Origin: Terracidiphilus sp.
GTDB taxonomy: Bacteria > Acidobacteriota > Terriglobia > Terriglobales > Acidobacteriaceae
Direction: 5' to 3'
Assembly (NCBI GenBank): GCA_050013695.1
Contig: JBEKET010000013.1
Span: 17,917 to 81,916 of the forward strand
Length of the DNA: 64,000 nt
In this document: positions 1 through 64,000 of the stretch, piece after piece
Layout: each line of letters opens with the position of its first letter
How positions within the stretch are numbered: the first letter of the stretch is position 1
Notes under the pieces: generated by a model
What the model was told of the DNA's origin: nothing
Databases searched by the model: none
Seen by the model: only the letters and a program-made list of their open reading frames with translations
Made by a program: the position numbers and the translations under genes

Positions 1-8
1 ATACGCTC

Positions 9-3000
9 TCAAGCCTCGATAGCCACTTCCACGCGTTCGCCCAGGGTTCGTTCGCGATGAAGGCGCAGAAAATGATCCACCGTCTCTACTCGAATCCTCA
101 GCGAGCCTGTGGGTTTGTTTTCGTCCAGGTCCTTGAATGCGAAGAAGGGCGTACCGGACTTCTCGAGGATGCGTTCGATGACGTTGTAGATGGGTGCATC
201 ATGGCCGCACTTGAAGCTGGAGAGCTCAATGGCGGCCAGGTTGGGATGGCGGGCAGCAAATTTGGCAGCCCAGATTTTGTGATTGGTTGAGGCGGAGTAC
301 CGGTTCTTCCATACGTCTGAAATGTCGAGCGGATGGGTGATGAAGCCGCGGCGCACTTCGTCGCCGAAGAGCCTGTCAAGCATGTCGGCGTCGAGCGGCA
401 GCGTGCTTTGGGAAAAGATGGGGTAGCCGAGCTTCTGGAACTCTTCAAGAATGCCGTGGTTGAGACCCGGGTCGTGATGGTAGGGGCGGCCGAGCATGAC
501 GATGCCCATGCGGCCTTCTCGCTCCAACTGGTCGAGAACCGTGCGGGCCTTGCGTTGCATGGTTGTCTCAAATCGAGCGAGGGTTTCAAAACCAATGCGA
601 ACGGCACGAGCGTTTTCTTCTCGCGTGAGGCCGAGGAGCTGTGCCCAAGCGCGGAAGAGTTGATCGGCGAGCACTTCTTCGTCGGCCAGGTTAAGAACTG
701 GATTCACGTATGCGATGCCGTTCTCTGCGAACAGGTCGCGCTCCTTGGTGAACGCAGCCTTGGCCGCCTCCGGCGTTGCGGTGACGGTGGGGCAGGCAAA
801 GGATCCTGTGAGGTTGGCCAGATGCGTGGTGAGCGTGTCGTACATCGGGAACCAGATGGCGTTGAGTGGCTTGCGGGAATGCTGTGTTTGCAGCAAATCA
901 TGAACGTGTGCGAGCGCCACTTTGGAGGGGAAGCAGGGATCGACAGCGCCGCGGCTGGAGCCGGCCCGATAAAGCTCCGCGCAGGTTTCACCGGAGTAGG
1001 CGATGTTTGTCGAGCGTATGCCGAGGCTCTGGAAGTATCCCTGAAAAAGAGGGGCATAGGTGTAAGCGTTCAGTACGCGCGGGATGCCGATGCGGAAGGT
1101 TGCACGCCGGCGGCCGGCCTGCAGTCGGAAGCGCGTGGATGCGGAATTGAAGATGGAATCGCGGGTAGGAATTGGATCGGCGACATCGGGAACATCGACC
1201 GGCTGGAAGGCTCGGTTCGCAGCCATTTCCATCAGGTTGGGATTGGCTTCTTTCACCAGGTCGAGATCGTGCTTGATGGCCCGCATGGCGTCTATATCCT
1301 CGACGGTGCCCTTCTCGCATGTGGCGACGATGAGCCGCTTCGAGCCCTCGGCCAGCGGGACTTTTGAGACCGGCTTCACGGTGCTTGAGGGTTTCGGCAT
1401 TTCCACGGCGGTCCGCGCGCCGGGAGCGGCCTGGATGCTGATAAGGGTTGAGATCTGCGATGTGAGCGCCGGGAAGGGAATCAGGTGCGCGGGCGCCGCG
1501 TGAACCGGCTCTGTGCTTACGTCGATGAATGTGCGCAGGCAATTGTTCTTGCAGTAATTGCAACGCGTGGCTTCGCTACGCGTGGTGTGGTAGTGAATGG
1601 ACTGAATGGCGTCGAGTCCGATGAAGGTGGTGCGATGACCGCGGAGGTAGAGGCGCGCAGCCTCAAGCGCGGCTCCAATGGCTCCTGACTCCCCGCAGTG
1701 CGCGTGAACAACTATCTCGGGATCGACGCCGGTGCCGCGGAAGCATGCGCGAAGAAAATCAACCTCGGCTTTCACTACCGCGAGATTCTTCTGCGTGCCG
1801 CCTTGCAGGATGAAGCGCGATCCGTGCGCGGGAAGATTGGGAACGCCGGCAACATACAGAAAAATGTTCTTGGGCAGCACGGCTGCAAGAGCGGCAAGAA
1901 TCTCTTCTGCTCGCCATCCCTGCCGTTGGAAATTCACAATGTCACCCTGCAGAAAAACGGCGCACCCATAGCCGAATTCAGGCATCGATTTTGCCGTGAA
2001 TGCAGCGCTCGCGAAGGCATGCGTTGGGATGCCGAAACCTTCGGCCGTGGATTGCAGGAAGTAACCGTTGCCCGCTGAGCATTGCGTGTTGAGCTTGAAG
2101 TCTTTCACGCGCCCGTGCTGCACAAAGATGAGCTTGATGTCCTGTCCGCCGACATCGACGATGACGTGCGGATCGTCATAGAGCTGCATGGCTGAAAGCG
2201 TATGAGCGACGGTTTCAACCAGCGCCACGTCAGCGTGGAGCACGTCTTTCAGCATGTCCTTGGCATAGCCGGTGGTACCCACTGAGACGATATCGAGCTC
2301 CGCATCCTGGTCTTCAACCTGACTGCGAAGGTTACCGAGGACCGCGATGGTATCTTCGATCGGATTGCCGCCGGAGAGCTGATAACTTTTGACGAGTAAC
2401 TCACCGTTGGGTCGCATAAGCACGGCTTTTGTAGATGTAGAACCTGCATCGAGGCCTAGAACTGCCGATACGCGCTCGCCGGGAGAAAAGATGTATGGGT
2501 GAAATTCCGTGGGCGTGTATTCTTCAAGAAAGGCGCCGAGTTCTTCGCGGGAAGATGCAAGACCCTGCGCGCCTGACGTGGCCTTCTCTTCATCGCGGCC
2601 GTGCTCCAGATAGTCGATCAGGTTTGCAGTGCCCGTGTAGCCGCCGATGGAGTCCTCTTCGCTGCGGGCGTATTCCACCACTCCGAGAGCCGCATAGAAC
2701 TGGGCATTCGAAGGGGTCTTGATCAGTTCTTCGACAGCAACGCCGTCAGGTAGACAGACCTTCCGATCATTCCACATGCGGGGAATATTCGCTTGCCATG
2801 CTTCCCGCATGCCCTTGAGGAATGTGTTGGGGCCGCCAAGCAGAAGCACATGCGGCAGCAGCGTGTTGCCGCGTGTGAGCACGCTGAGGTTTTGCAAAAC
2901 GATAGCGTCAAACAGCGAAGCCATCAACTCGACCGGTGGCGTACCAACTTTCTGCAGGCCGTTGATGTCGGTTTCAGCAAAGACGCCGCATTTTCCTGCA

Positions 3001-3506
3001 ACGGGATGGAGCTTGATACCGCGATAGGGAAGCGCGGCCATCTCTTCAGGTGGAATGCCGAGCTTGGCATTGATCTTGTCGAGCACGGCGCCGGTGCCGC
3101 CCGCGCACTTGTCATTCATTGAGGCGATCTTCTTTTTGCGGCCGCTCGCCGGGTCATCCTGGAAGACGATGATCTTGGCGTCCTGCCCGCCCAGTTCAAT
3201 AACTGAGTAGACCTCCGGATGAAGCTTTTCAACTGCCAGCGCCACGGCATGCACTTCCTGGACAAAGCGCGCGCCTGTCAGTGCCGCCGGGCCTGCGCCA
3301 CCGGAACCGGTGAAGAAAATGCGGGCGTTTGAAGGGGAGATGCCGGGATCGACTTCCATGCGCTCAAGAAACTCGAGAACCTTTTCAGGCTGCCGGGTTT
3401 CGTGCCGCTGATAATCCTGCCACACGATGACATCGGTGGCTGCCTCCACCACCACCGCTTTCACCGTGGTTGAACCAACGTCAAACCCGACCAGGTACTT
3501 CACCAT
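9..3506 (-). CDS. CoA-substrate-specific enzyme activase-like protein (two BadF/BadG/BcrA/BcrD ATPase domains + DUF2229-like C-terminal domain)
   Basis: Two ASKHA ATPase starts (GFDVGSTTVK, GLDAGSTSTK), ELGGQDAK/DVGGQDIK, MNDKCAGGTG/LNTQCSAGNG, CNYCKNNC and VDPCFPSK. Start trimmed to ATG 3506 behind a GAGGGA RBS. Confidence 0.85.
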   Translation of the reverse strand: MVKYLVGFDVGSTTVKAVVVEAATDVIVWQDYQRHETRQPEKVLEFLERMEVDPGISPSNARIFFTGSGGAGPAALTGARFVQEVHAVALAVEKLHPEVYSVIELGGQDAKIIVFQDDPASGRKKKIASMNDKCAGGTGAVLDKINAKLGIPPEEMAALPYRGIKLHPVAGKCGVFAETDINGLQKVGTPPVELMASLFDAIVLQNLSVLTRGNTLLPHVLLLGGPNTFLKGMREAWQANIPRMWNDRKVCLPDGVAVEELIKTPSNAQFYAALGVVEYARSEEDSIGGYTGTANLIDYLEHGRDEEKATSGAQGLASSREELGAFLEEYTPTEFHPYIFSPGERVSAVLGLDAGSTSTKAVLMRPNGELLVKSYQLSGGNPIEDTIAVLGNLRSQVEDQDAELDIVSVGTTGYAKDMLKDVLHADVALVETVAHTLSAMQLYDDPHVIVDVGGQDIKLIFVQHGRVKDFKLNTQCSAGNGYFLQSTAEGFGIPTHAFASAAFTAKSMPEFGYGCAVFLQGDIVNFQRQGWRAEEILAALAAVLPKNIFLYVAGVPNLPAHGSRFILQGGTQKNLAVVKAEVDFLRACFRGTGVDPEIVVHAHCGESGAIGAALEAARLYLRGHRTTFIGLDAIQSIHYHTTRSEATRCNYCKNNCLRTFIDVSTEPVHAAPAHLIPFPALTSQISTLISIQAAPGARTAVEMPKPSSTVKPVSKVPLAEGSKRLIVATCEKGTVEDIDAMRAIKHDLDLVKEANPNLMEMAANRAFQPVDVPDVADPIPTRDSIFNSASTRFRLQAGRRRATFRIGIPRVLNAYTYAPLFQGYFQSLGIRSTNIAYSGETCAELYRAGSSRGAVDPCFPSKVALAHVHDLLQTQHSRKPLNAIWFPMYDTLTTHLANLTGSFACPTVTATPEAAKAAFTKERDLFAENGIAYVNPVLNLADEEVLADQLFRAWAQLLGLTREENARAVRIGFETLARFETTMQRKARTVLDQLEREGRMGIVMLGRPYHHDPGLNHGILEEFQKLGYPIFSQSTLPLDADMLDRLFGDEVRRGFITHPLDISDVWKNRYSASTNHKIWAAKFAARHPNLAAIELSSFKCGHDAPIYNVIERILEKSGTPFFAFKDLDENKPTGSLRIRVETVDHFLRLHRERTLGERVEVAIEA

Positions 3507-3566
3507 TGAACGTCCCTCGCCACCGCAGAGCATCTCAACCGAGTTAAGTCGATGCACTTGTCCGAA

Positions 3567-5276
3567 TCAGGCCGAAGCGTGCAGCCGCAACTCTTTCCTC
3601 AGAGCATGTTTGAATCCGTCGCGATCCATGCGGTCGACAAGGTGATGCGCAAACTGCGCAGCCTCGCCGGCGATGCCCTTACGGCGTGGAAAGCGATAGA
3701 GAGCACGATCCATCTCCGGGTGGGAATCGGCATACTCGCGGAGCTGTGCGACAGTCACAGTGCGCTGTTTGAGCACGCTGTCGAATTCATCGCGGGCGCG
3801 AATTCGCGCCTCAGAAAGCGCCATCTGCGCGCGGCTATAGGCGTGAATGGCACCTTCGCCGGATGTTTCAACGGGCAGATAGAGCATCTGAGGGAATTTA
3901 CTGACCACACGCGCCTGCACTCCATCGGATTGCGTGGACGGCATGCAGCCGAAAGGCTTGAGGCTGAGGATCATGTGGCAGAGATTGTGCGTGGTGTAAT
4001 AGATGCTCTTGGCCACTTCCATGTGACCTTCACCGCCCTGCGCGAGCTCGTTGAAAAATGGAGCAGCGAGAGCGGCAAGCTTTTCCTGGTTTACAAGCGC
4101 CGGCGTGAGACTACCCGCGCGACGGGCTACACGGTTGAACGTGTGCGACCACAAGATTTGTGCGACTCGGAAAAGCGACTCCTCCTTATAGAAAGCAACG
4201 TGGCGCGCGATGCGAGCCCGCAGTGGAAGGCGGGCGCGCCGGGCAAGATTCTTCTCATGCCGTACCGTCCACTCGAGGCGTGTGAGATAAGCAACCCACG
4301 TGGAGATGGGCTCCACGATCACTTGCGCGCCTTCTTTCTCAAGAAAGTTGAAAATCTTGAAGTTTCCATCGCCCTCGGTGAGTTGCGCCCAGAACTCACC
4401 GGTGATTTTGACCACCGGCTTTACGCGCAGACGATCGACGCGAATGGCGTTCATCTGCGCGTGCAACTCCGCAATAGCGTCGAGAATGTCGTGGCCGTAA
4501 AGATGGTGCAGAATCTTGAGCGTAATGCGGCCGGTAGCTCCAATGGCGGAACGAAATGCCGCGCGGATACGGCTCTTGTCGGCAGAAGAGGTTTTGACGT
4601 CACCTCGCGCACGAAGCAGAGCGGCCATGCGGGTGACAGCATGCTCGACCACTCGATCGGTCTCGCCCGGAACCTTTTCGAAAGGACGAATGCGATAGCT
4701 GAGGTCGCTGATGACGTCGCCGATCATGAGGGCGTTGAGACCGTTGAGGCCGAAGTCGAGATTGAATGTGAGGCCGGTGTGGCCGGAAGAGGCATGGATG
4801 CCGTCACCCTGCTGAAAGATGAGCACTCGGAAGCCACCGAAGCCGGCATTCTCAAGCGCATAGCGGTACTCGGCCTCATACATGCCAAAGCGACACGGGC
4901 CGCAGGAGCCCGCGGAAAAGAAGACGTAGCGCTCGGCGATCTGTTGCCTGGTGAGGCCCGCGGATTCAAGCTGCTGCAGATAGCGGACAAGGCAGCCGAC
5001 GGTGAAATATGTGGGATTACACTGGCCGTTGTTCCCATATTGCTTGCCGGCCTCGAAGTCCGCGCGGCTGGGGATTGGCAGCCTCATGCAGCGATAGCCG
5101 GAGCTTTGAAACACAGCCTGGATCAGCTCTTCGTGCTTCCACGTAAGTCCGCCGATGAGGATGGTGACGGTGTCGCGCTCAGCCAGCGTGAAGAGCAGCT
5201 CTTCCGGTCTGCGGTAATGCTCCACTTCTACTTTCGGGAGCAGCGCCGGCATCTCTTGAATCTGGATAACGGGCAT
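3567..5276 (-). CDS. 2-hydroxyacyl-CoA dehydratase-like partner of the activase (probable Fe-S protein)
   Basis: NNGQCNPTYFTVG, GSCGPCRFGMYE, GGEGHMEV and SLKPFGCMP motifs typical of this family. ATG 5276 follows an AGGAG RBS; co-oriented with the activase. Confidence 0.75.
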   Translation of the reverse strand: MPVIQIQEMPALLPKVEVEHYRRPEELLFTLAERDTVTILIGGLTWKHEELIQAVFQSSGYRCMRLPIPSRADFEAGKQYGNNGQCNPTYFTVGCLVRYLQQLESAGLTRQQIAERYVFFSAGSCGPCRFGMYEAEYRYALENAGFGGFRVLIFQQGDGIHASSGHTGLTFNLDFGLNGLNALMIGDVISDLSYRIRPFEKVPGETDRVVEHAVTRMAALLRARGDVKTSSADKSRIRAAFRSAIGATGRITLKILHHLYGHDILDAIAELHAQMNAIRVDRLRVKPVVKITGEFWAQLTEGDGNFKIFNFLEKEGAQVIVEPISTWVAYLTRLEWTVRHEKNLARRARLPLRARIARHVAFYKEESLFRVAQILWSHTFNRVARRAGSLTPALVNQEKLAALAAPFFNELAQGGEGHMEVAKSIYYTTHNLCHMILSLKPFGCMPSTQSDGVQARVVSKFPQMLYLPVETSGEGAIHAYSRAQMALSEARIRARDEFDSVLKQRTVTVAQLREYADSHPEMDRALYRFPRRKGIAGEAAQFAHHLVDRMDRDGFKHALRKELRLHASA

Positions 5277-6039
5277 TGGATTCTCCTGAGGCTCTGTGAA
5301 AGAACACGAGTGCCGCGGCAGCAAGGATAAAGAGAATGCCGACGAGTTGCGCTTCCGTCAGACCTGCCAGAACTTTTGCGTTGCGAGAGAGAAATTCGAC
5401 GAAGAAGCGGCAAAGCCCAGTCCAGAAAAGGTAAAGCGCAATCTGTGAGCCCTGCCAGGTGCGCGCATAAACCTCGGGCCTGCCGCGACGCCAGAGGATC
5501 GCAAAAATAATCAGTGCGTAGGCAATTTCGTAAAGCGGTGTCGGATGCACCCGCACCGTGGTAGGCACAATGCCATGCGGGAAACTCATCCCCCATGGCA
5601 GCGTGGTCGGGATGCCGTAATCGCCATCGCCTGCCAGAAAGCAGCCCATGCGGCCGCAGGCCAGGCCCAGTGAGGCCATGGGCGCAACGTCGAGCACGCG
5701 CAGAGTCGGTGTCTTGTAAAGGCGAGCCAACACAATGGAAGCAACTACGCCGCCAAGAACACCGCCGAACCAGGTGTAACCGCCCCAAAAGCTGGCGACC
5801 CAATCAAAGGCCAGCGGATTTTGTCGCAGCGTATGCCACTGGACCACGATGGCGTGATCGAACTTGGCGCCGATGAGTCCAGAGATGGCCATGCAGGGCA
5901 GAAAGACACCCATCGGAATCGGAACGCCGCGTCGCTTGAAATCGGCTTCGCCGAAAAGATAGCCCAGCGACAACCCAACTCCCATCATGATGCCGTAGCT
6001 CCATAGCACCAGGGGCCCGAGATGGATCGATGGAATCAT
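5179..6039 (-). CDS. lgt: Prolipoprotein diacylglyceryl transferase (Lgt family)
   Basis: Multi-TM protein with SYGIMM, GGYTWFGG, GRMGCFLAGDGDYG and VHPTPLYE Lgt motifs. Confidence 0.85.
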   Translation of the reverse strand: MIPSIHLGPLVLWSYGIMMGVGLSLGYLFGEADFKRRGVPIPMGVFLPCMAISGLIGAKFDHAIVVQWHTLRQNPLAFDWVASFWGGYTWFGGVLGGVVASIVLARLYKTPTLRVLDVAPMASLGLACGRMGCFLAGDGDYGIPTTLPWGMSFPHGIVPTTVRVHPTPLYEIAYALIIFAILWRRGRPEVYARTWQGSQIALYLFWTGLCRFFVEFLSRNAKVLAGLTEAQLVGILFILAAAALVFFHRASGESNARYPDSRDAGAAPESRSGALPQTGRAALHAG

Positions 6040-6169
6040 CGCTTGCAATCGGCTCCATGCACAGATTCACAGATTGAATGCTGTGCCAAACATGTCGTTC
6101 AAGAGGCTCATGCGAACCGGGCTTTCGATCAGGAGCCCGCTGCGCAAGGGAACGCCCGCTGCGCAGCCC

Positions 6170-8347
6170 TCAGTGCTGGGTGTAGATTGGCGGATCGGTA
6201 ATCGGGTTATAGACGGTGATCGTGCTGTTGCCGGAATTCGCTACAAAGACGTTCCCATAGCTATCCACCGCCACACCTTCGGGAGACGAAATCCCGCTGT
6301 TGGTTCCTGATGTCTCTGAGGGCGTGGGGCATTGGGGTATGAAGCCTCCGTTCACAATGCTGGCCAGCGAGTAGGCTGCGACATTGCCAGCGTAGTAGTT
6401 GGTGACGTAAACCGTCGTGGTGGTTGAAATAGAGGACACCGCGATGCCGGTAGGCCCGCTTGGGCCATCGCTGCAACCACTGTTGGTAACGGCTCCAATG
6501 GGGTCGGATGAGATACCGAGCGGGCCAACGCCAACTGAGTAACTAAGGATCTCGTTGGCTGAACCTCCCGGTCCCGTGCCAATAAACAGATCGTCTTCAG
6601 AACCCACGACGGCAAAAGTGATCACGCCGGGAGCCAGGAATTGGTCACCATTGCCGTCTTCACTGTATGTGTTGGCCAGCGAAAATCCGGACGGTGGCGA
6701 ACCGCTGAAGACGGCTATCGAATTCTTGCTGTTGTTCCCCACATATACATTGCCGTCCTGATCCACGGCAATGCCGAGCGGAGTCGCGATGCCGCTGCTG
6801 ATCGTTCCCGTGGTGAACTGTGCCAGGTGGGGGCCGCCATACACGGTCACCGTGTTATTCCCGTAGTTGGCCACATACAGATTACCTGCCGCGTCGAATG
6901 CCAGCCGTGAGGGGTTGTTGATTCCAGCAGTGATCGTATTGATGAGCGTCAGGCCCGTCACCATATTCCCCGATCCGAGCTGTTCACTGTATTCGAGGAC
7001 CTGGTTCCCGTTGCTGTTTGCGACAAAGAGATGGTTTTGTGAATCGAAGACCATTCCGCTCGGGCCGTTGAGCGGCACTGTGCTGACGGCGGCGCTGCAC
7101 GTCACGCTGAGGCTCACATCCGCGCTGATCGTTCCGGAGCCGGAACCGCTCGGAGAAAAGGCGCAGGTTTGCCCGGTTGGCGGAGTCAGGGTCACGTTGT
7201 AGGGCGTCCCGGAGGCCAGGCTGTTGTACAGCGTGAAATCAACAGCAGTGGAACCATCCCCATTCACCGTCGCGGTACCGTCATTCGCGCTCGGAGTGGA
7301 GTTGTCAGAGTCAGTGATTGTCAGTTCCGTGCCAGATGCCAGGCCTGTGACAGTTCCGGTGATCGTGTAAGTCGGCACCGTTGCACTTGTCACCGTAACA
7401 GTGGCCGTTCCCATGGCGCTGTTATACGTCGAGGAACTGTTAGAGTCGGGCGCATAGGCAGCTGTCAAAGTGTCTGTACCTGTGGCCAGCGATCCTGCTG
7501 GAACGCTGATTGTGGTGCTGCCGTTGGTAAGCGCCGTCGCCCCTGAGTTGTAACTGCCGTTGGTCAGCGTCACAGATCCTGTGGGAGTGGGATTCCCGCT
7601 GCCGCCGCCGACAGCTACCGACACAGACAGAGCTTGAGACGTGGTGATGCTGGATAGCGAGGGCGTTACAGTTACCGTCGGCGTCACCAGCGCTGGAGCG
7701 GTCACCGTTACCGTGGCCGTCCCTGTGGCCGTGGTCCAATTGTCCTCAATCGCTGTGGCGGGAGTGTAAGTGACGGTGAGAGTGTCGGAACCGACCGCGA
7801 GGGCTGAAGCAGGAAACACGATCGAGTCGGCGCCGTTGGTGAGCGGTTGTGGGCTTGAGTTGTAGGTTCCGCTGGTCAGCGTTACAGTGCCGGATGCGAC
7901 GGGGCCGGGGTTATTCGGGCCAAGACTGAGCGTCACCGTGATATCAACGGTAAGCGACTCGGCCGTCGTGAGACTGGCTGTATTCGGCACTACTTTGACG
8001 GTCTCCGTTGGGGTGTTGATCGTTTTCTGACCTCCGCCTCCGTTGCAAGCCCCCACCAGCAATCCGAGCGAAACAATCAGCAGCGTCAAGGAGCAGAACT
8101 TGACCGCATTGGCCGCAGACGCGCCCCGCGGTACGAGGGCGCCGATGAGGAGAGCCGCAATACTGAGGCCGAGCCCCAGGGTGGCTCCGAGTGCGGTGAA
8201 TCGTCCCGACGCCAGGGCTCGCTCAACGGCGGGAACGCGTGCCAAAAGGATGACTGCCGCGGCGGCTATCAATGTGCAGACCAATCCAATCAGGATGGGC
8301 GACTTGAAGGCTTGCGTATCCTCACGTCGAGAGAGAATCTGGCTCAT
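6170..8347 (-). CDS. Membrane-anchored/lipoprotein surface protein with two Ig-like (Big_3-type) repeats and a C-terminal NHL beta-propeller
   Basis: Three N-terminal hydrophobic segments then LVGA-C; Thr/Ser-rich Ig repeats (GTVTLTSGTYN..LTNG / GSVTLTNGSYN..LTNG); NHL repeats (PSRLAFDAAGNLYVAN, PLGIAVDQDGNVYVGN, PEGVAVDSYGNVFVAN). Start ATG 8347 after GAGG. Confidence 0.75.
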   Translation of the reverse strand: MSQILSRREDTQAFKSPILIGLVCTLIAAAAVILLARVPAVERALASGRFTALGATLGLGLSIAALLIGALVPRGASAANAVKFCSLTLLIVSLGLLVGACNGGGGQKTINTPTETVKVVPNTASLTTAESLTVDITVTLSLGPNNPGPVASGTVTLTSGTYNSSPQPLTNGADSIVFPASALAVGSDTLTVTYTPATAIEDNWTTATGTATVTVTAPALVTPTVTVTPSLSSITTSQALSVSVAVGGGSGNPTPTGSVTLTNGSYNSGATALTNGSTTISVPAGSLATGTDTLTAAYAPDSNSSSTYNSAMGTATVTVTSATVPTYTITGTVTGLASGTELTITDSDNSTPSANDGTATVNGDGSTAVDFTLYNSLASGTPYNVTLTPPTGQTCAFSPSGSGSGTISADVSLSVTCSAAVSTVPLNGPSGMVFDSQNHLFVANSNGNQVLEYSEQLGSGNMVTGLTLINTITAGINNPSRLAFDAAGNLYVANYGNNTVTVYGGPHLAQFTTGTISSGIATPLGIAVDQDGNVYVGNNSKNSIAVFSGSPPSGFSLANTYSEDGNGDQFLAPGVITFAVVGSEDDLFIGTGPGGSANEILSYSVGVGPLGISSDPIGAVTNSGCSDGPSGPTGIAVSSISTTTTVYVTNYYAGNVAAYSLASIVNGGFIPQCPTPSETSGTNSGISSPEGVAVDSYGNVFVANSGNSTITVYNPITDPPIYTQH

Positions 8348-8635
8348 CGCAACCTCGGATTCCCGCGTCACCGATTGCCGGTGTGGGCTGGGCCGGACCC
8401 GCAAATGGGATTCAATTCTCGGCCTTGTGTTTGATACCACGGCCAGAGTTTTCAGCATCCGGAGTTTTTTCTTTGGAATTTATTAGCTTGCAAGATGCCC
8501 ATTTCGATATACATAAAACACAAACAGAGTTTTGGCCGACCGGCGTTTCCCGGTGCATTCCGAATTCCGCGAGACCCTTCCGCTTCGCACTTAAGCGGTT
8601 AGAGAGCGTTGCTGTTGTCCCTCGTTGGAGACCCC

Positions 8636-10846
8636 ATGCGAGCCTTTGGACCCTTTCAGCTTGATCCCCGGACCGGAGAGTTGACGCGCAAAGGAATTCG
8701 CGTGCGCCTCCAGCCTCAGCAGGCCCGGTTGCTCACGCTGCTCACCAGCCAGCCCGGCCGTGTCTACACCCGCGAAGAGATCTACAACGAATTATGGTCC
8801 AACCAGGCGCACGGAAATTTCGACCAGTCACTGAATTTCACCGTCAGCCAGCTTCGCTCCGCGCTCAACGACTCCGCTGAATCCAGCCGCTTCATCGAGA
8901 CCATTTCAAAGCTGGGATATCGGTTTGTTGGTTCTACACAGGAGATTCCCGCGAGGGGGTCCATGCCGGTCAGCCAACCCGGCTCCGATGCTCCTGAGTT
9001 AGTCGAGGCAGACGGTCAGGTCATCGGCGCTGCGAGCCCGTTGCTGTCCCAGACAACGGCCCAGATACCGCCCCAAAAACGAATACAGTCAGATGCACCG
9101 GCCGCAGCGAGGCCGGCAGTTCGGATTTCATCTACCTGGCGATCAAGGTGGATCCAGGCTGCCTTGTCCATGGCCGTGCTGGCGATCCTGGCCGCTGCCT
9201 GGTGGTATCTGCCTCTACAACCGCCGCGAGCGAATGGATTCGCCCAGATCACGACAGCCGATGCGATTGATTTTCTGGTTAAGCCTGTCATGGAGGGAGC
9301 GCGGATTTTCTACGTCGAAAGATCGGGAGGACACTGGATCGCCCGGCAAACTTCGCTGGAAGGCGGGGAGCCGCAAACGGTGCCAGGGCTGCCAGAGAAC
9401 ACTCGGATTATGGACCTCTCGCCGGATCGAACGACTTTCCTTCTCGGCAGTTTTACTTCGCGCGGGTCCACGTCCGCTTTATGGCTGATGCCCGTTCAAG
9501 GAGGGAAGCCGCTTCGGCTTGGCGACATCACATCCGGCGAAGCCATCTGGCATCCCGACGGCAGGCGCATCGTCTTTGCCAGAGGGAATGAGCTGTGGAT
9601 TGTGGGGACAGATGCCGCAGGTCTGAAAAAGTTTGTCTCGCTGCCGGGCACTCCCAACTGGTTGGCCTGGTCCCCCGATGGCGCACGGATGCGACTCACG
9701 ATTGGCGACGATCATGGAAAGGTCTCGATGTGGGAGATGCGCCAGGACGGATCAAACCTGCATCCGATGTTTGCCGCCGGCTCCTCGGTTGAACAACAAT
9801 GCTGTGGCGAATGGACGCCGGATGGACGCCAGTTCATTTTCACGGGAAAAAACAAGGACGCATGGAACCTGTGGGCTGTGCGCGAACCTGGCTTGTCGTT
9901 GCGGCGCTATCCACGCGGTCCCTTCCAACTCACGGATTGGCCGGGTGGCCTGATGGGCGCATCTGTATCTCCGGATGGAAAAAGCGTTCTCTTCTATGCC
10001 GGCAGAAATCGATCGCAGATTCAGCGCTTCGATCTTACAAGCAAACGCCTTTCGCCATTGTCCGCGGAGGGATTCAGTCAGCCGGAATTTTCATCCGATG
10101 GCCGCTGGATGGTCTACGTAGACGTGAACAACGGTGTCTTCTGGAAGATGGACATGCTGTCTTCAGAGAAAGTTGAGCTCGTTCCGGTGGGGTTCTCGGT
10201 CAGTTTCCCCCGCTGGTCTCCGGATGGCAGCATGCTCGCCATGACCGCCAGTGATCACGGAGCGGCCGGAACGGCCTATCTTATCTCTGCAGCAGGCGGG
10301 GCGCCTCAGCCGCTCTTGCCCGGTCAGCCCCAGGTCTCGGATCCTGATTGGGCTCCAAACGGGAAGACTCTGGTGGCAGTTCATGCCATTCCCGGATCGG
10401 AGAAAGAAAGTGCGCTCTTCCTGGTGGATCTTGCCACCAGAACGGAAAAAATGGTGCCCGGATCAAACGGGCGATTCTTTCCGCATTGGTCTCCCGATGG
10501 CCGATACCTGGCCGCTTACACGGATCGCGAGAAGGCCGTGGACATCTACAACTTTGCTACGCAGAAATGGCAAACCATTGCGCGTGGAGCAGCCATCGGG
10601 TTTCCCGTGTGGTCCGGCGACAGCAGATTCCTCTACTTTCAGCAGGTCCTTGAAGAAGGTGAACCGGTGTTCCGAATCAACGTGCGTACCGGTCTTGCTG
10701 AACGCGTCGCGAGTTTCGATGTGGAACTGTCGGGCGGTATCACTCGGTGCGCTTTAATGGGAATCGCACCTGATGGCGCTTTGCTGGTTGATACAACCCG
10801 TGGAAACAGCGACCTCTTTAGAGCGAAACTGACTCTCCCGAAGTGA
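8636..10846 (+). CDS. Transmembrane one-component regulator: OmpR/CadC-like winged helix + TM + TolB-like PD40 beta-propeller
   Basis: FGPFQLDPRTGEL...LNFTVSQLRSALND...IETISKLGYRF wHTH; one TM; repeated (W/L)SPDG motifs. Confidence 0.85.
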   Translation: MRAFGPFQLDPRTGELTRKGIRVRLQPQQARLLTLLTSQPGRVYTREEIYNELWSNQAHGNFDQSLNFTVSQLRSALNDSAESSRFIETISKLGYRFVGSTQEIPARGSMPVSQPGSDAPELVEADGQVIGAASPLLSQTTAQIPPQKRIQSDAPAAARPAVRISSTWRSRWIQAALSMAVLAILAAAWWYLPLQPPRANGFAQITTADAIDFLVKPVMEGARIFYVERSGGHWIARQTSLEGGEPQTVPGLPENTRIMDLSPDRTTFLLGSFTSRGSTSALWLMPVQGGKPLRLGDITSGEAIWHPDGRRIVFARGNELWIVGTDAAGLKKFVSLPGTPNWLAWSPDGARMRLTIGDDHGKVSMWEMRQDGSNLHPMFAAGSSVEQQCCGEWTPDGRQFIFTGKNKDAWNLWAVREPGLSLRRYPRGPFQLTDWPGGLMGASVSPDGKSVLFYAGRNRSQIQRFDLTSKRLSPLSAEGFSQPEFSSDGRWMVYVDVNNGVFWKMDMLSSEKVELVPVGFSVSFPRWSPDGSMLAMTASDHGAAGTAYLISAAGGAPQPLLPGQPQVSDPDWAPNGKTLVAVHAIPGSEKESALFLVDLATRTEKMVPGSNGRFFPHWSPDGRYLAAYTDREKAVDIYNFATQKWQTIARGAAIGFPVWSGDSRFLYFQQVLEEGEPVFRINVRTGLAERVASFDVELSGGITRCALMGIAPDGALLVDTTRGNSDLFRAKLTLPK

Positions 10847-11025
10847 CTCCCGATCAATGGGAAGTCTTGCGGTTTTGAACGGTGTTTTCTGCGCGGATGT
10901 CTTCGTGGCGGGATGCATGGCGCGGCGGACCGGAAGTTCCTCCTTGCACAGGGCCTCATGATTCGAGCCTTCTTCGACCGCGGAGCAGCGGCTTTCAGCC
11001 ACGCTGGATTTCGTGCGCTAAGCCA

Positions 11026-11796
11026 TCAGTCTCCAATTCCCAATCCTTTCTCAAGAGGAATCACATCGTGATTGCGAATGTCTCGCGCGGGTTTGAGAAC
11101 GTGAGAAGAATTCGTGCGGTCCCAGCGTCTCATCGCCGTTTGCAGCAGAAAGCGCAGGTCGGAGAGGGGCGTGGCCTCGGCCATGTAGCGCTCATCGAGG
11201 TTTTGCTTCAGAGGGAGGAGGACATCGCGGCAGTAGTCTTCCAATTTGCCTTCAGGGATTCCGGCCAGGAAGACTTCCTCCTGGGCAAACGCGATGGTTG
11301 CCGCACCCGTAATCCCCGGCCGGCAACTTGACACCCTGGTCAGCTGTTCCGGGACTTTGGGTCGCGGTCCCACAAGGCTCATGTCACCCCGCATCACGTT
11401 GATGAATTGAGGCAACTCATCAAGTTTCCACCACCGCAGGAACCTGCCTGGATTGGTAATTGCCGGATCGTTGATAGTTGTAATCAGGGTTCGTCTCTCG
11501 CTGGAGAGATGCATGGTTCTGAACTTGTAGATTGTGAAAGAAATTCCGTTGCGTCCCACTCTTTTTTGCCGGAACAGAACCGGCCCTCTTGAGCTGATTC
11601 GAACTGCAATGGCGACGATCAGAAATAGTGGCAACAAAATCGGCAGCATCGCAAACACCAGCACAAGGTCAAAGACACGCTTTGCAGGAGACTGCACCCA
11701 TGCGCTGAGGCGCTCCGGCTTCGAGCGATCAACAACAATTTCTGTTGAAGGCTCGGGTCCAAGCACGGGATGCAGAACATTCTGGGCATCGCTCAA
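11026..11796 (-). CDS. Bacterial sugar transferase (priming/phosphoglycosyl transferase, WcaJ/PglC-type catalytic domain)
   Basis: AKRVFDL, one TM, GPVLFRQKRVG, KFRTM, KLDELPQFINVMRGDMSLVGPRP, RPGITG. Probable TTG start 11796 after GGAGG. Confidence 0.9.
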   Translation of the reverse strand: MSDAQNVLHPVLGPEPSTEIVVDRSKPERLSAWVQSPAKRVFDLVLVFAMLPILLPLFLIVAIAVRISSRGPVLFRQKRVGRNGISFTIYKFRTMHLSSERRTLITTINDPAITNPGRFLRWWKLDELPQFINVMRGDMSLVGPRPKVPEQLTRVSSCRPGITGAATIAFAQEEVFLAGIPEGKLEDYCRDVLLPLKQNLDERYMAEATPLSDLRFLLQTAMRRWDRTNSSHVLKPARDIRNHDVIPLEKGLGIGD

Positions 11797-11894
11797 GCGC
11801 ACCTCCCATATTGCTTTAGAAAACATCGTTTGCAACAGCCAGTACGGGCGCCCGTTGCTTGCGGCCTGCATTCGGTTTCGAGGCACTCAGAGAA

Positions 11895-12197
11895 TCAGGG
11901 ATTCAAGAAACGCAGAATTGCCTTTTCATCCTGTTCGCTGAGCGATGCGCGTACCCGCATGTGGCGCACGACGGTGCCTGAGATCCGCGGCGAGAAACCT
12001 TGTGGCGCGTCATGACAGCGCGAACAATTTTGCTTGAATGCGCGTTCTCCCGGACTGGACTCAGCCGGCGACGAAGCCGGCTTTGATTGCGCCGGAGGCG
12101 TCTGACCGCTTGCCTTGGACGCGAGCGGCTGAGCGCAGAGCGGGAGAATGACTATGGCGCCGCCAAGACACGCGAGAAGTACCAAACTGCTCTTCAT
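11895..12197 (-). CDS. Small monohaem c-type cytochrome, secreted
   Basis: Signal peptide, CSRCH haem motif, downstream HM; ATGA overlap with upstream barrel gene. Confidence 0.85.
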   Translation of the reverse strand: MKSSLVLLACLGGAIVILPLCAQPLASKASGQTPPAQSKPASSPAESSPGERAFKQNCSRCHDAPQGFSPRISGTVVRHMRVRASLSEQDEKAILRFLNP

Positions 12198-13258
12198 TTG
12201 CCCCTCCATGCGGGAAAGAGAAACCGATAGACAATGCCTGTTTGCCAGATGTTTCTATCTCCCGACGAAGAGAACTCGCGGGAATAGCTGGTGTTGATTC
12301 GCACTTCATGGGGCAAACGGTAATCGAGACCGAAGTCCGCCTGCTCTGTATCCGCGCCCGGAAGCCCGTCGTTCGAATCGGGCCGCGAGCGAAATGTTTG
12401 CTGCATGCGAAAGACAGGTTCGAATCTGCCCACAAAACTCTCTTCCCCTTTGAATCGGGATAGGCGGTAATCGGCTTCGATCCAGTACCCGCCCGCATGA
12501 GCACCCCTCGCAAACTCTGAACGCAGCCTGAGCGCGGTGTTTGCCGGTTCCCACCAGACGTGTGCACCCTCAAAGTTTTCGTGAACATTCTGAAGTTGCC
12601 GTCCGTAGGAGGCGCCGACCTCGAATCGGGCAGTAGGGAAGTAAAGGCTCGCTTGCCCGCCGCTGGCTCGCTCAGCTGTGAACTGCTGATTCGTACTGGC
12701 TGCAGAGAAATAGACAGCGTAGTTGGCGGACACATGGTCTGTCGCAAACGCCGATCCGCGCAGCATGCCTCCAACGCTCGACGCGGTTTCCATTGTTCCC
12801 AGGCTGAAAATCAACGGCACGTCTTGAAAATTGCCGATCCAGAGCGGAGTCAAGCGTTCGTTGTACGTGCCGAACGGTGTGAGAAAATCGCCGGCCACAA
12901 CCGTGACATGCTTTGAAGCGAGAAAGTCCCCCTGGAGATATGTCAGTCCCAGGAACAGGTCGCCCTTGTAACCCGGCTGTCCTCCGCCCTTGGGAAAGAA
13001 CGGGTCGAGAATAATGGCGCGGCTCTCAACCAGGATGTGATCCCCGATCGGTGCGGCGAGCACGGGTGAAACTACAGGTATGTAGGTTGTGTTTCCTCCG
13101 TTCGTACTGGTAACAAATCCGACGCCACCAGAGATAAGAGGAACGTTCTGACCCTGACTGTCCTGGGCAGCCGACCCCATCGATGCCATGCAAAACGCCA
13201 GGACCGCCGGAATAGCGTGCCTGGCCAGACTGTGTCGAGACGCTGCAGCAATCAACAT
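12194..13258 (-). CDS. Outer-membrane beta-barrel (porin-like) protein
   Basis: Signal peptide, alternating beta-strand pattern, aromatic C-terminus (GIVYRFLFP). Start uncertain (13258 ATG or 13282). Confidence 0.6.
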   Translation of the reverse strand: MLIAAASRHSLARHAIPAVLAFCMASMGSAAQDSQGQNVPLISGGVGFVTSTNGGNTTYIPVVSPVLAAPIGDHILVESRAIILDPFFPKGGGQPGYKGDLFLGLTYLQGDFLASKHVTVVAGDFLTPFGTYNERLTPLWIGNFQDVPLIFSLGTMETASSVGGMLRGSAFATDHVSANYAVYFSAASTNQQFTAERASGGQASLYFPTARFEVGASYGRQLQNVHENFEGAHVWWEPANTALRLRSEFARGAHAGGYWIEADYRLSRFKGEESFVGRFEPVFRMQQTFRSRPDSNDGLPGADTEQADFGLDYRLPHEVRINTSYSREFSSSGDRNIWQTGIVYRFLFPAWRGK

Positions 13259-13290
13259 GGACTTAGATTCGGCCGATTCCACAATCGATG

Positions 13291-13328
13291 TGTCATGAGA
13301 GCGTCTTGCGAATGTCAGCGCATTGTCA
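13291..13328 (+). promoter_or_regulatory. 11-bp-phased TGTCA array A (OmpR/PhoB-type direct repeats)
   Basis: TGTCA 13291, CGTCT 13302, TGTCA 13313, TGTCA 13324; lies just upstream of the minus-strand barrel/cytochrome operon. Confidence 0.7.
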
Positions 13329-13417
13329 CTTGTGATTGGCGCAGGTCACACATGCTGTCCATCCGTGCTTAAGCGCATGGAGTGCCACGCTGGTACGAGG
13401 CCTGGATTTACTGAGCG

Positions 13418-13455
13418 AGACAAAGTCATGACAATCTCCTGACACAGAGGTGACA
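13418..13455 (-). promoter_or_regulatory. 11-bp-phased TGACA array B
   Basis: AGACA 13418, TGACA 13429, 13440, 13451 on +; putative -10 TAGGCT at 13476-13481, 20 bp downstream. Confidence 0.8.
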
Positions 13456-13563
13456 GCTCGTTTGAATTCCCGGCCTAGGCTCAACAGCATGTAACAGGAC
13501 AAGCGCGAGGGCGTGCGGAGTAGCGCAAATCCCGGGCTACCTCTACAAACGCACAGGAGCAAT

Positions 13564-13929
13564 ATGACGAAGTCCATCGTAGTTTTCTTTGTTCTTGCCG
13601 GCATTTTTTCTCCGGCCCGATTCCTTCTGTCGGAGTATCCAACTGACGCCGCTCCCAAGCGCGTCGAGATCACAGCTAAACGATTTGCTTTCGAACCGGC
13701 CAGCATTGAACTCCAGAAGGGAGTGCCGGTGATTCTCGTTTTGAAAAGCGTCGATGTTCCACACGGCCTTCGCTTTCGCGAGCTGAATGTCGATGTAAAA
13801 GCTCCGAAAGGCGGGAGCGGAGAAGTGCAATTCACTCCGGATAAGGACGGCGATTTTGTGGGTCACTGTTCGGTCTTCTGCGGGTCAGGTCACGGGTCAA
13901 TGTCCATGACGATTCATGTGATCGGATAG
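13564..13929 (+). CDS. Stand-alone secreted cupredoxin with binuclear CuA motif (COX2-like soluble domain)
   Basis: DVPHG His plus C-SVF-C-GSG-H-GS-M (CxxxCxxxHxxM). ATG 13564 after AGGAG; N-terminal signal/anchor. Confidence 0.85.
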   Translation: MTKSIVVFFVLAGIFSPARFLLSEYPTDAAPKRVEITAKRFAFEPASIELQKGVPVILVLKSVDVPHGLRFRELNVDVKAPKGGSGEVQFTPDKDGDFVGHCSVFCGSGHGSMSMTIHVIG

Positions 13930-13931
13930 CA

Positions 13932-14426
13932 ATGCGACGCTTCATGATCATCGCCGCGACTGTTTTTTCGGTAGCTGCGCTGGTGTACTGTGCACTTTTT
14001 TTCGATGGGTGCAAGGCGAAGGCCCCCTCCAAACTCGAAACACGCGTGGTGACTTTGGCTAAACATCAATTCTTCATCGGGAACAAGTCGCAGAGAAATC
14101 CGCTGGCAGTTTCGCCGCAGGTAATCGCGGATGGAAAGGAGGCCTTCTCGCACTATTGTGTGGCTTGCCACGGGATGGATGGCCAAAACACAGGCGTGCC
14201 ATTCGCCGATCGCATGGCTCCGCCGGTGCCATCTCTGGCTTCGCCGGATGTGCAGAGGTACAGCGACGGCCAATTGAAATGGGTGATCGATTACGGTATT
14301 TGGCCTTCAGGAATGCCGGGCTCGAAGGGAACCCTGAGCGACGACGAAATCTGGTCGATCGTCGTCTATCTGCGTCATCTGCCTCCGCCTGGCAGCGTTG
14401 GCGAACCGGAAATGTACAGTCATTGA
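13932..14426 (+). CDS. Membrane-anchored monohaem cytochrome c
   Basis: N-terminal TM, CVACH motif, distal SGMPG Met; starts 2 bp after the CuA gene stop. Confidence 0.85.
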   Translation: MRRFMIIAATVFSVAALVYCALFFDGCKAKAPSKLETRVVTLAKHQFFIGNKSQRNPLAVSPQVIADGKEAFSHYCVACHGMDGQNTGVPFADRMAPPVPSLASPDVQRYSDGQLKWVIDYGIWPSGMPGSKGTLSDDEIWSIVVYLRHLPPPGSVGEPEMYSH

Positions 14427-14431
14427 TTCCT

Positions 14432-15700
14432 ATGAACGTTCTTAAGACTCAATCCGGAGATCGACAGCGGCCCGCTCCGCGCAGGCTGAAGGAAGCGGTC
14501 CTCGCCAGTTTTCGATTTTCTTCCGGCGACGTCACCAATCAATTTCGAAACTATTCACTGAACGATTGGCAGGCGATCCTGGTCTGGCTGGATATCAGCG
14601 GAATGGCTTTGTATTTGCTCGACCGCGTACGGGAGTTGAAGATCGAAGGCAGCGTTCCCGTGCCAATTCGCGAACGCATGCAGTTGAACCTCGAGCGAAA
14701 TCGGGAGCGGACAGCAGCCCTCCTGAGTCATGCAAAGGATGTTGCGAATCGGTTTAAGCAAGCCGGGATTCCCTTTGCGCTGCTGAAGGGAATCACGCTC
14801 ACGCCGGATTCCGTACCCGAGCCGGCACTGCGGTGGCAAACCGACCTTGACTTCCTGGTTGGCGGATCGGATGCGGAAGCCGCAAGTGAGATTCTGCGAA
14901 GCCTCGGCTACACCCTGAACGCAACAAGCGGACGCACGATGGAATTCAGGTCCGGCTCCTCCGGCAAATGGGACCTCGCAAATCTTTATCGGGCGGACAT
15001 CCAGCGATCAATTGAGTTGCATTGTCTGCCGCGTCGTGACGGATCGCAAGACCGTCTGGCGCGCGCGAGCGGCAGGCTATTCGACGGAACAGAGATACCG
15101 GCGCTCTCCGCGGCGGACACTTTTGTGCAGCAGGCCTTGCACTTGATGAAGCATCTGTGCGGGGAGCATACGCGCCTCTCCTGGGTGCTTGAATTCACGC
15201 GGCATCTTCGGTTACGGCAACACGATCACGCATTTTGGAAGGATGTGAGGGCGATTGCAAAGACCGAACCTCAAGCCGGCCTTGCAATAGCGATGTCTGT
15301 TTGGCTCGCGTCCGAAATGTTTGGGTTGAACCTGCCGAGCGCTGTCGATCCATGGGCATCAGATCAAATCCCAGATGGGGTCATCGTCTGGTTGCAGCGC
15401 TATGCCCGTGAACTACTCCTTTCAGATTCGCACGCAAGCAAGCTCTATCTCCTGCTTCGCCGCCAGTTGCCCAACAGGCCCGATGTGAAAGGCACTGCCA
15501 GATTGATGATCCCACTGTGCCTGCCGGCCAGAATTACCGAGCCGGTGCCGGGCGAGACACTGACGGATCGCTTGACCCGCTACCGAATAGAAGCGAGCCA
15601 CAGTTGGCGGCGCCTGTGCTTTCACTTGTTCGAAGGAATTCGGCTCGGTATCGAAACCTTGTGCTGGGAATGGAGAACGCCGAAGGTGCAACAGCGATGA
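14432..15700 (+). CDS. Nucleotidyltransferase-family protein (NTP_transf_5-like)
   Basis: IPFALLKGI...LRWQTDLDFLV (pol-beta-like DxD) and IELH. ATG 14432; ATGA overlap with next gene. Confidence 0.75.
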   Translation: MNVLKTQSGDRQRPAPRRLKEAVLASFRFSSGDVTNQFRNYSLNDWQAILVWLDISGMALYLLDRVRELKIEGSVPVPIRERMQLNLERNRERTAALLSHAKDVANRFKQAGIPFALLKGITLTPDSVPEPALRWQTDLDFLVGGSDAEAASEILRSLGYTLNATSGRTMEFRSGSSGKWDLANLYRADIQRSIELHCLPRRDGSQDRLARASGRLFDGTEIPALSAADTFVQQALHLMKHLCGEHTRLSWVLEFTRHLRLRQHDHAFWKDVRAIAKTEPQAGLAIAMSVWLASEMFGLNLPSAVDPWASDQIPDGVIVWLQRYARELLLSDSHASKLYLLLRRQLPNRPDVKGTARLMIPLCLPARITEPVPGETLTDRLTRYRIEASHSWRRLCFHLFEGIRLGIETLCWEWRTPKVQQR

Positions 15701-18687
15701 TCTTACGCAGAACGAGAAACGTGCTTCGGGTCGTGGCTTTCCCAATCTCCAATGCAGTTGTTTGCCTGGCAATGCTCTGTCTTGCGCCCTCCGTCGCAGC
15801 GCAGACGCAACCCGACCCCACGGTGCAAACCATACCCAACACCAGCGTGCAGGCTCAATCGGACGGCATGTCTGTTTCGCAGCCTGGACCGGGGATGAGC
15901 ATACCTGACAATTCGACGGGGCTCAACTCCTTGGAGAAGCCCACAGAAGATCCACGCAACGTGCTTGGTGCACCTCAGATCATTGCCATTGCACAGCAGA
16001 ACCCCGATGTAATTCTCGAACTCAAGTCCCTGGTGGCCGACCTGGCGCAGGCAAGAGGGATTCCATCACAGGCGGATGGAATTACCGATGATCAGCTTTT
16101 TAGCCAGATCGCCAGAGACAAAGTGTTGCGCGCAAGCATCACTCATTTGCTTTTGGCGCGGGGATATATCTCGGAAGAAGACATTGAGGTTGCGTCGCAG
16201 GAGAACGCGGACGAGAACGACAATCGGGCCGGGTTCGGGGCCCGTGACAAAAGGACGGATGTTGGTTTTGATAATCGCCTGAAGAATCCAGACACCGCGA
16301 ATGTGGCACGGGGGAATGAAGATTTAGCAACTCTTCCGCAATTCGACGATCAGCAATCGCCTTCAAGAACTCGTATCGCAGACAAGCACCAGGAACCAAA
16401 GGTTCAGCCGAACATCACAGATGAGCCGAAGTCGCTTCGCCGGGATGCGCCTTACAATCTGCTTTCGCTCAGGGATCTTTACACTCAGATTCCGGATTCG
16501 CCGGAGCAACTGAAGCGCTTCGGCGCGGAAGTGTTTACTCATCGCGAGACAGCCGTTGACAACTATCGTTCGTCTTCCGCGGTGAATGCAATGCCGCTCG
16601 ACGTTCCGCTCGGTCCGGATTACGTACTGGGGCCGGGAGATGAACTCAGTATCAGCTTGTGGGGCGGGGTATCCGAAAGCTTTACTCGTGCCATTAATCG
16701 CGAAGGAGCCATTTTGCTGCCGGAAGCGGGGCAGATTCAAGTAGCTGGGCTCACGCTGGGAAATGCGCAGGCCGCTATTGGCAATGCTCTGCAGCCTCAG
16801 TTTCGCGACGCGCACGTGGCCGTCACGCTGGCTCGCCTGCGCACCATCAGGATCTATGTGATAGGGGACGTGCAACGTCCTGGCGCATATGACATCAGTT
16901 CACTCGCATCACCGTTGAGCGCGCTCTATGCCGCGGGAGGGCCGACTGCAATCGGTTCGCTGCGCGTAATGCACCACACGCGCAACGGGAATTCGATTGG
17001 TGATATTGATCTCTACGACTTTCTTCTCCATGGAGTTCGGAATGCGGATGATCATCTGCAGGGCGGCGACACTCTTCTCGTTCCGCCGGCAGGGCCGCAA
17101 ATCGCATTCTATGGCGCGGTGAAACGCCCGGCGATTTATGAACTTCGCGATGAAAAGACCCTAGCGGCGGGTCTTGAAGATGCCGGAGGGTTTACCGTTG
17201 CCGCGGAACTGAGCCACATCACGATCGAACGCATCGTGGCCAACCAACACCGCGAAACCATTCCTGTGCAAGCCCCCGCATCCATTGGTCAAGCGAACGA
17301 AGAGAGTAACTTCGCAAATGTGGAATTGAGGGACGGCGATCGCGTTCGGGTTGGCACCGTGCTGCCTTCCAACGAGCGCGTGGTGTATCTCCAGGGACAC
17401 GTGGGCCGCCCCGGCAAGCTGGCTTATCGCGATGGATTGCATCTCGCCGATGTCTTGAAGAGTTATCGCGACTTACTTCCGGAACCGGCAGCAAAGGGAG
17501 AAATTGTCAGGCTTATAGCTCCCGACCTTCACCCGGAAACGATCACATTCAACCTTCCCGACGTGTTGATTGGAAACTCAAATCCATCTCTGCAGCCGTT
17601 CGACACCATCCGGGTTTTCGGCAGGTATGAGCGGGACTCTCCCAACGTAACTATCCAGGGCGAAGTGCAGCATCCGGGCTCCTACCCCATGTTCGACGGT
17701 ATGACTGCTGCTCAATTGGTGCGCGCTGCCGGTGGTTTCAAGCGGGACGCATCGCTCCAGGATGCGGATCTGATCAGCTATCACGTGGTGAACGACTCAG
17801 GCGTCAACATTGAGCGCCGTACTCTCTCGATTGGAGCCGCGGTCCTTCAGAACGATGCGCAGGCCGATTCAGCTCTTCAGCCAGGCGATGTGCTGACCAT
17901 CCATCAACTCACAGGGTGGAACGACATTGGCTCATCCATATTGATCCAGGGTGAAGTTGCGCATCCGGGGAGTTATGGATTCACAGAGGGCGAGCATTTG
18001 AGCGATGTTTTGAGACGCGCTGGAGGGTTTCGCGCCACTGCGTATCCGGAGGGCGCGGTTCTGACTCGCCCAGAAGTTCGCGTGCTTGAAGAAAAGAGCC
18101 GCGAGGAGCTGATTCGTCAGATCGAGACCAGTTCAGCCGCTGCCCGCATGTCTCCTACGATGGCAGCGGGCGATCAAGCGGCAACCCTGCAGCTGATTCA
18201 GCAGCAGCAGGACCAGGTGCTTTCGCGCCTGCGGAGTCAGCCGCCAAGCGGGCGGCTCGTGATTCACATCGACGGATCAATCGATCAATGGGCGGGCACT
18301 GAGGCTGATATTGAAGTGCGGAAGGGCGATGTGTTGCGCATTCCCAAGCGCCCTGGGTTTGTGCTGATCAGCGGCCAGGTGTACAACGCGTCAGCCATAA
18401 CGTTTAGTGCGGGAAAGACTGCCGGGTGGTATCTGGAGCGTGCCGGAGGAGCCACCTCGATCGCGAATCGCAAGGAGATATTTGTCATTCGCGCCAATGG
18501 TTCCGTGGTTGGTCGCCGTTCCGGAGAAGGCTATGGCCAAAATGTTTTGTCGACCAAGCTCGACCCCGGCGATGTGATTGTGGTGCCGCAGAAGATAGTC
18601 GGAACTTCAGTGGTCTGGAGAAACATTCTTGGTGCGGGGCAGATTGCGGCATCGCTTGCGATTGCTGCGGCTGTTGCGGGTCTTTAG
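15697..18687 (+). CDS. Polysaccharide export protein (OPX/Wza-like) with multiple SLBB domains
   Basis: DYVLGPGDELSISLWG export domain, repeated V.GEV..PG.Y SLBB units, LQPGDVL, C-terminal amphipathic helix. Start 15697 from ATGA coupling. Confidence 0.9.
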   Translation: MILRRTRNVLRVVAFPISNAVVCLAMLCLAPSVAAQTQPDPTVQTIPNTSVQAQSDGMSVSQPGPGMSIPDNSTGLNSLEKPTEDPRNVLGAPQIIAIAQQNPDVILELKSLVADLAQARGIPSQADGITDDQLFSQIARDKVLRASITHLLLARGYISEEDIEVASQENADENDNRAGFGARDKRTDVGFDNRLKNPDTANVARGNEDLATLPQFDDQQSPSRTRIADKHQEPKVQPNITDEPKSLRRDAPYNLLSLRDLYTQIPDSPEQLKRFGAEVFTHRETAVDNYRSSSAVNAMPLDVPLGPDYVLGPGDELSISLWGGVSESFTRAINREGAILLPEAGQIQVAGLTLGNAQAAIGNALQPQFRDAHVAVTLARLRTIRIYVIGDVQRPGAYDISSLASPLSALYAAGGPTAIGSLRVMHHTRNGNSIGDIDLYDFLLHGVRNADDHLQGGDTLLVPPAGPQIAFYGAVKRPAIYELRDEKTLAAGLEDAGGFTVAAELSHITIERIVANQHRETIPVQAPASIGQANEESNFANVELRDGDRVRVGTVLPSNERVVYLQGHVGRPGKLAYRDGLHLADVLKSYRDLLPEPAAKGEIVRLIAPDLHPETITFNLPDVLIGNSNPSLQPFDTIRVFGRYERDSPNVTIQGEVQHPGSYPMFDGMTAAQLVRAAGGFKRDASLQDADLISYHVVNDSGVNIERRTLSIGAAVLQNDAQADSALQPGDVLTIHQLTGWNDIGSSILIQGEVAHPGSYGFTEGEHLSDVLRRAGGFRATAYPEGAVLTRPEVRVLEEKSREELIRQIETSSAAARMSPTMAAGDQAATLQLIQQQQDQVLSRLRSQPPSGRLVIHIDGSIDQWAGTEADIEVRKGDVLRIPKRPGFVLISGQVYNASAITFSAGKTAGWYLERAGGATSIANRKEIFVIRANGSVVGRRSGEGYGQNVLSTKLDPGDVIVVPQKIVGTSVVWRNILGAGQIAASLAIAAAVAGL

Positions 18688-18694
18688 GAGCGGC

Positions 18695-20029
18695 ATGACA
18701 GAACCGATTGAATCGCCGGCAAGCATGCCAATGCCCACCGCGGCATCGAATGCGGAAAGCGATGCGAATCTCCGTCCAAATTGGATCACAAACACTTCTG
18801 TCTTGTTGCGGCATAGACGGTTTCTTGCGCGAGCTGTTGGCGTTGCCTTTCTGGTGAATATCGCCATCGCATTTCTCATTCCTAAACAGTTTCAATCGAC
18901 AGCGCGGATCATGCCGCCCGAGAACTCTGGATCAGGAACGGCACTGCTCGCCGCACTGACGGGGCGGGCGCTGGGGGGCGACGCGATTGGAGGTCTTGCC
19001 GCGAGCCTTATTGGAGGCCATAACACAGGTTCTCTTTTTATCGACCTGCTGAAGAGCGATACAATAACCGGCCATCTTGTCGACCGCTTCCAACTCCAAT
19101 CCGTTTATGGCAAAAGATATCGCGTGGACGCATGCAAAGCGCTCGTCCGCCGCACCCGCGTCGAGCAAGACAAGAAGAGCGGAGTTATCACCATCGTCGT
19201 TACGGATGAGAGCGCACAACGCGCGCGTGACATCGCGCAGGCATATCTCGACGAGTTAGACGTGGTTGTCAACCGGACCAACACTTCATCGGCGCATCGC
19301 GAACGAATGTTTATAGAAAACCGATTGTCCGCGGTGAGGGTGAATCTTGACCGGGCACAGGACGCCCTGAGCAACTTTTCCAGTACCAACATGACGGTTG
19401 ATCTTAAGGAACAGACACGCGCGACCGTTGATGCGGCAGCGACGCTCGAGGCAGAGCTCATTACGACGCAGGGAGAGGTGACTTCCCTGGATCAGATTTA
19501 TGGCGACGGCAATGTGCGCGTTCGGGCCGCTCAAGCGCGCGCCGCCAATCTGCGAAAGGAATTGGCAAAGCTGGGAGGCACTTCCGATTCGCTTTCAAAG
19601 GACGTCGATGATGATCCTGAATCGAGGATCGCGAAGAAGAATTCGGATGGCCTCGAGTATCCGGCGCTGCGCCAGTTGCCTCGACTCGCGGTGCCTTACG
19701 CAAATCTCTACCGAAATGTGCGGGTTCAGGAAACTGTTTTCGAACTCCTTACACAGCAATTCGAGATTGCGCAAATTCAGGAAGCCAAAGACATTCCCAT
19801 ATTGAGTGTCATCGATTCTCCGGGCATTGCGGAAAAGAAATCGTTTCCGCCACGGACACTCTTGATCCTGATCCTAACCATCGTTGAAGGCCTCACAGTT
19901 TCAGCGATTATCGTCGTGCGCTTTCACTGGCGAGCCGTCGATCTGAACGATCCGCGGCGCGTGATTGCGGCAGAGGCATCCCATGCTTTTCGGGAGTTTC
20001 TGCGTCGTGCGCGGACTGGCGGGAACTGA
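18695..20029 (+). CDS. Polysaccharide co-polymerase / chain-length regulator (Wzz/GumC-like, no kinase domain)
   Basis: Two TMs flanking a coiled-coil periplasmic region; PKQFQSTARIMPP; VIDSPGIAEKKSFPPR before TM2. Confidence 0.85.
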   Translation: MTEPIESPASMPMPTAASNAESDANLRPNWITNTSVLLRHRRFLARAVGVAFLVNIAIAFLIPKQFQSTARIMPPENSGSGTALLAALTGRALGGDAIGGLAASLIGGHNTGSLFIDLLKSDTITGHLVDRFQLQSVYGKRYRVDACKALVRRTRVEQDKKSGVITIVVTDESAQRARDIAQAYLDELDVVVNRTNTSSAHRERMFIENRLSAVRVNLDRAQDALSNFSSTNMTVDLKEQTRATVDAAATLEAELITTQGEVTSLDQIYGDGNVRVRAAQARAANLRKELAKLGGTSDSLSKDVDDDPESRIAKKNSDGLEYPALRQLPRLAVPYANLYRNVRVQETVFELLTQQFEIAQIQEAKDIPILSVIDSPGIAEKKSFPPRTLLILILTIVEGLTVSAIIVVRFHWRAVDLNDPRRVIAAEASHAFREFLRRARTGGN

Positions 20030-20157
20030 ACCCTTCGATCTCTTGCTTCCGCTTTGGAGCATCACCTTGATCAATTCTTATCTCGGCCAATTAAGACCGA
20101 GTCTGAAGCACAACTTGAACCAGCAACACCGTTCCGCAACGTAAGGAGGGTCCGCAC

Positions 20158-21348
20158 GTGAGAATTGTTATCGCCGCCTTAACCGCTCCATGCAGCCTCA
20201 ACGGCGTCTCGCGGCATGCGGCCAACCTGGCACGCGGTCTGGTGTCTTTGCCCGACCCGCCTGAAGTGCATTTTCTCGCAGGGCAGTGGCAGCGGGAGAT
20301 GTACCCGCCGGCCATTGCACGAACCAATTCGCAATTTCATCTTCACTGGATCCAAATCCCGCGAAGTAACTTCGGCAGGATTGCATGGTATTACCGGGAT
20401 CTTCCATCCATTGCGGCGCAGCTTGAGGCCGACGTGGTGCACATGGCATGTCCAGCCCCGGTGCAACGCCGCGCCTACAAGTGCCCCACTGTCGTCAGCC
20501 TGCACGATCTATACCCGTTTGAGATTCCCAAAAACTTTGGAATCGTAAGGAGTGAAATCAGTCGCCGGTTGATGAGTCAGTGTCTCATGAAAGTTGACGC
20601 GGTTGCTTGTGTATCGGACTTCACCAGGTCGCGGATTTCGCATTGGTTTCCTCCGGAGATCAGCGAAAAGGCACTGACGATTCCCAACTCGGTTACGCCC
20701 ATCTTTGGCGCCGGGACGGCCCCGCAGCAGCTTCGGGGCGGGCAGCCGTTTGTGCTGTGCATTGCGCAGCATCGCCAAAACAAGAATGTTCCGCTGGCGC
20801 TCAGAATCTTCTTCCAGGCGTTGAAAGCGAAAATCCTTCCGGCACATTCCCGGTTTCTTTTACTGGGCATCGCAGGGCCGGACACTCGCAGGATATTGAG
20901 GGATGTCCAAAGCCTGGGCCTGGAAGATCGAGTGCTCACCTTAAGTGGAATCAGCGATCAGGATTTGCAATGGTGCTATCGCAATTGTTCCCTGCTGCTG
21001 GCGCCGTCATCGATTGAGGGCTTTGGGTTGCCTATCGCTGAGGCGTTGATCACCGGTTGTCCGGTAGTGTGCTCCGATATTCCGCCGTTCCGCGAAGTCG
21101 GCGGGAATCGCTGCCACTACATCCGCTTCGGCGATGGTTTGATGAATGAATATCTTGAAGCCATTCGCCAAGCCTTGAGAGATCCGCGTCGATTTGGTGC
21201 GTCGATGCCGCAACTCGCACCTGTTTCGATCGCGGCGAGGTATGTGGACCTTTACCAGCACTTGATAGAGTCCCACAGCGTCTCGCAAAATGGTATGCTA
21301 CGGCATCTCGATTCGGAAACTCGAACGATTGGAGTTCCGGTTGACTGA
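20158..21348 (+). CDS. Glycosyltransferase family 4 (GT-B)
   Basis: SLHDLYP, EGFGLPIAEA (ExFGxxxxE), VVCSDIP. GTG start after AAGGAGG. Confidence 0.9.
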   Translation: MRIVIAALTAPCSLNGVSRHAANLARGLVSLPDPPEVHFLAGQWQREMYPPAIARTNSQFHLHWIQIPRSNFGRIAWYYRDLPSIAAQLEADVVHMACPAPVQRRAYKCPTVVSLHDLYPFEIPKNFGIVRSEISRRLMSQCLMKVDAVACVSDFTRSRISHWFPPEISEKALTIPNSVTPIFGAGTAPQQLRGGQPFVLCIAQHRQNKNVPLALRIFFQALKAKILPAHSRFLLLGIAGPDTRRILRDVQSLGLEDRVLTLSGISDQDLQWCYRNCSLLLAPSSIEGFGLPIAEALITGCPVVCSDIPPFREVGGNRCHYIRFGDGLMNEYLEAIRQALRDPRRFGASMPQLAPVSIAARYVDLYQHLIESHSVSQNGMLRHLDSETRTIGVPVD

Positions 21349-21357
21349 TAGGGAAAT

Positions 21358-21373
21358 TGTCATTGCATTGTCA
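21358..21373 (+). promoter_or_regulatory. Tandem TGTCA box C upstream of the response regulator (putative autoregulatory site)
   Basis: ATTGTCATTGC-ATTGTCATTTT: TGTCA at 21358 and 21369, about 50 bp upstream of the ATG. Confidence 0.7.
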
Positions 21374-21424
21374 TTTTCGCCCAGGATTGAAGGGCCAGCA
21401 TGCATTACGGAGGAAAATGGAACC

Positions 21425-22162
21425 ATGGCCAGGGAATCGGGTGTTGCCGCAGTCGAGCAGGAGGAAGTGTCTTCTCAAGGAAATCTGGGCGTGATCCTCG
21501 TGGTCGAAGACGACCCAAGGATGCAGCGCGTGCTGACCAGGATGTTCCTCGCGGAGCACTACGATGTCATCACTGCGGGTGACGGACAAACCGGCCTTGA
21601 TCTATTCCGCTCGCGTCATCCCGTCGCCGTCGTACTCGATCTGATCCTGCCGCAGATATCGGGTCGTGAGTTATGCCAAAAGTTCAAAGCAATTTCCAGC
21701 GACACGCCTGTGCTTGTGGTCAGCGCGATTGCGGAAGTGGTAGACAAGGTGCTCCTGCTTGAACTGGGTGCGGACGATTACGTAACCAAGCCCTTCAGTC
21801 CACGCGAACTGATGGCGCGAGTGCAGGCTGCAATCCGCCGCCGGCGCAAGCCCGCCACTGCGACCTCTTTTCATTTTGCGGATTGTGAAGTGGACTTCAA
21901 GAAAATGACGGTTCACCGCAACGGCCATCCGATTCAACTCACTTCACATGAGTTCAAACTGCTCAAGTTTTTCACTGACCACGCGGAGCGAGTGCTCAGC
22001 CGCGAAGAACTCCTGAATGAGGTATGGGGCTACAACTGCTATCCGACTACCAGGACCGTTGACAATCAAATCCTCAAGCTTCGGCAGAAACTGGAACCGA
22101 ATCCCACAGACCCCCGCCACCTGCTGACCATCTACGGCGCCGGGTACAAATTCGTTCCCTGA
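21425..22162 (+). CDS. OmpR/PhoB-family response regulator
   Basis: ILVVEDD, VVLDLILP (phospho-Asp), GADDYVTKPF, wHTH with RTVDNQILKLRQKLE and TIYGAGYKF. ATG 21425 after GGAGG. Confidence 0.95.
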   Translation: MARESGVAAVEQEEVSSQGNLGVILVVEDDPRMQRVLTRMFLAEHYDVITAGDGQTGLDLFRSRHPVAVVLDLILPQISGRELCQKFKAISSDTPVLVVSAIAEVVDKVLLLELGADDYVTKPFSPRELMARVQAAIRRRRKPATATSFHFADCEVDFKKMTVHRNGHPIQLTSHEFKLLKFFTDHAERVLSREELLNEVWGYNCYPTTRTVDNQILKLRQKLEPNPTDPRHLLTIYGAGYKFVP

Positions 22163-22167
22163 TTGAG

Positions 22168-24006
22168 ATGGTGGACGGACCGATCACAAGCGCTTCCACG
22201 ACGGCAAGCAATTCTCCCAAAGAGAATAGGGGACTGCGCACGCGTGTCCTGCTGACGCTCGCCATGGCCGGCATCATTGCAGGCACCACGGTGGTGAGCG
22301 TGCTGGCGATTCGCCAGCCTCTTCAAGCGCTCTTTGTCAGAAGTGTTTCGTCGGACCTCGACAATTCCATCGCGACTTTTGCGAAGTTTCAAGCGGAGCG
22401 ACTGGTTGCTCTCGACCGTGAAAATGCGCTGTTGGCCGACCTGCCGGACCTCAGGGCCCTGATGACGACTAACGATGAAAGGACAATCGATGACGGCGCA
22501 GTGAGGTTCTGGAAGTTGAGTGGATCAGATCTGTTCGCGCTCGCTGACACCAATGGGCATATCGTCGCGGCGTTTAATAGTGCGTCGTCCGCCGGACAGC
22601 CTTTGCGGAAGGATTTGCGGGCGTATGTGAGCGGCGCACCGACTCCGTTCCTGGTGAGCGGAAATCACTTGTTCGGTTGCTCTGTCAGGCCCATCTATTT
22701 CGGCAGCCAATCGGAAGGCACCGTTCTTGGGTACGTCATCAGCGGATTCGCCATCGATCGCGCCGCTGTTGAACAGCTGAGCCAGGCAACTGGCGTGAAT
22801 GCGTCCTTCTTGTCCGGCGATCTCCTGCTGGCTAGTTCGTTCAAACCGGCATTGGAGACGCAGATGTCGACTGTGCATGTGCCTGCCGCAAATCATCCGG
22901 AGGAGCCGTTCAAGATTGTACTTGGCGGTGAATCGTATTTGGCCGTCGTGCGCATTCTCTCGATGAATGATTCTGTTCCGTTGCGGTTGATCGAATTGAA
23001 ATCTCTCAATCAGGAAGAGCGGACCATTCGCCAGATTGACCGCATCGTGCTCTCAGCGGGGCTGCTGGCCCTGGTGCTTGGAACGGCTTTGATGTTCCTG
23101 CTCTCACGCGCCGTGACACGCCCGCTGGAGGAACTGGCAGCCGGCGTGCGAGCGTTTGCCGAAGGGGACAGTGCGTATCTGTTGCCCTATCGAGGCACCC
23201 GCGAGGTGCGTGAGTTGAGCGCCGCTTTCGGCGGAATGCGGAAGGAAATCCTGCAAGCCAACCAATCTCTTTTGGAATCGGAACGGCTGGCCACCATTGG
23301 CCGCATGGCTAGCTCGGTTTCTCACGACCTGCGCCACTATCTCGCCGCGGTCTACGCAAATGCGGAATTCCTCGCCACCGGTAACCTCACAATAGAGGAT
23401 CGCAACGAGATTCTTGGCGAGATTCGATCGGCGGTGAACGGTACGACTGACCTGTTGGAATCCCTCCTGATTATCAGCAGATCAGGGCCCGGCATTCGCA
23501 GATCACAGTACCTTGTTGCCTCAGCCGTCGAGAAGGTGATGGGTATGATCCACGCGCATCCCGACGCTGCTGGTGTGCAGTTCTCAGTTCACCTCTGCAA
23601 TCCGGATTTGACCAGTGCCGTCATCGACGCGACGCAGGTCGAACGTGCCGTGTTTAATCTTTTGTTGAACGCGTGCCAGGCACCGCGTTCCACAGACGCC
23701 GCGCCCACTGTCTCGATCGATCTCGAGGCGTATGAGACGGAGGTCGTCATTGAAGTAACAGACAACGGAGATGGAGTTCCAGTCGGAATTCGCAACACTC
23801 TCTTCGACCCATTCATCAGCGAGGGGAAACAGAAGGGCTCGGGCCTGGGACTGACATTGACTCAATGCATTGCCGTTGAACACGGCGGCAACGTCACCCT
23901 GGTGCGCAGCAGCCCGGGTGAGACGGTCTTTCGCATGTCAATCACGAGGAGTGGCGATGCGCCTCTCACGCTGACTTCGACTCGTACTGAAATGGAGATG
24001 TTATGA
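22168..24006 (+). CDS. Sensor histidine kinase (periplasmic domain, HAMP, HisKA, HATPase)
   Basis: Two TMs, HAMP (VTRPLEELA), H-box SHDLRH, NLLLNA, DNGDG, GSGLGL. Confidence 0.95.
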   Translation: MVDGPITSASTTASNSPKENRGLRTRVLLTLAMAGIIAGTTVVSVLAIRQPLQALFVRSVSSDLDNSIATFAKFQAERLVALDRENALLADLPDLRALMTTNDERTIDDGAVRFWKLSGSDLFALADTNGHIVAAFNSASSAGQPLRKDLRAYVSGAPTPFLVSGNHLFGCSVRPIYFGSQSEGTVLGYVISGFAIDRAAVEQLSQATGVNASFLSGDLLLASSFKPALETQMSTVHVPAANHPEEPFKIVLGGESYLAVVRILSMNDSVPLRLIELKSLNQEERTIRQIDRIVLSAGLLALVLGTALMFLLSRAVTRPLEELAAGVRAFAEGDSAYLLPYRGTREVRELSAAFGGMRKEILQANQSLLESERLATIGRMASSVSHDLRHYLAAVYANAEFLATGNLTIEDRNEILGEIRSAVNGTTDLLESLLIISRSGPGIRRSQYLVASAVEKVMGMIHAHPDAAGVQFSVHLCNPDLTSAVIDATQVERAVFNLLLNACQAPRSTDAAPTVSIDLEAYETEVVIEVTDNGDGVPVGIRNTLFDPFISEGKQKGSGLGLTLTQCIAVEHGGNVTLVRSSPGETVFRMSITRSGDAPLTLTSTRTEMEML

Positions 24007-25529
24007 AACCAACAATCTCTGCCAGGACTGTTTTGAAAAGATGCCTTCCGCGCGCGGCAACAGCAAGGGCGGCGACTACGGTTGTTGCGGCCCTCCTCTG
24101 CTGCCTGCCTTACACCGTACGAGCGCAGGAAAGCGTGGCAGAGAAGATTGAACGGCTCGACGGGCTCATGATCCGTGTGCAAGCGCAGCTCGAAGAGTCA
24201 CAGCACGAATTGAAGGATATTCAGCAACAACTTTCGGCGCTGCGTGGACAGGCAGGACTTCCGGGAAAGAACGCCCCGGACGCGACGGCCAATCCAGCGG
24301 CAACGCAGTTGGCTGCGGCGGTGGAAGAGCTGCGCGAAAAGCAGGACGTGCAGGAGTCCCAGGTAGCCGCGCAGGAACAGGCGAAAGTTGGAAGCGAGTC
24401 GCGGTATCCTGTGACGCTCAGCGGGATGGTCCTTTTCAACGGTTTTGTGAATACGCACGGAGTCGATGCTGCGCCCACTCCGGCCATAGCGTTCTCAGGG
24501 CCAGGCACAACAGGGGCCTCGCTTCGTCAATCCGTTCTTGGCATCGACGCCAGCGGACCGCATCTTTTCGGCTCCCAAAGTCACGCGGATCTTCGCATGG
24601 ATTTCGACGGCGGAACACCGAACAGCGGCTACTCAGATGTGGTTGGGACCGTGCGTTTACGAACCGCGCATGCGGAACTGGACTGGCAGCACACGAAAGC
24701 ATTCTTTGCTCTGGATCGGCCAATTCTCAGCCCGGATGCGCCAACTTCGCTCACCGCAGTGGGGGAACCGGCTCTGGCATGGTCGGGAAATCTCTGGGCA
24801 TGGAATCCACAAGCCGGAGTTTCGGAAGAGTTGCCAATTCATCGGGCCGCATCTTTCGAGATGCAGGCGGCGTTGATTGATGTAACCAACCCGCCAAGCA
24901 GCAACATGAATGCTGCGCCCTTGCCACTTGTCGTACCGTCTACATCGGAATTGAGCCGTTGGCCGGGAGTCGAGGCACGCGTGTCACTCAACCATCCCAT
25001 CGCCGACAGCGAAGCGCATTTTGGTGTTGGCGGCTTCTTCGCGCCGCATCGAACCGGGGGAGGAGCGGACTTTGACTCATGGGCAGGCACCGCGGATTTT
25101 CATCTTCCGGTCTTTTCGCACTTTGATCTTATGGGGAGTGCTTATCGCGGCCAGGCGCTCGGTGGCCTTGGAGCAGGGGCCTACAAGGATTTTGTCTCAA
25201 CCGTCTATGATGGCGAATACTACTTCCGTACAGTCGACGACATGGGCGGATGGATCCAGGCAAAACAGAGGATCAATCAACGGCTTGAATTCAATGAGGC
25301 CCTGGGAATCGACAATGTACCGGCCTATCAACTTCGACCCTACGCGATGCCCGGGCCGAGCAGTTACTACAATCTCGCTCGAAATCGAACCTTCACCAGT
25401 AACTTGATCTTCAAACCGAGCGCCTATCTTTTGTATTCGATTGAGTATCGCCGCATTGAATCGTCTTATGTGAACTCGCCAACGGCATGGAGCGATGTGA
25501 TTGGCATTGCCGCAGGATACAAATTCTGA
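24003..25529 (+). CDS. Outer-membrane beta-barrel protein with N-terminal coiled coil
   Basis: Signal peptide, coiled coil (QLEESQHELKDIQQQL), beta-strand pattern ending AAGYKF; ATGA-coupled to the kinase. Confidence 0.7.
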   Translation: MKPTISARTVLKRCLPRAATARAATTVVAALLCCLPYTVRAQESVAEKIERLDGLMIRVQAQLEESQHELKDIQQQLSALRGQAGLPGKNAPDATANPAATQLAAAVEELREKQDVQESQVAAQEQAKVGSESRYPVTLSGMVLFNGFVNTHGVDAAPTPAIAFSGPGTTGASLRQSVLGIDASGPHLFGSQSHADLRMDFDGGTPNSGYSDVVGTVRLRTAHAELDWQHTKAFFALDRPILSPDAPTSLTAVGEPALAWSGNLWAWNPQAGVSEELPIHRAASFEMQAALIDVTNPPSSNMNAAPLPLVVPSTSELSRWPGVEARVSLNHPIADSEAHFGVGGFFAPHRTGGGADFDSWAGTADFHLPVFSHFDLMGSAYRGQALGGLGAGAYKDFVSTVYDGEYYFRTVDDMGGWIQAKQRINQRLEFNEALGIDNVPAYQLRPYAMPGPSSYYNLARNRTFTSNLIFKPSAYLLYSIEYRRIESSYVNSPTAWSDVIGIAAGYKF

Positions 25530-26260
25530 TGATGTGTGGAGACACTCCAATTCGGATCCGCTGTCTGATGTTCTGCGGATTTGCGTTTCTTTCACTGCTG
25601 GCTGGGGCGCAGGATGCGCAGGCTCCCCGGCTCGCGGAGTTGCATGCGCGCATTGAGCTCGCGCCGCGCCAGATGAAGGGCCATCCTCCCGCGGCAGTCC
25701 TTTGGCTAACGCAGCTTTCTGCCGATGCGGCCAGCCGGACTGTATCTCCCGGCCGCTTCACGCTGGTCCAGAAAAACCGCATGTTCACACCTCACCTGCT
25801 GGTTGTGCCGGTTGGGAGCGTTGTTGCGTTTCCCAACGCCGATCCTTTTTTTCACAACGTCTTTTCCCTATTCAACGGCAAGAGATTCGATCTCGGCCTA
25901 TATGAAGCAGGGAAGTCAAAAGACGTGGTTTTTTCCCGCGAGGGCGTGTCTTACATCTTCTGCAATATTCATCCGGAGATGAGCGCGGTTGTGCTCGCGC
26001 TCTCCACGCCCTATTTTGCCATCGCTGATCAGAACGAAAATGTTCATCTCGACAATATCCCCGCCGGAGAATACGAACTTCACGCGTGGGTCGAGGGACT
26101 GACGCAGCCGGATCTGGATCGCCTGGTGCGGCGCGTACGTCTCGGTCCCGGCAAATCGGAGTCAATCACGCTTGACGCGCGCGACCTTTCGCGTGAGCCG
26201 CCTGGTCATCTGAACAAATTTGGCCAACCGTATGCGCAGCCTGCAAAGCCCGATTACTGA
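25529..26260 (+). CDS. Secreted cupredoxin (type-1 copper) with C-terminal Ig-like domain
   Basis: FPNADPFFHNVFS and FCNIHPEM give His/Cys/His/Met ligands; TGATG coupling. Confidence 0.75.
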   Translation: MMCGDTPIRIRCLMFCGFAFLSLLAGAQDAQAPRLAELHARIELAPRQMKGHPPAAVLWLTQLSADAASRTVSPGRFTLVQKNRMFTPHLLVVPVGSVVAFPNADPFFHNVFSLFNGKRFDLGLYEAGKSKDVVFSREGVSYIFCNIHPEMSAVVLALSTPYFAIADQNENVHLDNIPAGEYELHAWVEGLTQPDLDRLVRRVRLGPGKSESITLDARDLSREPPGHLNKFGQPYAQPAKPDY

Positions 26261-27182
26261 TCGAAGAGGATTGGTTGGATTCCCACGCCACAGTCGGCGA
26301 ATTGGTTGGAAATAGGCCGACGTTTTCGCAATCTGCGAGACTCGTCGGTAGGCGATAAACCTTCAATCCAGTCAGTTGCAAGGCGATGTGCCACAGGAAA
26401 GCCGCATTGCTGACGTTGCGGCGCCATAGACGCTTCGGATCCTGCAGCAGCCGGTGCAGCCAATGGAATCCCATCTTCTTGACCCACGGAGCACAATCTC
26501 TGACTCGCCCAGTGTGAAAATCAAATGCGGCGCCCACTCCGAGCATCAGGCGCGTCTCCAGGCGCGGCAGCATCCTGCGCATGAAGAGGTCCTGTCTCGG
26601 TGCGCCGATTCCTACCCAGATGATGTCCGGTTTGCACGCCCTGATGGTCTGCGCAAGATCACTCTCTTCCGCAGCGGTCAACTCGCGAAAAGGTGGTGTG
26701 AAACTGCCGGCAATGCGCGTCCATGGAAATTGCCAAAGCATATTCGCGGCGAGTTCGCCTGCAACGCCATCTTTTCCCCCATAAAAGAAATGCCGATAGT
26801 CTGCGAATTCTTTCCGGCTGAACATTTCGTACATCAGTGCGGGGCCCGTGACCGCCTCCATCGAAACATGTTTCTGAAGCCGGCCGACCCAAACCGTCGG
26901 GGTACCGTCCGGTATCGCAATCGCAGCTTCGGCGAATGTGCGCGCCACATCCGGATTGCGCCGAGCTGAAAGAACCCCATTGACGTCAATGGCGCACACG
27001 TAGCCCTTCTTACCGGATCGGAGAATTCGCTTCACGCGCGAAAGCGCCACCTCCAGATTCAGCGCGTCAACAGCAACGCCGAGCACGTTGGCACAGGGGC
27101 CACGGAAGGAAGACACTCGCTCCGTGCCCGGATCTTCAGCGCCCAACTTGAGCCCAGCGGCGCTATGCGACGTCAGGCTCAT
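26166..27182 (-). CDS. WecB/TagA/CpsF-family glycosyltransferase (GT26)
   Basis: IPDGTPTVW, HFFYGG, PDIIWVGIGAPRQD, GVGAAFDF, RLLQDPKRLWRR. Start 27182 (ATGA overlap with flippase). Confidence 0.9.
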   Translation of the reverse strand: MSLTSHSAAGLKLGAEDPGTERVSSFRGPCANVLGVAVDALNLEVALSRVKRILRSGKKGYVCAIDVNGVLSARRNPDVARTFAEAAIAIPDGTPTVWVGRLQKHVSMEAVTGPALMYEMFSRKEFADYRHFFYGGKDGVAGELAANMLWQFPWTRIAGSFTPPFRELTAAEESDLAQTIRACKPDIIWVGIGAPRQDLFMRRMLPRLETRLMLGVGAAFDFHTGRVRDCAPWVKKMGFHWLHRLLQDPKRLWRRNVSNAAFLWHIALQLTGLKVYRLPTSLADCENVGLFPTNSPTVAWESNQSSSISNRALQAAHTVGQICSDDQAAHAKGRARQA

Positions 27183-28528
27183 TGTGCCTCCTTGTAGAGC
27201 GCCGCTGAAAATGCAGAGTAAGTGCGTTCTTTGGCACGACCGGTGAGCAACACCAGGAGCGGTATGTAGACCAGGCAAGTGATTGGCCCATAGAGCATGC
27301 GGCTCCATGCCATTCCTTGCAGGCCATAGTGCCTCGCAAGCCAACCCATTGATAAGGTCATGAGCGCACCACCTGCCACGGTGAAACACGTCAATATCTT
27401 CGGTCTGCCAAGTGCCAGCATGGAATAGGACCCTGTAACTCCAAGGCCCGCAAATGCTGTGCTCCAAACAATGATTGGGAGAAGCGGAGCGCACCTCTGC
27501 GCAAGTTCAATCCCTCCCCACCTGTGAAGGACTGCCGGACCGAATGCCATCACGGCCGCAGAGCCAAGGACCACAATCAGCACGTTGGCGCAAAACACTA
27601 ACAGGATCGTCCGCCGCACCGCGGCCCGGTCATGGAGCGCGTGTTGAACTGAGACGCGCGGAAAGAGGAAGTGCAATCCCGCCGCGGCCAACCCGTAGAT
27701 CGGCTGCGAAAGTTGCACGCACAGGGAATATGCGGTCACGGCGGCCGCTCCGAAAACGACCCCGGCAATAAGCCTGTCAACCTGTCCGAATACCAAGCCG
27801 GAGACCGCTTGAATCCATGCAAACACGCCGAAATGCAATAGTGCCCGAGTTGTCTCGCGATCAAGAGCCGGCAACAGGTTGTCTGCACTCAACAGTGCGC
27901 GAAGTTGCGCAATCTGGAGCCACACACCAACAGTCGATACCACAACAGTTACTGCCAGAACACTGGCCACCGTGTGGGTGACAAACGGCAGCGCCGCTGC
28001 TCCGGCCAGGCTCAGAAGGCGCGCAATTGCGCTGATCTTAACGGCGCTTCCATAGCGCTCATAGGCGCGCTGAGTGCTGACGCAAACAGTCTCAATTGCG
28101 CGCACAGGAATGAGCAGGCATGCGATGCGGAGACTCCAAAGGCAATCGGCCCGCATTCCTGAAGTTCCGCTTACAAGCTTCGTTGTCGCGAAGGGCGCGA
28201 GAAACCAAGCCACTAGCGCCAGTGCGCAGCCGAGAAAAAGATGGATGGCCATGCTGCTTCGCACCGCGCGGATCACGTTCCGGAAATTGCCGGTCGCTCG
28301 CTGCATGGCTACGATGCGGATGTTTGCGTCACCAAACCCCGATGCAACAATTGCTCCCGTGCTGATGGTTGAAACAGCAATCATCCATACGCCATATCGA
28401 TCGGTCCCCAAACCCCTCAGAGCAAGTGGAGCAATGGCAAGCATTCCGAGCGGGTACGCCACGTAGTCCAGCACTCCGTAAATGGCATTCGAGATATGGG
28501 TTTTCAGGTTTGCTGCGTGTTGGCTCAA
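27179..28528 (-). CDS. Wzx-like oligosaccharide flippase (MOP superfamily)
   Basis: Many TMs; LGTDRYGVW, LLHFG.FAW, GQVDRLIAG, VTAYS patterns. TTG start. Confidence 0.85.
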   Translation of the reverse strand: MSQHAANLKTHISNAIYGVLDYVAYPLGMLAIAPLALRGLGTDRYGVWMIAVSTISTGAIVASGFGDANIRIVAMQRATGNFRNVIRAVRSSMAIHLFLGCALALVAWFLAPFATTKLVSGTSGMRADCLWSLRIACLLIPVRAIETVCVSTQRAYERYGSAVKISAIARLLSLAGAAALPFVTHTVASVLAVTVVVSTVGVWLQIAQLRALLSADNLLPALDRETTRALLHFGVFAWIQAVSGLVFGQVDRLIAGVVFGAAAVTAYSLCVQLSQPIYGLAAAGLHFLFPRVSVQHALHDRAAVRRTILLVFCANVLIVVLGSAAVMAFGPAVLHRWGGIELAQRCAPLLPIIVWSTAFAGLGVTGSYSMLALGRPKILTCFTVAGGALMTLSMGWLARHYGLQGMAWSRMLYGPITCLVYIPLLVLLTGRAKERTYSAFSAALYKEAQ

Positions 28529-28576
28529 GCGTATTCATCCTTAGACTCTGACAGTACAAAGAGTGCGTCGAATGCG

Positions 28577-28614
28577 TGTCAGGACGTAGTCAAATGAATG
28601 TCATCTGTTTGTCA
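28577..28614 (+). promoter_or_regulatory. 11-bp-phased TGTCA array D upstream of the flippase
   Basis: TGTCA 28577, AGTCA 28588, TGTCA 28599, TGTCA 28610; putative minus-strand -10 TACTGT at 28556-28551, 20 bp away. Confidence 0.8.
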
Positions 28615-28631
28615 TTCTGGAAACCAGCCGG

Positions 28632-29960
28632 CTATTCACGTGACAGATCTGCTCGGTCAGTGCGAGGTTCGAGTCGATGCCTCGCCCACAAACGCGACCT
28701 GGGCATCGGCTCCCGGTGTTGTGGTAATGAAAGAAAGAGCAGGGCGGCAAGGAGTGCAATTACGGCGTTTCCAGCGATGACCGCCGTATAACCGAATTGA
28801 ACGATGCAACTCCCAGTGAGCGCAGCTGTACCAGCCTGGCAGAGCGCTCCGGAGAGATTCTGAACGGCGGAAGCTGTGCTGCGCTCTTCCTCGGGAATAT
28901 GCTCCATCAGGTAGCGATAGATGCCTGGGCCGCACATCCATTGCGCTCCATTGAATGCCAAAAAGCTGGCGACACTCAACGGAACCGTCCTCGACGCGGC
29001 GAGCAGAAGAAGAAGTGCGGCCGTCATCATTTGCGCCAGCGATACTCCCTTGAGTGTTCCGAGCCGCCGATACAAAAGAGGAGTTGACAGCACAGCGGCA
29101 AATTGAAGAAGCTGCGAGACGGAAAATACCACTCCCACCCGGCTGAGGGAGAGCCCAAGAGTTTGCTGCAGGTAGACGGCTCCGAAAATTGTGAAGGATC
29201 CCGTTACGACATTCCAGAGGATGAAGGGCGGCAGGAAGCGTTTAAGAAACGGGTGGAACATGCGCAGCCCATGTGTAACGCTCGCGGGCTTTGCATCGCG
29301 CGTCAGATTTGCAAGCGGCCACGCGCCGAGCATTACGGCGCCACAAGCGCAAAGCAGCACAACGCGAATTCCTGCGACCGGGGAAGTCCCTGCACTACTC
29401 GTTTGAAGAAGGCGAGGAAGATAGCCGCCGGCCAAGCCGGCCAGCGATCCCATGCCGATTCCAGTTGCAAAGACAATGCTGAAACCGGAAGCACGGTTCT
29501 GCTCATTGGTGTATTTGGCCACCGCGGGTGAAAAACAAATCGGCCAGAAGCAAAGAGCAAGGCCCGTCAAAAACGCGAGACCGATCTGGGCCGGAGTCCA
29601 GAGTGAGACTACTCGCAGGCCGCAGATCAACGGCCCGCCAAGAAATGAAATGAGCAGCGGCCTTCGGAATCCACGCCGCCGTACAAGAATCATGGCGGGG
29701 ATTGTTCCGACCACATTTCCCAGCGTCATGGACGCCAAAATTTGTCCAATGACCCGTTCGTTGAAATGGAGATCGGTCAGGTAAAGATTGAAGAGAAAGA
29801 GGAATAAACCAAAACCAAAATCAAAGAAAAACGCTGCCGCGAAAAACTTCCAGAAATCTGCTGAGTACCGGCGCATCCACGCAGGGGCGATCCTCATCCA
29901 TCGCGATTGTCCGCCTGGCTGCGCGTGCTGATCCTGCTCGCAGGCTTCAGTCATCAGCAT
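28632..29960 (-). CDS. MFS transporter
   Basis: About 12 TMs; loop motifs VRRRGFRRPL and YRRLGTLK; start overlaps kinase stop by 7 nt. Confidence 0.85.
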   Translation of the reverse strand: MLMTEACEQDQHAQPGGQSRWMRIAPAWMRRYSADFWKFFAAAFFFDFGFGLFLFLFNLYLTDLHFNERVIGQILASMTLGNVVGTIPAMILVRRRGFRRPLLISFLGGPLICGLRVVSLWTPAQIGLAFLTGLALCFWPICFSPAVAKYTNEQNRASGFSIVFATGIGMGSLAGLAGGYLPRLLQTSSAGTSPVAGIRVVLLCACGAVMLGAWPLANLTRDAKPASVTHGLRMFHPFLKRFLPPFILWNVVTGSFTIFGAVYLQQTLGLSLSRVGVVFSVSQLLQFAAVLSTPLLYRRLGTLKGVSLAQMMTAALLLLLAASRTVPLSVASFLAFNGAQWMCGPGIYRYLMEHIPEEERSTASAVQNLSGALCQAGTAALTGSCIVQFGYTAVIAGNAVIALLAALLFLSLPQHREPMPRSRLWARHRLEPRTDRADLSRE

Positions 29961-31021
29961 CCCTCGTGCACTAATTCGCGGAGCCTCTCGACCGCCCAGT
30001 CAAGATCCGTATAGCGCAGCTCGAATACACCTCCTTCGAGTAGCCGGTCAAACATGCGTGCCTGGCGATTGCAAAGTTCCGGTACCGAGCTTGCGCGTTG
30101 GAGCATGTAAAGCCTGGCCACTTCAACAGGAAACGGAACTAACTCGTGCCGGTCAACATTGCGATTGAGAAAGACGACGTGCTTTATATGCGCGGTTGAC
30201 GAGGTCTTGATACTCGGAGCAGATGCGGTTGCAAACTCGATCGAAGGCTTGCCAACCTCTGCACGCTTCATCACGGGCCTTCCGCGCAATTCCGGAAAGA
30301 GGCTTTCAGAAGAAGATCGAAACCGAACCATGCTGGAGTCGCCCACGATCAATCGGTCATCCCTCCCGTCGACCAGAAAACTCCCATCGTCGGTGATGTA
30401 GGTCCATCCCGTGCGCGCGCAAGCATACGCGAGAGTTGATTTTCCCGCGCCTGAATCTCCACAAAACAACAGGCCGGCACCATCCAATTCCACTGAGGCT
30501 GCATGAATTCCCGACGCATAACCATGAACAAGCTGTCCCATGATCAATGACATCAGAAATGCGAAGCGGAAGTAGGCAGGGTGGTCGAGCGTTGAGCGGG
30601 TCACCCAGATATTTGAGGTTGCATGAAGGTAATCCGAGACCGCAAAATTGTCGCCGTCCGCGATGTGAGTAGCCAGGAGTCCTCTCATGCGGGTCATTGG
30701 CATAGGTGGGCAGTCCCTCACACTTCCGCCCGTGACACCGATGCTCAGCCTGATCGGTTCAACATCAAATAGCTTCTGAAATCTGCCCATTCCCTCCGCC
30801 GCGATATCCAGAATCTGCCTGGAATTCGTGGATATGATCACAGGAAAGCCGAGTGGATAGAAGGTTCCCTTCAGGTTGTATTCGACGCGCGAGAGATACG
30901 GATCGCAAAACTCAATCGGCTCCGAGCGGCTCCATGCTTGCATGAGCTGCTCGGTCGTCAGCACATTAAATGTCTGAACCGGCCAGGTTTCCAGTGTGCT
31001 CTCAATGGTTTTCATTTTCAT
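29954..31021 (-). CDS. HPr-kinase-related P-loop kinase
   Basis: GIHAASV...LLFCGDSGAGKSTLAYAC...YITDD matches the HprK-like His / Walker A / Asp-Asp pattern; no HprK N-terminal domain recognised. Confidence 0.7.
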   Translation of the reverse strand: MKMKTIESTLETWPVQTFNVLTTEQLMQAWSRSEPIEFCDPYLSRVEYNLKGTFYPLGFPVIISTNSRQILDIAAEGMGRFQKLFDVEPIRLSIGVTGGSVRDCPPMPMTRMRGLLATHIADGDNFAVSDYLHATSNIWVTRSTLDHPAYFRFAFLMSLIMGQLVHGYASGIHAASVELDGAGLLFCGDSGAGKSTLAYACARTGWTYITDDGSFLVDGRDDRLIVGDSSMVRFRSSSESLFPELRGRPVMKRAEVGKPSIEFATASAPSIKTSSTAHIKHVVFLNRNVDRHELVPFPVEVARLYMLQRASSVPELCNRQARMFDRLLEGGVFELRYTDLDWAVERLRELVHEGC

Positions 31022-34000
31022 CAGAATTGGTATTTCAGCGCCACTTGAACGATGCGCGGGTTATTCGACTTCCCAGTGATCAAGCCAAATGGTGGACTGG
31101 AAGAACCTAAGATGGCCCCATTCCCCGGATTCGCAAAGTTTGGCCTGTTGGTCAGATTGAAGAACTCCGCGCGAAAGTGAACGCTCTGCGATTCAGTGAC
31201 GGGAACAGTTCTCTCCGCCGCCATATCCAGGTTGAACTGCCCCGGTCCGCGGACAATCCCCACGCCGCTGTTTCCGAAATCCGTATCGGCGGGGCCGGTG
31301 CCATACGGCGCTTCCGGTGCGGTGGTGATTGCGGCAGGGTTGAGATAGCCGTTGATCACGCGTGAATACAGAGAGCCGCTTGTGGTAATGCGCGAGCCGC
31401 TCAGTTGCGCGCGGTCTTCAAAGGGGTAGTTACCGTAGACCGCGCCGGCAGATTCATCGATCAAGGTAATGGGTGTTCCACTTTGCAGCACGAGGATTCC
31501 CGATGTCTGCCAGCCGGACTCAATTTGTCGAACCATGCTGCCCATCGAGCGAACGGAAGGCACGTCGTAATTGAAGCTGAGAACACCGCGATGCGTGCGA
31601 TCGAAATCGGTGAGCCCATATGCTTGCCGCGGGTTATGCTGATCGTTCGTCAACAGCCACAACTCGAATACCTGGTTTCCTGAGGAGCCGCTCGTCTCGT
31701 CGAGATTCTTCGACCATGTATAGCTGCCAAGAAACTGAAGGCCGTGGCTCAGACGTTTGGTCACGCTCGCCTGCAGCGAGTTGTAGTCCGAACTGTACGC
31801 CGTTTGGTAAACCAGAGAATCCGGTCCAATGCCCTGGTACGGAGCACGCTGAACAACATTCGCGACCGAGTTCGACGTCTCGCCGTACACGGGATTTGTA
31901 GGACTCGCCAACAGGCTCTGGTTAAACTCCGCGCCCCCGGCCACGTGAATGGAGCGCGTGCCCACGTATCCCACCTCGGCAAGATAATCGCGGAAGAAAG
32001 CAAACTGCGCATTCAGGTTATATTCCTCTGTATAGGGGTCCACGATATGCGTGGATATGCCGGTCACCGTCGGTCCGCCGCCGGGAATTCGCGGAATGAA
32101 GATCGGATAGCTCGACTGGCTCGGCAGCAGCGGGCTGAAGGGTTGCGCGAGTGTCGCTCCCGCGTTCTGCGATCCTTCATAAAACTGGCTTGTTGAAAAG
32201 GGCGGCTGCCCTACAAGGTTCTCAGCCAACCCGGCCGCCAAACGATCGAAGTAAATTCCGAATCCGCCACGTACAACCACTGTTGGTTTGTCTGTCAGGC
32301 GATAAGCAAAGCCCAATCGAGGAGAAACATCGTGGTGATCAGTCGGCCAAAGACCAGGCATGTGCGATTGAAGCACGCCTTGCGGAACCGTTCCGGAAAA
32401 GTTGGAAGCGACCACGAATCCGCTCAGACTGCCGGATGCAGGTGCGCTCAATGTCGCCAGGGTCGGGTCGAACGTAACCAGTCTGCCGTGAATCTCTGAT
32501 GGAGGACTGAATATCTCATAGCGCAGGCCGGCATTCACGGTGAGCTGCGGCGTCAGACGCACATCATCCTGAACGAAGCCGGCAAAGTCGGTATACCGCT
32601 CGTCCTTGCGGAACAATCCCGAACTGCCGTCACTGAAAGACACATTGCTCTCATCGTTTGGGCTGCCGTTCTGTGCCGCACTTTCACCCAGAAGAAAGTC
32701 GTTGAATGTGTTGATATCAAGTAGTCCACTAGCAGAATACGGCGCATTTACCATCACTTGATGGCGCTTTACCTCGCCCCCGAAACGGATGGAATGATTG
32801 TGTCGCGTGAGCGAAAGCATATCCTGCGCAATAAAGCTGTTTGTCCGCTGCGCTTGCGACGGAGTTCCGGCATCACCGATAGTGAACAACCCGTTCACGG
32901 TGATTCCAGGAGCGGCAATCCCCGCGCCCGACGTGCCTGTCGGAGATTGAGTGCCAATATCGGAAGCGAGGATTGGATTCGCCACAACTGCGACGCCGTC
33001 AAATCGCATGTATCCGGCGCGTGCCACGTTGATCATGTTTGAGTTCAACACATGAGTGTCCGCGACAACGGCCATCGCATTTTGATCCAGTTCATTCGTG
33101 CCCCACCCCGGAACATTGGCCGCGTTCGGAGAAAAGGCTTCGACTGTTGGCGCGCGAGAGTAGAAAAATCTCTCGGAGATTTCATTCTTGCTCGTCAGCG
33201 CGTGATCGATGTTGGCTGTGTACTGATCCTCGTTGTAGGTGGAAGGCGGAGCATACGTTGATTCGCCGACCGGTATCTGGCCTGCCGTTGCTCCGAGCAG
33301 GATCTGGGGACTTGGGATTGCGAATTGGCCGCTCGGCAACTTGAAATTCAACAAGCTCAATGCCACCGGATTGATATTCGATCCGTCACATGCCATCTGC
33401 GTACCGCCTGCGGAAGTTGGGTAGGCGCAGAATTGCGCGCCGAGAGTAGCGGCGGAACGGTCAGCGGTGAGCTGAGGCAATACGACGGTGGTCTCCGTTC
33501 CCTCGCCATTGCTCGAACGCAAACCCTGGTATGCGCCGAAGAAGAAAGTCTTGTCCTTGCGAATCGGACCGCCAACCGCAAATCCAAACTGATTCTGTTT
33601 CAAATCAGGGCGAGGCTGGTCGTCAAGCTTGGAAAAAAAGTCATTCGCATTAAGTGCGTCGTTGCGCAGAAACTCCCATACGGTGCCGTGCACATGATCT
33701 GTTCCGGTCTTGCTGATGACGTCGACATTCGCGCCGGTCCCTCGTCCGTAGGTCGCATCGTAGTTGCCGGTTTGCACTTTGAATTCCTGAATGGTGTCCG
33801 GCGCAGGAACTGCGACTCCCACTTCTTCGCCATCCGAGGCCGCGGAGTTCTGCGAAAGATTATTCGCGTCCACACCGTTGAACTGAATGTTGTTGGCGGT
33901 TGTCTTGCTGCCGTTCGATTCCACGTCCTGGGTTCCGCGTCCCAGTTCAGTCGCATCCGGCAGTCCCACCACAACCCCTGGCGAAAGCGACAGGATCTGT

Positions 34001-34467
34001 GTGAAGTTCCGGTTGGAAAGAGGAAGCGCCTCGATTGCTTTCTCATCAACCGCGCGCCCAAGAGATGAGCTCTGGGTGCTGGCAATTTCCGTGTCTGCAG
34101 TGACCGCGACACTCGTGTCAACAGTCGCCAGCTTAAGGTGAAACTCGATCGCGCTGGTCTCGCTGACGACTACCGGAATCGAGCGCAATTTGCTTTCCGC
34201 AAACCCATCCACCTTGACGGACGAGCGATATTCGCCGGGCGGCAACAGGGCGACAGTGAAGAGCCCTGTCCCATCGGTGATCACCGATCGAGACACATCG
34301 GTTGCTTCGTTCTCCACGGTCACTGAGACGTTGGGCACCGGTCGCCCCGAGGGATCGATTACCGATCCATGGATTGCTCCCGTGCCGGGGGCCTGACCCC
34401 AGACCAAAGCCACCCGCATCAATAACGGGACCAGGACGCAAGCTGCCCGCAATGAAATGTTGCGCAT
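31021..34467 (-). CDS. TonB-dependent receptor (Oar-like, N-terminal carboxypeptidase-regulatory-like domain)
   Basis: Signal peptide, GAIHGSVIDPSG, LPLSNRNF, IQEFKVQT..YDA.YGR, EFLRND, C-terminal PRIVQVALKYQF. Confidence 0.92.
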   Translation of the reverse strand: MRNISLRAACVLVPLLMRVALVWGQAPGTGAIHGSVIDPSGRPVPNVSVTVENEATDVSRSVITDGTGLFTVALLPPGEYRSSVKVDGFAESKLRSIPVVVSETSAIEFHLKLATVDTSVAVTADTEIASTQSSSLGRAVDEKAIEALPLSNRNFTQILSLSPGVVVGLPDATELGRGTQDVESNGSKTTANNIQFNGVDANNLSQNSAASDGEEVGVAVPAPDTIQEFKVQTGNYDATYGRGTGANVDVISKTGTDHVHGTVWEFLRNDALNANDFFSKLDDQPRPDLKQNQFGFAVGGPIRKDKTFFFGAYQGLRSSNGEGTETTVVLPQLTADRSAATLGAQFCAYPTSAGGTQMACDGSNINPVALSLLNFKLPSGQFAIPSPQILLGATAGQIPVGESTYAPPSTYNEDQYTANIDHALTSKNEISERFFYSRAPTVEAFSPNAANVPGWGTNELDQNAMAVVADTHVLNSNMINVARAGYMRFDGVAVVANPILASDIGTQSPTGTSGAGIAAPGITVNGLFTIGDAGTPSQAQRTNSFIAQDMLSLTRHNHSIRFGGEVKRHQVMVNAPYSASGLLDINTFNDFLLGESAAQNGSPNDESNVSFSDGSSGLFRKDERYTDFAGFVQDDVRLTPQLTVNAGLRYEIFSPPSEIHGRLVTFDPTLATLSAPASGSLSGFVVASNFSGTVPQGVLQSHMPGLWPTDHHDVSPRLGFAYRLTDKPTVVVRGGFGIYFDRLAAGLAENLVGQPPFSTSQFYEGSQNAGATLAQPFSPLLPSQSSYPIFIPRIPGGGPTVTGISTHIVDPYTEEYNLNAQFAFFRDYLAEVGYVGTRSIHVAGGAEFNQSLLASPTNPVYGETSNSVANVVQRAPYQGIGPDSLVYQTAYSSDYNSLQASVTKRLSHGLQFLGSYTWSKNLDETSGSSGNQVFELWLLTNDQHNPRQAYGLTDFDRTHRGVLSFNYDVPSVRSMGSMVRQIESGWQTSGILVLQSGTPITLIDESAGAVYGNYPFEDRAQLSGSRITTSGSLYSRVINGYLNPAAITTAPEAPYGTGPADTDFGNSGVGIVRGPGQFNLDMAAERTVPVTESQSVHFRAEFFNLTNRPNFANPGNGAILGSSSPPFGLITGKSNNPRIVQVALKYQF

Positions 34468-34532
34468 TTTCTTCGCCGCCTCACGTGGGGATATGACGCG
34501 GTTTCAGAATAGGAATGATTGGGTTGCTGACT

Positions 34533-34559
34533 TGTCAGCATCATGTCTTTCGATTGTCA
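34533..34559 (+). promoter_or_regulatory. 11-bp-phased TGTCA array E upstream of the TonB-dependent receptor
   Basis: TGTCA 34533, TGTCT 34544, TGTCA 34555; putative minus-strand -10 TATTCT at 34511-34506 (21 bp away); overlaps palindrome TGCTGAC-TT-GTCAGCA 34525-34540. Confidence 0.75.
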
Positions 34560-34760
34560 TTTGGAATCTGCGCCTTTAAGCAGCGGATTAATAACCGGAC
34601 CAGCTCGGCGCTTAAACCATAACGATCGGCGCCGCGCCCATCTCATCCAGTTCGTTCTGCGCTCTCCCGCACATCTATGCGGACTGCGCTCCAACTGCTG
34701 TGACTTACGTCCTAGTCCCGGGAGTGCGAGGCCAGCTAGGGTGGAGTGGAGAAGGACGCC

Positions 34761-35885
34761 ATGCTGCCAGATTTCACCTTTCCCCGCGAAGTTCAATCAA
34801 CGCCCAATCCGCCGAAGAAGAAGGCCCTCGTACGCAGATTGTTACCCGACCAATCTCAACAGGTTCGGCGCACGGTGCAGGTTGCCTTCCTTGCGCTCAA
34901 CGCATGGATCGGAGTGCAGTTCTTTCTCTGGGTCCGCTTTTTTGAGAGCCAGGGCAATTCTCTTTATGTGCCAAGGCCTGCCGGGGTCGACGGCTGGTTG
35001 CCGATCGCGGGACTGATGAATTTGCGATACTTTCTCACTAGCCGGCAGGTGCCTGCGGTCCATCCCGCGGCGATGGTGCTTTTTTGCGTTTTTCTCCTCA
35101 TCAGCCTGCTGGTGAAGAAGTCGTTCTGCTCCTGGCTTTGCCCTATTGGGACAGTCTCGGAGTTCCTTTGGAAGCTTGGGAGAAAACTGTTTGGCCGTAA
35201 CGTGACGCTGCCGAAGTGGGTCGACTTGCCACTCCGCAGTCTCAAATACCTTCTGCTCGCGTTCTTTGTTTTTATCGTCTTCACCATGCCGTCTCAGGAC
35301 CTGGGCGCGTTTCTCGGGTCACCGTTCGGGATCTTGGCGGACCTGAAAATGCTGAACTTTTTCCGTCACATCGGGCTGATGGGAATCGCCGTCCTTGCAA
35401 TCCTCACGGTGCTTTCGCTCTTCATCCAGAATTTCTGGTGCCGCTTTCTCTGTCCGTACGGCGCGCTGATGGGTATTGTCTCCAGCGTTAGCCCGGTAAA
35501 GATCCGCCGCGACACGGATGCCTGCATCGATTGCGGCAAATGCAGGAAGGCCTGCCCATCTCACCTTTCCGTGGATACGCTGATGCAGATTCGCTCCGTT
35601 GAATGCACCGGATGCATGGAGTGTGTTGCGGTTTGCCCGGTAGAAAATGCATTGCAGTTATCGCTTCCGCCCTGGCCGGATAGCTTGGTCGATCCTCGCC
35701 TGCCACAAGCAACGCGACTTCGCTGGCAGCGCCGCGCACTGAAGCCGCAGGTTGTGGCCGTAGTATTGGCGGTTGTCTTCTTTGGGCTTATTGGTGTGGC
35801 TCGCGCCACCGGTCATTGGCAGACCAACATTTCGCGTGCCGTCTATATGGATCTGGTTCCCAACGCGGACAACTACGACCACTGA
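34761..35885 (+). CDS. Membrane 4Fe-4S polyferredoxin (NapH/MauN/RdxA-like)
   Basis: TMs with FCSWLCP and WCRFLCP, plus two CxxCxxCxxxCP ferredoxin motifs. ATG 34761 after AAGGA. Confidence 0.85.
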   Translation: MLPDFTFPREVQSTPNPPKKKALVRRLLPDQSQQVRRTVQVAFLALNAWIGVQFFLWVRFFESQGNSLYVPRPAGVDGWLPIAGLMNLRYFLTSRQVPAVHPAAMVLFCVFLLISLLVKKSFCSWLCPIGTVSEFLWKLGRKLFGRNVTLPKWVDLPLRSLKYLLLAFFVFIVFTMPSQDLGAFLGSPFGILADLKMLNFFRHIGLMGIAVLAILTVLSLFIQNFWCRFLCPYGALMGIVSSVSPVKIRRDTDACIDCGKCRKACPSHLSVDTLMQIRSVECTGCMECVAVCPVENALQLSLPPWPDSLVDPRLPQATRLRWQRRALKPQVVAVVLAVVFFGLIGVARATGHWQTNISRAVYMDLVPNADNYDH

Positions 35886-36066
35886 GATGCCTGTGAGCCC
35901 ACCGACATCAGTCCGGTTGGTCGAGCGCCGGAGCGCCCGTAGACCATCGGCCTCTATTTCTTTTCACCTGCCTTTTTGCATGCACCCACCTGCGACTCAT
36001 GGCCCGGAACCGACTCCCTGCGAATCACTTGATTCAAGGTGCCAAGAGCCCATAGACTTCCATCCG

Positions 36067-36435
36067 TCATCCGTTTGGCTCGTTCTTTGGAAGCGAAGCG
36101 CAATCGTGAAGGTTCCGGGCGACCGAAACTGGAGCCTGAATCGGTTGAGTCTGGGCGGCTGGGAGCACCTGGCCGCAGTGGGAACAAATCTCCACACCGT
36201 TGATTTCGCGGGCCGGGGTCCAGTTCTGGTGCGAACTCTGGGGCGATGCTCCGGACTGCGGGGGGCCCGGACGCAGCAGAACCGACGTGACTTCGCGTTC
36301 CACCGTGATCTGGACCCGCCGGACGGTCTGGCGCGAGTCGGGCTGGTTCGATCCCGGCTGGCGCGCGTCCGGAGGTCCCGGGGTTTCCGCGTCCGAGATT
36401 TTCTGGCCGGGGTCATTGTTTACCCGAGACTTCAT
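36067..36435 (-). CDS. Small hypothetical protein (122 aa) with a CxxC motif
   Basis: ATG 36435 preceded by AAGGAG; RRVQITVERE..VLLR strand and CSHCG; divergent from the wHTH-TPR gene. Confidence 0.5.
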   Translation of the reverse strand: MKSRVNNDPGQKISDAETPGPPDARQPGSNQPDSRQTVRRVQITVEREVTSVLLRPGPPQSGASPQSSHQNWTPAREINGVEICSHCGQVLPAAQTQPIQAPVSVARNLHDCASLPKNEPNG

Positions 36436-36571
36436 CGGTACACTCCTTTTAAGACTGCGCGGGTCATTCAAGTCCAAACGGGGGCATCGGCGATTCTGAC
36501 TAGAACGCACATTGCCGGGGATTGTCTTGAATTCCTTTCTGAATTCTTTTGAAGAAGTTTGAAGGCGAGCT

Positions 36572-38935
36572 ATGTCCACAAATTTCAATAGCTTGTATCG
36601 CTTCGAAGGGTTCGAGCTTGACACCATAAAGCGGACCGTCGCGCGCAACGGTGAGCGAGTAATCGTGTCTCCCAAGGCATTTGAGGTGCTCGTTTACCTG
36701 GTGATGAACCCCGGCCGCCTGGTGACCAAGGAGGAGCTCATGAAGGCCGTTTGGCCGGACTCCTTCGTTGAAGAAGGCAACCTGGCCCAGCACATCAGCT
36801 CACTGCGCAAGGCATTCGGGGACAAGCCGGATCTGATAGTGACCACCCCCGGCCGGGGTTACCGCTTTGCCGCAATGGTCGAGCAGCACGCGTCGGGGCC
36901 GAGCTTTCTCGAGGCTCATCCCGGCCAGTTGCTGGTGCAGACAGTGCGCGAGCGCACACACATCGTGGTGGAGGAGACCGCGCCGGCGTCCATGGCGCCC
37001 GTTCCGGTCTTCGCGCTGCCCGCCGGACATGCCCGGATTCGCTGGAACCGGATTTACTGGATCGGGGCAATGATCGTGGCTTTGGCCCTGGTTGCCGGGA
37101 CCGCGACCTATCTGTGGCAGCGATTCGCGAATCCGCCTCAGCTTAGAAAGCTCGTAGTCGCGGAATTCATCAATTCCACAGGGGACGATGCCTTTAACAG
37201 TACCCTCAAGCGCGCGCTGGAGATCGATCTGGGCCAGTCCCCCTATATGGACGTGATGAGCGAGGGCGAAGCCGTGCGAACGCTGCAACTGATGGGCCGC
37301 GAACGCACCTCCGCCTTCACTCCGGATGTCGCCAAGGAAGCATGCGTGCGCAGCAACCGGCAGGTGCTTGTCACTGGAAACATTGCCAACGTGGGTCGCG
37401 AATATCTGCTCACGCTCGAAGCCACGGATTGCAATTCCGGCAAGCGGCTTTCGAGCGCCAAGGCCGAAGCGGAAAGCAAGGAAAAGGTGCTGGCGGCGCT
37501 GGATTCGGTCGCTCGGCATGTCCGCGCGGGGCTCGGCGAATCCAGAGTGTCGATCGAGAGCTTTCAGGTTCCCATCGAGCAGGCGACAACCACGTCGCTC
37601 GAGGCCCTCAAGTGGTATTCCGAGGGTTATTACCTGAATGCGCAAGAAGGCACGGACCGGCTGCCGTTCTTTCAAAAAGCGGTGGAACTGGACCCGCAGT
37701 TTGCCATGGCCTACGCTTCGATGGCCACCATTTACTACAACCAGAGTGAATTCAGGCTGGCGACACAGTATTACCAGAAGGCTTTCGACCTGAGCAGCCG
37801 CGTCAGCGAACGAGAGAAAATTGTCATCCAGGCTCATTACTATGCCGAGGGCCGTGCCGATCTCGAAAAGGGAATCCAGACATATCGACTATGGGCGGAG
37901 ACCTATCCGCATGATTGGGCGCCGTGGATAAATCTTGCTGATGAATACACCCAACTGGGGCAATATCCGTCTGCGATAACGGCAGCGCGGCAGGCATTGG
38001 AAATGGAACCGAAAGCGCCCATCAACTCGAGTGTTCTGGCCCGCGCATGCCGTCGCGCCGGCCGCTACGCCGAGGCCAAGACCATCGGGCAGCAGGCCAT
38101 CGACAGAAACGTGGATTCAACCGGCCTCCATGCCACGCTCTTCGATATTGCGTCCGCGGAAAACGATCGCGATGCCCTGGCGCGAGAAACCAGGTGGGCC
38201 CAGGATCATCCAGACGCGTGGTACCGGTGGTATTTTGTCGATCGCCAGGCGGAGGCGGCGATTTCAGCCGGAAAGTACCAGCAGGCCAAAGATCTCTTTC
38301 GCAGATCATACGAGATCGCGCAAAGCGAGAACCTGCCCGAAGCTGCCGATGATGTATTGCTCGATGAAGCGCAGCGGGAGTTTGCGCTGGGTATGCCTGC
38401 CGCGTCCCGTTCTACGCTTGAGAAGCTCGGCAAAGCAGACCAGGATTCAACGGAATACGCAGTCCTGCAAGCTGAATTTGGAAACACGTTGCCGGGAGAG
38501 CATTATCTGGCGGCTCACGCGGATTCAACCCATCTGGGCACGGTCCAGGCTTTTATCGATCTGCCCTTGGTGCGCGCAGCGCTGGCTTTGCAGCGCGGAA
38601 AACCGCTCGACGCCGTTGCGGCCCTGGAGCCGGCAGCGCCCTATGAGCTGGCTACTTATGACGTTCTCGCGCAAAGAGGCGAAGCCTATCTTGTGGCGAA
38701 ACAGGCGGAAATGGCGGCCAATGAGTTTAGAAAGATTCTCGCCAATCCCGGAATCGATCCGCTTTTGATTCAATATCCGCTCGCTCATCTCGGTTTGGCA
38801 CGCGCCTACGTGTTGCAGAACAAGACAACCGACAGCCGCAATGAATATAAGAAGTTTTTCGCGCTGTGGAAAGACGCCGACCCGGATGTTCCGGTTCTCA
38901 AACAGGCACGCCTCGAGTACACGCGATTGAAATGA
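36572..38935 (+). CDS. Transmembrane one-component regulator: CadC/ToxR-like wHTH + TM + periplasmic TPR region
   Basis: YRFEGFELD...VTKEELMKAVWPDSFVEEGNLAQHISSLRK...TTPGRGYRF; one TM; TPRs (KAVELDPQFAMAY). Confidence 0.9.
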   Translation: MSTNFNSLYRFEGFELDTIKRTVARNGERVIVSPKAFEVLVYLVMNPGRLVTKEELMKAVWPDSFVEEGNLAQHISSLRKAFGDKPDLIVTTPGRGYRFAAMVEQHASGPSFLEAHPGQLLVQTVRERTHIVVEETAPASMAPVPVFALPAGHARIRWNRIYWIGAMIVALALVAGTATYLWQRFANPPQLRKLVVAEFINSTGDDAFNSTLKRALEIDLGQSPYMDVMSEGEAVRTLQLMGRERTSAFTPDVAKEACVRSNRQVLVTGNIANVGREYLLTLEATDCNSGKRLSSAKAEAESKEKVLAALDSVARHVRAGLGESRVSIESFQVPIEQATTTSLEALKWYSEGYYLNAQEGTDRLPFFQKAVELDPQFAMAYASMATIYYNQSEFRLATQYYQKAFDLSSRVSEREKIVIQAHYYAEGRADLEKGIQTYRLWAETYPHDWAPWINLADEYTQLGQYPSAITAARQALEMEPKAPINSSVLARACRRAGRYAEAKTIGQQAIDRNVDSTGLHATLFDIASAENDRDALARETRWAQDHPDAWYRWYFVDRQAEAAISAGKYQQAKDLFRRSYEIAQSENLPEAADDVLLDEAQREFALGMPAASRSTLEKLGKADQDSTEYAVLQAEFGNTLPGEHYLAAHADSTHLGTVQAFIDLPLVRAALALQRGKPLDAVAALEPAAPYELATYDVLAQRGEAYLVAKQAEMAANEFRKILANPGIDPLLIQYPLAHLGLARAYVLQNKTTDSRNEYKKFFALWKDADPDVPVLKQARLEYTRLK

Positions 38936-39182
38936 TGGGCCCATCCCTGATTTCCTCCGAACCTATTCAAAGGGACTCGATTGCGGACATTCATGCCGGC
39001 GTCGGAGGTTGACTCTTTGCGGAATCAGGTTCGATTTGGCCGGAACATCGGCATGGAGTCGCTCCTCTTTCCAATGAGTTTCAACTAAGGGTCGCAATCC
39101 TCACCGCCGCAGCAAGCCAGAAATGTCATGACCTGTTGAAGCTTGCCGATAGGTAGGGAATGGCGGTACTGCCCCAGGCGAC

Positions 39183-42100
39183 ATGAAAGTCTTGAAAGCA
39201 ATAACGCGTCTTTCCCCCGGACTTGGCGCCGCCGCCACCATTTTCATAACGGTGGCACTGGTGGCACTCGCATACACCGAGATGCACCGGATCAAAGCGA
39301 CTGCGACGCGCATTACGGGGGACACCATGCCCTCTATTTATTTCAGCGGCCAATTGCAGAGCATCACATTGCTTCGCTATACCCTGATGACCGACTACAT
39401 TGATTCAAATGACAATGCGGAAAAAGCGGCGCTGGACCGGCAGATCGAAAGCGCCAACGCTCAGATCAACGATGTAATGAGTCAATATGACAGCCTGATC
39501 GATTCGCCCACCGACAGGCAGCTCTTCGAGGCTCTTAAATCCACGAGAGCTCCATACGATGAGTGCTACATCGATGTTCTGCGCCTCAGCCGCGAGGGCG
39601 AGATTGATGAAGCTCAGAACATGATCGGGTCTAAGCTGATTCCCCTGCGCAACGCTTTCCTCAAGGCAGCCGAGGCGGAAATTGTGTGGAACAAAGCCGA
39701 TGCGGACGATTCGGTGAAGGCAATTACGGAAGCCGTGAATTGGTCTTCGACCGGTATCCTGATTTGCCTGCTCTTTGGCGCGGGAATCGCTTTTGTGTTT
39801 CTTGGCGTCCGCAATCGTCTGCAAATCGAACGCAAGCTCCGTGAAAGCGAAGATCGATTCCACGAGGTTTTTGAGCAAGCGGCCGATGGCATCGTCATCA
39901 CTGACATTGACGGGAATATTCAATTCGCGAATCCCGCGTTCGCCTCCATGACGGGATACTCTAGCGAGGAAGCCCTGGGGCAGAACGCCCGTCTGCTGCG
40001 ATCGGGACGCATGCCCTCGGCATTTTACAAAGAACTGTGGGATACCATCCAGGCCGGGGGGATTTGGCAAGGCGATCTGATCAATCGCCGGAAGGATGGG
40101 ACTCTTTACAGCGAGGAGATGCGGATAGCGCCTGTTCGGGATGCGAATGGCGTGATCAACGGCTACATGGCCATCAAGCATGACGTGACCGAGCAACGGG
40201 CAGCCCAGGATGCGCAAGCGTTCCTGGCCGCCATTGTTGAGGGTTCCCAGGACGCAATTGTCGCCTTTTCACCCGCGGGGGCAATTCTGACCTGGAATCG
40301 AGGCGCGGCGGCAGTGTTTGGTTATTCCGCCGAGGAGGCGATCGGACAGCCCATGTCGATGCTGGCACCGTCAGGAAGGCTGCCCCATCTTACGGAACTT
40401 GCAGTACGTGTCCTGCAGGGCAAAGACGACTCTCACTACGAAGGGCTGGGCCTGCGAAAAGATGGGCGAGCCATTCACGTTCACATTACAGCCAGCCCGG
40501 TCAAAGACCTGGCAGGAGGAGTGTCGGCCATTGCGGTTCTCATCCGCGATATCACGGAGCGCCGGATCTCCGAGCAAAAGCTGCGTGAAAGCGAAGAGCG
40601 CTTCCGCACCATGGCCGACGGCTCACCATCCATGATGTGGGTTACGGACGCCGAGGGAAAAGTTGAGTTCCTGAACCGCGCGCTCCGGAGTTTCTACGGG
40701 ATAGATGGCGAGGACTGGAAGGGAATTCATTGGGATATGCCGATTCATCCCGACGATCTGTCGCGGACCACGGCGTTGTTCGTAAATGCAATGATCGAGC
40801 GCAAACCTTTGAAGGGCGAATCGCGAGTTCGGCGGGCCGATGGTGAGTGGCGCCTGTTCGGCACCCACGCCGAGCCGCGCCTGACACCGGACGGTCAGTA
40901 CCTGGGGCACATCGGCCTCTGCGCCGATATTACCGAGCGCAAGCTGGCACAGGATGCGCTCCGCGAAAGTGAAGAGCGCTTCCGTATTATGGCCGACAGT
41001 TGTCCGATCGGGATATGGGTTACGGACGCACAGGGCGGGACCCGGTTCGCTAATCAGGCATACCGGGAATTCGCCGGACTAACTGAAGAGCCGGTCGTGC
41101 CAGACGGGTGGAAGTCGATGATTCACCCGGACGACGCACCGGAGTTTTTCAGAGCGTTCGCATGCGCCCTGAAAGAACATGCAGCCTTCAAGGCCGAAAG
41201 GCGCAGCCGCCGCGTTGATGGCGAATGGCGCTGGATGGAGTCGTACGCGAAACCCCACTTTTCACAGGATGGTGAATTCCTGGGGCTCGTGGGAATCAGT
41301 AAAGATGTCACAGATCGCATGCAGGCCGAGCAGGCCCTGCGTAGCAGCGAAGAGAAGTTTCGGCAACTTGCGGAAAACATCCGCGAAGTTTTTTGGATGA
41401 TGAACGCGGTGGGCACTGAAATCCTTTATGTTGGTCCAGCCTACGAAGAGATCTGGGGTCGAACCTGCAAAAGCCTGTATGAAAGTCCGATGGATTGGAT
41501 GGAAGCCATCCATCCCGCCGATCGCGAGTCCGCTCACGAGACCTTCATGAGGCAGTTGCAGGGCGAGAGTATCGATTCCGAATACAGAATCATCACTCCG
41601 GATAAGCGGGAGAGATGGATCCGCGACCGGGCGTTTCCGGTTCGCGACGAAAGCGGCGAGCTCATTCGGATTGCCGGAATCGCGGAGGAGATTACCGAGC
41701 GCAAGCGGGCGGAACAGGTCATGCTGGCCTCTCATGAGTTTGTGCAGTCCACAATCGATGCGCTTTCCTCAACCATGTGTGTATTGGACGAAGCAGGGGC
41801 GATCATCGAAGTGAATCGCACATGGAAAGAGTTTGCTGTAATGAACCGCGACGCGGGCATTCACGAGTGCTCGGATTTTTGCCAATTGCAGGACCGATTC
41901 GGCGAAGGGGTCAGTTACCTGGAGGCGTGCGACCGGGCGGTCGGGAACGGCGCCGCCGAAGCCGCGGAGTTTGCCGCCGGTATCCGAAGCGTGCTGCGCG
42001 GGGACTTGAAGGAATTCGCAAGAGAATATGCATGCCATGCACCCCACGAAAGGCGATGGTTTGTTGCCAAAGTCACTCGGTTCTTCGTCCATGGCCTTCC

Positions 42101-43751
42101 TCGGGTCGTAATCGAGCACATCAATATCACCACGCGCAAACTAGCGGAGGAGGCCATGCGCATGGCCAAACTCGAGGCCGAAGCGGAAGGGGCGCGCGCG
42201 AACGTTCTCGCCAGGGAAGCCGAAAAGGCGACTGCGGCCAAGAGCGAATTCCTGGCCACCATGAGCCACGAGATTCGTACTCCGATGAACGGATTCATCG
42301 GCATGACGGGGTTGCTGCTGGATACAGAGTTATCCGGCGAGCAACGCCGCTACACGGAGATAGCCCGATCCTGCGGCGAATCGTTGCTGCAGCTCATCAA
42401 CGACATTCTCGATTTCTCCAAGATGGAAGCGAAGCGGCTCGAACTGGAGGCCATCGATTTTAATCTGCGCAGCCTGCTGGACAATCTTGCCTCGGTTCTT
42501 TCGGCGGCAGCAAAGGCCAAGGGAATCGAGTTGCTGTGCACTACCGATCCCAACATTCCAAAGCTGCTCCGTGGAGACCCAGGCCGGTTGCGCCAGATTC
42601 TTACCAATTTGACGGGCAATGCCATCAAGTTTACAGAGAAGGGTGATGTGCTGGTCCGCGTTGCGTTGGAGGAAGATGGAGAATCCGATTGCCTGCTGCG
42701 CTTCTCGGTGCGCGATTCGGGAATCGGCATCCCGGAAGCCAAGATTGGCGCCCTTTTCGCGAAGTTCAGCCAGGCGGACGTTTCCACCACGCGGAGGTTC
42801 GGCGGCACCGGTCTGGGGCTGGCCATCTCAAAGCAACTTGCGGAGCTGATGGGCGGACGGGTTGGCGTGACCAGCCAGGAGGGCATAGGGTCCGAGTTCT
42901 GGTTTACGGCGCGGCTGGCGCGGGCTCAGGAGCGCGGAAGTCAGACTGAAGATGCGCCGATGGAAGCCCAAACGGCTGCACGCATGAAGGGGAGAATCCT
43001 GATTGCCGAGGACAATTCCACCAATCGAGAGGTGGCCCTGGGCATGCTGCGGAAGCTTGGCCTGCGTGCCGACGCGGTGGCCGATGGCGCCGAGGCAATC
43101 CGCGCACTCGAGTCGATCCCTTACGACCTGGTGCTGATGGATATGTGCATGCCGGTGATGGACGGCATCGAAGCCGCGCGCCTGATTCGCAATCCTGAAT
43201 CCGCCGTCCTCAATCACGCCATTCCGGTCATCGCCTTGACTGCCAACGCGATGCAGAGCGATCGCCAGTCTTGCCTTGCGGCCGGTATGAACGACTTTGT
43301 GTCCAAACCGATCATCAAGCGGGTGTTGCGGGATGCGCTCGAGAAATGGCTGCCTGCTGACCTTACAGCGACTCCAACGGCGCCTGTCCAGGTCGCCCCG
43401 CCGGTACCTGCCGAAGCCTCCGAGGTGATTTTTGACCGGCCAGGTGTGCTCGGCCGTCTGGACGGGGACGATGCACTGGCGCAGATCGTCTTTGCAGCTT
43501 TTCTTGAGGACCTCCCGCGCCAGGTTCAGGCATTGAAGGACCTCACGGAAAGTGGGGACAGTCCAGGCGCCGCGCGGACGGCACATTCCATCAAAGGCGC
43601 TTCTGCGAATGTCGGTGGCGAGTCCCTTCGCAAATTGGCAGCGGAAATGGAAAGAGCAGCCGATGCCGGGGATTGGCGCTCGGTAATCTCCCGCATGGAC
43701 GAGCTGGAACGTCAATCTGGCCTGCTCGAGGAAGCGATCAAGCGCGGATGA
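39183..43751 (+). CDS. Hybrid histidine kinase: four-helix-bundle sensor, six PAS/PAC, HisKA, HATPase, REC, HPt
   Basis: [57 protein letters not shown]; six PAS starts counted by eye. Confidence 0.93.
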
Positions 43752-43780
43752 AACCAAGTGAGGATGAAACCAATTGAGGA
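43746..43780 (+). repeat. 16-bp tandem duplication spanning the kinase stop codon
   Basis: GGATGAAACCAAGTGA / GGATGAAACCAATTGA / GGA, one mismatch. Confidence 0.8.
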
Positions 43781-43849
43781 ATCGATCAATCATCTTGCGA
43801 TCAAACAGAGTGAATCAGCCGATCAAAAGCGGTAAAGCAGGAGGGGTTC

Positions 43850-44251
43850 ATGTACATGAAAACGCTTGTTGTTGAAGATGAATTTACCAGCAGGATTCTA
43901 ATGCAGAATCTCCTCGCCCGCTATGGACCGTGCCATATTGCCGTCGACGGGGAAGAAGCCGCGGAAGCATTCCGCATCGCTCTCGCCGCCGCCGCGCCCT
44001 ACGACCTGATCTGCATGGACATCAGGATGCCGAAGATGAGTGGCGTGGAGGCAGTGAACGAGATTCGCAGACTCGAGACAGAAGACGGCGTTCTCTCCTC
44101 AAACGGCGTAAAGATTCTTATGGTGACATCTGTCGAGGATCCGAAAGAGGTCGTGGGGTCGTTCCAAGCGCTCTGCGATGCCTACCTGGTCAAACCCATC
44201 AAGAAGTCCAGCCTGTTGGAGGAAATACGCAGGATGGGTTTGATCACTTGA
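43850..44251 (+). CDS. Single-domain response regulator (REC)
   Basis: LVVEDE, DLICMDIRMP, AYLVKP; AGGAGG RBS. Confidence 0.92.
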   Translation: MYMKTLVVEDEFTSRILMQNLLARYGPCHIAVDGEEAAEAFRIALAAAAPYDLICMDIRMPKMSGVEAVNEIRRLETEDGVLSSNGVKILMVTSVEDPKEVVGSFQALCDAYLVKPIKKSSLLEEIRRMGLIT

Positions 44252-44331
44252 AGCAAAGGGTTTATGCGCAGCCCTGCATAGACCCTGACGTCTCGCTGTC
44301 ACCGCAGATCAGCCCCGCTGGAAGGTCTTGA

Positions 44332-44377
44332 AGAAAATCGCTTTTCTATTGCTCTTTCCGTCTTGGGCTACTAGATT
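44332..44377 (+). promoter_or_regulatory. Sigma70-type promoter with adjacent LacI-like operator for the xylan operon
   Basis: TTGCTC (44349)-17 bp-TAGATT (44372); inverted repeat AGAAAA-TCGC-TTTTCT at 44332-44347. Confidence 0.6.
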
Positions 44378-44661
44378 AGTTGAGGCGGCAGAGCAAGCAC
44401 TACCGAGGACGTGGGCGATCCTATCCCCTCGCCGAACGGTAACCGGCACGCTCTTCCGGTCTGGGAGCCGTGCCAAGTGGGTGCCTTACTTCGAAGATTA
44501 GCCATTCTCCGTGTTTCACCCTGGCTCCCGCAGGAGCCGGCCAATCCCAGGTTCCGGTCGCTGCCTGACGGCCTCCGTCGCCGATTCAGGCCCTTCGCTC
44601 TCCACCCCCGTTCCATTCATCCGCGCCTAGACGCGAGCAATACCCCCGAGGAATCGATCGT

Positions 44662-47001
44662 ATGAAGAAGCAAAAGTCCGCTGTCGCCGTTAAGTCCCGC
44701 AAAGCCGCTCCCTCCTATAAGGATGCCAAGTTGCCCTCTGCAAAACGCGTGAAGGATTTGCTTGCGCGGATGACGCTGGAGGAAAAAGCTGCCCAGATGA
44801 TGTGCGTCTGGCAATCGAAGGCCCAGACTATGCTGGATGCCGAAGGTAACTTCGATCTTCAAAAAGCAAAGAAATCGTTTCGCGACGGGCGCGGACTAGG
44901 GCAGGTGGGCCGGCCCAGCGATGCCGGCGGCGGCAAGAAAGCCCGTGAGATGGCCGTGCTGACCAACGAAATCCAGAAGTTCTTCCTCGAAAACAGCCGC
45001 CTGGGCATTCCTGTGATGTTTCACGAGGAGTGCCTGCATGGCCACGCTGCTCCGGATGGCACCAGCTTTCCGCAGCCCATCGCCCTCGGCGCAACCTTCA
45101 ATCCCGAACTGGTTGAGTCGCTGTTTACCATGACGGCTCTCGAAGCGCGCCTGCGCGGCGCTCACCATGCTCTGACTCCGGTTGTCGATGTGGCGCGCGA
45201 ACCTCGCTGGGGCCGCGTCGAAGAGACTTACGGCGAAGATCCCTACCTGGTTTCGCGGTTGGGCATCGCGGCGGTGCGCGGTTTCCAGGGCGACGCAACA
45301 TTCAAGGATAAGAGCCATGTACTGGCCACGCTCAAGCACTTTGTGGGTCACGGCCAGCCGGAATCCGGAATGAACTGCGCCCCGGCCAATGTCTCCCTGC
45401 GCATGTTGCAGGAGACATTCCTTTACACATTCAAAGAAGCGTTGCGCGAAGCCGGAGCGGTGACCCTGATGGCATCGTACAACGAAATCGACGGCGTGCC
45501 GTCGCATGCCAACAAGTGGCTGCTGCGCGATGTGCTGCGCAAGGAGTGGGGCTTCAAGGGGTTTGTGGTTTCTGATTATTACGCCATCTGGGAGCTTGGA
45601 TATCGGCCCGATACGCACGGCCACTTCGTCGCCAAAGACAAGAAGGAATCGTGCAAGCTGGCGGTGGAAGCGGGCGTCAACATCGAGCTGCCCGATCCCG
45701 ACTGCTACCTGCACCTGGTCGAGTTGGTAAAGAAAGGCGTGCTCAAGGAATCGCAGCTCGATGACCTGGTCGCGCCCATGCTTTTCTGGAAATTCGAGAT
45801 GGGGTTGTTCGACGACCCCTACGTCGATCCCGATGAGGCGGACCGCGTGGTGAGCTGCGATGAGCATCGCGGCCTGGCGCTCAAAGCGGCCCATGAATCC
45901 ATAACTATGCTGAAGAACGAAGGCGGCATCGCCCCGCTCGATCTCAGCGCCATCAAGACCATCGCCGTGATCGGGCCCAATGCGGATCGCGCCCTTCTGG
46001 GCGGATACAGTGGCGTGCCGAAGCAAAACATCACGGTGCTCGAAGGCATTCGGGATAAGGTTCAGGAAAAAGTCGGCAAGAAGGCAAAGGTCCTCTATAG
46101 CGAGGGCTGCAAGATCACCATCGGCGGCTCGTGGAACCAGGACGAAGTGGTGCCCAGCGATCCTGAAGAGGATCGCAAGCAGATTGCCGAAGCCGTGCGC
46201 GTGGCAAAGAAAGCCGACGTGATTGTGCTGGCGATTGGCGGGAATGAGCAGACCTCGCGCGAGGCCTGGATGCTCAATCACATGGGCGACCGCACCAGCC
46301 TCGACCTGATTGGACGCCAGGAAGAACTGGTGAAGGCGATGGTTGCGCTGGGCAAGCCGGTCATTGTTTTCCTCTTCAACGGCAGGCCGCTTTCCATCAA
46401 CTATGTCGCCGAAAATGTCCCGGTGATTTACGAGTGCTGGTATCTCGGCCAGGAGAACGGGCGCGCCGTTGCCGATGTGCTGTTTGGCGATTACAACCCC
46501 GGCGGCAAGCTCCCGATTTCGGTGCCGCGTTCGGTAGGTCACCTGCCGGTTTTCTATAACTACAAGCCATCGGCTCGGCGCGGATACCTGTTCGACGATG
46601 TCTCTCCGCTGTTTGCTTTCGGCTATGGGTTGAGTTACACGACCTTCAAAATCGAAAACCCCAGGCTGACAAAGAAGAAGATTCGGACCGATGGCAAGAC
46701 GCAACTTGCTGTGGATGTAACCAACACCGGCAAGCGCGCGGGCGCTGAGGTGGTGCAGCTCTACATCCGCGATCTCGTCAGTTCCGTGACGCGGCCGATC
46801 AAGGAGCTCAAAGGATTCCGAAAAGTCCAGCTCGAGCCGGGTGAGAGCACCACGGTCACTTTCGATATCACGCCGGCGGAGCTTTCCTTCTTCGATGTGA
46901 ACATGAAGTATGTTGTGGAACCCGGAGATTTCGAATTGATGGTTGGTAACTCATCCCGGGATGCGGATCTGACCAAACTAACTCTCCGAGTTACTGAATA
47001 G
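44662..47001 (+). CDS. GH3 beta-glucosidase/beta-xylosidase with Fn3-like C-terminal domain
   Basis: SRLGIP...HEECLHG, WGRVEETYGEDP, KHFVGHG, VVSDY nucleophile, FGYGLSYT, GAEVVQLYI. Confidence 0.95.
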   Translation: MKKQKSAVAVKSRKAAPSYKDAKLPSAKRVKDLLARMTLEEKAAQMMCVWQSKAQTMLDAEGNFDLQKAKKSFRDGRGLGQVGRPSDAGGGKKAREMAVLTNEIQKFFLENSRLGIPVMFHEECLHGHAAPDGTSFPQPIALGATFNPELVESLFTMTALEARLRGAHHALTPVVDVAREPRWGRVEETYGEDPYLVSRLGIAAVRGFQGDATFKDKSHVLATLKHFVGHGQPESGMNCAPANVSLRMLQETFLYTFKEALREAGAVTLMASYNEIDGVPSHANKWLLRDVLRKEWGFKGFVVSDYYAIWELGYRPDTHGHFVAKDKKESCKLAVEAGVNIELPDPDCYLHLVELVKKGVLKESQLDDLVAPMLFWKFEMGLFDDPYVDPDEADRVVSCDEHRGLALKAAHESITMLKNEGGIAPLDLSAIKTIAVIGPNADRALLGGYSGVPKQNITVLEGIRDKVQEKVGKKAKVLYSEGCKITIGGSWNQDEVVPSDPEEDRKQIAEAVRVAKKADVIVLAIGGNEQTSREAWMLNHMGDRTSLDLIGRQEELVKAMVALGKPVIVFLFNGRPLSINYVAENVPVIYECWYLGQENGRAVADVLFGDYNPGGKLPISVPRSVGHLPVFYNYKPSARRGYLFDDVSPLFAFGYGLSYTTFKIENPRLTKKKIRTDGKTQLAVDVTNTGKRAGAEVVQLYIRDLVSSVTRPIKELKGFRKVQLEPGESTTVTFDITPAELSFFDVNMKYVVEPGDFELMVGNSSRDADLTKLTLRVTE

Positions 47002-47083
47002 GCAAAACAATAGGCCCCGCGAGGTAATGCGGGCAGGATGTAGGCAGTTCCGCTGCGACGAAATAGCAGCGGCGCTCCACAGA

Positions 47084-47099
47084 TTGAAAAAGGTTTCAA
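47084..47099. promoter_or_regulatory. LacI-like palindromic operator upstream of the sugar transporter
   Basis: TTGAAA-AAGG-TTTCAA inverted repeat, about 40 bp upstream of the ATG. Confidence 0.5.
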
Positions 47100-47136
47100 A
47101 AGATTCTCGACTGGAAGTGAAAGTGGGTTGAAATCG

Positions 47137-48507
47137 ATGACAGAGATCAGTGCAAGACTCCCATTTGCTGAAAAATTCGGATATGGCCTTGGCGACCTGG
47201 CCGCCAATTTTGTCTTTCAGGCATTGATGGTTCTGCAGTTGGACTTTTACACCAAAACATATGGGTTGACGCCATTTCAGGCGGGCACCATGTTTCTTGT
47301 GGTCGGTCTGGGCTCAGCGGTTTTCAACCCCATCATGGGTGTCATTGCCGACCGCACAAACACGCGCTGGGGCAAGTTCCGTCCCTGGCTGCTTTGGACA
47401 TCGGTTCCTTTTGGCGTCATTGGGATACTGACCTTTACCACGCCTAACTTCAGTCCTGCCGGCAAGCTGATCTATGCGTGGACCACTTACCTGCTGCTCC
47501 GTCTTATCTACGCCGCCAACAATGTGCCGTATGCCTCGCTGACCGGCGTCATGACCGCCGATCCCAATGAACGCAACAGCATTGCATCCTATCGCCAGAT
47601 GTTTGCCAATAGCGCGGGATTCATCGTGGGCAGCCTGGCGGTTCCAATGGTAGCTTTCCTGGGTCATGGAAACAGCGCGTTAGGTTATCAGCTGACGATG
47701 GGCAGTTTTCTGGGACTCTCCGTAATCTTTTTCCTGATCGCGTTTGCCGTGTCCAAGGAACGGATTCAGCCCGACGCGCAGCAAAAGACCTCCGTGGCCC
47801 GCGATCTCGGCGACCTGGTACAGAATGGCCCGTGGATTACTTTGTTCCTGGTCACGGTCTTTTATTTCACAGCATTGCTCATTCGCAACAACGTGATGCT
47901 CCCCTACTTTGAAAACTGCGCCGGCAGCAGGATCCTATTCAGTTGGTTCAGCGGCTTTGGGTTGATTGCGCTTTTAGTCGGCGTTGCATGTTCCACTGCC
48001 CTGACCAAGCGCATCGGCAAGCGGATGCTTTTCTTCTGGAGCATGTTGCTGACCGGCGTCCTGTGTATTGCTCTGTTCTTTTTCCCTCCCACGGCTATTG
48101 TTCCGATTATTGGTCTCGAAGTCCTGCGCCAATTTGTATTTGGTTGCTCAGGACCAGTGCTGTGGTCCATGATGGGCGACGTGGCCGATTTCGGCGAATG
48201 GAAGTTGGGCCGCCGCGCAACCGCCACCGTAACTTCCGGGATTGTGTTTGCCCTGTGGGTTGGCGTAGCCATCGGTGGCGCCATCGCATCGTGGTTGCTC
48301 TCCCTCTATGGCTACGAGCCCAAGATTGCTGTGCAGTCTCCGGAGGCGCTGCTCGGCATTCGTCTCACCGCCTCCGTCTACGCCGGTGGGGCGTTTATAG
48401 CCGCTGCGGTCTGCCTGCTCTTCTATGGCATCTCAATGAAGCTCAACATGACCATTTCGCACGATCTCACCGAGCGGCGCAAGGGCTATTCGTCCAACCC
48501 CTCTTAG
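47137..48507 (+). CDS. GPH-family (glycoside-pentoside-hexuronide) MFS symporter, probable xyloside uptake
   Basis: EKFGYGLGD, GVIADRTNTRWGKFRPWLL, NVPYASL, MMGDVADFGEW. Confidence 0.92.
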   Translation: MTEISARLPFAEKFGYGLGDLAANFVFQALMVLQLDFYTKTYGLTPFQAGTMFLVVGLGSAVFNPIMGVIADRTNTRWGKFRPWLLWTSVPFGVIGILTFTTPNFSPAGKLIYAWTTYLLLRLIYAANNVPYASLTGVMTADPNERNSIASYRQMFANSAGFIVGSLAVPMVAFLGHGNSALGYQLTMGSFLGLSVIFFLIAFAVSKERIQPDAQQKTSVARDLGDLVQNGPWITLFLVTVFYFTALLIRNNVMLPYFENCAGSRILFSWFSGFGLIALLVGVACSTALTKRIGKRMLFFWSMLLTGVLCIALFFFPPTAIVPIIGLEVLRQFVFGCSGPVLWSMMGDVADFGEWKLGRRATATVTSGIVFALWVGVAIGGAIASWLLSLYGYEPKIAVQSPEALLGIRLTASVYAGGAFIAAAVCLLFYGISMKLNMTISHDLTERRKGYSSNPS

Positions 48508-48623
48508 GTCGCGGTGATCACTCCAGCCGTATCGAAAATCGAGATGCGGCTGCTGTGCCTCTTCAGAATGCTGATTTTATGTTTGCGTTATCATGATTCA
48601 TACGCCTTGGGAGCAATAGGGAA

Positions 48624-49745
48624 ATGCAAAGACGGCTATTCATCACGGTTTTGTTTCTAATCGGGACGAGTGTTATGGCGCAGGCTCCCACCACACTCAA
48701 GGACGCGTATCGCGGTGTGTTTCATATCGGTGCGGCCATCAATGAAGCTGAAAGCACCGGAAGCGATGTCCGTGGCGCGGCAATTGCCGCAACACAATTC
48801 GATTCGATCTCGCCGGAGAACTGCTTGAAGTGGGAACGGGTTCATCCCAGGCCGGATACTTATGCGTTTGAACTCGCCGACAAGTACGTCGAATTCGGCG
48901 AGAAGAATCACATGTTTATTGTCGGTCACAACCTGGTCTGGCATAGCCAGACTCCGAGTTGGGTTTTCGAAGACGATAAAGGCAAGCCGCTGACTCGCGA
49001 TGCGCTCTTGAAGCGGATGCATGACCATATTCTTACGGTCGTGGGCCGCTACAAAGGTCGCATTCAGAGCTGGGACGTGGTCAACGAAGCGCTCAACGAG
49101 GATGGGACCCTGCGCCAGTCAAAGTGGTTGCAGATCATCGGAGATGACTTCATTGAGAAGGCCTTTCAGTATGCGCATGAAGCCGATCCCCAGGCCCAGC
49201 TGACCTACAACGATTACGGGTTGGAAAGTGAAGCCAAGCGCAAAGGCGCGCTCGCAATCATTGCCAAACTCAAAGCTGCCGGAATCCCAATCACGTCCGT
49301 CGGAATCCAGGATCACGACAGTCTCGAATACCCTTCGGTTGAAGTTGAAGACGCCACCATCTCCGAATTTGCACAAGCCGGCGTCAAAGTGGCAATCACC
49401 GAGCTGGACATCGATGTGCTGCCGCGAGATCCAAACATGCACAGCGCCGACGTCGCGTTAAAGCTGCAGCAGGATCCGAAGATGAATCCATACGTCAACG
49501 GCTTGCCCCCCGCCATCGAGCAGAAACTGGCCAAGCGCTATGCTGATCTGTTCGCAGTCTTCGTGAAGCATCGCGACACTGTCACGCGGGTGACGTTGTG
49601 GGGCGTCACGGATCAGGATTCATGGCTGAACAACTGGCCGGTGAAAGGGCGCACCAGCTATCCGCTGCTATTCGATCGCAACGATCAGCCCAAGCCTGCG
49701 TTTCAGGCAGTCATCGGGGTTGCAGAGAGCGCCAGGAAACAATAG
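48624..49745 (+). CDS. GH10 endo-1,4-beta-xylanase, secreted
   Basis: ENCLKW, GHNLVWHSQ, WDVVNE (acid/base), ITELD (nucleophile), TLWG; signal peptide. Confidence 0.97.
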   Translation: MQRRLFITVLFLIGTSVMAQAPTTLKDAYRGVFHIGAAINEAESTGSDVRGAAIAATQFDSISPENCLKWERVHPRPDTYAFELADKYVEFGEKNHMFIVGHNLVWHSQTPSWVFEDDKGKPLTRDALLKRMHDHILTVVGRYKGRIQSWDVVNEALNEDGTLRQSKWLQIIGDDFIEKAFQYAHEADPQAQLTYNDYGLESEAKRKGALAIIAKLKAAGIPITSVGIQDHDSLEYPSVEVEDATISEFAQAGVKVAITELDIDVLPRDPNMHSADVALKLQQDPKMNPYVNGLPPAIEQKLAKRYADLFAVFVKHRDTVTRVTLWGVTDQDSWLNNWPVKGRTSYPLLFDRNDQPKPAFQAVIGVAESARKQ

Positions 49746-49861
49746 CCTCCAGCGCTCTAAAATGCCACAGAGGGCCGACGGAATTCAGAAGCTGTAGAGG
49801 CCAGTGCGGCGCGCGGGGCCAGCAAACCGATATTGCACTCTCATAATCAACTTGCGGTCGT

Positions 49862-51208
49862 TTATTCGTCGTTGAAAATCTGGAATTCGCGAATGGCGGC
49901 AGCGTCGGTGCTTGACAGAATATTCAAGCGAACCCGGTTGGCGGTCACGCGGGTAAAGCTGTCGACCTTCTTGTGGCCGATGGCTTCGGCGGCAGCAACG
50001 GTTTTCCAACTTGTTCCATTCCATACATCGACGGAGTATTTCTGAATGCGCTGGCCGTCGTTGAGCCATTCCATCGTAACCGTGCGGTTAAAGGTTATAG
50101 GTTTGGAAAAGCTCACTTCGAGAGTCGAGTGATGAGAGCCGGCGGGTGCGCTCCAGAAGGTGTCCGGGTCACCGTCGAGCGCAGCGGAGACTTCGACTGA
50201 AGTCGGCGTATGGCCCAGCGCAAGATTGTGCGCAGCGCGCGCGCGGAGCGCATCGCCAAATTCCTCAAGGCGCGCTACGTCGCTCGCAGGGAGCAGGCCG
50301 CGGCGATCGGGAGCCAGGCCCAGCATCAACTGCGCGCCGCGGCCAACCGTCTCATCGTAAGTTGCGAGCAGCTCCTTCAAGCTCTTAAGCGAAGCTTCAT
50401 CATCGGGATGCCAGAACCAATGGCCTTTGCGAAGCGGCGTATCCGCTTCCACCGGCCGCCAGCGAAGGTAGCCATGGCGATCGATAACGTTCCAGTTTTC
50501 ATAGGGGACACGGCCGTCTTCGTTCCCCACCCAGCGCGCGTCGCCGTATTCAAAGAGTCCGGTGTCGGCGAAGACGATCGTGTTGGGCTGATAAGTGCGC
50601 AGAGTTTCAATAATCTTCTCGAAGTTATAGACGTGACCCTCGCTGCCCGCGCCATCCAGCCAGAATTCGACCAGGTCGCCATAACTCGAAGCAAGTTCGG
50701 AAAGCTCCGCCTGGTAGTAAGTGTCATACGCGGCCGAGTCTTTGTACTTCGGCTCGTGACGATCCCATGGCGAGAGATAGACACCGAACCTCAGGCCATA
50801 TTTGCGCGCTGCATTGGCAACTTCGCGCACCACATCGCCTTTGCCATTCTTCCATTTGCTTGATTTCACGCTGTAACTTGTCTGCCCCGTAGGCCAGAGG
50901 CAAAAGCCATCGTGATGCTTGGCGACCAGCACAACATACTTTGCGCCTGAGTCGCGGATGGCCTTCATCCATTGGTCGGGATCGAACTCGGTGGGGTTGA
51001 AAACCGAAGGATCGGCTGTTCCGTCTCCCCACTCGCGATCGAGGAATGTGTTGGTGGAGAAGTGGATGATGACGCCAAACTCCAGGTCCTGCCACGCGGT
51101 TTGTTGCGGCGAAGGCTTGACGTCAGAGAAACTCTGGGCGCATGAAGTGAAAGCGCAGAGAGACAATGCGAGACCGGCGCTCAGCCAAACATTGCAAGAG
51201 GATTTCAT
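49862..51208 (-). CDS. GH29 alpha-L-fucosidase + F5/8-type C domain
   Basis: AKHHDGFCLW, GVYLSPWD, EFWLDGA; C-terminal IGHK...IREF module. ATG 51208 after GGAG. Confidence 0.92.
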   Translation of the reverse strand: MKSSCNVWLSAGLALSLCAFTSCAQSFSDVKPSPQQTAWQDLEFGVIIHFSTNTFLDREWGDGTADPSVFNPTEFDPDQWMKAIRDSGAKYVVLVAKHHDGFCLWPTGQTSYSVKSSKWKNGKGDVVREVANAARKYGLRFGVYLSPWDRHEPKYKDSAAYDTYYQAELSELASSYGDLVEFWLDGAGSEGHVYNFEKIIETLRTYQPNTIVFADTGLFEYGDARWVGNEDGRVPYENWNVIDRHGYLRWRPVEADTPLRKGHWFWHPDDEASLKSLKELLATYDETVGRGAQLMLGLAPDRRGLLPASDVARLEEFGDALRARAAHNLALGHTPTSVEVSAALDGDPDTFWSAPAGSHHSTLEVSFSKPITFNRTVTMEWLNDGQRIQKYSVDVWNGTSWKTVAAAEAIGHKKVDSFTRVTANRVRLNILSSTDAAAIREFQIFNDE

Positions 51209-51253
51209 CGCTTCTTCTCCAGGCAACGGGCTTTCCTCAGCCCGCAGTTTTCT

Positions 51254-52306
51254 TCAACGTCGATGGGGAAGAAATGTCCAGATTGCAGGGTCTTCTTCGC
51301 CCAGAACCCACGAACAGAAGCCTTGCAGCCCGTTCTTCTGGATGAGTTCATAGCGATCCTTGAAGGTGTGCAGGTCGGTGAAGAAGATCCATTCACGCAT
51401 CTGGTCGCGATAGAAGTAGAAGTACGCGCTGTGATCTTCTTCATCCCACTGGATCTTGCCGTTGTAAGATGCGGCAAGCTGCAGAGCGTTCGCGCCGCCG
51501 ATATAATCCGCGGTTGGATTCGGCTTCTCCTCGGCAGTTTCGCTCGCCTTGGTGGGGGCGCCTGCGAACCAGTGGTAACCGTAGAGTGGAATGCCCAGCG
51601 AAAGCTTTTCTTTGGGCACGACCTTGAGTGCGTAATCGAGATTCTCAACCGTCCATCCCCACCCTGCCACTGGACCGGGCACAGTCCAGCGGGTGTGCTG
51701 GTCATAGGTCATCAGGCAGACCAGGTCAACGTACTTGGCAATTTCGGCAACGTCGTAAGCACCGCGCCAATCGGTGTAGATCCACTTGGCAAAGCCGCCA
51801 GCGCCGGGATACCCAGGAGCGTTGGGCACCGTGGCAATGGTCAGTTGCAAGCCGGCCTTGTGCATCGCTTCTGCTGAGGTCTTCACCACTTCAGTGAGCC
51901 GGTCGCGATCGACCCAATCAATATTTTCGAAGTCGAACTGAAACCCAGTGTAGCCATGCAGTTTCGACTCGCGAATCATGGCCTCGTTCATAACGGCTTG
52001 AGCGCCGCTGTTCAAAGCCAGCGCATGAAATCCCTTCTTGTTGAACAAAGCAATGATCGGCATCACCGGCAGCTTTTCATCCTGTGCCCGCTTAAGCACC
52101 GCGGGATCGGGAGCTCCGGTCACCAGTCCGTTTTCGTCCACGCTGTACCAGGTGGGCACCAGCAAATCGATCTGCGAGGAATGAGCGAAAAAGGAACGGA
52201 TCGAGTCAGGGTTCGAGGTCATGTAAAAGAGCGCGACTGGTTGTGAACAGAGACAGGGAACTGCCGCGAGAAGAACCAGAGTTGCAAGAAGGAACCTTTT
52301 CATCAT
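51254..52306 (-). CDS. GH18-family glycoside hydrolase, secreted
   Basis: GFQFDFE, LMTYDQH, GPVA, LGIPLYGY, WVLGEED. ATG 52306 after AGGAGA. Confidence 0.85.
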   Translation of the reverse strand: MMKRFLLATLVLLAAVPCLCSQPVALFYMTSNPDSIRSFFAHSSQIDLLVPTWYSVDENGLVTGAPDPAVLKRAQDEKLPVMPIIALFNKKGFHALALNSGAQAVMNEAMIRESKLHGYTGFQFDFENIDWVDRDRLTEVVKTSAEAMHKAGLQLTIATVPNAPGYPGAGGFAKWIYTDWRGAYDVAEIAKYVDLVCLMTYDQHTRWTVPGPVAGWGWTVENLDYALKVVPKEKLSLGIPLYGYHWFAGAPTKASETAEEKPNPTADYIGGANALQLAASYNGKIQWDEEDHSAYFYFYRDQMREWIFFTDLHTFKDRYELIQKNGLQGFCSWVLGEEDPAIWTFLPHRR

Positions 52307-52382
52307 TCTCCTATTGAGAGCGCTGTGCATACTCTTGATTCTTTCTCGTTGATCTGTTTCTGTCGATATACCGGATGCAGCC

Positions 52383-53228
52383 CTACTGCGCCGCAGGTGC
52401 CGTCTCGACCTGTTGCGCAACGTCCAGCACAATGCCTTCCGTGGCCATTCCGGTCGCGGGAAACAGCGCCTGTGCATCTCGAAGCATTCCATCGAGAAAT
52501 GTGTCGTTGTGATCCGGATCGTGATGGAAGAGCAGCAGGCGGCCAACTTCCGCGCCTTGAGCCGCCTGGGCCGCGTGGGCAAAACTGGAATGCCCCCACC
52601 CCACTTTGCCGGCATACTCTTCAGGCGTGTATTGCGCGTCCATCACCAGCAAATCCGCATGTTCCGCCACGCGAATCAGGCCCGCGTCGACTTCCGGATT
52701 GCCGTGCTCATGATCTGCGGCGTGCACCAGTACATGCCCGTTCGACTGCGCGCGATACCCCACTGCGCCCTGTGGATGGAAAAGAGGGAAGGCTTCCACC
52801 GCGATCGGTCCAGCCTGAAAAGGCTCGCCACATTCAATGTGCCGGAACTCTGTTCGGGATCCAGCCTCAGCGAAGGGCAGAGGAAAGAACGGATAATCCA
52901 TCTGGACCTCGATGAGGTTCCGCGCCTCATCGGCAGGACGATTCGTGTAGAACGTGATCTCCACGCCCGGCCGGAACAACGGTGCGAAATATGGCAGGCC
53001 CTGGATGTGGTCCCAATGAAAGTGCGTCAGCATGATATGAATGCGCGACACCTGGCGCTGCAAAAGCTCCTCACCCAATGCGCGAATGCCGCTGCCGCAG
53101 TCAATGACGACGGCCTCGTTTGCGCTGGCACAGCCAATCTCCAGGCAGGTCGTATTGCCGCCGTAGCGAAGCCGGTTCGCCTCCGGTGTTGGGATTGACC
53201 CGCGCACTCCCCAGAACCTCAGATTCAT
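52383..53228 (-). CDS. MBL-fold metallo-hydrolase (phosphodiesterase-like)
   Basis: LRFWGVRGSIP, YGGNTTC, DCGSG, THFHWDHIQG, DHE, GHS, FHHDP. ATG 53228. Confidence 0.88.
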   Translation of the reverse strand: MNLRFWGVRGSIPTPEANRLRYGGNTTCLEIGCASANEAVVIDCGSGIRALGEELLQRQVSRIHIMLTHFHWDHIQGLPYFAPLFRPGVEITFYTNRPADEARNLIEVQMDYPFFPLPFAEAGSRTEFRHIECGEPFQAGPIAVEAFPLFHPQGAVGYRAQSNGHVLVHAADHEHGNPEVDAGLIRVAEHADLLVMDAQYTPEEYAGKVGWGHSSFAHAAQAAQGAEVGRLLLFHHDPDHNDTFLDGMLRDAQALFPATGMATEGIVLDVAQQVETAPAAQ

Positions 53229-53580
53229 CGCGAACTTCTCTTTCGATCCAGAGATTGCTATTCGCTTTCGCCGGAAGCCATTCCGCCTGAGAGCAGTTGC
53301 CTCCCAGGCCCGCCCGCACGAAAGCCAATCACAGGCTCTAATGTATACGCTCGAAGGATGAGGAGTGGAGCATAAAGCATTCCGCGGCTGATGGACAAGG
53401 GTCTTGAAACGCAGGCGGCCGTCCGCCCGGATCGCCCGCCCAAAAAACTCTTCTCCCCTTTTCCTGTTCCATGGCGTTATCATGGGGCGTTACTCCCCCG
53501 GGAATGAACGAACAGGATGCGCCGCGGATTGTTTTGAGAGAGGTTACAGGCTGAACTCCCTACCGTGGCAGAGAGGTCAT

Positions 53581-54273
53581 ATGCGAAGACAACTGCTTTT
53601 GTTGGTCACGCTTTTCGGAGTGGCGTTGCCGGGGATCATGGCAGCGCAGGACTCCGCAGGTGTAAGCCTCATCTCGATTACGGTTGAGAAGAAGGCCGGC
53701 GACTGGGTCCAAACGGTCGATCCCAAGCATGTTTTTGCCGCGGGCGATACGGTGAGATTCCGGCTGAAACCCGCGGTGGATGGCTATCTCTACGTGCTGG
53801 ATCTAAATACTTCAGGGAAATACGACGTATTATTTCCGCGTCCTGAGACCGGCAACGACAACCGGATTGTGCATGGCCGCGAATACCTGATGCCGGCCAC
53901 GGACAATGGCTGGTTCGAGGTTTCCGGGCCGCCGGGATTTGAAAAGCTCTACTTCGTTCTCAGTCCCGCAACCCTGACCCTGGGGCAGTTACAGAGCCGC
54001 ACAGGCTCGCTGCCTCCGCAGGGAACCGCTCCTGCCACCATGACCCCGCGATGCAATGACGCAATCTTCAAGGCGCGCGGCGAATGCGTTGACGCGGGTG
54101 CGGGACCGAAAGCGGTTGCACCGGGAGAAACTCTGCCACGCGACCTGATCCAGGTGGAGAATCAGGCATCCCGGGACCTGAAGTTCACCAATAATGCGTC
54201 GGGCACTACGGTGACCAGCGGTACGCCGTTGTCGGGCCCTGTGGTGTACGAGTTCCTGCTTGCACACAAGTGA
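53581..54273 (+). CDS. Secreted DUF4384-like protein
   Basis: Signal peptide; F.AGD.VRFRL..AVDGYLYVL...G...VLFP, G.PGFEKLYFVLS pattern recognised as DUF4384-like. Confidence 0.7.
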   Translation: MRRQLLLLVTLFGVALPGIMAAQDSAGVSLISITVEKKAGDWVQTVDPKHVFAAGDTVRFRLKPAVDGYLYVLDLNTSGKYDVLFPRPETGNDNRIVHGREYLMPATDNGWFEVSGPPGFEKLYFVLSPATLTLGQLQSRTGSLPPQGTAPATMTPRCNDAIFKARGECVDAGAGPKAVAPGETLPRDLIQVENQASRDLKFTNNASGTTVTSGTPLSGPVVYEFLLAHK

Positions 54274-54309
54274 TCAACCTGAAGAAAAGCATCAATTGGG
54301 GCTCGAGTT

Positions 54310-56424
54310 ATGAATCGTAGATGCATCCAACTCCTGGCTGCCTTCGCGTTGTGGGCCGGTCCCGCGCTCGTGGCGCAAACTGCCGCGCCGCCGCAAACCA
54401 CCGCGCCGGATCAGAATCGCGACCTCACCTTCAAAAAGGAAGGGGCCGCTCCCGCGCCTACAACCACCGTGCATATTCCGCGCAGCTACGCGCTGGTCAT
54501 CGGCATTTCGAAATACAAAAACCTGCCCCCGGATGCGCAGTTGCAATTCCCAAATCAAGATGCCGAATCCGTCTATACGGTGCTGATCAGTCCCGAGGGC
54601 GGCCAGTTTCCCGCGGAGAACGTGCATAAGCTGATCGACAGCCAGGCGACACTCGCGAATATCCAGCACGAACTCGAGACATGGCTGCCGTCGGTCACTC
54701 ATCCCGAGGACCGCGTGCTGATCTACTTCGCCGGCCATGGATTTGTTTCGAATGGAACTGCGTACATCGCGCCGCACGACATCGATCTCAAAAACATTTC
54801 GGGGACGGCTTATCCCATGGAGACGCTTGGCAAGGATATCGGCGCCCGAATCAATGGCAAGTGGAAAGTGCTGATCACCGACTCCTGCCACTCTGGCGCA
54901 ATCACTCCGGAGGCCGATCGCTCAACTGTGAACCGTACCCTGCTCGATCTTGATAAGTCTCTCTTCTCGATTACCGCCAGCCGCGATCGCGAACAGAGCT
55001 TTGAGAGCGATAAGTGGGGTGGCGGGCATGGCATCTTCACCTATTACGTTGTGAAGGGCTTGGAGGGCGAGGCCGACACCAATGGCGACGGCATTGTCAG
55101 CGCGGATGAACTGGCTGAGTACGTTCATACCAACGTTCGCGACGCAACCAATGCCGCGCAGAATCCGACATCGGAACGCGGCAGCTTCGATCCCAACATG
55201 TTACTGGCCTACAATCCCACCCATGTAACTGCTGCTAACTTGCCGCCGCCCAAATACGGCACGCTGGTGATTGAAACCAACATGGACGGCGTTGAGGTAT
55301 TCGTCGACGGACAGAGCGTGGGCGTTGTGAATAAGGCTGCGGCGCTGCGTTTGCCCGGCATCTCCCCCGGCGCGCACACCGTCCAGGCAGTCCATCTGGG
55401 CTACGAGCCCGACGGTCCGCGCCAGGAGGAAGTGTATCCGGGCCAGGAGACGACGGTGACCGTGCGCATCCTGATTGCGCGCAATCGCAACCATGCGGCC
55501 GTCGAACACTTCAATAAGGGCCTCGAGTTTTACAACAAGGGTTTTGAGCAGAATTACCGCATAGCCGCGGCGGAGTTTGAATCGGCGCTGGCCATCGACC
55601 CCAAGTACAGCCAGGCGGCGCTTTATGCCGGCCGCGCCTACAATGCCCTCTACGAAGACAAGAAGTCGCTTGAGTATTTCAAGGAAGCGATCACCATCGA
55701 TCCGGATTATCTTGAGGCTCGCTCCAGCTACGCCGGCGCTTTGCTGGATGCGGGCGACATGGATGAGGCAATTCGGCAATTGAACGTAGTAACCCAGCGC
55801 GATCCAAACAGCGGCATGGCCTTTTATCTGCTTTCGCAGGCCTTTGCGCGCAAGAACGATTACGACGACGCAATTCAGGCCGCGCGTCAGGCCATTCAGT
55901 TAACTCCAGGCAACGCTGAAGCGCACTTCTGGCTGGCCGAATCGCTGCGCCAGAAAAATCTGACCCCCGAAGCAGAAATGCAGTACAACCAATATCTGGC
56001 TCTCTCCAACTTCGACAGCGGCATGGCCGGAAAACTCAGCTACTATCTCGGCGGCTATCTGTTGGGCTACGGCGTAAAAAAGCGCGCGGCGCAAACCGAC
56101 ATCTGGAAGCAGTTGCGCGGACAGGCGAACACCGGTCTCTGCGACTGCGAATATCTGCAGAAGAAACTCGATTCAGCCATTCGTTATTGTCAAACCGCGC
56201 TGACCTTCACGCCCAATGACCTGTTTACCAACTACCGGCTCGGCATCATCTATTCGAAGCAATACAACCAGTCGGGAAGCGTAGCGCTGCTGGCAGCGGC
56301 ACGCAAACATTTTGAAAGCGTGATCGAACAGAACCCCGACGCGAATGAAGCGGGTTATTCCCGCAAATATGTGCAGAACATCGATGCCGTCCTCGCGCAG
56401 CAGTCTTCCGTCAGTCACCCATGA
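54310..56424 (+). CDS. Secreted caspase-family (peptidase C14, metacaspase-like) protease + PEGA + TPR
   Basis: Signal peptide; YALVIGISKY, YFAGHG (His 54736), TDSCHSG (Cys 54886), HGIFTYYV; PEGA (GVEVFVDG); TPRs. Confidence 0.88.
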   Translation: MNRRCIQLLAAFALWAGPALVAQTAAPPQTTAPDQNRDLTFKKEGAAPAPTTTVHIPRSYALVIGISKYKNLPPDAQLQFPNQDAESVYTVLISPEGGQFPAENVHKLIDSQATLANIQHELETWLPSVTHPEDRVLIYFAGHGFVSNGTAYIAPHDIDLKNISGTAYPMETLGKDIGARINGKWKVLITDSCHSGAITPEADRSTVNRTLLDLDKSLFSITASRDREQSFESDKWGGGHGIFTYYVVKGLEGEADTNGDGIVSADELAEYVHTNVRDATNAAQNPTSERGSFDPNMLLAYNPTHVTAANLPPPKYGTLVIETNMDGVEVFVDGQSVGVVNKAAALRLPGISPGAHTVQAVHLGYEPDGPRQEEVYPGQETTVTVRILIARNRNHAAVEHFNKGLEFYNKGFEQNYRIAAAEFESALAIDPKYSQAALYAGRAYNALYEDKKSLEYFKEAITIDPDYLEARSSYAGALLDAGDMDEAIRQLNVVTQRDPNSGMAFYLLSQAFARKNDYDDAIQAARQAIQLTPGNAEAHFWLAESLRQKNLTPEAEMQYNQYLALSNFDSGMAGKLSYYLGGYLLGYGVKKRAAQTDIWKQLRGQANTGLCDCEYLQKKLDSAIRYCQTALTFTPNDLFTNYRLGIIYSKQYNQSGSVALLAAARKHFESVIEQNPDANEAGYSRKYVQNIDAVLAQQSSVSHP

Positions 56425-58427
56425 TTTCCCCAAGCATGATGTCACCAGCCATAACGCGCCAATCATCCATCATGCGCCGCTTGCCGGACCGCCTCATTGT
56501 GGCCGCGGTTGTAGCCCTGGGTCTGACTTTCCTGGTGTCAATGCTGGAACGCTGGACTCCCTACGGCGACCTCACCAACTGGACATACGATTTTCTCGTC
56601 AACCACGGCAGATACGCTCGCCCATCGCAGGACATTGTGTTTGTCGATTTTGACGATGCAACGTTTTCAAAGATCAACAAATATCCGATTCCACGCTCCA
56701 CCGTCGCCGATGTCGTCGATCGCGTGGGTAAGGCGGCGCCTGCCATCATCGGCCTCGATATCTTCCTTTCTGAACCGCGCAACGCCGATGAAGATGCGGC
56801 GATGCAGCGCGCGCTCAGCGCGGCGGGCAACGTGGTGATTGGAGGACAGGCGGCAACTGGGCAGCTTCCGGCCGTGTTGCCCATGCCCATGTTCTGCCAG
56901 CCTGAAAATCCCGCGCTGGCCACCGGATTCTGCGCGGAAGGCAAGCCCGGTGCATTCGGTTATGCGGCCGTCAACATGCCGTTTGACAGCGACGGTTATG
57001 TGCGCGACGCCGAACTTTTCGCGTGGAACAAGCAAAAGGCCGAAAGCTTTCCCGTGTTTCTAGCTGAGGAGTATCTGGCGCAAGTCGATCCGCAGTGCAA
57101 GAACTGCACCTTGCAACCGCTGAATAAAAACGCCGCGCAGTTTCGCGGCCACCGCGTTCCTTTTCACGATCTCGGTGCAGGTACATTTCGGATAGGCGAT
57201 TGGTCGCCGCATCCGGCACAGCACATCTCGGCGTGGGATGTTTTAACTGGTACAGTCGATCCTGCCCGCCTGCGCAACAAGCTGGTTCTGATTGGCCAAG
57301 GCAGCGATGCGGCGCGCGACCGCGACCTTTCGCCGCTCTTCCGCGTTCGCCAGTCCGACGGCAAGCGCGAGCAGATCGCCGGCACCGAGCTTCATGCGGC
57401 GGCCATCGCAACGCTGCTCGATGGCAACGCGATCGGCGAGGTCCCGCTTTGGATTCAGGGCACGGTCAACTTCATCCTGCTTGCCGCGGCTACGTGGGTG
57501 TTTACGCGCCTCCGGCTCAGGATGGCCTTCGCCCTGGCAGCGGTCTTCATCCCGGTCATTTATGCCGCCGCACAGGTCCTGTTTACTGCATATCATCTTT
57601 GGTTTCCCTATCTCGAAACCATTCTCGGCGTGGCAGCGGCTCTGCCCTGCGGCGTGGCATGGCAATACGTGAAGGTGAACCTGTTGCGCTCTGAGACCGA
57701 GCAGCAGCGGAAGCAGTTGATGGAAATGTTCTCGCGCTACGTCGATCCCCAGGTCGCGCACGCCATCTGGCTCCGTCGCGACGAGGTGAGCCTCGAAGGC
57801 GACGAACGCATCGCCACCGTGCTCTTCAGCGACATCCGCAACTTCACCGGCATCACGGCGGGAAAGCCTTCGCGAACCGTGCTGCGCTGGCTCAACCGTT
57901 ACTTCACCGCAATGGATGAAGTGATCCGCGCGCATGACGGTTTCCTCAACAAATTCATCGGTGACGGACTTCTGGTGGTGTACGGCGTGCCCCTCTCGCA
58001 AGGGGTGAAGGTCGATGCCTGCAACTCGGTCCGCAGCGCCCTGGCCATGCTCAAACGCGTCGAGGAACTGAATGCGGAACGCCCCGACGACGAGGACTGT
58101 CCCGACCTCAGGATCGGCGTCGGAATTCATACCGGAACGCTGACCAGCGGAAGTGTCGGCTCCCTCAACCGCCTCGAGTATTCCGTTATTGGAGAAACCG
58201 TCAACCTCGCGTCCCGGTTGGAGAGCCTCAACAAGGAATTCGGTACCGAGATTATTATTTCTCAGGGCACATATGAGAGGGTGAAAGATCAGATGCCCGG
58301 AATTTACCCGCTGGGCGCGACCGCGGTAAGAGGATTTGACGAGCCGATTACGATTTACGGTATAGGACCTAGAAAACAAACAAAGGCCTCTGCGGTAGAG
58401 GCAGAGCGATCGGAGATGCTGGCATGA
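56421..58427 (+). CDS. CHASE2 sensor + class III adenylate cyclase
   Basis: IVFVDFDD, IIGLDIFL, NKLVLIG, GTELHA; TMs; VLFSDIRNFT, NKFIGDG, EYSVIGETVNLASRLE (Lys + Ser/Thr adenine-specifying residues, Asn/Arg present). Confidence 0.92.
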   Translation: MISPSMMSPAITRQSSIMRRLPDRLIVAAVVALGLTFLVSMLERWTPYGDLTNWTYDFLVNHGRYARPSQDIVFVDFDDATFSKINKYPIPRSTVADVVDRVGKAAPAIIGLDIFLSEPRNADEDAAMQRALSAAGNVVIGGQAATGQLPAVLPMPMFCQPENPALATGFCAEGKPGAFGYAAVNMPFDSDGYVRDAELFAWNKQKAESFPVFLAEEYLAQVDPQCKNCTLQPLNKNAAQFRGHRVPFHDLGAGTFRIGDWSPHPAQHISAWDVLTGTVDPARLRNKLVLIGQGSDAARDRDLSPLFRVRQSDGKREQIAGTELHAAAIATLLDGNAIGEVPLWIQGTVNFILLAAATWVFTRLRLRMAFALAAVFIPVIYAAAQVLFTAYHLWFPYLETILGVAAALPCGVAWQYVKVNLLRSETEQQRKQLMEMFSRYVDPQVAHAIWLRRDEVSLEGDERIATVLFSDIRNFTGITAGKPSRTVLRWLNRYFTAMDEVIRAHDGFLNKFIGDGLLVVYGVPLSQGVKVDACNSVRSALAMLKRVEELNAERPDDEDCPDLRIGVGIHTGTLTSGSVGSLNRLEYSVIGETVNLASRLESLNKEFGTEIIISQGTYERVKDQMPGIYPLGATAVRGFDEPITIYGIGPRKQTKASAVEAERSEMLA

Positions 58428-59179
58428 CGAACAGGACTAAATTGATGGTTGCAATCCTGGTGGCAGGATGCGCGGCGCTGGCTGGCGCGCAGGGTACCGG
58501 GCAAACAAAGCCGCAGGCGCCGCCGCCAACCCCGCCCCAGCAACAGAATCAGGACCAGCAGGCCCGTCCGCGCCGGGTCCTGGTCAAACTCGATGGCTTC
58601 GAGATGGCTCCCGCGCGGGCAACCGCGAACCAGATCGGAGGAGCGTCGCGCGGCCAGGGCCAGAAGCTCGTCCTCTATGCGCCGCACAAGGCCAAAATCT
58701 ACACCCTCACTCCTTCGTTCTCATGGAAGGGCGATCCCACCGCGGGATACAAATTCCACATCCAGGAAATCACAGGCACATTTGCCTGGGATCGAGATGT
58801 GACTGGAACCAGCCTCGCCTATCCGGCAGACGCGCCGCCGCTTTCTCCGGGCGGCACCTATCTGTGGAAGGTCGTCCCGGTCTCGCCGTTGCTCGGGCCT
58901 CCTCCACCGGCAGCCATGCTTGTCGTGCTGGGCGGGCCGGAACGCGAGCAACTGGATACGGCGATAAGCCAGCTTCAGGGCTCCGGTTCCGATCTGGATA
59001 TGGCGCGCGCCCGGCTCTTCTTCAACCAGCGACTCTGGTATGACGCTGTGATGACCTGTTCGGATCTCATCGCCAAGTTTCCCAATCGGTCTGACCTCCA
59101 CGAGATGCGTGCAGTGCTCTACTACCAACTGCCGGAAACTGAAGCGCTTGCGGATGCCGACTTAGCCCGGCCAAACTAG
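58424..59179 (+). CDS. Secreted DUF928-like protein
   Basis: Signal peptide, Pro/Gln linker, IGGASRG motif, PLSPGGTYLW.V, helical end with LWYDAV; ATGA-coupled to the cyclase. Confidence 0.55.
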   Translation: MTNRTKLMVAILVAGCAALAGAQGTGQTKPQAPPPTPPQQQNQDQQARPRRVLVKLDGFEMAPARATANQIGGASRGQGQKLVLYAPHKAKIYTLTPSFSWKGDPTAGYKFHIQEITGTFAWDRDVTGTSLAYPADAPPLSPGGTYLWKVVPVSPLLGPPPPAAMLVVLGGPEREQLDTAISQLQGSGSDLDMARARLFFNQRLWYDAVMTCSDLIAKFPNRSDLHEMRAVLYYQLPETEALADADLARPN

Positions 59180-59220
59180 GGAGTTCTTAGTTAATAAATA
59201 ACCCTCCCTTGAATGTGTGT

Positions 59221-59251
59221 GGTGGCAATTCCGTGCGGAGAAATTGCCACC
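59221..59251 (+). terminator. Stem-loop after the caspase/cyclase operon (terminator-like)
   Basis: GGTGGCAATT...AATTGCCACC perfect 10-bp stem followed only by CTTT (weak U-tract). Confidence 0.5.
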
Positions 59252-59319
59252 CTTTGCGGCGTTCCCATTTCGCGTTGTCCATTCGTCTGAGCGATCGGCG
59301 GATTTTCATTGAAGTCCGC

Positions 59320-59358
59320 AAAAAAACATTGACTTAGGCGCAAAGGGCGCGATACAGT
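59320..59358 (+). promoter_or_regulatory. Sigma70-type promoter for the lipoprotein/adhesin operon
   Basis: A-tract, TTGACT (59329)-18 bp-TACAGT (59353). Confidence 0.65.
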
Positions 59359-59429
59359 TCGGGCATTCTCTTCGACGCTTCTCCGCTCCTGAATGTCCCC
59401 CCTCCTTCCGGAGTGAATTCTAAGAACCG

Positions 59430-60473
59430 GTGATCCCTGTGACACAGCGTTCATACGAACAGCGCATAGCTCAATTTGCCGCTCTCGCGTCTCTCGGAGT
59501 CGTGCTCGCATCCGGTTGCGGATCGGTATCTCCCAATTCGCTGACCAAAGGACCGTCGGGCGACAACACGCCCACTGGAGCTGCCGTTTCCAGCGGCGCG
59601 CAGTTGGGCCTGATCTGGAACCCGGTCGATTCGACGCTTCGAACTCTGGGTGGCGTACCAGGTTCAACCCAACTTGGCCCTCCCCTGTTTCCTGCGGGAT
59701 CCTACGCCGCGGGAGCGTTTTCAAGCCCGTCGCAGACCGCGCTGCTGATCGACCCCAAGGGCAATCTCCAGGTCATGGTCCTCCCTTCGACCCAGCCGCA
59801 GACCGTGACGGGCAATCTCTCTCCCGCGTCCGTCATAGCCTTTGCTCCGCGCGGGGCCTATGCGGTGGTATTTGCTCCGGGATCGACATCTGTTCTGGTG
59901 GTTGGCGGATTGCCGCAGGCGCCTGCCGCGAATGTGGTTACAGCGGCATCGGCGGTTCAAAGCGCGTCCATCAGCGACGCGGGAACGTTGTTGCTGGCAA
60001 CAGGCGCAGGCAGTGGCAGCGTCTCGATTACATCAACAACGGCAAGCGGAACGCGCTCCAACCTTGCTACCCTGGGAGGCTTCGGCGGCATGAGCTTCAT
60101 CGCAGGATCGGAAGATTCTCTGATCGCGGATTCGGCGGCCAATACGCTGGCGCGCTATCACAACGCGGTCGCCACGACGCTGGCGACGCATGCCAATGGC
60201 CTCAACCAGCCTTTCGCTGTGGCAGCGTCCATGGATGGGCACTGGGCCGTCACGGCCGACCAGGCTGATACCGTGGTGCTGCGCATCGATCTCACCGGCG
60301 CTGCTTCCCCGGCTCAATCCACCTGTGCCTGCACTCCCACACAGTTGTCGGCGCTGAATGGCAACGCAGTTTTTGAACTCGCGGCTCCGGCTGCGACACC
60401 GGGATGGATGATCGAAGCCGACGGTCCCACCTCGCGCGTCCTGTTTATTCCGCCGGCACGGGGTGGGCAATGA
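59430..60473 (+). CDS. Hypothetical lipoprotein, probable beta-propeller
   Basis: GTG start; hydrophobic signal ending LASG-C; repeated short beta units (IAFAPRG, ASISDAG, AASMDG); stop overlaps adhesin ATG. Confidence 0.65.
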   Translation: MIPVTQRSYEQRIAQFAALASLGVVLASGCGSVSPNSLTKGPSGDNTPTGAAVSSGAQLGLIWNPVDSTLRTLGGVPGSTQLGPPLFPAGSYAAGAFSSPSQTALLIDPKGNLQVMVLPSTQPQTVTGNLSPASVIAFAPRGAYAVVFAPGSTSVLVVGGLPQAPAANVVTAASAVQSASISDAGTLLLATGAGSGSVSITSTTASGTRSNLATLGGFGGMSFIAGSEDSLIADSAANTLARYHNAVATTLATHANGLNQPFAVAASMDGHWAVTADQADTVVLRIDLTGAASPAQSTCACTPTQLSALNGNAVFELAAPAATPGWMIEADGPTSRVLFIPPARGGQ

Positions 60474-63400
60474 AGCGCCGTCTCTCCAGTTTGGTTCTCA
60501 TCGGCATTGCGGCAATTCTTACCGCAGGATTCCCCGCCTCGCTGCGCGCTCAAACGGACGGTGGCGGGGAACCGTTCACCTCGTTCGCCATTCAAGCCTC
60601 GTCCAATCCCGTTGTCGTCGGGCAATACGTATCGCTGACCGTTACTCCCACAGGGAACTACGGCACTCCTACGGGCTCGGTCGAATTCTACGTTTCCTCG
60701 AGTTCCAACACCTGCACGTATAGCACGTTGATCGGCACGACGGCGGGCTCCGAGGGAACCTATATCTTGAATTACTATGCCTCCCAAACGGGAACTATTC
60801 CCATTTGCGCGGCCTACATCCCCAGCGACGGCGACGCCTACGCGGCGGCCACGACCCCGGTTTACCTGCTCAGTGTCGTGATATCGGCTTCGTTCACCAC
60901 GTTCAGCATTCAAGCCTATCCCAATCCAGTTAACCTGGGCCAAGCCACAACGCTCACCGCGACGATCACCGGGAACTCCGGCGCACCCGCAGGCCAGGTC
61001 GAATTCTATGTCTCCAGCGGGACTGACGGCTGCTCGATTAGCTCCGTGATCGGTACGACAACCGGCTCCAACGGAGTTTATACCGAGAGTTACACCCCAT
61101 CTCAAGTAGGATCTTTTTCCATCTGCGCTCAATACATCCCCACCGACGGCGATGTTTACCCCTCGGCCACGGCTGGAATTTACACGCTCAATGTAGCGGG
61201 GACAGCTCCGTTCACCGTGTTCGACATTGGAGCCTCACCCAACCCCATCCCCGACGGGTTCATGAGTACGCTGACCGCGTATCTGGTCGGGAATTACGGC
61301 GTCCCCACCGGACAGGTTGAGTTTTACTCCTCCAACAGCGCCACTGCCTGCTCAGAGGGCTACTTCTTCGGCGAGGTACCGGTTAGCGCAAGCGGTGTCG
61401 CGACCCTGAATACCTCTTTCTACAACGCGGGAACCTGGTATATTTGCGCCCAATACGTCCCTGGCCAGAACGACCCATACGCCTCGGCTACGGCAGGAAT
61501 TTACCTGGTCAATGTAATGCAGCCCACCCTCTTCACGGTGAGCGTACCGGCTGCCGTCCTCCAGGGTTCGCAGATCCCCTTCACCTTTGGCATTACCACC
61601 CCATACGGGCAGGTCCCGCCCACTGGCACAATCACCCTCGAAGATCCTAACAACGATTATGCAGTCATCGGCACGACAACCGTAAGCAATGGCGTCGTTT
61701 CTCCTCCAACCATTACTGCCACGCTCACTGGGAACAGCTACTACGCGGTTTACAGCGGAGACAACAACTACGAGTCGCAGTCTGTCTACGGCACAGTGCT
61801 GTACGAAAATGCCCTTAGCGCGATCAGCCCCGCTGCCGTTACTGTCGGGTCTCCCACTACTAACTTCACGCTCACCGGCGCTGGATTCAACGCAAATTCG
61901 GTTGTGTACCTCGGGTCCGGCGACGGACAGGTCACTCTGCCCGTCAACAGCTTCACTCCCACCCAGATTCAGACCACCATCACCGCCAACAACCTGCTGA
62001 TTGCGGGTGAACTGAGCATCTCCGTGGTGACCGGACCCATAACCGGCGGCCCCATCACGTTGCAGGTTTACGCTCCCTACACTGATACGGCGGGAGTCTC
62101 GACAGCAAATCCCACGTCGATTCCATACGGATACACAATCTCGACTAACTTCAACGGCACCGTCACACGCGGCGTGCCGGCAACAGATGCCGCAGTTCCC
62201 GCCGGCCAGGTCACATTCTCCCTCACCGGCACCGGCGCACAGTCAGGCTACAGCGCCACGCTCGGTACAGCCGCGCTTGCCCAGGTCACTACGCCGGGGA
62301 CCTACCTGTCTCCATTCACCGAGCCGATTGACACAAACGGAAGCGCGAAGCTGATCTCGGCCGATCTCAATGGCGATGGGTACGCCGATGTCATTGGTAT
62401 GCCCGGCATCTACTATCCCAATGCCAACTACGGAGATTATGCGGCAGGACCATACCTCCAGGTTATGCTCAGCACCGGCGCCGACGGCCTCCAGACGGAG
62501 CAGCAGGTCTTCACCGGATGCCTTGCCCAGGATTTCGCCGTCGGCGACATCAATGGAGATGGAATTCCGGATCTGGTTGTGGTGTGCACCAGCAATGGAA
62601 TTGCAAGCGGGCCCCTCAACAACCTGCTGGCCTATTACATGCTGGGCAACGGGGACGGAACCTTCCAGGCGCCTGTTCAATTTGGAAATAATTCGGGCAT
62701 CAACTATCCAACCAATATTGCCCTGGGACAATTCAACGGCGACGGATATCTTGACATCGCGGTCATCGACGGTGCGGATGGATACTTGCAGGTCATCAGT
62801 CCCTTTCAGAATTCGTATGGGCCATATTCGTATTTCGACACCTCGAATGGCTCCGTGCAGACCGCCGGCGCCGCCGACTTCAACCAGGATGGCCTGAGCG
62901 ATATCGTGCTCGAGGAGTACAACTATCCCTACAACTACAACCAGTACAGCAACGGAGCGGTTCTCGTTCTAATCAGCCAGGGCGACTACAACGGGTTCTA
63001 TGTCCTGAGCGAGACGCAGTTCACTGCCACCACGTACTGGATGCAGAGCATGACCATCTCGGATGTGAACGGCGATGGGTATCCCGATGTCGCCATTGCC
63101 GATTTTGGCCAGTACTACAGTGACGGATCCGATAACGGCAACATTCTGATTTTTGAGAATGACCAGCAAGGCGAATTGCCATTGACCTTCACCTATTCGG
63201 GGAACAACGACGGTGCGCTCTCTTTTGCCGGCGCGGTTGTCGGCATACCCTTCCCGACCATTGGACAGCCTGCCTCGGGAGCCGCGGCTGCGCAAGGCTG
63301 GAATCTTGCCTATTCGGGCTTCGGCTCCGATAACAACATCTGGGTTCAAGAGTTGCAGCGGCAGAGTGCGCAGAATTGGACCATCGTCTCCTCGTTCGAC

Positions 63401-64000
63401 ACTCTTAATGGTACTTACAACACAGAGGGCGGGCCTATTCCGGGATTGCTTGTTACCGGCGACATGAATGGCGACGGTTACCTGGACTTCGTCACCAACG
63501 CCTTCGTCTGCATAGGAGACTGCAATCAAGACACGTGGATCCTCCAGCCCTGGTACTACAGCAATGACGCGCAGGCTACCACCACAGGCTCCAGTCTTTC
63601 CACTCCGCCTTTACCCGGCACCTACACGCTGAGCATGACCTACCCGGGCAATCAGCTCTACCAGCCGAACCCGCTCGGCTCCAATCCCGCTGTCAACACG
63701 CAGATCACAATCACAGAGGCCACGCCGACCGGCAACCTCGCAGTCAGCCCCACGGGTACGGGATCTCCCGCAGCCTATCCCTATGGAACCCCTCTGACAT
63801 TTACCGCGACCGTTATCGGAGTAACAAATGGCGTAGCGCCCGGCGGTACCGTCACCTTCTACGACAACGACGGTACGCTCGGGACCGGAAATCTGAGTTC
63901 GGACGGCGGATGCTTCTCAACGGCAACGTTCACCACCACTCAGCTCCAACCCGGAATCAACAACATTTCAGTCTCCTATAACGGCGATCCCAACAACAAT
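60470..64000 (+). CDS. Large secreted adhesin-like protein with Ig-like (Big_3/IPT) domains and FG-GAP/VCBS repeats; 3-prime truncated by the window edge
   Basis: Absent from the ORF track (no stop in window). Translated by hand at start, repeats and end: MKRRLSSLVLIGIAAILTAGFPASLRAQ signal; ADLNGDGYAD, GDINGDGIPD, GQFNGDGYLD, ADFNQDGLSD, SDVNGDGYPD, GDMNGDGYLD; ends in frame as NISVSYNGDPNNN. Confidence 0.9.
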   Translation, partial: MKRRLSSLVLIGIAAILTAGFPASLRAQTDGGGEPFTSFAIQASSNPVVVGQYVSLTVTPTGNYGTPTGSVEFYVSSSSNTCTYSTLIGTTAGSEGTYILNYYASQTGTIPICAAYIPSDGDAYAAATTPVYLLSVVISASFTTFSIQAYPNPVNLGQATTLTATITGNSGAPAGQVEFYVSSGTDGCSISSVIGTTTGSNGVYTESYTPSQVGSFSICAQYIPTDGDVYPSATAGIYTLNVAGTAPFTVFDIGASPNPIPDGFMSTLTAYLVGNYGVPTGQVEFYSSNSATACSEGYFFGEVPVSASGVATLNTSFYNAGTWYICAQYVPGQNDPYASATAGIYLVNVMQPTLFTVSVPAAVLQGSQIPFTFGITTPYGQVPPTGTITLEDPNNDYAVIGTTTVSNGVVSPPTITATLTGNSYYAVYSGDNNYESQSVYGTVLYENALSAISPAAVTVGSPTTNFTLTGAGFNANSVVYLGSGDGQVTLPVNSFTPTQIQTTITANNLLIAGELSISVVTGPITGGPITLQVYAPYTDTAGVSTANPTSIPYGYTISTNFNGTVTRGVPATDAAVPAGQVTFSLTGTGAQSGYSATLGTAALAQVTTPGTYLSPFTEPIDTNGSAKLISADLNGDGYADVIGMPGIYYPNANYGDYAAGPYLQVMLSTGADGLQTEQQVFTGCLAQDFAVGDINGDGIPDLVVVCTSNGIASGPLNNLLAYYMLGNGDGTFQAPVQFGNNSGINYPTNIALGQFNGDGYLDIAVIDGADGYLQVISPFQNSYGPYSYFDTSNGSVQTAGAADFNQDGLSDIVLEEYNYPYNYNQYSNGAVLVLISQGDYNGFYVLSETQFTATTYWMQSMTISDVNGDGYPDVAIADFGQYYSDGSDNGNILIFENDQQGELPLTFTYSGNNDGALSFAGAVVGIPFPTIGQPASGAAAAQGWNLAYSGFGSDNNIWVQELQRQSAQNWTIVSSFDTLNGTYNTEGGPIPGLLVTGDMNGDGYLDFVTNAFVCIGDCNQDTWILQPWYYSNDAQATTTGSSLSTPPLPGTYTLSMTYPGNQLYQPNPLGSNPAVNTQITITEATPTGNLAVSPTGTGSPAAYPYGTPLTFTATVIGVTNGVAPGGTVTFYDNDGTLGTGNLSSDGGCFSTATFTTTQLQPGINNISVSYNGDPNNN
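60575..61528 (+). repeat. Three tandem 318-bp (106-aa) Ig-like repeats, each with a Cys pair
   Basis: Units start TTCACC at 60575, 60893, 61211; shared FT.F.I.A.PNP...GQVEFY.S...C...ICA.Y.P...D.Y..AT. Confidence 0.9.

Follow-up and report, generated by a model that had tools for sequence, protein, structure and literature searches.

An 11-bp-phased TGTCA signal beside a PhoB-like two-component system probably marks a co-regulated set of polysaccharide-export, copper and haem protein genes in Acidobacteriaceae

Phased TGTCA arrays in the gene cluster

The same row of 11-bp-spaced TGTCA stands in five promoters of a 23-kb gene cluster in a peat-soil acidobacterium (Terracidiphilus sp.). Which protein reads this row, and whether the genes behind it are controlled together, is the question that the locus raises. 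An earlier note had described the five arrays in the window, which is the whole stretch of 64,000 nucleotides analysed, and all of them were found in place when the sequence was re-read. They and the nearby -10-like hexamers are as follows.

13291..13328, minus strand: array 1; plus-strand slots TGTCA (13291), degenerate CGTCT (13302), TGTCA (13313) and TGTCA (13324), reading TGACA toward the 354-aa/104-aa/sugar transferase operon; 18/20 letters
13265..13270, minus strand: -10-like hexamer GAATCT (nAnnnT), 20 nt past array 1, with 6 nt between it and the ATG at 13258
13418..13455, plus strand: array 2; AGACA (13418), TGACA (13429), TGACA (13440) and TGACA (13451) along transcription of the cupredoxin operon; 19/20 letters
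13476..13481, plus strand: -10-like hexamer TAGGCT, exactly 20 nt past array 2
21355..21378, plus strand: array 3 (class A site), aaaTTGTCAttgcaTTGTCAtttt; two units, TGTCA (21358, 21369) along transcription, starting 10 bp past the GT4 stop codon, and 52 bp before the regulator ATG
28577..28614, minus strand: array 4; plus-strand slots TGTCA (28577), AGTCA (28588), TGTCA (28599) and TGTCA (28610), reading TGACA toward the Wzx-WecG operon; 19/20 letters
28551..28556, minus strand: -10-like hexamer TACTGT, 20 nt past array 4
34533..34559, minus strand: array 5; plus-strand slots TGTCA (34533), TGTCT (34544) and TGTCA (34555), reading TGACA toward the TonB-receptor operon
34506..34511, minus strand: -10-like hexamer TATTCT, 21 nt past array 5

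Further claims of that note hold as well. Four arrays read TGACA along transcription, array 3 being the sole one that reads TGTCA with it, and three lie 20-21 bp before a TAnnnT hexamer (TAGGCT and TACTGT at offset 20, TATTCT at offset 21). The arrays are confined to 13-35 kb; neither the exact-pattern scan nor the four-slot scan found a TGTCA array in the window outside 13.3-34.6 kb. The exact pattern TGTCA-N6-TGTCA has five matches in the window against 0.09 expected, and none of 100 shuffles reached five. Same-strand TGTCA pairs up to 60 bp apart occur only at spacings of 11 (five pairs), 22 (four), 33 (two) and 16 bp (one). The four-slot scan, with a threshold of at least 16 of 20 letters, returned the four long arrays and no others, and nothing in 30 shuffles. 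The TGTCA arrays are real and far above chance. The transcription units downstream of them are listed below.

11026..13258, minus strand: target operon 1, three genes downstream of array 1
12194-13258, minus strand: 354-aa secreted protein of no known family, possibly an outer-membrane barrel
11895-12209, minus strand: 104-aa monohaem cytochrome c (CSRCH)
11026-11886, minus strand: Bac_transf sugar transferase
13564..21348, plus strand: target operon 2, six genes downstream of array 2
13564-13929, plus strand: CuA-type cupredoxin
13932-14426, plus strand: cytochrome c
14432-15700, plus strand: NTP_transf_5 nucleotidyltransferase
15670-18687, plus strand: Wza-like exporter
18695-20029, plus strand: Wzz
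20158-21348, plus strand: GT4 glycosyltransferase
21425..26260, plus strand: regulator operon, four genes downstream of array 3
21425-22162, plus strand: OmpR-family response regulator
22168-24006, plus strand: CHASE4-HAMP histidine kinase
24003-25529, plus strand: 508-aa DcaP-like porin with an N-terminal coiled coil
25568-26260, plus strand: 230-aa protein with type-1-copper-like cupredoxin and CarboxypepD_reg-like domains
26166..28528, minus strand: target operon 3, two genes downstream of array 4
27179-28528, minus strand: Wzx flippase
26166-27182, minus strand: WecG/TagA-family glycosyltransferase
28632..34467, minus strand: target operon 4, three genes downstream of array 5
31021-34467, minus strand: TonB-dependent receptor
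29954-31021, minus strand: HprK-related kinase-like protein
28632-29960, minus strand: MFS transporter

Conservation of the arrays

The earlier note had proposed a scan of orthologous loci. In 80 Acidobacteriaceae loci (1.55 Mb in all) the arrays are kept with the same gene families, also where the gene order changes. Same-strand TGTCA pairs number 239, 188 and 70 at 11, 22 and 33 bp, and 0-7 at any other spacing. Nearly all arrays (270 of 272) lie in DNA of the regulator-kinase system, at 22.7 per 100 kb versus 0.61 per 100 kb in the flanks, a background of 329 kb that all adjoins the locus. Two of the 272 fall within mapped genes, though mapped genes make up 54% of the DNA. The unit approximates gaTTGTCAt at an exact 11-bp period and is present in every cluster promoter region. 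The cores are conserved, and the spacers are variable and not A/T-rich.

The families to which arrays are linked include the cupredoxin gene (43, an orthologous upstream array in 43 loci), the 354-aa protein (36), the regulator (34), the 104-aa cytochrome (26), Wzx (23, orthologous upstream arrays in 23 loci) and NTP_transf_5 (16). The 354-aa/104-aa gene pair has orthologous arrays upstream across the 80 loci. In other genomes arrays also stand at an ABC exporter (37), a PhyH (29) and a RibB-like family (26). For genes internal to operons, such as the kinase, Wzz, cytochrome c and GT4, the linkage is at background level. The regulator operon (regulator, kinase, porin and type-1-copper-like protein) forms the conserved core along with two gene pairs, CuA cupredoxin/cytochrome c and 354-aa/104-aa; variable members are the polysaccharide genes, TonB receptor, kinase-like protein and MFS transporter. 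TTGTCA arrays also lie directly upstream of the regulator gene in the more distant relatives L089 and L155, whose regulators are 52-56% identical, and there adjoin homologues of the MFS, HprK-like and TonB-receptor genes. The system is also present in cultured Terracidiphilus gabretensis S55, ZG23-2 (CP085323), Occallatibacter savannae AB23 and Acidicapsa dinghuensis, so direct testing is possible.

The site in front of the regulator gene (class A) differs from the target-promoter arrays (class B): it has two units in the opposite orientation, with the consensus aAAtTGTCAtnnnATTGT(C/A)ATTTnT. It matches at least 9 of 10 letters in 79/80 loci, where the control maximum is 7/10. No clear -10 at a fixed distance from it was found in the orthologous regulator promoters. 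Its second unit, TGTAATTT, is itself -10-like in half of the loci, which makes autorepression possible. Across the orthologous loci, the regulator's own promoter showed no further conserved motif as a candidate site for the local regulator.

The regulator and its kinase

The protein encoded at 21425 has Pfam matches to Response_reg at its N-terminus (1.2e-24) and Trans_reg_C at its C-terminus (1.4e-25), and by these domains is an OmpR/PhoB-family response regulator. Members of this family bind direct repeats that recur about every 10-11 bp, a period into which the arrays fall. Among all PDB chains, its DNA-binding domain is closest to that of E. coli PhoB (3T72/1GXP, E = 6e-19). The recognition helix TTRTVDNQILKLRQKLE is near-invariant in the 80 orthologs, with at least 98% conservation at all but one position. 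Relative to PhoB, the helix and wing carry V197N, H198Q, R200L, R201K and R219Y, positions that we take to touch DNA in the PhoB-DNA structure; identity of the core motif with that of PhoB is therefore not guaranteed. The kinase gene starts 6 nt past the regulator stop codon and encodes a CHASE4-HAMP-HisKA-HATPase protein. In the 80 loci the kinase model maps beside the regulator in 79 and the 508-aa and 230-aa genes are found in 76; no regulator other than the regulator-kinase pair is always syntenic with the arrays.

The regulator was also compared with named families. PhoB is its best NCBIfam model, yet assignment as the PhoB equivalog (TIGR02154) was rejected at 199.5 bits against a curated cut-off of 296.2; RpaB comes second (196 bits, cut-off 330). 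For the kinase, the best match is AtoS (127.7 bits, cut-off 646), no PhoR model appears among the best 25 NCBIfam matches listed, and PhoR, a PAS-containing kinase that lacks a large periplasmic sensor, was rejected as its identity in view of the CHASE4 periplasmic domain and HAMP. A PhoB linked to pstSCAB-phoU and phosphatase genes was likewise rejected for the window and the 80 loci, where neither PstS nor PhoU has a homologue and the array-linked families include no phosphate gene.

Taken together, the comparisons support the arrays as a genuine operator common to the five transcription units of the window, and it is quite likely that they are the predicted operator of the OmpR/PhoB-family two-component system at 21425-24006. 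The earlier note's claim that the response regulator at 21425 controls these operons stands to this degree: the gene always travels with the arrays, has a site in its own promoter in 79/80 loci and encodes a PhoB-like DNA-binding domain, while binding itself keeps the standing of a prediction. No RNA sequencing run containing this sequence was found.

The arrays might instead be ordinary pho boxes bound by a PhoB encoded elsewhere. The cluster with its two-component system would then be part of the phosphate-starvation regulon, and the regulator encoded here would bind other DNA. PhoB controls exopolysaccharide synthesis in Sinorhizobium meliloti, and the class A site is oriented as a PhoB site is. 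A verrucomicrobial contig (L110) has three TTGTCA upstream of a PhoB/PhoR-like pair, which suggests that the box is conserved across phyla and that DNA of this kind may well be recognised by a PhoB of acidobacteria. The core and the period are, moreover, identical to those of the pho box, a pair of 11-nt units with CTGTCAT in E. coli (PMC4415409). Nevertheless, we consider this explanation unlikely. About 15 families are linked to arrays, and none of them is a phosphate-acquisition gene, whether for uptake or a phosphatase; the window and the 80 loci yielded no homologue of PstS or PhoU. The confinement of the arrays to the vicinity of one non-PhoR-type two-component system also argues against it, as do the regulator promoter with its lack of an alternative motif, the spacers that are not A/T-rich, and the class B geometry (reversed, four units, 20 nt to the -10), which is not known from PhoB promoters.

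Geometry of the target promoters

At class B promoters, three or four TGACA units along transcription end 20-21 nt before TAnnnT. This hexamer stands at offset 20 or 21 in 23/24 Wzx, 22/23 and 24/24 cupredoxin-operon, 19/21 RibB-like, 15/16 NTP_transf_5 and 17/17 ABC promoters. The offset is exactly 20 for 22/24 Wzx arrays and for 20/23 and 21/24 arrays of the cupredoxin-operon ortholog groups; it is 21, the same as at array 5, in 14/17 ABC-exporter promoters of other loci. At array 1, the order of nAnnnT at offset 20, 6 nt and ATG is the same in seven orthologs (L004, L005, L008, L009, L011, L017 and L028), and the position of GAATCT predicts a leaderless mRNA for the 354-aa protein.

No -35-like hexamer was found in class B promoters. 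Where a -35 element would stand, 17 nt before the -10, the sequence is ACAnnn, and thus the promoters look activator-dependent; the bound regulator most likely recruits RNA polymerase, i.e., activates. The local regulator could conversely repress these promoters by occluding the -35/UP region, seeing that the arrays span about -33 to -70, so that a protein bound to them could stand in the way of polymerase, and that PhoB-family proteins activate or repress depending on site position (PMC10294691). However, the spacing to the -10 is rigid within 1 nt across at least six unrelated promoters and many genomes, as expected of an activator touching polymerase and not of steric repression. Repression is accordingly quite improbable.

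Two one-component regulators that flank the cluster, Trans_reg_C-PD40 (8609-10846) and Trans_reg_C-TPR (36572-38935), both carry an OmpR-type winged-helix DNA-binding domain and might bind the arrays. Neither shows synteny with the arrays across the 80 loci, where a single weak match was found (27% identity, L064), and neither has an array in its own promoter, which leaves them highly improbable as the binding proteins. Chance matches, mobile-repeat remnants or plain -35 elements (TGACA is part of the sigma-70 -35 consensus) have practically no likelihood and are counted as refuted, given the excess over expectation, the conserved cores within variable spacers, and a 20-21 nt gap to the -10 that is too long for a -35 element and would leave three or four phased copies unexplained.

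Proposed mechanism and significance

The best reading is a PhoB-like paralogous system that controls the operon encoding it and acts as an activator of about five operons nearby. The phosphorylated regulator would bind head-to-tail in PhoB fashion, one molecule per 11-bp unit. At class B sites two dimers would occupy four units, the cores reading TGACA along transcription; if the -10 is -12 to -7, these cores lie at about -37/-33, -48/-44, -59/-55 and -70/-66, and the regulator would most likely recruit RNA polymerase there. The two-unit class A site, in PhoB-like orientation, may give feedback on regulator synthesis, positive or negative. The kinase is predicted to sense a periplasmic signal through its CHASE4 domain. 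As output, small copper and haem proteins that are secreted would be expressed together with outer-membrane channels and a Wzx/Wzy-type pathway for polysaccharide export; in other genomes the jointly expressed genes would further include an ABC exporter, a PhyH-family dioxygenase and a ribB-like gene.

As the signal recurs in 80 genomes beside one sensor-regulator gene pair, the polysaccharide-export, copper and haem protein genes that it marks are probably a co-regulated set not described before. The earlier note had gone further in stating that the cluster genes act "as one system"; co-regulation and co-inheritance are what suggest this.

More tentatively, a PhoB-derived paralogue may have been re-used in Acidobacteriaceae as the dedicated switch for an envelope module, including redox/capsule coupling through an unusual reversed four-unit activator site with a fixed 20-nt gap to the -10; we regard this as possible though rather unlikely. 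The module would comprise the coiled-coil porin, a second outer-membrane protein with the monohaem cytochrome c as its partner, cupredoxins of the CuA and type-1-copper-like kinds, an enzyme for a riboflavin precursor, the TonB receptor and the polysaccharide export pathway. If true, a periplasmic or extracellular redox system (metal oxidation/reduction or copper handling) would be coupled to capsule production.

Acidobacteriaceae rank with the most abundant bacteria of soil and peat, and no described regulon or operator was found for them in the searchable literature. The locus offers a testable regulon with a precise operator, predicted transcription starts (one leaderless), a conserved four-gene sensor operon and a set of target families that mostly lack a known function. 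It also raises the general question of how a PhoB-like paralogue and a true PhoB avoid cross-talk when both apparently read TGTCA repeats at the same period.

Comparison with known systems

In the E. coli pho box the units run along transcription, replace the -35 and end about 10-11 nt before the -10. The arrays likewise contain at least two 11-nt direct repeats with a TGTCA-type core, by which a pho box is recognised. The E. coli geometry was nonetheless rejected: 4/5 window arrays and all class B promoters of the 80 loci are reversed with a 20-21 nt gap, and the orientation of a pho box is seen only at the site of the regulator itself. The present system resembles PhoB/PhoR in its repeats, core and period, in a regulator operon with a two-unit box in that orientation, in having PhoB as the closest solved structure for the DNA-binding domain, and in the strict spacing between box and core promoter, which is reported for PhoB (PMC10294691, PMC4415409). 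It differs in its score below the PhoB cut-off, the CHASE4-HAMP kinase, the five recognition-helix and wing substitutions, the three or four reversed units, the lack of an A/T-rich spacer and the absence of phosphate targets.

PhoP of Salmonella and Mycobacterium tuberculosis uses direct-repeat boxes in either orientation and at several promoter positions, where tandem dimers lie upstream of the -35 or overlap it. The likeness, direct-repeat boxes and the OmpR/PhoB family, is at the family level; the half-site sequence, signals and targets differ.

RpaB of cyanobacteria is the second-best NCBIfam match of the regulator, which scores below its cut-off. Its HLR1 site consists of paired direct repeats whose effect is set by position relative to the start site (bioRxiv 10.1101/443713). 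The HLR1 octamers are 2 nt apart with a (G/T)TTACA core, whereas TGTCA recurs at 11 bp here.

In the galactoglucan (EPS II) system of Sinorhizobium meliloti, TGTCA-type boxes precede exopolysaccharide operons, as in the present cluster. There the genuine PhoB is the regulator and phosphate limitation is the signal, whereas here a separate local system is the best candidate.

Phased arrays in the window

Five arrays of TGTCA/TGACA repeats with an 11-bp period had been described in the window, and all of them lie exactly where the earlier note placed them (arrays 1 to 5: 13291–13328, 13418–13455, 21358–21373, 28577–28614 and 34533–34559). TGTCA-N6-TGTCA matches five times in the 64 kb against 0.09 expected from dinucleotide-preserving shuffles of the window, and 0 of 100 shuffles reach five. 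The window holds 86 TGTCA/TGACA pentamers, whose same-strand pairs less than 60 bp apart are spaced by 11 bp (five), 22 bp (four), 33 bp (two) or 16 bp (one) and by no other distance. A four-slot scan with a threshold of 16 of 20 letters picks out 13291, 13418, 28577 and 34522/34533 alone, and nothing in the shuffles; the fifth array is a two-slot site at 21358. The claim that arrays are confined to 13–35 kb is likewise correct, since nothing comparable lies beyond 13.3–34.6 kb. The cluster region consists of five transcription units.

Transcription units of the cluster
Unit 1, 13258 to 11026, minus strand: 354-aa secreted protein without known family; 104-aa monohaem cytochrome c (CSRCH); Bac_transf sugar transferase
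Unit 2, 13564 to 21348, plus strand: CuA-type cupredoxin (HCSVFCGSGHGSM), cytochrome c, NTP_transf_5 nucleotidyltransferase, Wza-like exporter, Wzz, GT4 glycosyltransferase
Unit 3, 21425 to 26260, plus strand: OmpR-family response regulator, CHASE4-HAMP histidine kinase, 508-aa protein, 230-aa protein
Unit 4, 28528 to 26166, minus strand: Wzx, WecG
Unit 5, 34467 to 28632, minus strand: TonB-dependent receptor, HprK-related kinase-like protein, MFS transporter

Three arrays had been said to precede a TAnnnT hexamer by 20–21 bp, and arrays 2, 4 and 5 do so with gaps of 20, 20 and 21 nt.

Hexamers downstream of the arrays
Array 2: TAGGCT, 20 nt after the promoter-proximal TGACA
Array 4: TACTGT, 20 nt after the promoter-proximal TGACA
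Array 5: TATTCT, 21 nt after the promoter-proximal TGACA
Array 1: GAATCT (-10-like), gap of 20 nt, 13258–13270 region, minus strand

Six nucleotides separate the end of GAATCT from the start codon (ATG) of the 354-aa gene on the minus strand, and so the mRNA of this gene may be leaderless. The layout recurs in several orthologous loci.

Conservation of the arrays

A search of the genome collection with the regulator yielded 80 orthologous loci, 1.55 Mb in total, with regulator identities of 70–93%. Apart from one Bryobacteraceae bin (L014), their labels are Acidobacteriaceae, Terriglobales or unplaced Acidobacteriota; T. gabretensis S55, strain ZG23-2, Occallatibacter savannae and Acidicapsa dinghuensis are isolates among them. 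Over the 1.55 Mb, a spacing of 11 bp accounts for 239 same-strand TGTCA pairs, 22 bp for 188 and 33 bp for 70; each other spacing has 0–7. Of the 272 arrays in which two or more cores are exact, 270 adjoin system genes, equivalent to 22.7 per 100 kb, versus 0.61 per 100 kb across the 329 kb of flanking non-system DNA beside the loci. Two of the 272 lie within mapped genes, though mapped genes make up 54% of the DNA. Gene order varies widely; the genes of the regulator, the kinase and the 508-aa and 230-aa proteins are the only ones found together in nearly all loci, and the arrays keep to the same gene families despite the changed order. Operon-internal genes show array linkage at background.

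Array-linked gene families in the 80 loci
With a member in the window: cupredoxin, 43; 354-aa protein, 36; regulator, 34 exact sites; 104-aa cytochrome, 26; Wzx, 23; NTP_transf_5, 16
Without a member in the window: 599-aa ABC exporter, 37; PhyH-family dioxygenase, 29; ribB-like DHBP synthase, 26

The ribB-like gene directly follows the 230-aa gene in L025 (15061–15933) and 25 other loci. An array of three units precedes it, and TAnnnT follows this array at offset 20. Rfam finds no FMN riboswitch before it, and its sole Rfam match, V_AS9, lies inside the coding sequence on the antisense strand.

Three of the 80 loci (L022, L068 and L076) have no exact array within 10 kb, and their targets may lie elsewhere in the genome. 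L022 and L068 keep the site of the regulator operon with one mismatch.

Promoter architecture

The arrays fall into two classes. Class B, at target promoters (arrays 1, 2, 4 and 5), has three to four units whose cores read TGACA with transcription, the third unit being degenerate in most cases.

TAnnnT at offset 20 or 21 from class B arrays in the 80 loci
Wzx: 23/24
Cupredoxin-operon groups: 22/23 and 24/24
RibB-like: 19/21
NTP_transf_5: 15/16
ABC exporter: 17/17

ACAnnn occupies the place expected for the -35. The rigid spacing and the missing -35 fit an activator that touches RNA polymerase. A strict box-to-promoter spacing has been reported for PhoB too (PMC10294691).

Class A, the site of the regulator operon (array 3), has two units reading TGTCA with transcription, with the consensus aAAtTGTCAtnnnATTGT(C/A)ATTTnT. 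Of the 80 loci, 79 have a site that matches in 9 or more of the 10 core letters, against 7 of 10 at most in the control. No -10 was found at a constant distance from the class A site in the 80 loci. In half of them the second unit is TGTAATTT, which contains a -10-like TAATTT, so autoregulation in either direction is possible.

The candidate binder

The local regulator is probably the protein that binds the arrays, judging from its PhoB-like DNA-binding domain, its sole constant synteny with the arrays, and the arrays found in distant relatives. It belongs to the OmpR family, and its top NCBIfam match is PhoB at 199.5 bits. This is below the cut-off of 296.2; thus the protein is not a PhoB equivalog. 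Nor is its kinase PhoR-like. The closest PDB chains to the DNA-binding domain alone are those of the E. coli PhoB domain (3T72, 1QQI and 1GXP; E = 6e-19). Among the 80 orthologs there is hardly any variation in the recognition helix TTRTVDNQILKLRQKLE or in the wing TIYGAGYKF, conservation being at least 98% at all but one position each. Relative to E. coli PhoB and a verrucomicrobial PhoB-like protein, the regulator carries V197N, H198Q, R200L, R201K and R219Y. In the PhoB–DNA structure Arg219 presumably reaches into the spacer's A/T-rich minor groove. The replacement by Tyr fits the arrays here, because their spacers are not A/T-rich.

The regulator–kinase pair is the only regulator gene constantly syntenic with the arrays. 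Two short contig pieces, L089 (2600–2800) and L155 (734–1209), hold more remote versions of the system, in which the regulators are 52–56% identical and the regulator gene is immediately preceded by TTGTCA arrays. These arrays have three to four units and lie downstream of MFS, HprK-like and TonB-receptor homologues. Both pieces, and a third contig, L110, came from a scan of metagenome contigs for three TTGTCA units; most of the at least 120 matches listed were unrelated low-GC DNA, and only these three were of use. Searching plasmids with the regulator gave no acidobacterial replicon that could serve as background DNA.

Alternatively, the arrays might be bound mainly by a PhoB encoded elsewhere, as ordinary pho boxes. 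The pho box consists of two 11-nt direct-repeat units with the E. coli core CTGTCAT (PMC4415409). In L110, three TTGTCA units with an 11-bp period precede a PhoB/PhoR-like pair (3130–5182; JGI name PhoB, with a PnpS/PhoR-like kinase), which suggests a classical pho box outside Proteobacteria. The locus is verrucomicrobial and was rejected as an acidobacterial PhoB locus. The pho box core and the L110 array together make it plausible that an acidobacterial PhoB reads similar DNA. As the main binder, however, such a protein is unlikely. The arrays cluster round one non-Pho two-component system in 80 genomes, their targets include no phosphate gene, the class B geometry is reversed and four-unit, and the local regulator would be left without any other conserved motif to use. 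No Pho genes were detected in the window and the 80 loci by tblastn with E. coli PstS and PhoU queries and with PhoB/PhoR of L110. In L013 a second regulator was considered as a candidate PhoB and rejected, being a CopR/CusR-type heavy-metal regulator. Two further regulators lie on either side of the cluster (8609–10846 and 36572–38935). Both are large one-component proteins whose winged helix is of the OmpR type, one fused to PD40 beta-propeller repeats and the other to TPR repeats; they have no arrays and were rejected as binders since they are not syntenic in related genomes.

Genes of the cluster and its surroundings

The source is an uncultured Terracidiphilus-like member of the Acidobacteriaceae from peat metagenomes. 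The region was present solely in DNA metagenomes of peat, bog and wetland, and no RNA runs containing it were found. An Rfam scan of the window and two other loci revealed no known RNA element.

The 508-aa gene (24003–25529) starts in overlap with the kinase stop codon and is co-transcribed with the regulator and kinase. Its product is modelled as an N-terminal coiled coil and a beta-barrel (AlphaFold2, mean pLDDT 62.5), and the top structural match to this model is the coiled-coil porin DcaP (PDB 6eus). Relatives at least 52% identical are all unnamed or hypothetical among the at least 120 matches listed, and the few of these with an organism label are Terracidiphilus or Edaphobacter. The 354-aa protein was rejected as a relative of this putative porin, no relationship being detectable. 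The 230-aa protein carries a type-1-copper-like motif, HNV...CNIHPEM.

The HprK-related kinase-like protein (29954–31021) and the NTP_transf_5 nucleotidyltransferase (14432–15700) share a common operator, which in other loci also serves a PhyH-family dioxygenase and the 599-aa ABC exporter (L025 5086–6885, 16107–17213). The set resembles peptide- or glycan-tailoring genes. In one related genome (L013, 3915–6092) a CopR/CusS-type heavy-metal two-component system adjoins the 354-aa/104-aa gene pair, which may hint at a metal connection.

Beyond the cluster, a hybrid histidine kinase of 1522 aa is encoded at 39183–43751; it combines a 4HB_MCP sensor and several PAS domains with HisKA/HATPase, receiver and Hpt domains. 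A glycan-degradation cluster (44662–52615: GH3, sugar MFS transporter, GH10 xylanase, alpha-L-fucosidase with F5/8 type C domain, GH18) is unrelated to the operator. Two ORFs of about 590 aa occupy the same DNA on opposite strands (3552–5330, plus; 3567–5324, minus), the plus-strand one without Pfam match.

Comparison with known systems

No description of a regulon of this type in Acidobacteria was found in the searchable literature. The system would be a well-defined regulon spread across the family, in a phylum where next to nothing is known of gene regulation. A redox or metal function in the envelope is a speculative reading of its gene mixture, which comprises cupredoxins, cytochromes c, porins, a riboflavin-precursor enzyme and capsule export. 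The system would act in the manner of PhoB and further activators of the OmpR family, by binding to tandem direct repeats. It differs from PhoB in model score, partner kinase and targets, and most of its sites differ from the pho box in geometry.

Follow-up and report, generated by a model that had tools for sequence, protein, structure and literature searches.

Four adjacent envelope genes in the genome of a peat member of the Acidobacteriaceae, encoding an outer-membrane β-barrel (barrel1), a small cytochrome (cytS), a free-standing CuA-type cupredoxin and a second cytochrome c (cytC164), form a conserved module that appears to be an undescribed electron-transfer unit of this lineage, electron transfer being inferred from homology and conserved ligands. 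The module occupies positions 11895-14426 of the window, that is, the whole 64,000-nt stretch of DNA analysed (Terracidiphilus sp., assembly GCA_050013695.1, contig JBEKET010000013.1, 17,917 to 81,916, forward strand; Table 1). The best reading, which is considered probable but by no means secure, is that the four genes are the core of a conserved envelope unit transferring electrons between the outer membrane and the respiratory chain, and that in the window lineage this unit shares a regulon with the capsule. Re-reading of the sequence returned the four open reading frames (barrel, CSRCH cytochrome, CuA protein, CVACH cytochrome) at the coordinates given by a first-pass annotation. Homologues of each protein number from the hundreds to the thousands, with E values down to 1e-237, and relatives of the CuA gene are present in 413 species genomes. 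A search of the literature returned no description of such a four-gene unit.

Table 1. Positions of the features in the window
Feature	Position	Strand	Description
Bac_transf initiating sugar-phosphate transferase	11026..11871	-	Same strand as cytS, directly downstream of it
cytS	11895..12197	-	Secreted monohaem c-type cytochrome, ~100 aa (from sequence and ATGA overlap with the barrel)
barrel1	12194..13258	-	Outer-membrane β-barrel, ~16 strands in the predicted model; 354 aa from ATG 13258
Direct repeat TGACAATGCGCTGACA	13313..13328	-	~55 bp upstream of barrel1 start; putative response-regulator box/promoter, no binding data
Triple repeat TGACA-N6-TGACA-N6-TGACA	13429..13455	+	~110 bp upstream of CuA gene
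CuA-type cupredoxin	13564..13929	+	121 aa; ligands H67, C102, C106, H110, M113; PF13473 and PF00116
cytC164	13932..14426	+	Monohaem cytochrome c, CVACH; starts 2 bp past the cupredoxin stop
EPS genes	14432..21348	+	Co-directional with CuA-cytC; small gaps or overlaps
NTP_transf_5	14432-15700	+	EPS block
Wza-like Poly_export/SLBB	~15670-18687	+	EPS block
Wzz-like	~18695-20029	+	EPS block
GT4	20158-21348	+	EPS block
Direct repeat, + strand TTGTCATTGCATTGTCAT	21358..21373	-	Pho-box-like; ~52 bp upstream of RR gene
Two-component system	21425..24006	+	RR and HK genes
OmpR/PhoB-family response regulator (RR)	21425-22162	+	Two-component system
Histidine kinase (HK)	22168-24006	+	Periplasmic CHASE4/Cache-like domain and HAMP
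barrel2	24003..25529	+	Signal peptide, coiled coil, β-barrel ending GYKF
Type-1 copper cupredoxin	25529..26260	+	FFHNVFS...YIFCNIHPEMS; C-terminal CarboxypepD_reg-like domain
WecG-type glycosyltransferase	26166-27494	-	In the 26166..28614 segment
Wzx-like flippase	27179-28528	-	TGACA-N6-TGACA box upstream
TGACA-N6-TGACA box	28599-28614		Upstream of the WecG-type/Wzx-like genes

The conservation of the module was examined in 80 loci, all of them from Acidobacteriaceae of peat, bog and soil, 56 of which make up the full-flank subset. The CuA and cytC164 genes adjoin in 74 of the 80, and the barrel and cytS genes are found together in 45-47, in divergent, co-directional or split arrangement; one locus (L044) carries barrel, cytS, CuA, cytC, RR and HK genes as a single compact co-directional set. 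Loss of synteny in relatives had been named beforehand as an outcome that would refute the module, and it was not seen. Since the homologues are numerous and the gene order recurs across genera, the four-gene set is not a chance neighbourhood. In three divergent relatives (P0254, P0284 and P0391) the barrel and cytS are fused, with the cytS domain at the barrel C-terminus and a linker that lacks any second signal peptide; one such fusion recurs on 8 contigs from several assemblies. CxxCH occurs in 3 of the 150 best representatives of the barrel family, only C-terminally. The gene next after each of the three fusions encodes a CuA-motif cupredoxin; an orthologue of cytC164 (a lipoprotein cytochrome c) then follows after P0284 and P0391, with 49% identity in the one compared, and a DUF5818-like gene, not cytC164, takes this place after P0254 (locus L092). 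Barrel, cytS, cupredoxin and cytC represent the core unit, because the fused relatives keep the CuA cupredoxin and two of them also the cytochrome c.

The known settings of CuA centres are terminal oxidases and N2O reductase. The first-pass annotation had placed a CxxxCxxxHxxM CuA protein 2 bp from a CVACH cytochrome, and both the spacing and all the ligands are borne out. Translation of the cupredoxin starts at ATG 13564, preceded by the ribosome-binding site AGGAG. The protein matches the profiles PF13473 (37.3 bits, cut-off 27) and PF00116 and keeps the full CuA ligand set, an upstream His plus C-x3-C-x3-H-x2-M: H67, C102, C106, H110 and M113 align with H114, C149, C153, H157 and M160 of Thermus ba3 subunit II. 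These five residues are invariant in 26 homologues, and so are two further histidines, H101 and H118. The cupredoxin fold is supported both by the structural model, which reaches pLDDT >90 over residues 31-120 and fits 2cua at 1.2 Å over 89 residues (30% identity to the Thermus CuA domain), and by Foldseek, which returned 2cua, 1ehk and 5ndc at 1.2-1.8 Å and 4hcf as another structural neighbour. Binding of two copper ions is inferred from homology and the conserved ligands. The sequence contains no membrane helix hairpin and no transmembrane anchor, and it begins with a hydrophobic, signal-peptide-like segment of 12-13 residues. Because this N-terminus is short and, among homologues, often ends in AQA- or AQG-type sites, the protein is considered to be free in the periplasm.

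The window cupredoxin thus shares its fold and full ligand set with haem-copper oxidase subunit II (Thermus ba3/caa3) and the CuA domain of N2O reductase, but unlike them it is free and secreted, without an anchor, a catalytic partner domain or a nearby subunit I. In PmoD the CuA-like site arises at a homodimer interface and the motif is different, whereas the window protein retains the canonical single-chain COX2 motif. PmoD is described as a separate copper protein, with a CuA-like site, that occurs in methane and ammonia oxidisers (PMC6189053). Both proteins are small, extracytoplasmic and of cupredoxin type, with a CuA-like centre outside oxidases and N2O reductase. The window cupredoxin belongs to Cupredoxin_1 (PF13473), a family that includes the uncharacterised Bacillus anthracis protein 4hcf/4hcg and has no assigned function. 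The metal site varies among its members, with Met in place of His in a Ralstonia member and Ala in place of the first Cys in a Janthinobacterium member.

The two cytochromes differ in how closely they resemble known proteins. The N-terminus of cytC164 is a hydrophobic, lipoprotein-signal-like segment with a conserved Cys27, orthologues carry the lipoboxes FLGC and LGSC, and the protein is, to judge from these features, probably a lipoprotein. Among solved structures it comes nearest to ActE of alternative complex III (6f0k_E, 1.7e-11; also 6btm_E and 6lod_E), which is likewise monohaem with an N-terminal lipobox Cys and can be accepted as a homologue. In contrast to ActE, cytC164 is encoded outside any act operon (actABCDEF), with the cupredoxin and NTP_transf_5 genes as neighbours. 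For cytS, the likeness to solved cytochromes is only weak: PF13442 scores 20.8 bits, short of its cut-off of 27, and in subunit II of Thermus caa3 the cytochrome c domain is matched only weakly. The protein comprises a signal peptide, a Pro/Ser/Ala-rich linker and a haem domain of ~50 aa with the pattern F..NCSRCH..P.GF.PRISGT..RHMRVRA.L....I..FLNP. Its only CxxCH is CSRCH, and this haem motif is kept across 47 orthologues; haem binding by both cytochromes is an inference. The reading frame spans 11895-12209 (-), and the start calls differ: the JGI protein has 104 aa, from the first ATG, and the Logan protein 100 aa, from the second. The second ATG (12195-12197), with GGAGG ahead of it, is the probable start, and it shares ATGA with the TGA stop of barrel1, as the earlier description of an ATGA-coupled barrel and CSRCH cytochrome had it.

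The barrel itself has no match in Pfam or NCBIfam. Its 2896 homologues are, every one, named hypothetical. It is a member of a small family without a Pfam entry, for which 735 cluster representatives were obtained. It has a signal peptide and the C-terminus ...YRFLFPAWRGK, and an alternative start at 13282 would give 362 aa (range 354-362 aa). The ~16 strands come from an AlphaFold model of low confidence (pLDDT 61), with which Foldseek retrieved the general porins OmpU, OmpF and OprD at TM 0.45-0.57.

The unit is larger than four genes, for the RR, the HK, barrel2 and the type-1 cupredoxin belong to it as well. The barrel2 gene, whose product has no family match, is conserved 3′ of the HK gene in 37 loci. 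The type-1 copper protein has ligands that are at least 95% conserved, homologues named 'methylamine utilization protein' and a match to PDB 5fc9 at 4e-5. The best NCBIfam match of the RR is PhoB (TIGR02154), at 199.5 bits and below the cut-off of 296.2. Against the heavy-metal models TIGR01386/TIGR01387, the RR scores 152.7 (cut-off 279.2) and the HK 72.9 (cut-off 292.55), so that the system does not belong to the known metal-sensing kind (CusRS/CopRS). The capsule link suggested by the first-pass annotation holds in the window lineage, where CuA-cytC stands head-to-tail with the EPS genes and a promoter repeat is common to both operon types. It is lineage-specific, because distant relatives carry the unit without EPS genes. 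A conduit role alone leaves the embedding of the unit in capsule loci unexplained, which counts against the best reading.

The window contains 5 copies of the repeat, TGACA-N6-TGACA, where 0.13 would be expected, and the loci together have 217 in 1.45 Mb; the first 40 loci contain 101 copies, compared with 1 in a single Markov-1 simulation, and none was found in ~118 kb of loci without this two-component system. The copies concentrate upstream of the CuA, barrel1 and RR genes and mark redox and EPS operons alike. The triple repeat precedes CuA in 29 loci, the position of TGACAATGCGCTGACA is kept in 23 of 28 orthologous loci, and a direct repeat lies upstream of the RR gene in 40. These sites are direct repeats with 11-bp spacing, as in the Pho box of PhoB and in OmpR-family regulons, and the one upstream of the RR gene, TTGTCAT-N4-TTGTCAT, resembles the Pho box in spacing and core. 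Contrary to the PhoB system, every cluster encodes its own two-component system, with paralogues in the same genome, and the HK, unlike PhoR, has a large periplasmic CHASE4/Cache-like sensor. In the window lineage, the redox unit, the capsule/EPS genes and the two-component system are concluded to form one regulon, although binding of the RR to the repeats is inferred and there are no expression data.

Under the preferred reading, the porin-like barrel1 and cytS would act together as a porin-cytochrome, the soluble periplasmic cupredoxin with its binuclear CuA-type site would be the shuttle, and the lipid-anchored, ActE-like cytC164 would join the shuttle to alternative complex III, the cytochrome c pool and a terminal oxidase. 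This high-potential relay would connect the respiratory chain with a redox-active substrate located at the outer membrane or outside it. The passage of electrons from protein to protein is inferred, and so are substrate and direction; for the latter, uptake of electrons from reduced metals, for example Fe(II) or Cu(I), seems the more likely, by analogy with Cyc2, rusticyanin, Cyc1 and aa3 oxidase. The cluster's own OmpR/PhoB-type RR would drive the unit and the capsule/EPS regulon through the TGACA-N6-TGACA repeats. The chain has no terminal oxidase, reductase or quinol dehydrogenase in the cluster at either end, and this too counts against the best reading, as do the low confidence of the barrel model, the sub-threshold cytochrome score of cytS, the lack of expression data and a two-component system outside the known metal-sensing kind.

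The nearest known counterparts are the Cyc2/rusticyanin/Cyc1/aa3 chain of Acidithiobacillus and the Cyc2 fused cytochrome-porins of neutrophilic iron oxidisers, which combine a one-haem cytochrome with a ~16-strand outer-membrane porin, as the window does. Further shared parts, as proposed here, are a cupredoxin that shuttles in the periplasm and a c-type cytochrome, associated with the membrane, toward the oxidase, and the carriers are of high-potential types in both; P0254, P0284 and P0391 are true cytochrome-porin fusions and in this respect Cyc2-like. The differences are that the window cytochrome is a separate gene and, when fused in relatives, stands at the barrel C-terminus rather than the N-terminus, that the Cyc2 chain uses a type-1 shuttle site instead of a binuclear CuA motif, and that the window cluster lacks oxidase genes. 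These organisms are not known to oxidise iron. Two established architectures were rejected: a Cyc2-type polypeptide with N-terminal CxxCH and porin, since the window barrel has no CxxCH, and the porin-cytochromes MtrAB, PioAB and MtoAB, in which a ~26-strand barrel holds a decahaem or other multihaem periplasmic cytochrome, since cytS has one CxxCH and the barrel 354 aa and ~16 strands.

A bolder version, for now speculative and rather doubtful, would make the unit a new class of outer-membrane conduit in the abundant Acidobacteriaceae of peat and soil, in which a monohaem porin-cytochrome, split or C-terminally fused, and the first natural free-standing CuA carrier oxidise or reduce extracellular Fe, Mn or Cu and are co-expressed, within one dedicated two-component regulon, with a capsule that traps the product. 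If true, CuA would have a new role, in a soluble single-domain carrier of the periplasm, and spectroscopy an easy target. The monohaem barrel-cytochrome, which some lineages split and others fuse, offers a natural experiment in the construction of porin-cytochromes. Carbon turnover in peat, bog and soil is influenced by the redox chemistry of iron, manganese and humic matter, and an envelope redox unit co-regulated with a capsule would bear on how its carriers handle redox-active metals. The question is open to direct test through the promoter motif and through carriers in culture, among them Terracidiphilus gabretensis S55, Granulicella sp. L46, Acidipila sp. EB88 and Tunturibacter empetritectus.

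The redox proteins could instead serve as sensory input, signalling redox state, oxygen or metal to the CHASE4/Cache-type HK and so setting capsule output, without being a metabolic conduit. The RR gene lies within 10 kb in 51 of the 56 full-flank loci and the HK gene in 50, always on the CuA strand. Further, the type-1 copper homologues of Burkholderiales are encoded directly upstream of dCache_3-HAMP-GGDEF-EAL receptors whose sensor region is homologous to that of the window HK (E 7e-14). Signalling genes also occur near two of the three fused units, an ECF sigma, an anti-sigma and a Ser/Thr kinase in L092 and PAS-HK and RR genes in L096, but the fused units of L093-L095 have none nearby. 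With repeat boxes ahead of them, the CuA and barrel operons look like targets that the regulator controls, even if sensors with autoregulation exist, and an outer-membrane barrel with its own cytochrome exceeds the needs of a periplasmic sensor. On this evidence a purely sensory role is unlikely.

The first-pass annotation had left a choice between a short periplasmic/outer-membrane electron chain and a copper-handling module; synteny supports that inference and does not settle which of the two applies. As copper handling, the cupredoxin would bind or oxidise Cu(I) in the periplasm, the cytochromes would take up the electrons, the barrel would transport copper across the outer membrane and the capsule sequester it, a CopI/CopJ-like function. 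In Ilyobacter polytropus a copper-resistance island on a plasmid encodes a cupredoxin with the full CuA motif, together with two multicopper oxidases and heavy-metal sensors, a Ralstonia relative adjoins a DUF305 protein and an ECF sigma factor, and the cluster has a second copper protein, of type 1. Such distant CuA-motif cupredoxins in copper-resistance contexts favour copper handling and weigh against the best reading. However, CopA, multicopper oxidase and Cus genes are absent from the conserved gene clusters of the 80 loci, the RR and HK fall far below the heavy-metal cut-offs, and a buried CuA site serves electron transfer, not copper exchange, so that this role is regarded as quite improbable.

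It is very hard to credit that the cupredoxin is an orphan oxidase subunit II, with the cytochrome c as its donor and a haem-copper oxidase subunit I encoded elsewhere. Subunit II of ba3 and caa3 gives its best sequence and structure matches, and JGI calls the homologues 'cytochrome c oxidase subunit 2'. Subunit II identity nevertheless does not fit a 121-aa protein with a short signal-peptide-like N-terminus and no transmembrane anchor, present in several copies per genome, each within a different capsule locus, and linked instead to an outer-membrane barrel-cytochrome. Neither the window nor the gene clusters conserved in the 80 loci place a subunit I gene beside it; a scan of gene-like ORFs of at least 450 aa on both strands of the 64-kb window revealed neither COX1 nor NosZ, in agreement with what had been noted earlier.

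Equally far-fetched is an export porin, in which barrel1 would be the β-barrel partner of the Wza-like exporter and its proximity to a cytochrome incidental: the gene does lie in a capsule locus beside the initiating transferase and composite OPX/β-barrel translocons are widespread (PMC9603273, PMC9601211), but a Wzp-type, PgaA/Wzi-like 18-strand barrel syntenic with an OPX gene is not what is found, since barrel1 matches general porins and not PgaA, Wzi or AlgE, its presence is independent of the exporter gene (20/20/15/1 in the 56 full-flank loci), and the three barrel::cytochrome fusions have no EPS genes in the 7-8 kb fetched around them. The terminal hydrophobic helix of the Wza-like exporter, for which Pfam gave no Wza_C call, could cross the membrane unaided. 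Among the relatives of barrel1, Porin_O_P was found in one.

The four ORFs of the unit are arranged as two divergent pairs. On one strand, the outer-membrane beta-barrel gene (barrel1) and the small cytochrome gene (cytS) are joined by an ATGA overlap in which the TGA stop of barrel1 is shared with the second ATG of cytS, an ATG preceded by GGAGG; independent gene callers start cytS either there or at an ATG 12 nt upstream. On the other strand, the gene for a free-standing cupredoxin with a CuA ligand motif ends 2 bp before that of a cytochrome c (cytC164). Both couplings, together with the absence of oxidase subunit I or nosZ nearby, had been described in the first-pass annotation and were borne out; neither COX1 nor NosZ is encoded in the 64-kb window. 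The GC content of the window is about 57%, and its nearest genomes are those of Terracidiphilus-like Acidobacteriaceae. A promoter and terminator scan of positions 10800-15000 gave no match to the sigma-70 consensus and only chance-level terminator-like sites. The same DNA is present in peat, bog, wetland and soil DNA metagenomes, and no RNA sequencing run contains the locus.

Coordinates and properties of the features discussed in the text
Feature	Position	Strand	Remarks
Four-gene unit	11895-14426		Two divergent pairs
barrel1		-	354-362 aa; signal peptide; C-terminus ...YRFLFPAWRGK; cytS downstream
cytS		-	About 100 aa; CSRCH; follows barrel1
CuA cupredoxin	13564-13929	+	121 aa; start ATG at 13564; AGGAG before start
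cytC164		+	164 aa; CVACH
TGACA-N6-TGACA	13313-13328		Upstream of barrel1
TGACA-N6-TGACA, triple repeat	13429-13455		Upstream of the CuA gene
TGACA-N6-TGACA	21358-21373		Upstream of the regulator gene
TGACA-N6-TGACA	28599-28614		Upstream of the flippase operon
Wzz followed by GT4	20029-20158		No Wzy_C-like gene
Response regulator and histidine kinase	21425-24006
barrel2	Within 24003-26260	+	508 aa; after the histidine kinase; coiled-coil plus beta-barrel; ends GYKF; conserved
Type-1 copper protein	~25529-26260	+	About 230 aa; FFHNVFS...YIFCNIHPEMS; CarboxypepD_reg-like tail
Trans_reg_C protein	8609-10846	+	N-terminal OmpR-type winged helix
Trans_reg_C protein	36572-38935	+	N-terminal OmpR-type winged helix
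HPr-kinase-C-like group	29954-34467	-	Edge of capsule locus
Caspase-TPR and cyclase pair	54310-58427	+	4-bp overlap

The strongest evidence that barrel1 and cytS would act as one physical unit came from proteins in which the two are fused. A barrel profile was searched against cluster representatives, and inspection of the best 150 for CxxCH identified three carriers of the motif, in each case at the C-terminus. In two of them, P0254 (421 aa) and P0284 (428 aa), the barrel runs through a short linker into a haem domain of the cytS type, with no signal peptide in between. P0284 was recovered on 8 contigs, three NCBI assemblies among them, and its barrel part is 33% identical to barrel1 of the window (E 1e-53). 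The third carrier, P0243, contains CARCH and was not counted, being a frameshifted chimera; a further search provided another, divergent fusion, P0391 (459 aa). The gene after the fusion encodes in all three cases a cupredoxin of 135-141 aa with the CuA motif (IHSF...QCTVKCGRGHSDM, VHGL...LCTVICSEGHEQM and VHSF...ECTVKCGVGHNNM), and in two of the three loci this is followed by a cytC164 orthologue with a lipobox, one copy of which (locus L093) is 49% identical to that of the window. The fusion loci also demonstrate that barrel and cytS share their unit with the CuA protein and the lipoprotein cytochrome.

Conservation of gene order was analysed by scanning one genome per species for relatives of the cupredoxin, which yielded 413 stretches. 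The best 80 of these loci, all from Acidobacteriaceae, were searched by tblastn with the window proteins, and 56 of them had full 10-kb flanks. Within 10 kb of the CuA gene, cytC164 was found in 74/80 loci (54/56 with full flanks), the response regulator in 67/80 (51/56), the histidine kinase in 64/80 (50/56), barrel1 in 47/80 (40/56), cytS in 47/80 (38/56) and a Wza-like exporter in 45/80 (35/56). Synteny of the four genes, the loss of which in relatives would have refuted the proposed module, therefore holds. Where barrel1 and cytS occur together (45/80 loci), their layout varies: 20 loci have the window's arrangement, divergent from the CuA gene, 11 have cytS immediately before the CuA gene and barrel1 further upstream, 4 are fully co-directional and 10 are arranged otherwise. 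One locus (L044) carries the compact co-directional set barrel-cytS-CuA-cytC-regulator-kinase. Cultured organisms with the unit include Terracidiphilus gabretensis S55 (L019), whose divergent layout matches that of the window, and Granulicella sp. L46. Several metagenome-assembled genomes contain two CuA-cytochrome pairs on separate contigs, each with its own neighbours (L006/L028, L011/L012 and L054/L060), so the unit has paralogues within genomes.

The barrel family is small: a search of 1.84 billion proteins gave 735 representatives at E <= 1e-3. Neither Pfam nor NCBIfam has a match to barrel1, even at E 5 across 32 members; its homologues are named 'hypothetical' everywhere, and one relative bears a Porin_O_P annotation. 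The barrel1 model has about 16 strands (pLDDT 61) and matches general porins. Two homologues (P0260 and P0369) have an N-terminal extension of about 250 aa; it starts with what resembles an AMIN-type domain (VEV.NLE..R.G..TR.EV...), after which comes a low-complexity linker.

The cupredoxin matches Pfam Cupredoxin_1 and COX2, and its residues H67, C102, C106, H110 and M113 align in register with the ligands of the CuA domain of Thermus ba3 subunit II. These five residues are invariant in 26 homologues of 56-85% identity. Two further histidines, H101 (in GHC, immediately before the first Cys) and H118 (in an HV near the C-terminus), lie outside the canonical CuA ligand set and are likewise present in 26/26 homologues. 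The AlphaFold model, in which the domain is confident, fits 2cua and 1ehk to within 1.2-1.3 A; the next structural matches are the CuA domains of N2O reductases and an uncharacterised Cupredoxin_1 protein of Bacillus anthracis (4hcf). The N-terminus is a short hydrophobic stretch that ends, in most homologues, in an AQA/AQG-like site, from which the protein is read as secreted and soluble, and not as a membrane-anchored subunit II. Its partner cytC164 is a class I monohaem protein. Among solved structures, the best match to it is the monohaem subunit ActE of alternative complex III (6f0k_E, 1.7e-11; also 6btm_E and 6lod_E). The conservation of Cys27 at the end of its hydrophobic N-terminus, along with FLGC and LGSC lipoboxes in orthologues, indicates that the predicted anchor of cytC164 is probably a lipid. 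The small cytochrome cytS consists of a signal peptide, a Pro/Ser/Ala-rich linker and a haem domain of about 50 residues; it scores under the Pfam cut-off and shows no more than a weak resemblance to the caa3 subunit II cytochrome domain, and its motif F..NCSRCH..P.GF.PRISGT..RHMRVRA.L is conserved in 47 orthologues.

The three soluble parts are relatives of subunit II CuA, the caa3 cytochrome domain and ActE, all of them from the high-potential end of aerobic chains, and the barrel-cytochrome resembles a small porin-cytochrome in its construction. On these grounds, and by analogy, the favoured reading is that the unit may relay electrons between the outer membrane and the cytochrome c/oxidase part of the respiratory chain, with direction and substrate unknown. 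The CuA protein would act as the periplasmic shuttle, in a layout analogous to Cyc2 -> rusticyanin -> Cyc1 -> aa3 oxidase. One coherent guess is that electrons might be taken up from Fe(II) or Cu(I) and the product bound by the capsule. Porin-cytochromes and cupredoxin shuttles are known kinds; the composition and wiring of this unit appear new. In the literature searched (Acidobacteria cupredoxin/EPS, stand-alone CuA, purple copper operons, Acidobacteriaceae EPS clusters, DUF3034/'methylamine utilization protein', and Cyc2 with Acidobacteria), no publication on the unit, its fused forms or its association with capsule loci was found; neither the EmbRS paper (PMC3684757) nor that on the iron-oxidation network (PMC10654088) covers the unit.

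A sensory role of the unit cannot be excluded. The type-1 copper protein encoded at the end of the cluster matches PDB 5fc9 (4e-5), with ligands at least 95% conserved, and its homologues in Burkholderiales carry the name 'methylamine utilization protein'. Two loci of that order were examined, and in both the homologue lies directly upstream of a dCache_3-HAMP-GGDEF-EAL receptor; the sensor and HAMP region of such a receptor is homologous to its counterpart in the window's kinase (25% over 285 aa, E 7e-14). As far as homology can tell, the copper protein and the sensor domain are therefore a conserved pairing whose outputs differ, which points to the copper protein as a component of the signal input. 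No family match was found for the neighbouring barrel2, and a relationship with DUF3034 was discarded, as there is no similarity between them. A role in copper handling cannot be excluded either, given the contexts, in Ilyobacter and Ralstonia, of small and distant cupredoxins that share the Pfam family of the CuA protein. The metal site varies among these distant proteins: the upstream His is replaced by Met in Ralstonia (L086); the first Cys is Ala in Janthinobacterium (L087), where the gene lies behind a 72-aa c-type cytochrome; and the full CuA motif is retained in Ilyobacter (L088), within a plasmid copper-resistance island. A plasmid match from Cupriavidus falls in an unannotated record. 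An orphan oxidase subunit II is unlikely. JGI names the cupredoxin 'cytochrome c oxidase subunit 2' and NCBI 'cupredoxin domain-containing protein'; a paper on Acidobacteria respiration does not mention an orphan subunit II (PMC8407424).

The CuA and cytC164 genes lead, with few-base gaps or overlaps, into genes for NTP_transf_5, a Poly_export/SLBB exporter, a Wzz-like protein and a GT4 transferase, followed by an OmpR/PhoB-family regulator, a CHASE4-HAMP histidine kinase, barrel2 and finally the type-1 copper protein; on the opposite strand, an initiating sugar transferase follows cytS. The link to capsule synthesis inferred in the first-pass annotation is supported by this arrangement and by a shared promoter repeat, but does not extend to the fusion loci, where no capsule genes were found within the fetched 7-8 kb per side. 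The possibility that barrel1 is the beta-barrel partner of the Wza-like exporter, in the sense of PMC9603273, is argued against by their independent occurrence in the 56 full-flank loci (both in 20, barrel1 only in 20, exporter only in 15, neither in 1).

The repeat was noticed because barrel entries of 405-448 aa, rejected as fusions, proved to be N-terminal over-calls that read through a conserved promoter region upstream of barrel1 containing the direct repeat TGACA-N6-TGACA. It occurs five times in the window (0.13 expected), always at promoter positions of the redox/capsule cluster. Over the 80 loci, 217 repeats were counted in 1.45 Mb, and the first 40 loci contained 101, compared with 1 in a single Markov-1 simulation; none was found in about 118 kb of loci without the two-component system of the cluster. 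Merged sites lie upstream of the CuA gene (33 in gene orientation, 29 as triples), barrel1 (33) and the regulator gene; the 40 at the regulator gene have the orientation that reads TTGTCAT-N4-TTGTCAT. The repeat recurs with a period of 11 bp and is Pho-box-like when read as its reverse complement. Direct repeats with 11-bp spacing are the usual type of site for OmpR/PhoB regulators. Most simply, the regulator encoded in the cluster would govern its own gene together with the redox and capsule operons; its binding to the repeat is inferred. The best model for this regulator is PhoB, with a score below the cut-off, and the regulator-kinase pair is not of the heavy-metal type.

A Wzy_C-like polymerase gene (about 432 aa) on the CuA strand is present in 61/80 related loci; in the closest ones (L006 and L007) it separates Wzz from GT4. 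It is absent from the window locus, where GT4 directly follows Wzz. At the edge of the capsule locus, a 355-aa HPr-kinase-C-like P-loop protein is flanked by an MFS transporter and a 1148-aa outer-membrane protein of TonB-dependent type (CarboxypepD_reg/OMP_b-brl_4). Elsewhere in the window, two Trans_reg_C proteins have the appearance of membrane-bound one-component regulators; PD40/beta-propeller repeats are attached to the winged helix in one and TPR repeats in the other. The gene for a caspase-domain (Peptidase_C14) and TPR protein is immediately followed by, and overlaps, that of a CHASE2-adenylate/guanylate cyclase.

Follow-up and report, generated by a model that had tools for sequence, protein, structure and literature searches.

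Paired arrays of 11-bp TGTCA repeats at a divergent promoter in Terracidiphilus sp.: probable activator sites of a local OmpR/PhoB-family regulon

The 64,000-nucleotide stretch of Terracidiphilus sp. DNA analysed here (hereafter the window) carries an island in which genes for polysaccharide synthesis and export adjoin genes for small copper and haem proteins. Two arms of this island diverge from a common intergenic region, and a two-component regulator operon and two further operons follow on the same side as the plus arm. Gene content was assigned by Pfam and NCBIfam scans, with start codons taken as the likely ones:

11026-13258, minus strand: minus arm (secreted beta-rich 354-aa protein, monohaem cytochrome c, Bac_transf)
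13258-12194, minus strand: secreted beta-rich 354-aa protein, without family match
12209-11895, minus strand: monohaem cytochrome c, a small CxxCH protein with the motif CSRCH
11886-11026, minus strand: Bac_transf priming glycosyltransferase
13564-21348, plus strand: plus arm (cupredoxin, cytochrome c, NTP_transf_5, Wza, Wzz/PCP, GT4)
13564-13929, plus strand: CuA-type cupredoxin, motif H..CSVFCGSGHGSM (H..CxxxCxxxHxxM)
13932-14426, plus strand: cytochrome c
14432-15700, plus strand: NTP_transf_5
15697-18687, plus strand: Wza
18695-20029, plus strand: Wzz/PCP
20158-21348, plus strand: GT4 glycosyltransferase
21425-26260, plus strand: regulator operon (response regulator, kinase and two proteins downstream)
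21425-22162, plus strand: OmpR/PhoB-family response regulator (Response_reg and Trans_reg_C)
22168-24006, plus strand: CHASE4-HAMP-HisKA-HATPase kinase
24003-25529, plus strand: secreted coiled-coil 508-aa protein
25487-26260, plus strand: membrane-anchored 257-aa protein
26166-28528, minus strand: Wzx operon (Wzx flippase 28528-27179; WecG/TagA-family glycosyltransferase 27182-26166)
28632-34467, minus strand: TonB-receptor operon, three genes
34467-31021, minus strand: TonB-dependent receptor-like outer-membrane protein
31021-29954, minus strand: HPr-kinase-C-like P-loop protein
29960-28632, minus strand: MFS transporter

The genes of both arms are tightly packed, with intergenic gaps of 2, 5, -4 and 7 bp from the cupredoxin to Wzz and of -16 and 8 bp in the minus arm, and no terminator-like site was found between genes in the interval 10800-16000. 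Because of this packing and the lack of an intergenic terminator-like site, the redox and polysaccharide genes within each arm are probably co-transcribed. The original prediction had both arms begin with redox genes and continue into polysaccharide genes, and the Pfam and NCBIfam calls uphold that gene content; the identity of the 354-aa protein as a barrel, by contrast, is not established, its AlphaFold model (built with 25 homologues) having a pLDDT of 46 and sequence searches against PDB, Pfam and NCBIfam returning no match. Two Trans_reg_C proteins without a receiver domain border the island, one with a PD40 propeller (8609-10846) and one with TPR repeats (36572-38935). No pst or phoU gene was found within the 64-kb window.

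The intergenic region in which the arms diverge, bounded by ATG 13258 of the minus-strand gene for the 354-aa protein and ATG 13564 of the plus-strand cupredoxin gene, contains two arrays of TGTCA pentamers in inverted orientation. A four-unit TGTCA array at 13291-13328 and an inverted one at 13418-13455, about 90 bp apart, had been predicted; both are present, three of the four units being exact in each and the remaining one degenerate, and the measured gap is 89 bp. Counting these two, five promoters between 13.3 and 34.5 kb of the window bear the motif, in arrays A to E:

13291-13328, plus strand: array A, four 11-bp units TGTCA, cGTCt, TGTCA, TGTCA
13329-13417: spacer between arrays A and B, 89 bp
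13418-13455, minus strand: array B, four 11-bp units read from 13455, TGTCA, TGTCA, TGTCA, TGTCt
21358-21373, plus strand: array D, ATTGTCATTGCATTGTCATTT, with both of its units perfect and running in the same direction as the regulator gene; position about -67 to -52; putative autoregulatory site
28577-28614, plus strand: array C, four units TGTCA, aGTCA, TGTCA, TGTCA; predicted to serve the minus-strand Wzx operon
34533-34559, plus strand: array E, three units TGTCA, TGTCt, TGTCA; predicted to serve the minus-strand TonB-receptor operon

On the plus strand the units of array A start at 13291 (TGTCA), 13302 (CGTCT, a 3/5 match), 13313 (TGTCA) and 13324 (TGTCA); those of array B, read on the minus strand, start at 13455, 13444 and 13433 (TGTCA in each case) and at 13422 (TGTCT, a 4/5 match), and appear on the plus strand at 13418-13455 as AGACA, TGACA, TGACA and TGACA. 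The degenerate unit of both arrays is kept in alignments of the orthologues. The 11-bp period is exact in each of arrays A to E and is the most informative feature of the arrays. Array D is oriented opposite to A, B, C and E, and array E turned up in a scan for three units. The period, the arrays beginning at 28577, 21358 and 34533 and the regulator gene were all absent from the original prediction.

Motif and periodicity are far above chance. The window holds five instances of TGTCA-N6-TGTCA against 0.09 expected and three of the 3-of-4-unit pattern against 0.01 expected, and a four-unit score of at least 17/20 is reached only at A, B and C; 50 shuffles produced none. Outside 11-35 kb, the remaining 40 kb of the window contain no match to TGTCA-N6-TGTCA.

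Conservation was assessed in 88 Acidobacteriaceae loci, consisting of 87 loci derived from kinase and regulator searches and that of the cultured Occallatibacter riparius (CP093313.1). The kinase search returned seven orthologous loci from Terracidiphilus and other Acidobacteriaceae metagenome-assembled genomes (MAGs), the regulator search 80 metagenomic loci at 72-97% identity, and Occallatibacter was reached through a homologue of the 354-aa protein. The 920 kb of the 87 regulator loci contain 150 arrays (2 in shuffled sequence) and 145 instances of TGTCA-N6-TGTCA; in 107 kb from unrelated control loci the latter motif is absent. Close relatives keep all of sites A to D wherever the locus covers them, array B is conserved in 17 loci, and a counterpart of array E is present in L003, L004, L005 and L019. 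In the alignments the arrays and short hexamers near them are conserved and the 89-bp centre and 20-bp spacers are not; the length of the spacer between A and B is kept among close relatives and varies in more distant loci. The consensus unit is WWTGTCA at an 11-bp period, with positions P1 and P3 strong and P2 and P4 weak.

The arrays track the regulator despite rearranged gene order, and the regulator operon itself is syntenic in nearly all regulator loci long enough to show it. Four-unit arrays stand upstream of the gene for the 354-aa protein in 18 of 18 loci, of the cupredoxin gene in 9 of 9 and of Wzx in 14 of 23, as well as upstream of Bac_transf in all three loci of a lineage without the 354-aa gene; among random windows, 5 of 800 have such an array. 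The Occallatibacter riparius locus retains the redox core and both mirror arrays, without Wza, Wzz and GT4.

For promoter geometry, arrays of at least three units were oriented to read TGACA toward the nearer gene, giving 76 unique flanks. A TAnnnT hexamer lies exactly 20 bp past the proximal TGACA in 53 of these and at 21 bp in 7 more, and every other offset accounts for at most 3. The 20-bp spacer has almost no information content, and for this reason we recognize no -35 element in it; nor was a conserved -35 element found at any spacing in the array promoters, and a scan for sigma-70 consensus promoters in 10800-16000 gave no matches. The prediction from this is that each array covers about -70 to -33 at the promoter next to it, which has a -10 element and lacks a conserved -35. 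The predicted -10 elements are:

13270-13265, minus strand: GAATCT, array A promoter, 20 bp from array A, with A-11 and T-7 present
13476-13481, plus strand: TAGGCT, array B promoter, 20 bp from array B
21413-21418, plus strand: GAAAAT, regulator promoter, 39 bp past array D
28556-28551, minus strand: TACTGT, array C promoter, 20 bp from array C
34511-34506, minus strand: TATTCT, array E promoter, 21 bp from array E

At array A, GAATCT (non-canonical for the -10 to which we assign it) is followed by 6 nt and then by ATG 13258. This hexamer-6 nt-ATG spacing recurs in all 12 unique A-type flanks, including that of Occallatibacter, with GAnnCT in 11 of them (CATCGT in L043), and because it is conserved the minus-arm mRNA is predicted to be leaderless, starting at ATG 13258; the proximal unit of array A (13291-13295) would then lie at about -33 to -37. 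At array B, the T, A, G and T of TAGGCT are invariant in the alignment of close relatives and TAnnnT is found in 17 of 17 loci; the predicted start lies near 13488, which places the proximal unit (13451-13455) at about -37 to -33 and leaves a 5' UTR of about 76 nt with a Shine-Dalgarno sequence, AGGAG, at 13556-13560. The regulator promoter repeats the leaderless pattern, GAAAAT being followed by 6 nt and ATG 21425. D-type units stand 39-40 bp upstream of a conserved GA(A/G)AAT hexamer, with TGTCA reading toward the regulator gene, and the spacing from this hexamer over 6 nt to the regulator ATG is kept in close relatives (GAGAAT in Occallatibacter). Transcription is likewise predicted to start near 28544 at array C and near 34499 at array E, and in Occallatibacter at the ATG of the 354-aa gene and 7 nt past TAAGTT. 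By these assignments both arms have the same architecture, and each array is predicted to serve the operon next to it; each had been noted as adjacent to one divergent operon, and proximal units at -37 to -33, as set by the predicted -10, support the view that it serves that operon.

Several other arrangements were considered and set aside. A crossing model, in which each array would act on the distal operon in the orientation of E. coli Pho boxes, finds no -10-like hexamer 10-11 bp past the last TGTCA; the region past the last TGTCA is not conserved, and by the 20-bp rule it is the neighbouring gene that each array would serve. The TGACA units do not qualify as sigma-70 -35 hexamers, the spacer being 20 bp and not 17 +/- 1 and 10800-16000 containing no consensus promoters. 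A central sigma-54 promoter (TGGCAC...GC on the minus strand near 13385), judged by eye, has a spacing 2 bp off and a sequence that is not conserved. For an array D promoter firing backwards into GT4, the only hexamer at 20 bp is GAACTC, within coding sequence, and for array E as a D-type site of the plus-strand Fer4 gene there is no hexamer at 39-40 bp.

Array D lies directly upstream of the response regulator gene (21425-22162), whose next partner is the kinase gene; arrays A and B are 8 kb away from it. The closest solved relatives of the response regulator are MtrA, RegX3 and KdpE. PhoB is its top-scoring NCBIfam model, yet the protein is not a PhoB equivalog, since it scores 199.5 bits against a cutoff of 296.2 (TIGR02154), and it falls below the cutoffs of the other PhoB models as well. 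Of 87 regulator orthologues, 82 have the identical recognition helix, RTVDNQILKLRQKL. In 81 of 82 loci, Occallatibacter included, a D-type two-unit site (score of at least 9/10) stands in front of the regulator gene, against a background of 4% of random windows, and this universal site most plausibly reflects autoregulation. Regulators of the OmpR/PhoB family bind 11-bp direct repeats as head-to-tail dimers, with one winged helix per unit (PMC4415409). The regulator adjoining array D is the obvious candidate for the protein that would bind the arrays.

We propose that arrays A to E are tandem binding sites of the phosphorylated form of this regulator (kinase 22168-24006), through which it activates a local regulon; this is the reading that we favour with fairly high confidence. 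The binding protein, the points at which transcription starts and the choice of activation over repression are all inferred from DNA sequence and its conservation. The kinase would perceive a signal at its periplasmic CHASE4 domain and the regulator would become phosphorylated in response; regulator dimers would then occupy the 11-bp repeats, one winged-helix domain per unit, so that a four-unit array would hold two head-to-tail dimers. The alternation of strong P1 and P3 with weak P2 and P4 suggests one dimer per strong-weak pair and cooperative filling. Since a -10 is present and a conserved -35 is absent, the regulator most likely takes over the role of the -35: the dimer nearest the promoter would make that contact at arrays A, B, C and E and recruit RNA polymerase. 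Array A would thereby drive the minus arm, probably as a leaderless mRNA from ATG 13258, and array B the plus arm, from a start near 13488; the same regulator would also act at the Wzx promoter (array C) and the TonB-receptor promoter (array E). Through array D, a reversed, high-affinity two-unit site at -67 to -52, the regulator would feed back on its own operon. In this scheme the 23-kb polysaccharide and redox island (11026-34467), with its 19 genes, would form one local regulon. Two counterpoints may be noted: array D differs from the others in orientation and distance, so that one protein needs two architectures, and the same DNA-binding domain occurs in two other proteins of the window (8609-10846 and 36572-38935).

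Control of this type is itself textbook. In the E. coli Pho boxes of phoA and pstS, CTGTCAT reads toward the gene and the box ends 10 bp from the -10, whereas at the arrays of Terracidiphilus TGACA reads toward the gene at 20 bp from the -10. Further differences from E. coli PhoB are that the regulator here falls below the PhoB cutoff and is paired with a CHASE4 kinase, and that its putative targets are polysaccharide, redox and outer-membrane genes and not genes of phosphate uptake. The two systems are alike in having an OmpR/PhoB-family regulator, 11-bp direct repeats with a TGTCA core, an autoregulated regulator gene, and one to several 22-bp boxes in a site that replaces the -35 element (PMC4415409). 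More generally, tandem dimers of OmpR/PhoB-family regulators, with 2, 4 or 6 protomers, bind 11-bp direct repeats that overlap the -35 (PMC11825685; PMC4415409). In Mycobacterium tuberculosis, PhoP occupies successive boxes as two or three head-to-tail dimers, of which the downstream one displaces the contact of sigma R4 with the -35 (PMC11825685); these complexes are the best structural analogue of a four-unit array placed at -70 to -33, although core motif and phylum differ, as does the box orientation relative to the promoter from the one inferred here.

Salmonella PhoP boxes, which occur in both orientations and at varied promoter distances with different activation mechanisms (PMC3335776), parallel the difference between arrays A, B, C and E and array D. 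The Salmonella box, (T/G)GTTTA-N5-(T/G)GTTTA, is usually single, in contrast to four-unit arrays in a strict 20-bp register. In Sinorhizobium meliloti, several operons for EPS II (galactoglucan) and a regulatory gene are activated by PhoB through direct-repeat boxes (PMC3233446), there by a global PhoB acting with WggR and MucR and here, in our reading, by a dedicated two-component system inside the cluster; no co-regulator sites were detected in the present system. Direct repeats in a divergent intergenic region control both directions at E. coli torR-torCAD (the tor boxes of TorR) and ompC-micF (OmpR). Those regions use one shared set of repeats in one orientation, unlike the Terracidiphilus region, where the two promoters have separate arrays of opposite orientation. 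Taken by analogy, the local system is a separate, cluster-dedicated two-component system that would work like a tandem-dimer activator of the PhoB/PhoP type.

The original prediction saw in the mirror-image arrays a symmetric switch that co-expresses both arms. Part of this stands: the arrays are of operator type and have one probable common regulator. Both very probably answer to the same protein, and because of this co-expression of both arms is expected. A dedicated symmetric switch finds no such backing, the spans being neither conserved nor phased. Mirror pairs occur in 19 loci with outer spans of 119, 145, 152, 163, 165, 166, 184, 199 and 589 bp (132 bp in Occallatibacter), and these spans show no helical phasing. 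Because the distance between the arrays varies without phase and the centre is not conserved, the A/B pair is, to judge from the loci compared, two independent activator modules set back to back and not a cooperative palindrome; the mirror image would arise because two divergent promoters each carry their own upstream array. That A and B form one cooperative, looped or palindromic super-operator acting as a single symmetric switch is hardly credible. Such a structure would fit with the four units of both arrays and with the closest relatives sharing an outer span of 165-166 bp, but spans from 119 to 589 bp over 19 loci and of 132 bp in Occallatibacter are not multiples of a helical turn, the centre between the arrays is not conserved, lone arrays of identical geometry occur at the Wzx and TonB-receptor promoters, and outside the pentamers arrays A and B are not mirror images in sequence.

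As to which protein binds, the arrays might be genuine Pho boxes occupied by the organism's PhoB, the island and its own regulator gene then belonging to the phosphate-starvation regulon. A TGTCA core at an 11-bp period does match the core of the E. coli Pho box, CTGTCAT (PMC4415409), EPS II genes of Sinorhizobium meliloti are activated by PhoB through PHO boxes (PMC3233446), and PhoB is the top NCBIfam model for the local regulator. That regulator nevertheless reaches only 199.5 bits of the 296.2 required (TIGR02154), its kinase has a periplasmic CHASE4 domain (CHASE4-HAMP), unlike PhoR, and the window lacks pst and phoU. Measured by the E. coli Pho box, a yardstick that may not be that of Acidobacteria, the orientation of arrays A, B, C and E is reversed and their distance to the -10 is 20 bp, and array D, though co-directional, is 39 bp away. 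The motif moreover accompanies the local regulator gene in 81 of 82 loci, and we regard binding by PhoB as very unlikely. Still less probable is binding by the receiver-less Trans_reg_C regulators that flank the island (8609-10846 and 36572-38935) in place of the response regulator. They have the same type of winged helix, which reads direct repeats, and both genes sit at the island borders, yet no orthologue of them was found in the sequence around the regulator gene, up to 10 kb on either side, in the 88 loci; the sole matches, at about 30% identity, are to the response regulator's own DNA-binding domain, and autoregulation is the best reading of the universal site upstream of the response regulator gene. 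Finally, the response regulator could be the binder and the sign reversed, so that it represses through the -35 region and the island is on when the kinase is inactive. The proximal unit (-37 to -33) does overlap the position of sigma region 4, and four units could occlude contacts of an UP-element and the alpha-CTD. Against repression, these promoters have no conserved -35 at any spacing and no sigma-70 consensus match, as is typical of activator-dependent promoters; repressor sites usually lie over the -10 or the start site; and the fixed 20-bp register to the -10 points to a precise contact between protein and polymerase. Repression is for these reasons an unlikely alternative to activation.

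The arrays are thus a real and strongly conserved feature, best explained as activator arrays of a local regulon of the OmpR family. For Acidobacteria, a dominant and poorly tractable phylum of soil and peat, hardly any promoters or binding sites of transcription factors have to our knowledge been defined, and in the literature on regulation in this phylum we found nothing specific to this system. The arrays yield a testable cis-regulatory model, comprising a motif, a 20-bp promoter rule, two predicted leaderless starts, an autoregulated CHASE4 system and a 19-gene regulon, in which exopolysaccharide export would be linked to small copper and haem proteins under one sensor. Because the cultured Occallatibacter riparius carries the system (CP093313.1, region 4,177,344-4,198,396), these predictions can be checked by standard genetics and biochemistry, and the 20-bp rule could guide the annotation of promoters and regulon members across thousands of MAGs of Acidobacteriaceae.

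A more speculative view, to which we give a small but real chance, is that the conserved core of the regulon is an envelope redox module not yet described, rather than polysaccharide machinery. Such a module would combine the CuA cupredoxin and cytochrome c of one arm with the secreted beta-rich, possibly outer-membrane, protein and monohaem cytochrome c of the other, together with the CHASE4 sensor and its two secreted accessory proteins. The idea draws on the Occallatibacter core without Wza, Wzz and GT4 and on arrays that precede the 354-aa gene and the cupredoxin gene wherever these were compared (18/18 and 9/9). If it is true, the arrays would induce matrix polysaccharide together with an electron-transfer or oxidative system of the envelope or the extracellular space in peat Acidobacteria.

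The first gene of the minus arm encodes a secreted protein:

12194-13258: 354-aa secreted protein

All of its 2896 homologues are annotated as hypothetical, and the protein has no sequence match in Pfam, NCBIfam or the PDB. An AlphaFold model built with 25 homologues contains about 15 beta strands, and because it is of low confidence (pLDDT 46), the label of 'barrel' applied in the original prediction is unproven. In one lineage (L006, L015 and L016), a search for the 354-aa gene, the plus-arm cytochrome c gene and the NTP_transf_5 gene found none of the three. Despite these absences, both arrays of the mirror pair of TGTCA repeats (A and B) are retained, Bac_transf lies immediately behind array A, and a remnant of the first codons of the 354-aa gene still trails that array.

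On the plus side, the roughly 30 nt that directly follow the predicted -10 element of the promoter (13483-13510) are conserved among close relatives, in which the stretch reads GAACAGTATGCaACGGAGCgAGCGCGA; the sequence of the window here is ATG TAA. No conserved ORF was found in this stretch among the close relatives compared, and it could be an additional regulatory element in the plus leader.

Four genes in the regulon island (genes 11026 to 34467) are predicted to be co-regulated with the EPS genes, and one regulator borders the island on each side:

14432-15700: NTP_transf_5 nucleotidyltransferase
28632-29960: MFS transporter
29954-31021: HPr-kinase-C-like P-loop protein
31021-34467: TonB-receptor-like protein
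8609-10846 and 36572-38935: Trans_reg_C regulators that lack a receiver, with a fused PD40 beta-propeller in one and fused TPR repeats in the other

Elsewhere in the window, a single-domain receiver protein comes after a hybrid kinase of 1522 aa, which combines 4HB_MCP, five PAS domains, HisKA, a receiver and Hpt (39183-44251). A cluster at 53404-59179, encoding DUF4384, a caspase-TPR-PEGA protein, a CHASE2-adenylate/guanylate cyclase and DUF928, is a signalling module with no relation to the arrays. Two antisense ORFs of about 590 aa each, 3552-5330 (+) and 3567-5324 (-), overlap almost completely; neither matches Pfam, and one must be a shadow ORF.

The response regulator proposed to bind the arrays is encoded with three further genes:

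21425-26260: response regulator, CHASE4 kinase, secreted coiled-coil 508-aa protein and 257-aa anchored protein (weak cupredoxin/fn3_3 matches)

These genes are linked in nearly all sufficiently long loci carrying the regulator (L015-L095), including those with polysaccharide genes located elsewhere, and their products may form a four-gene sensing module. The comparison extends to a cultured strain:

CP093313.1, 4,177,344-4,198,396: Occallatibacter riparius locus (L095)

Both mirror arrays are present there (outer span 132 bp), together with the TAnnnT hexamer 20 bp past the proximal TGACA, the leaderless hexamer-6nt-ATG pattern and the putative autoregulatory site. Wza, Wzz and GT4 are absent from this locus, and the conserved core therefore seems to consist of the two-component system together with the redox genes.
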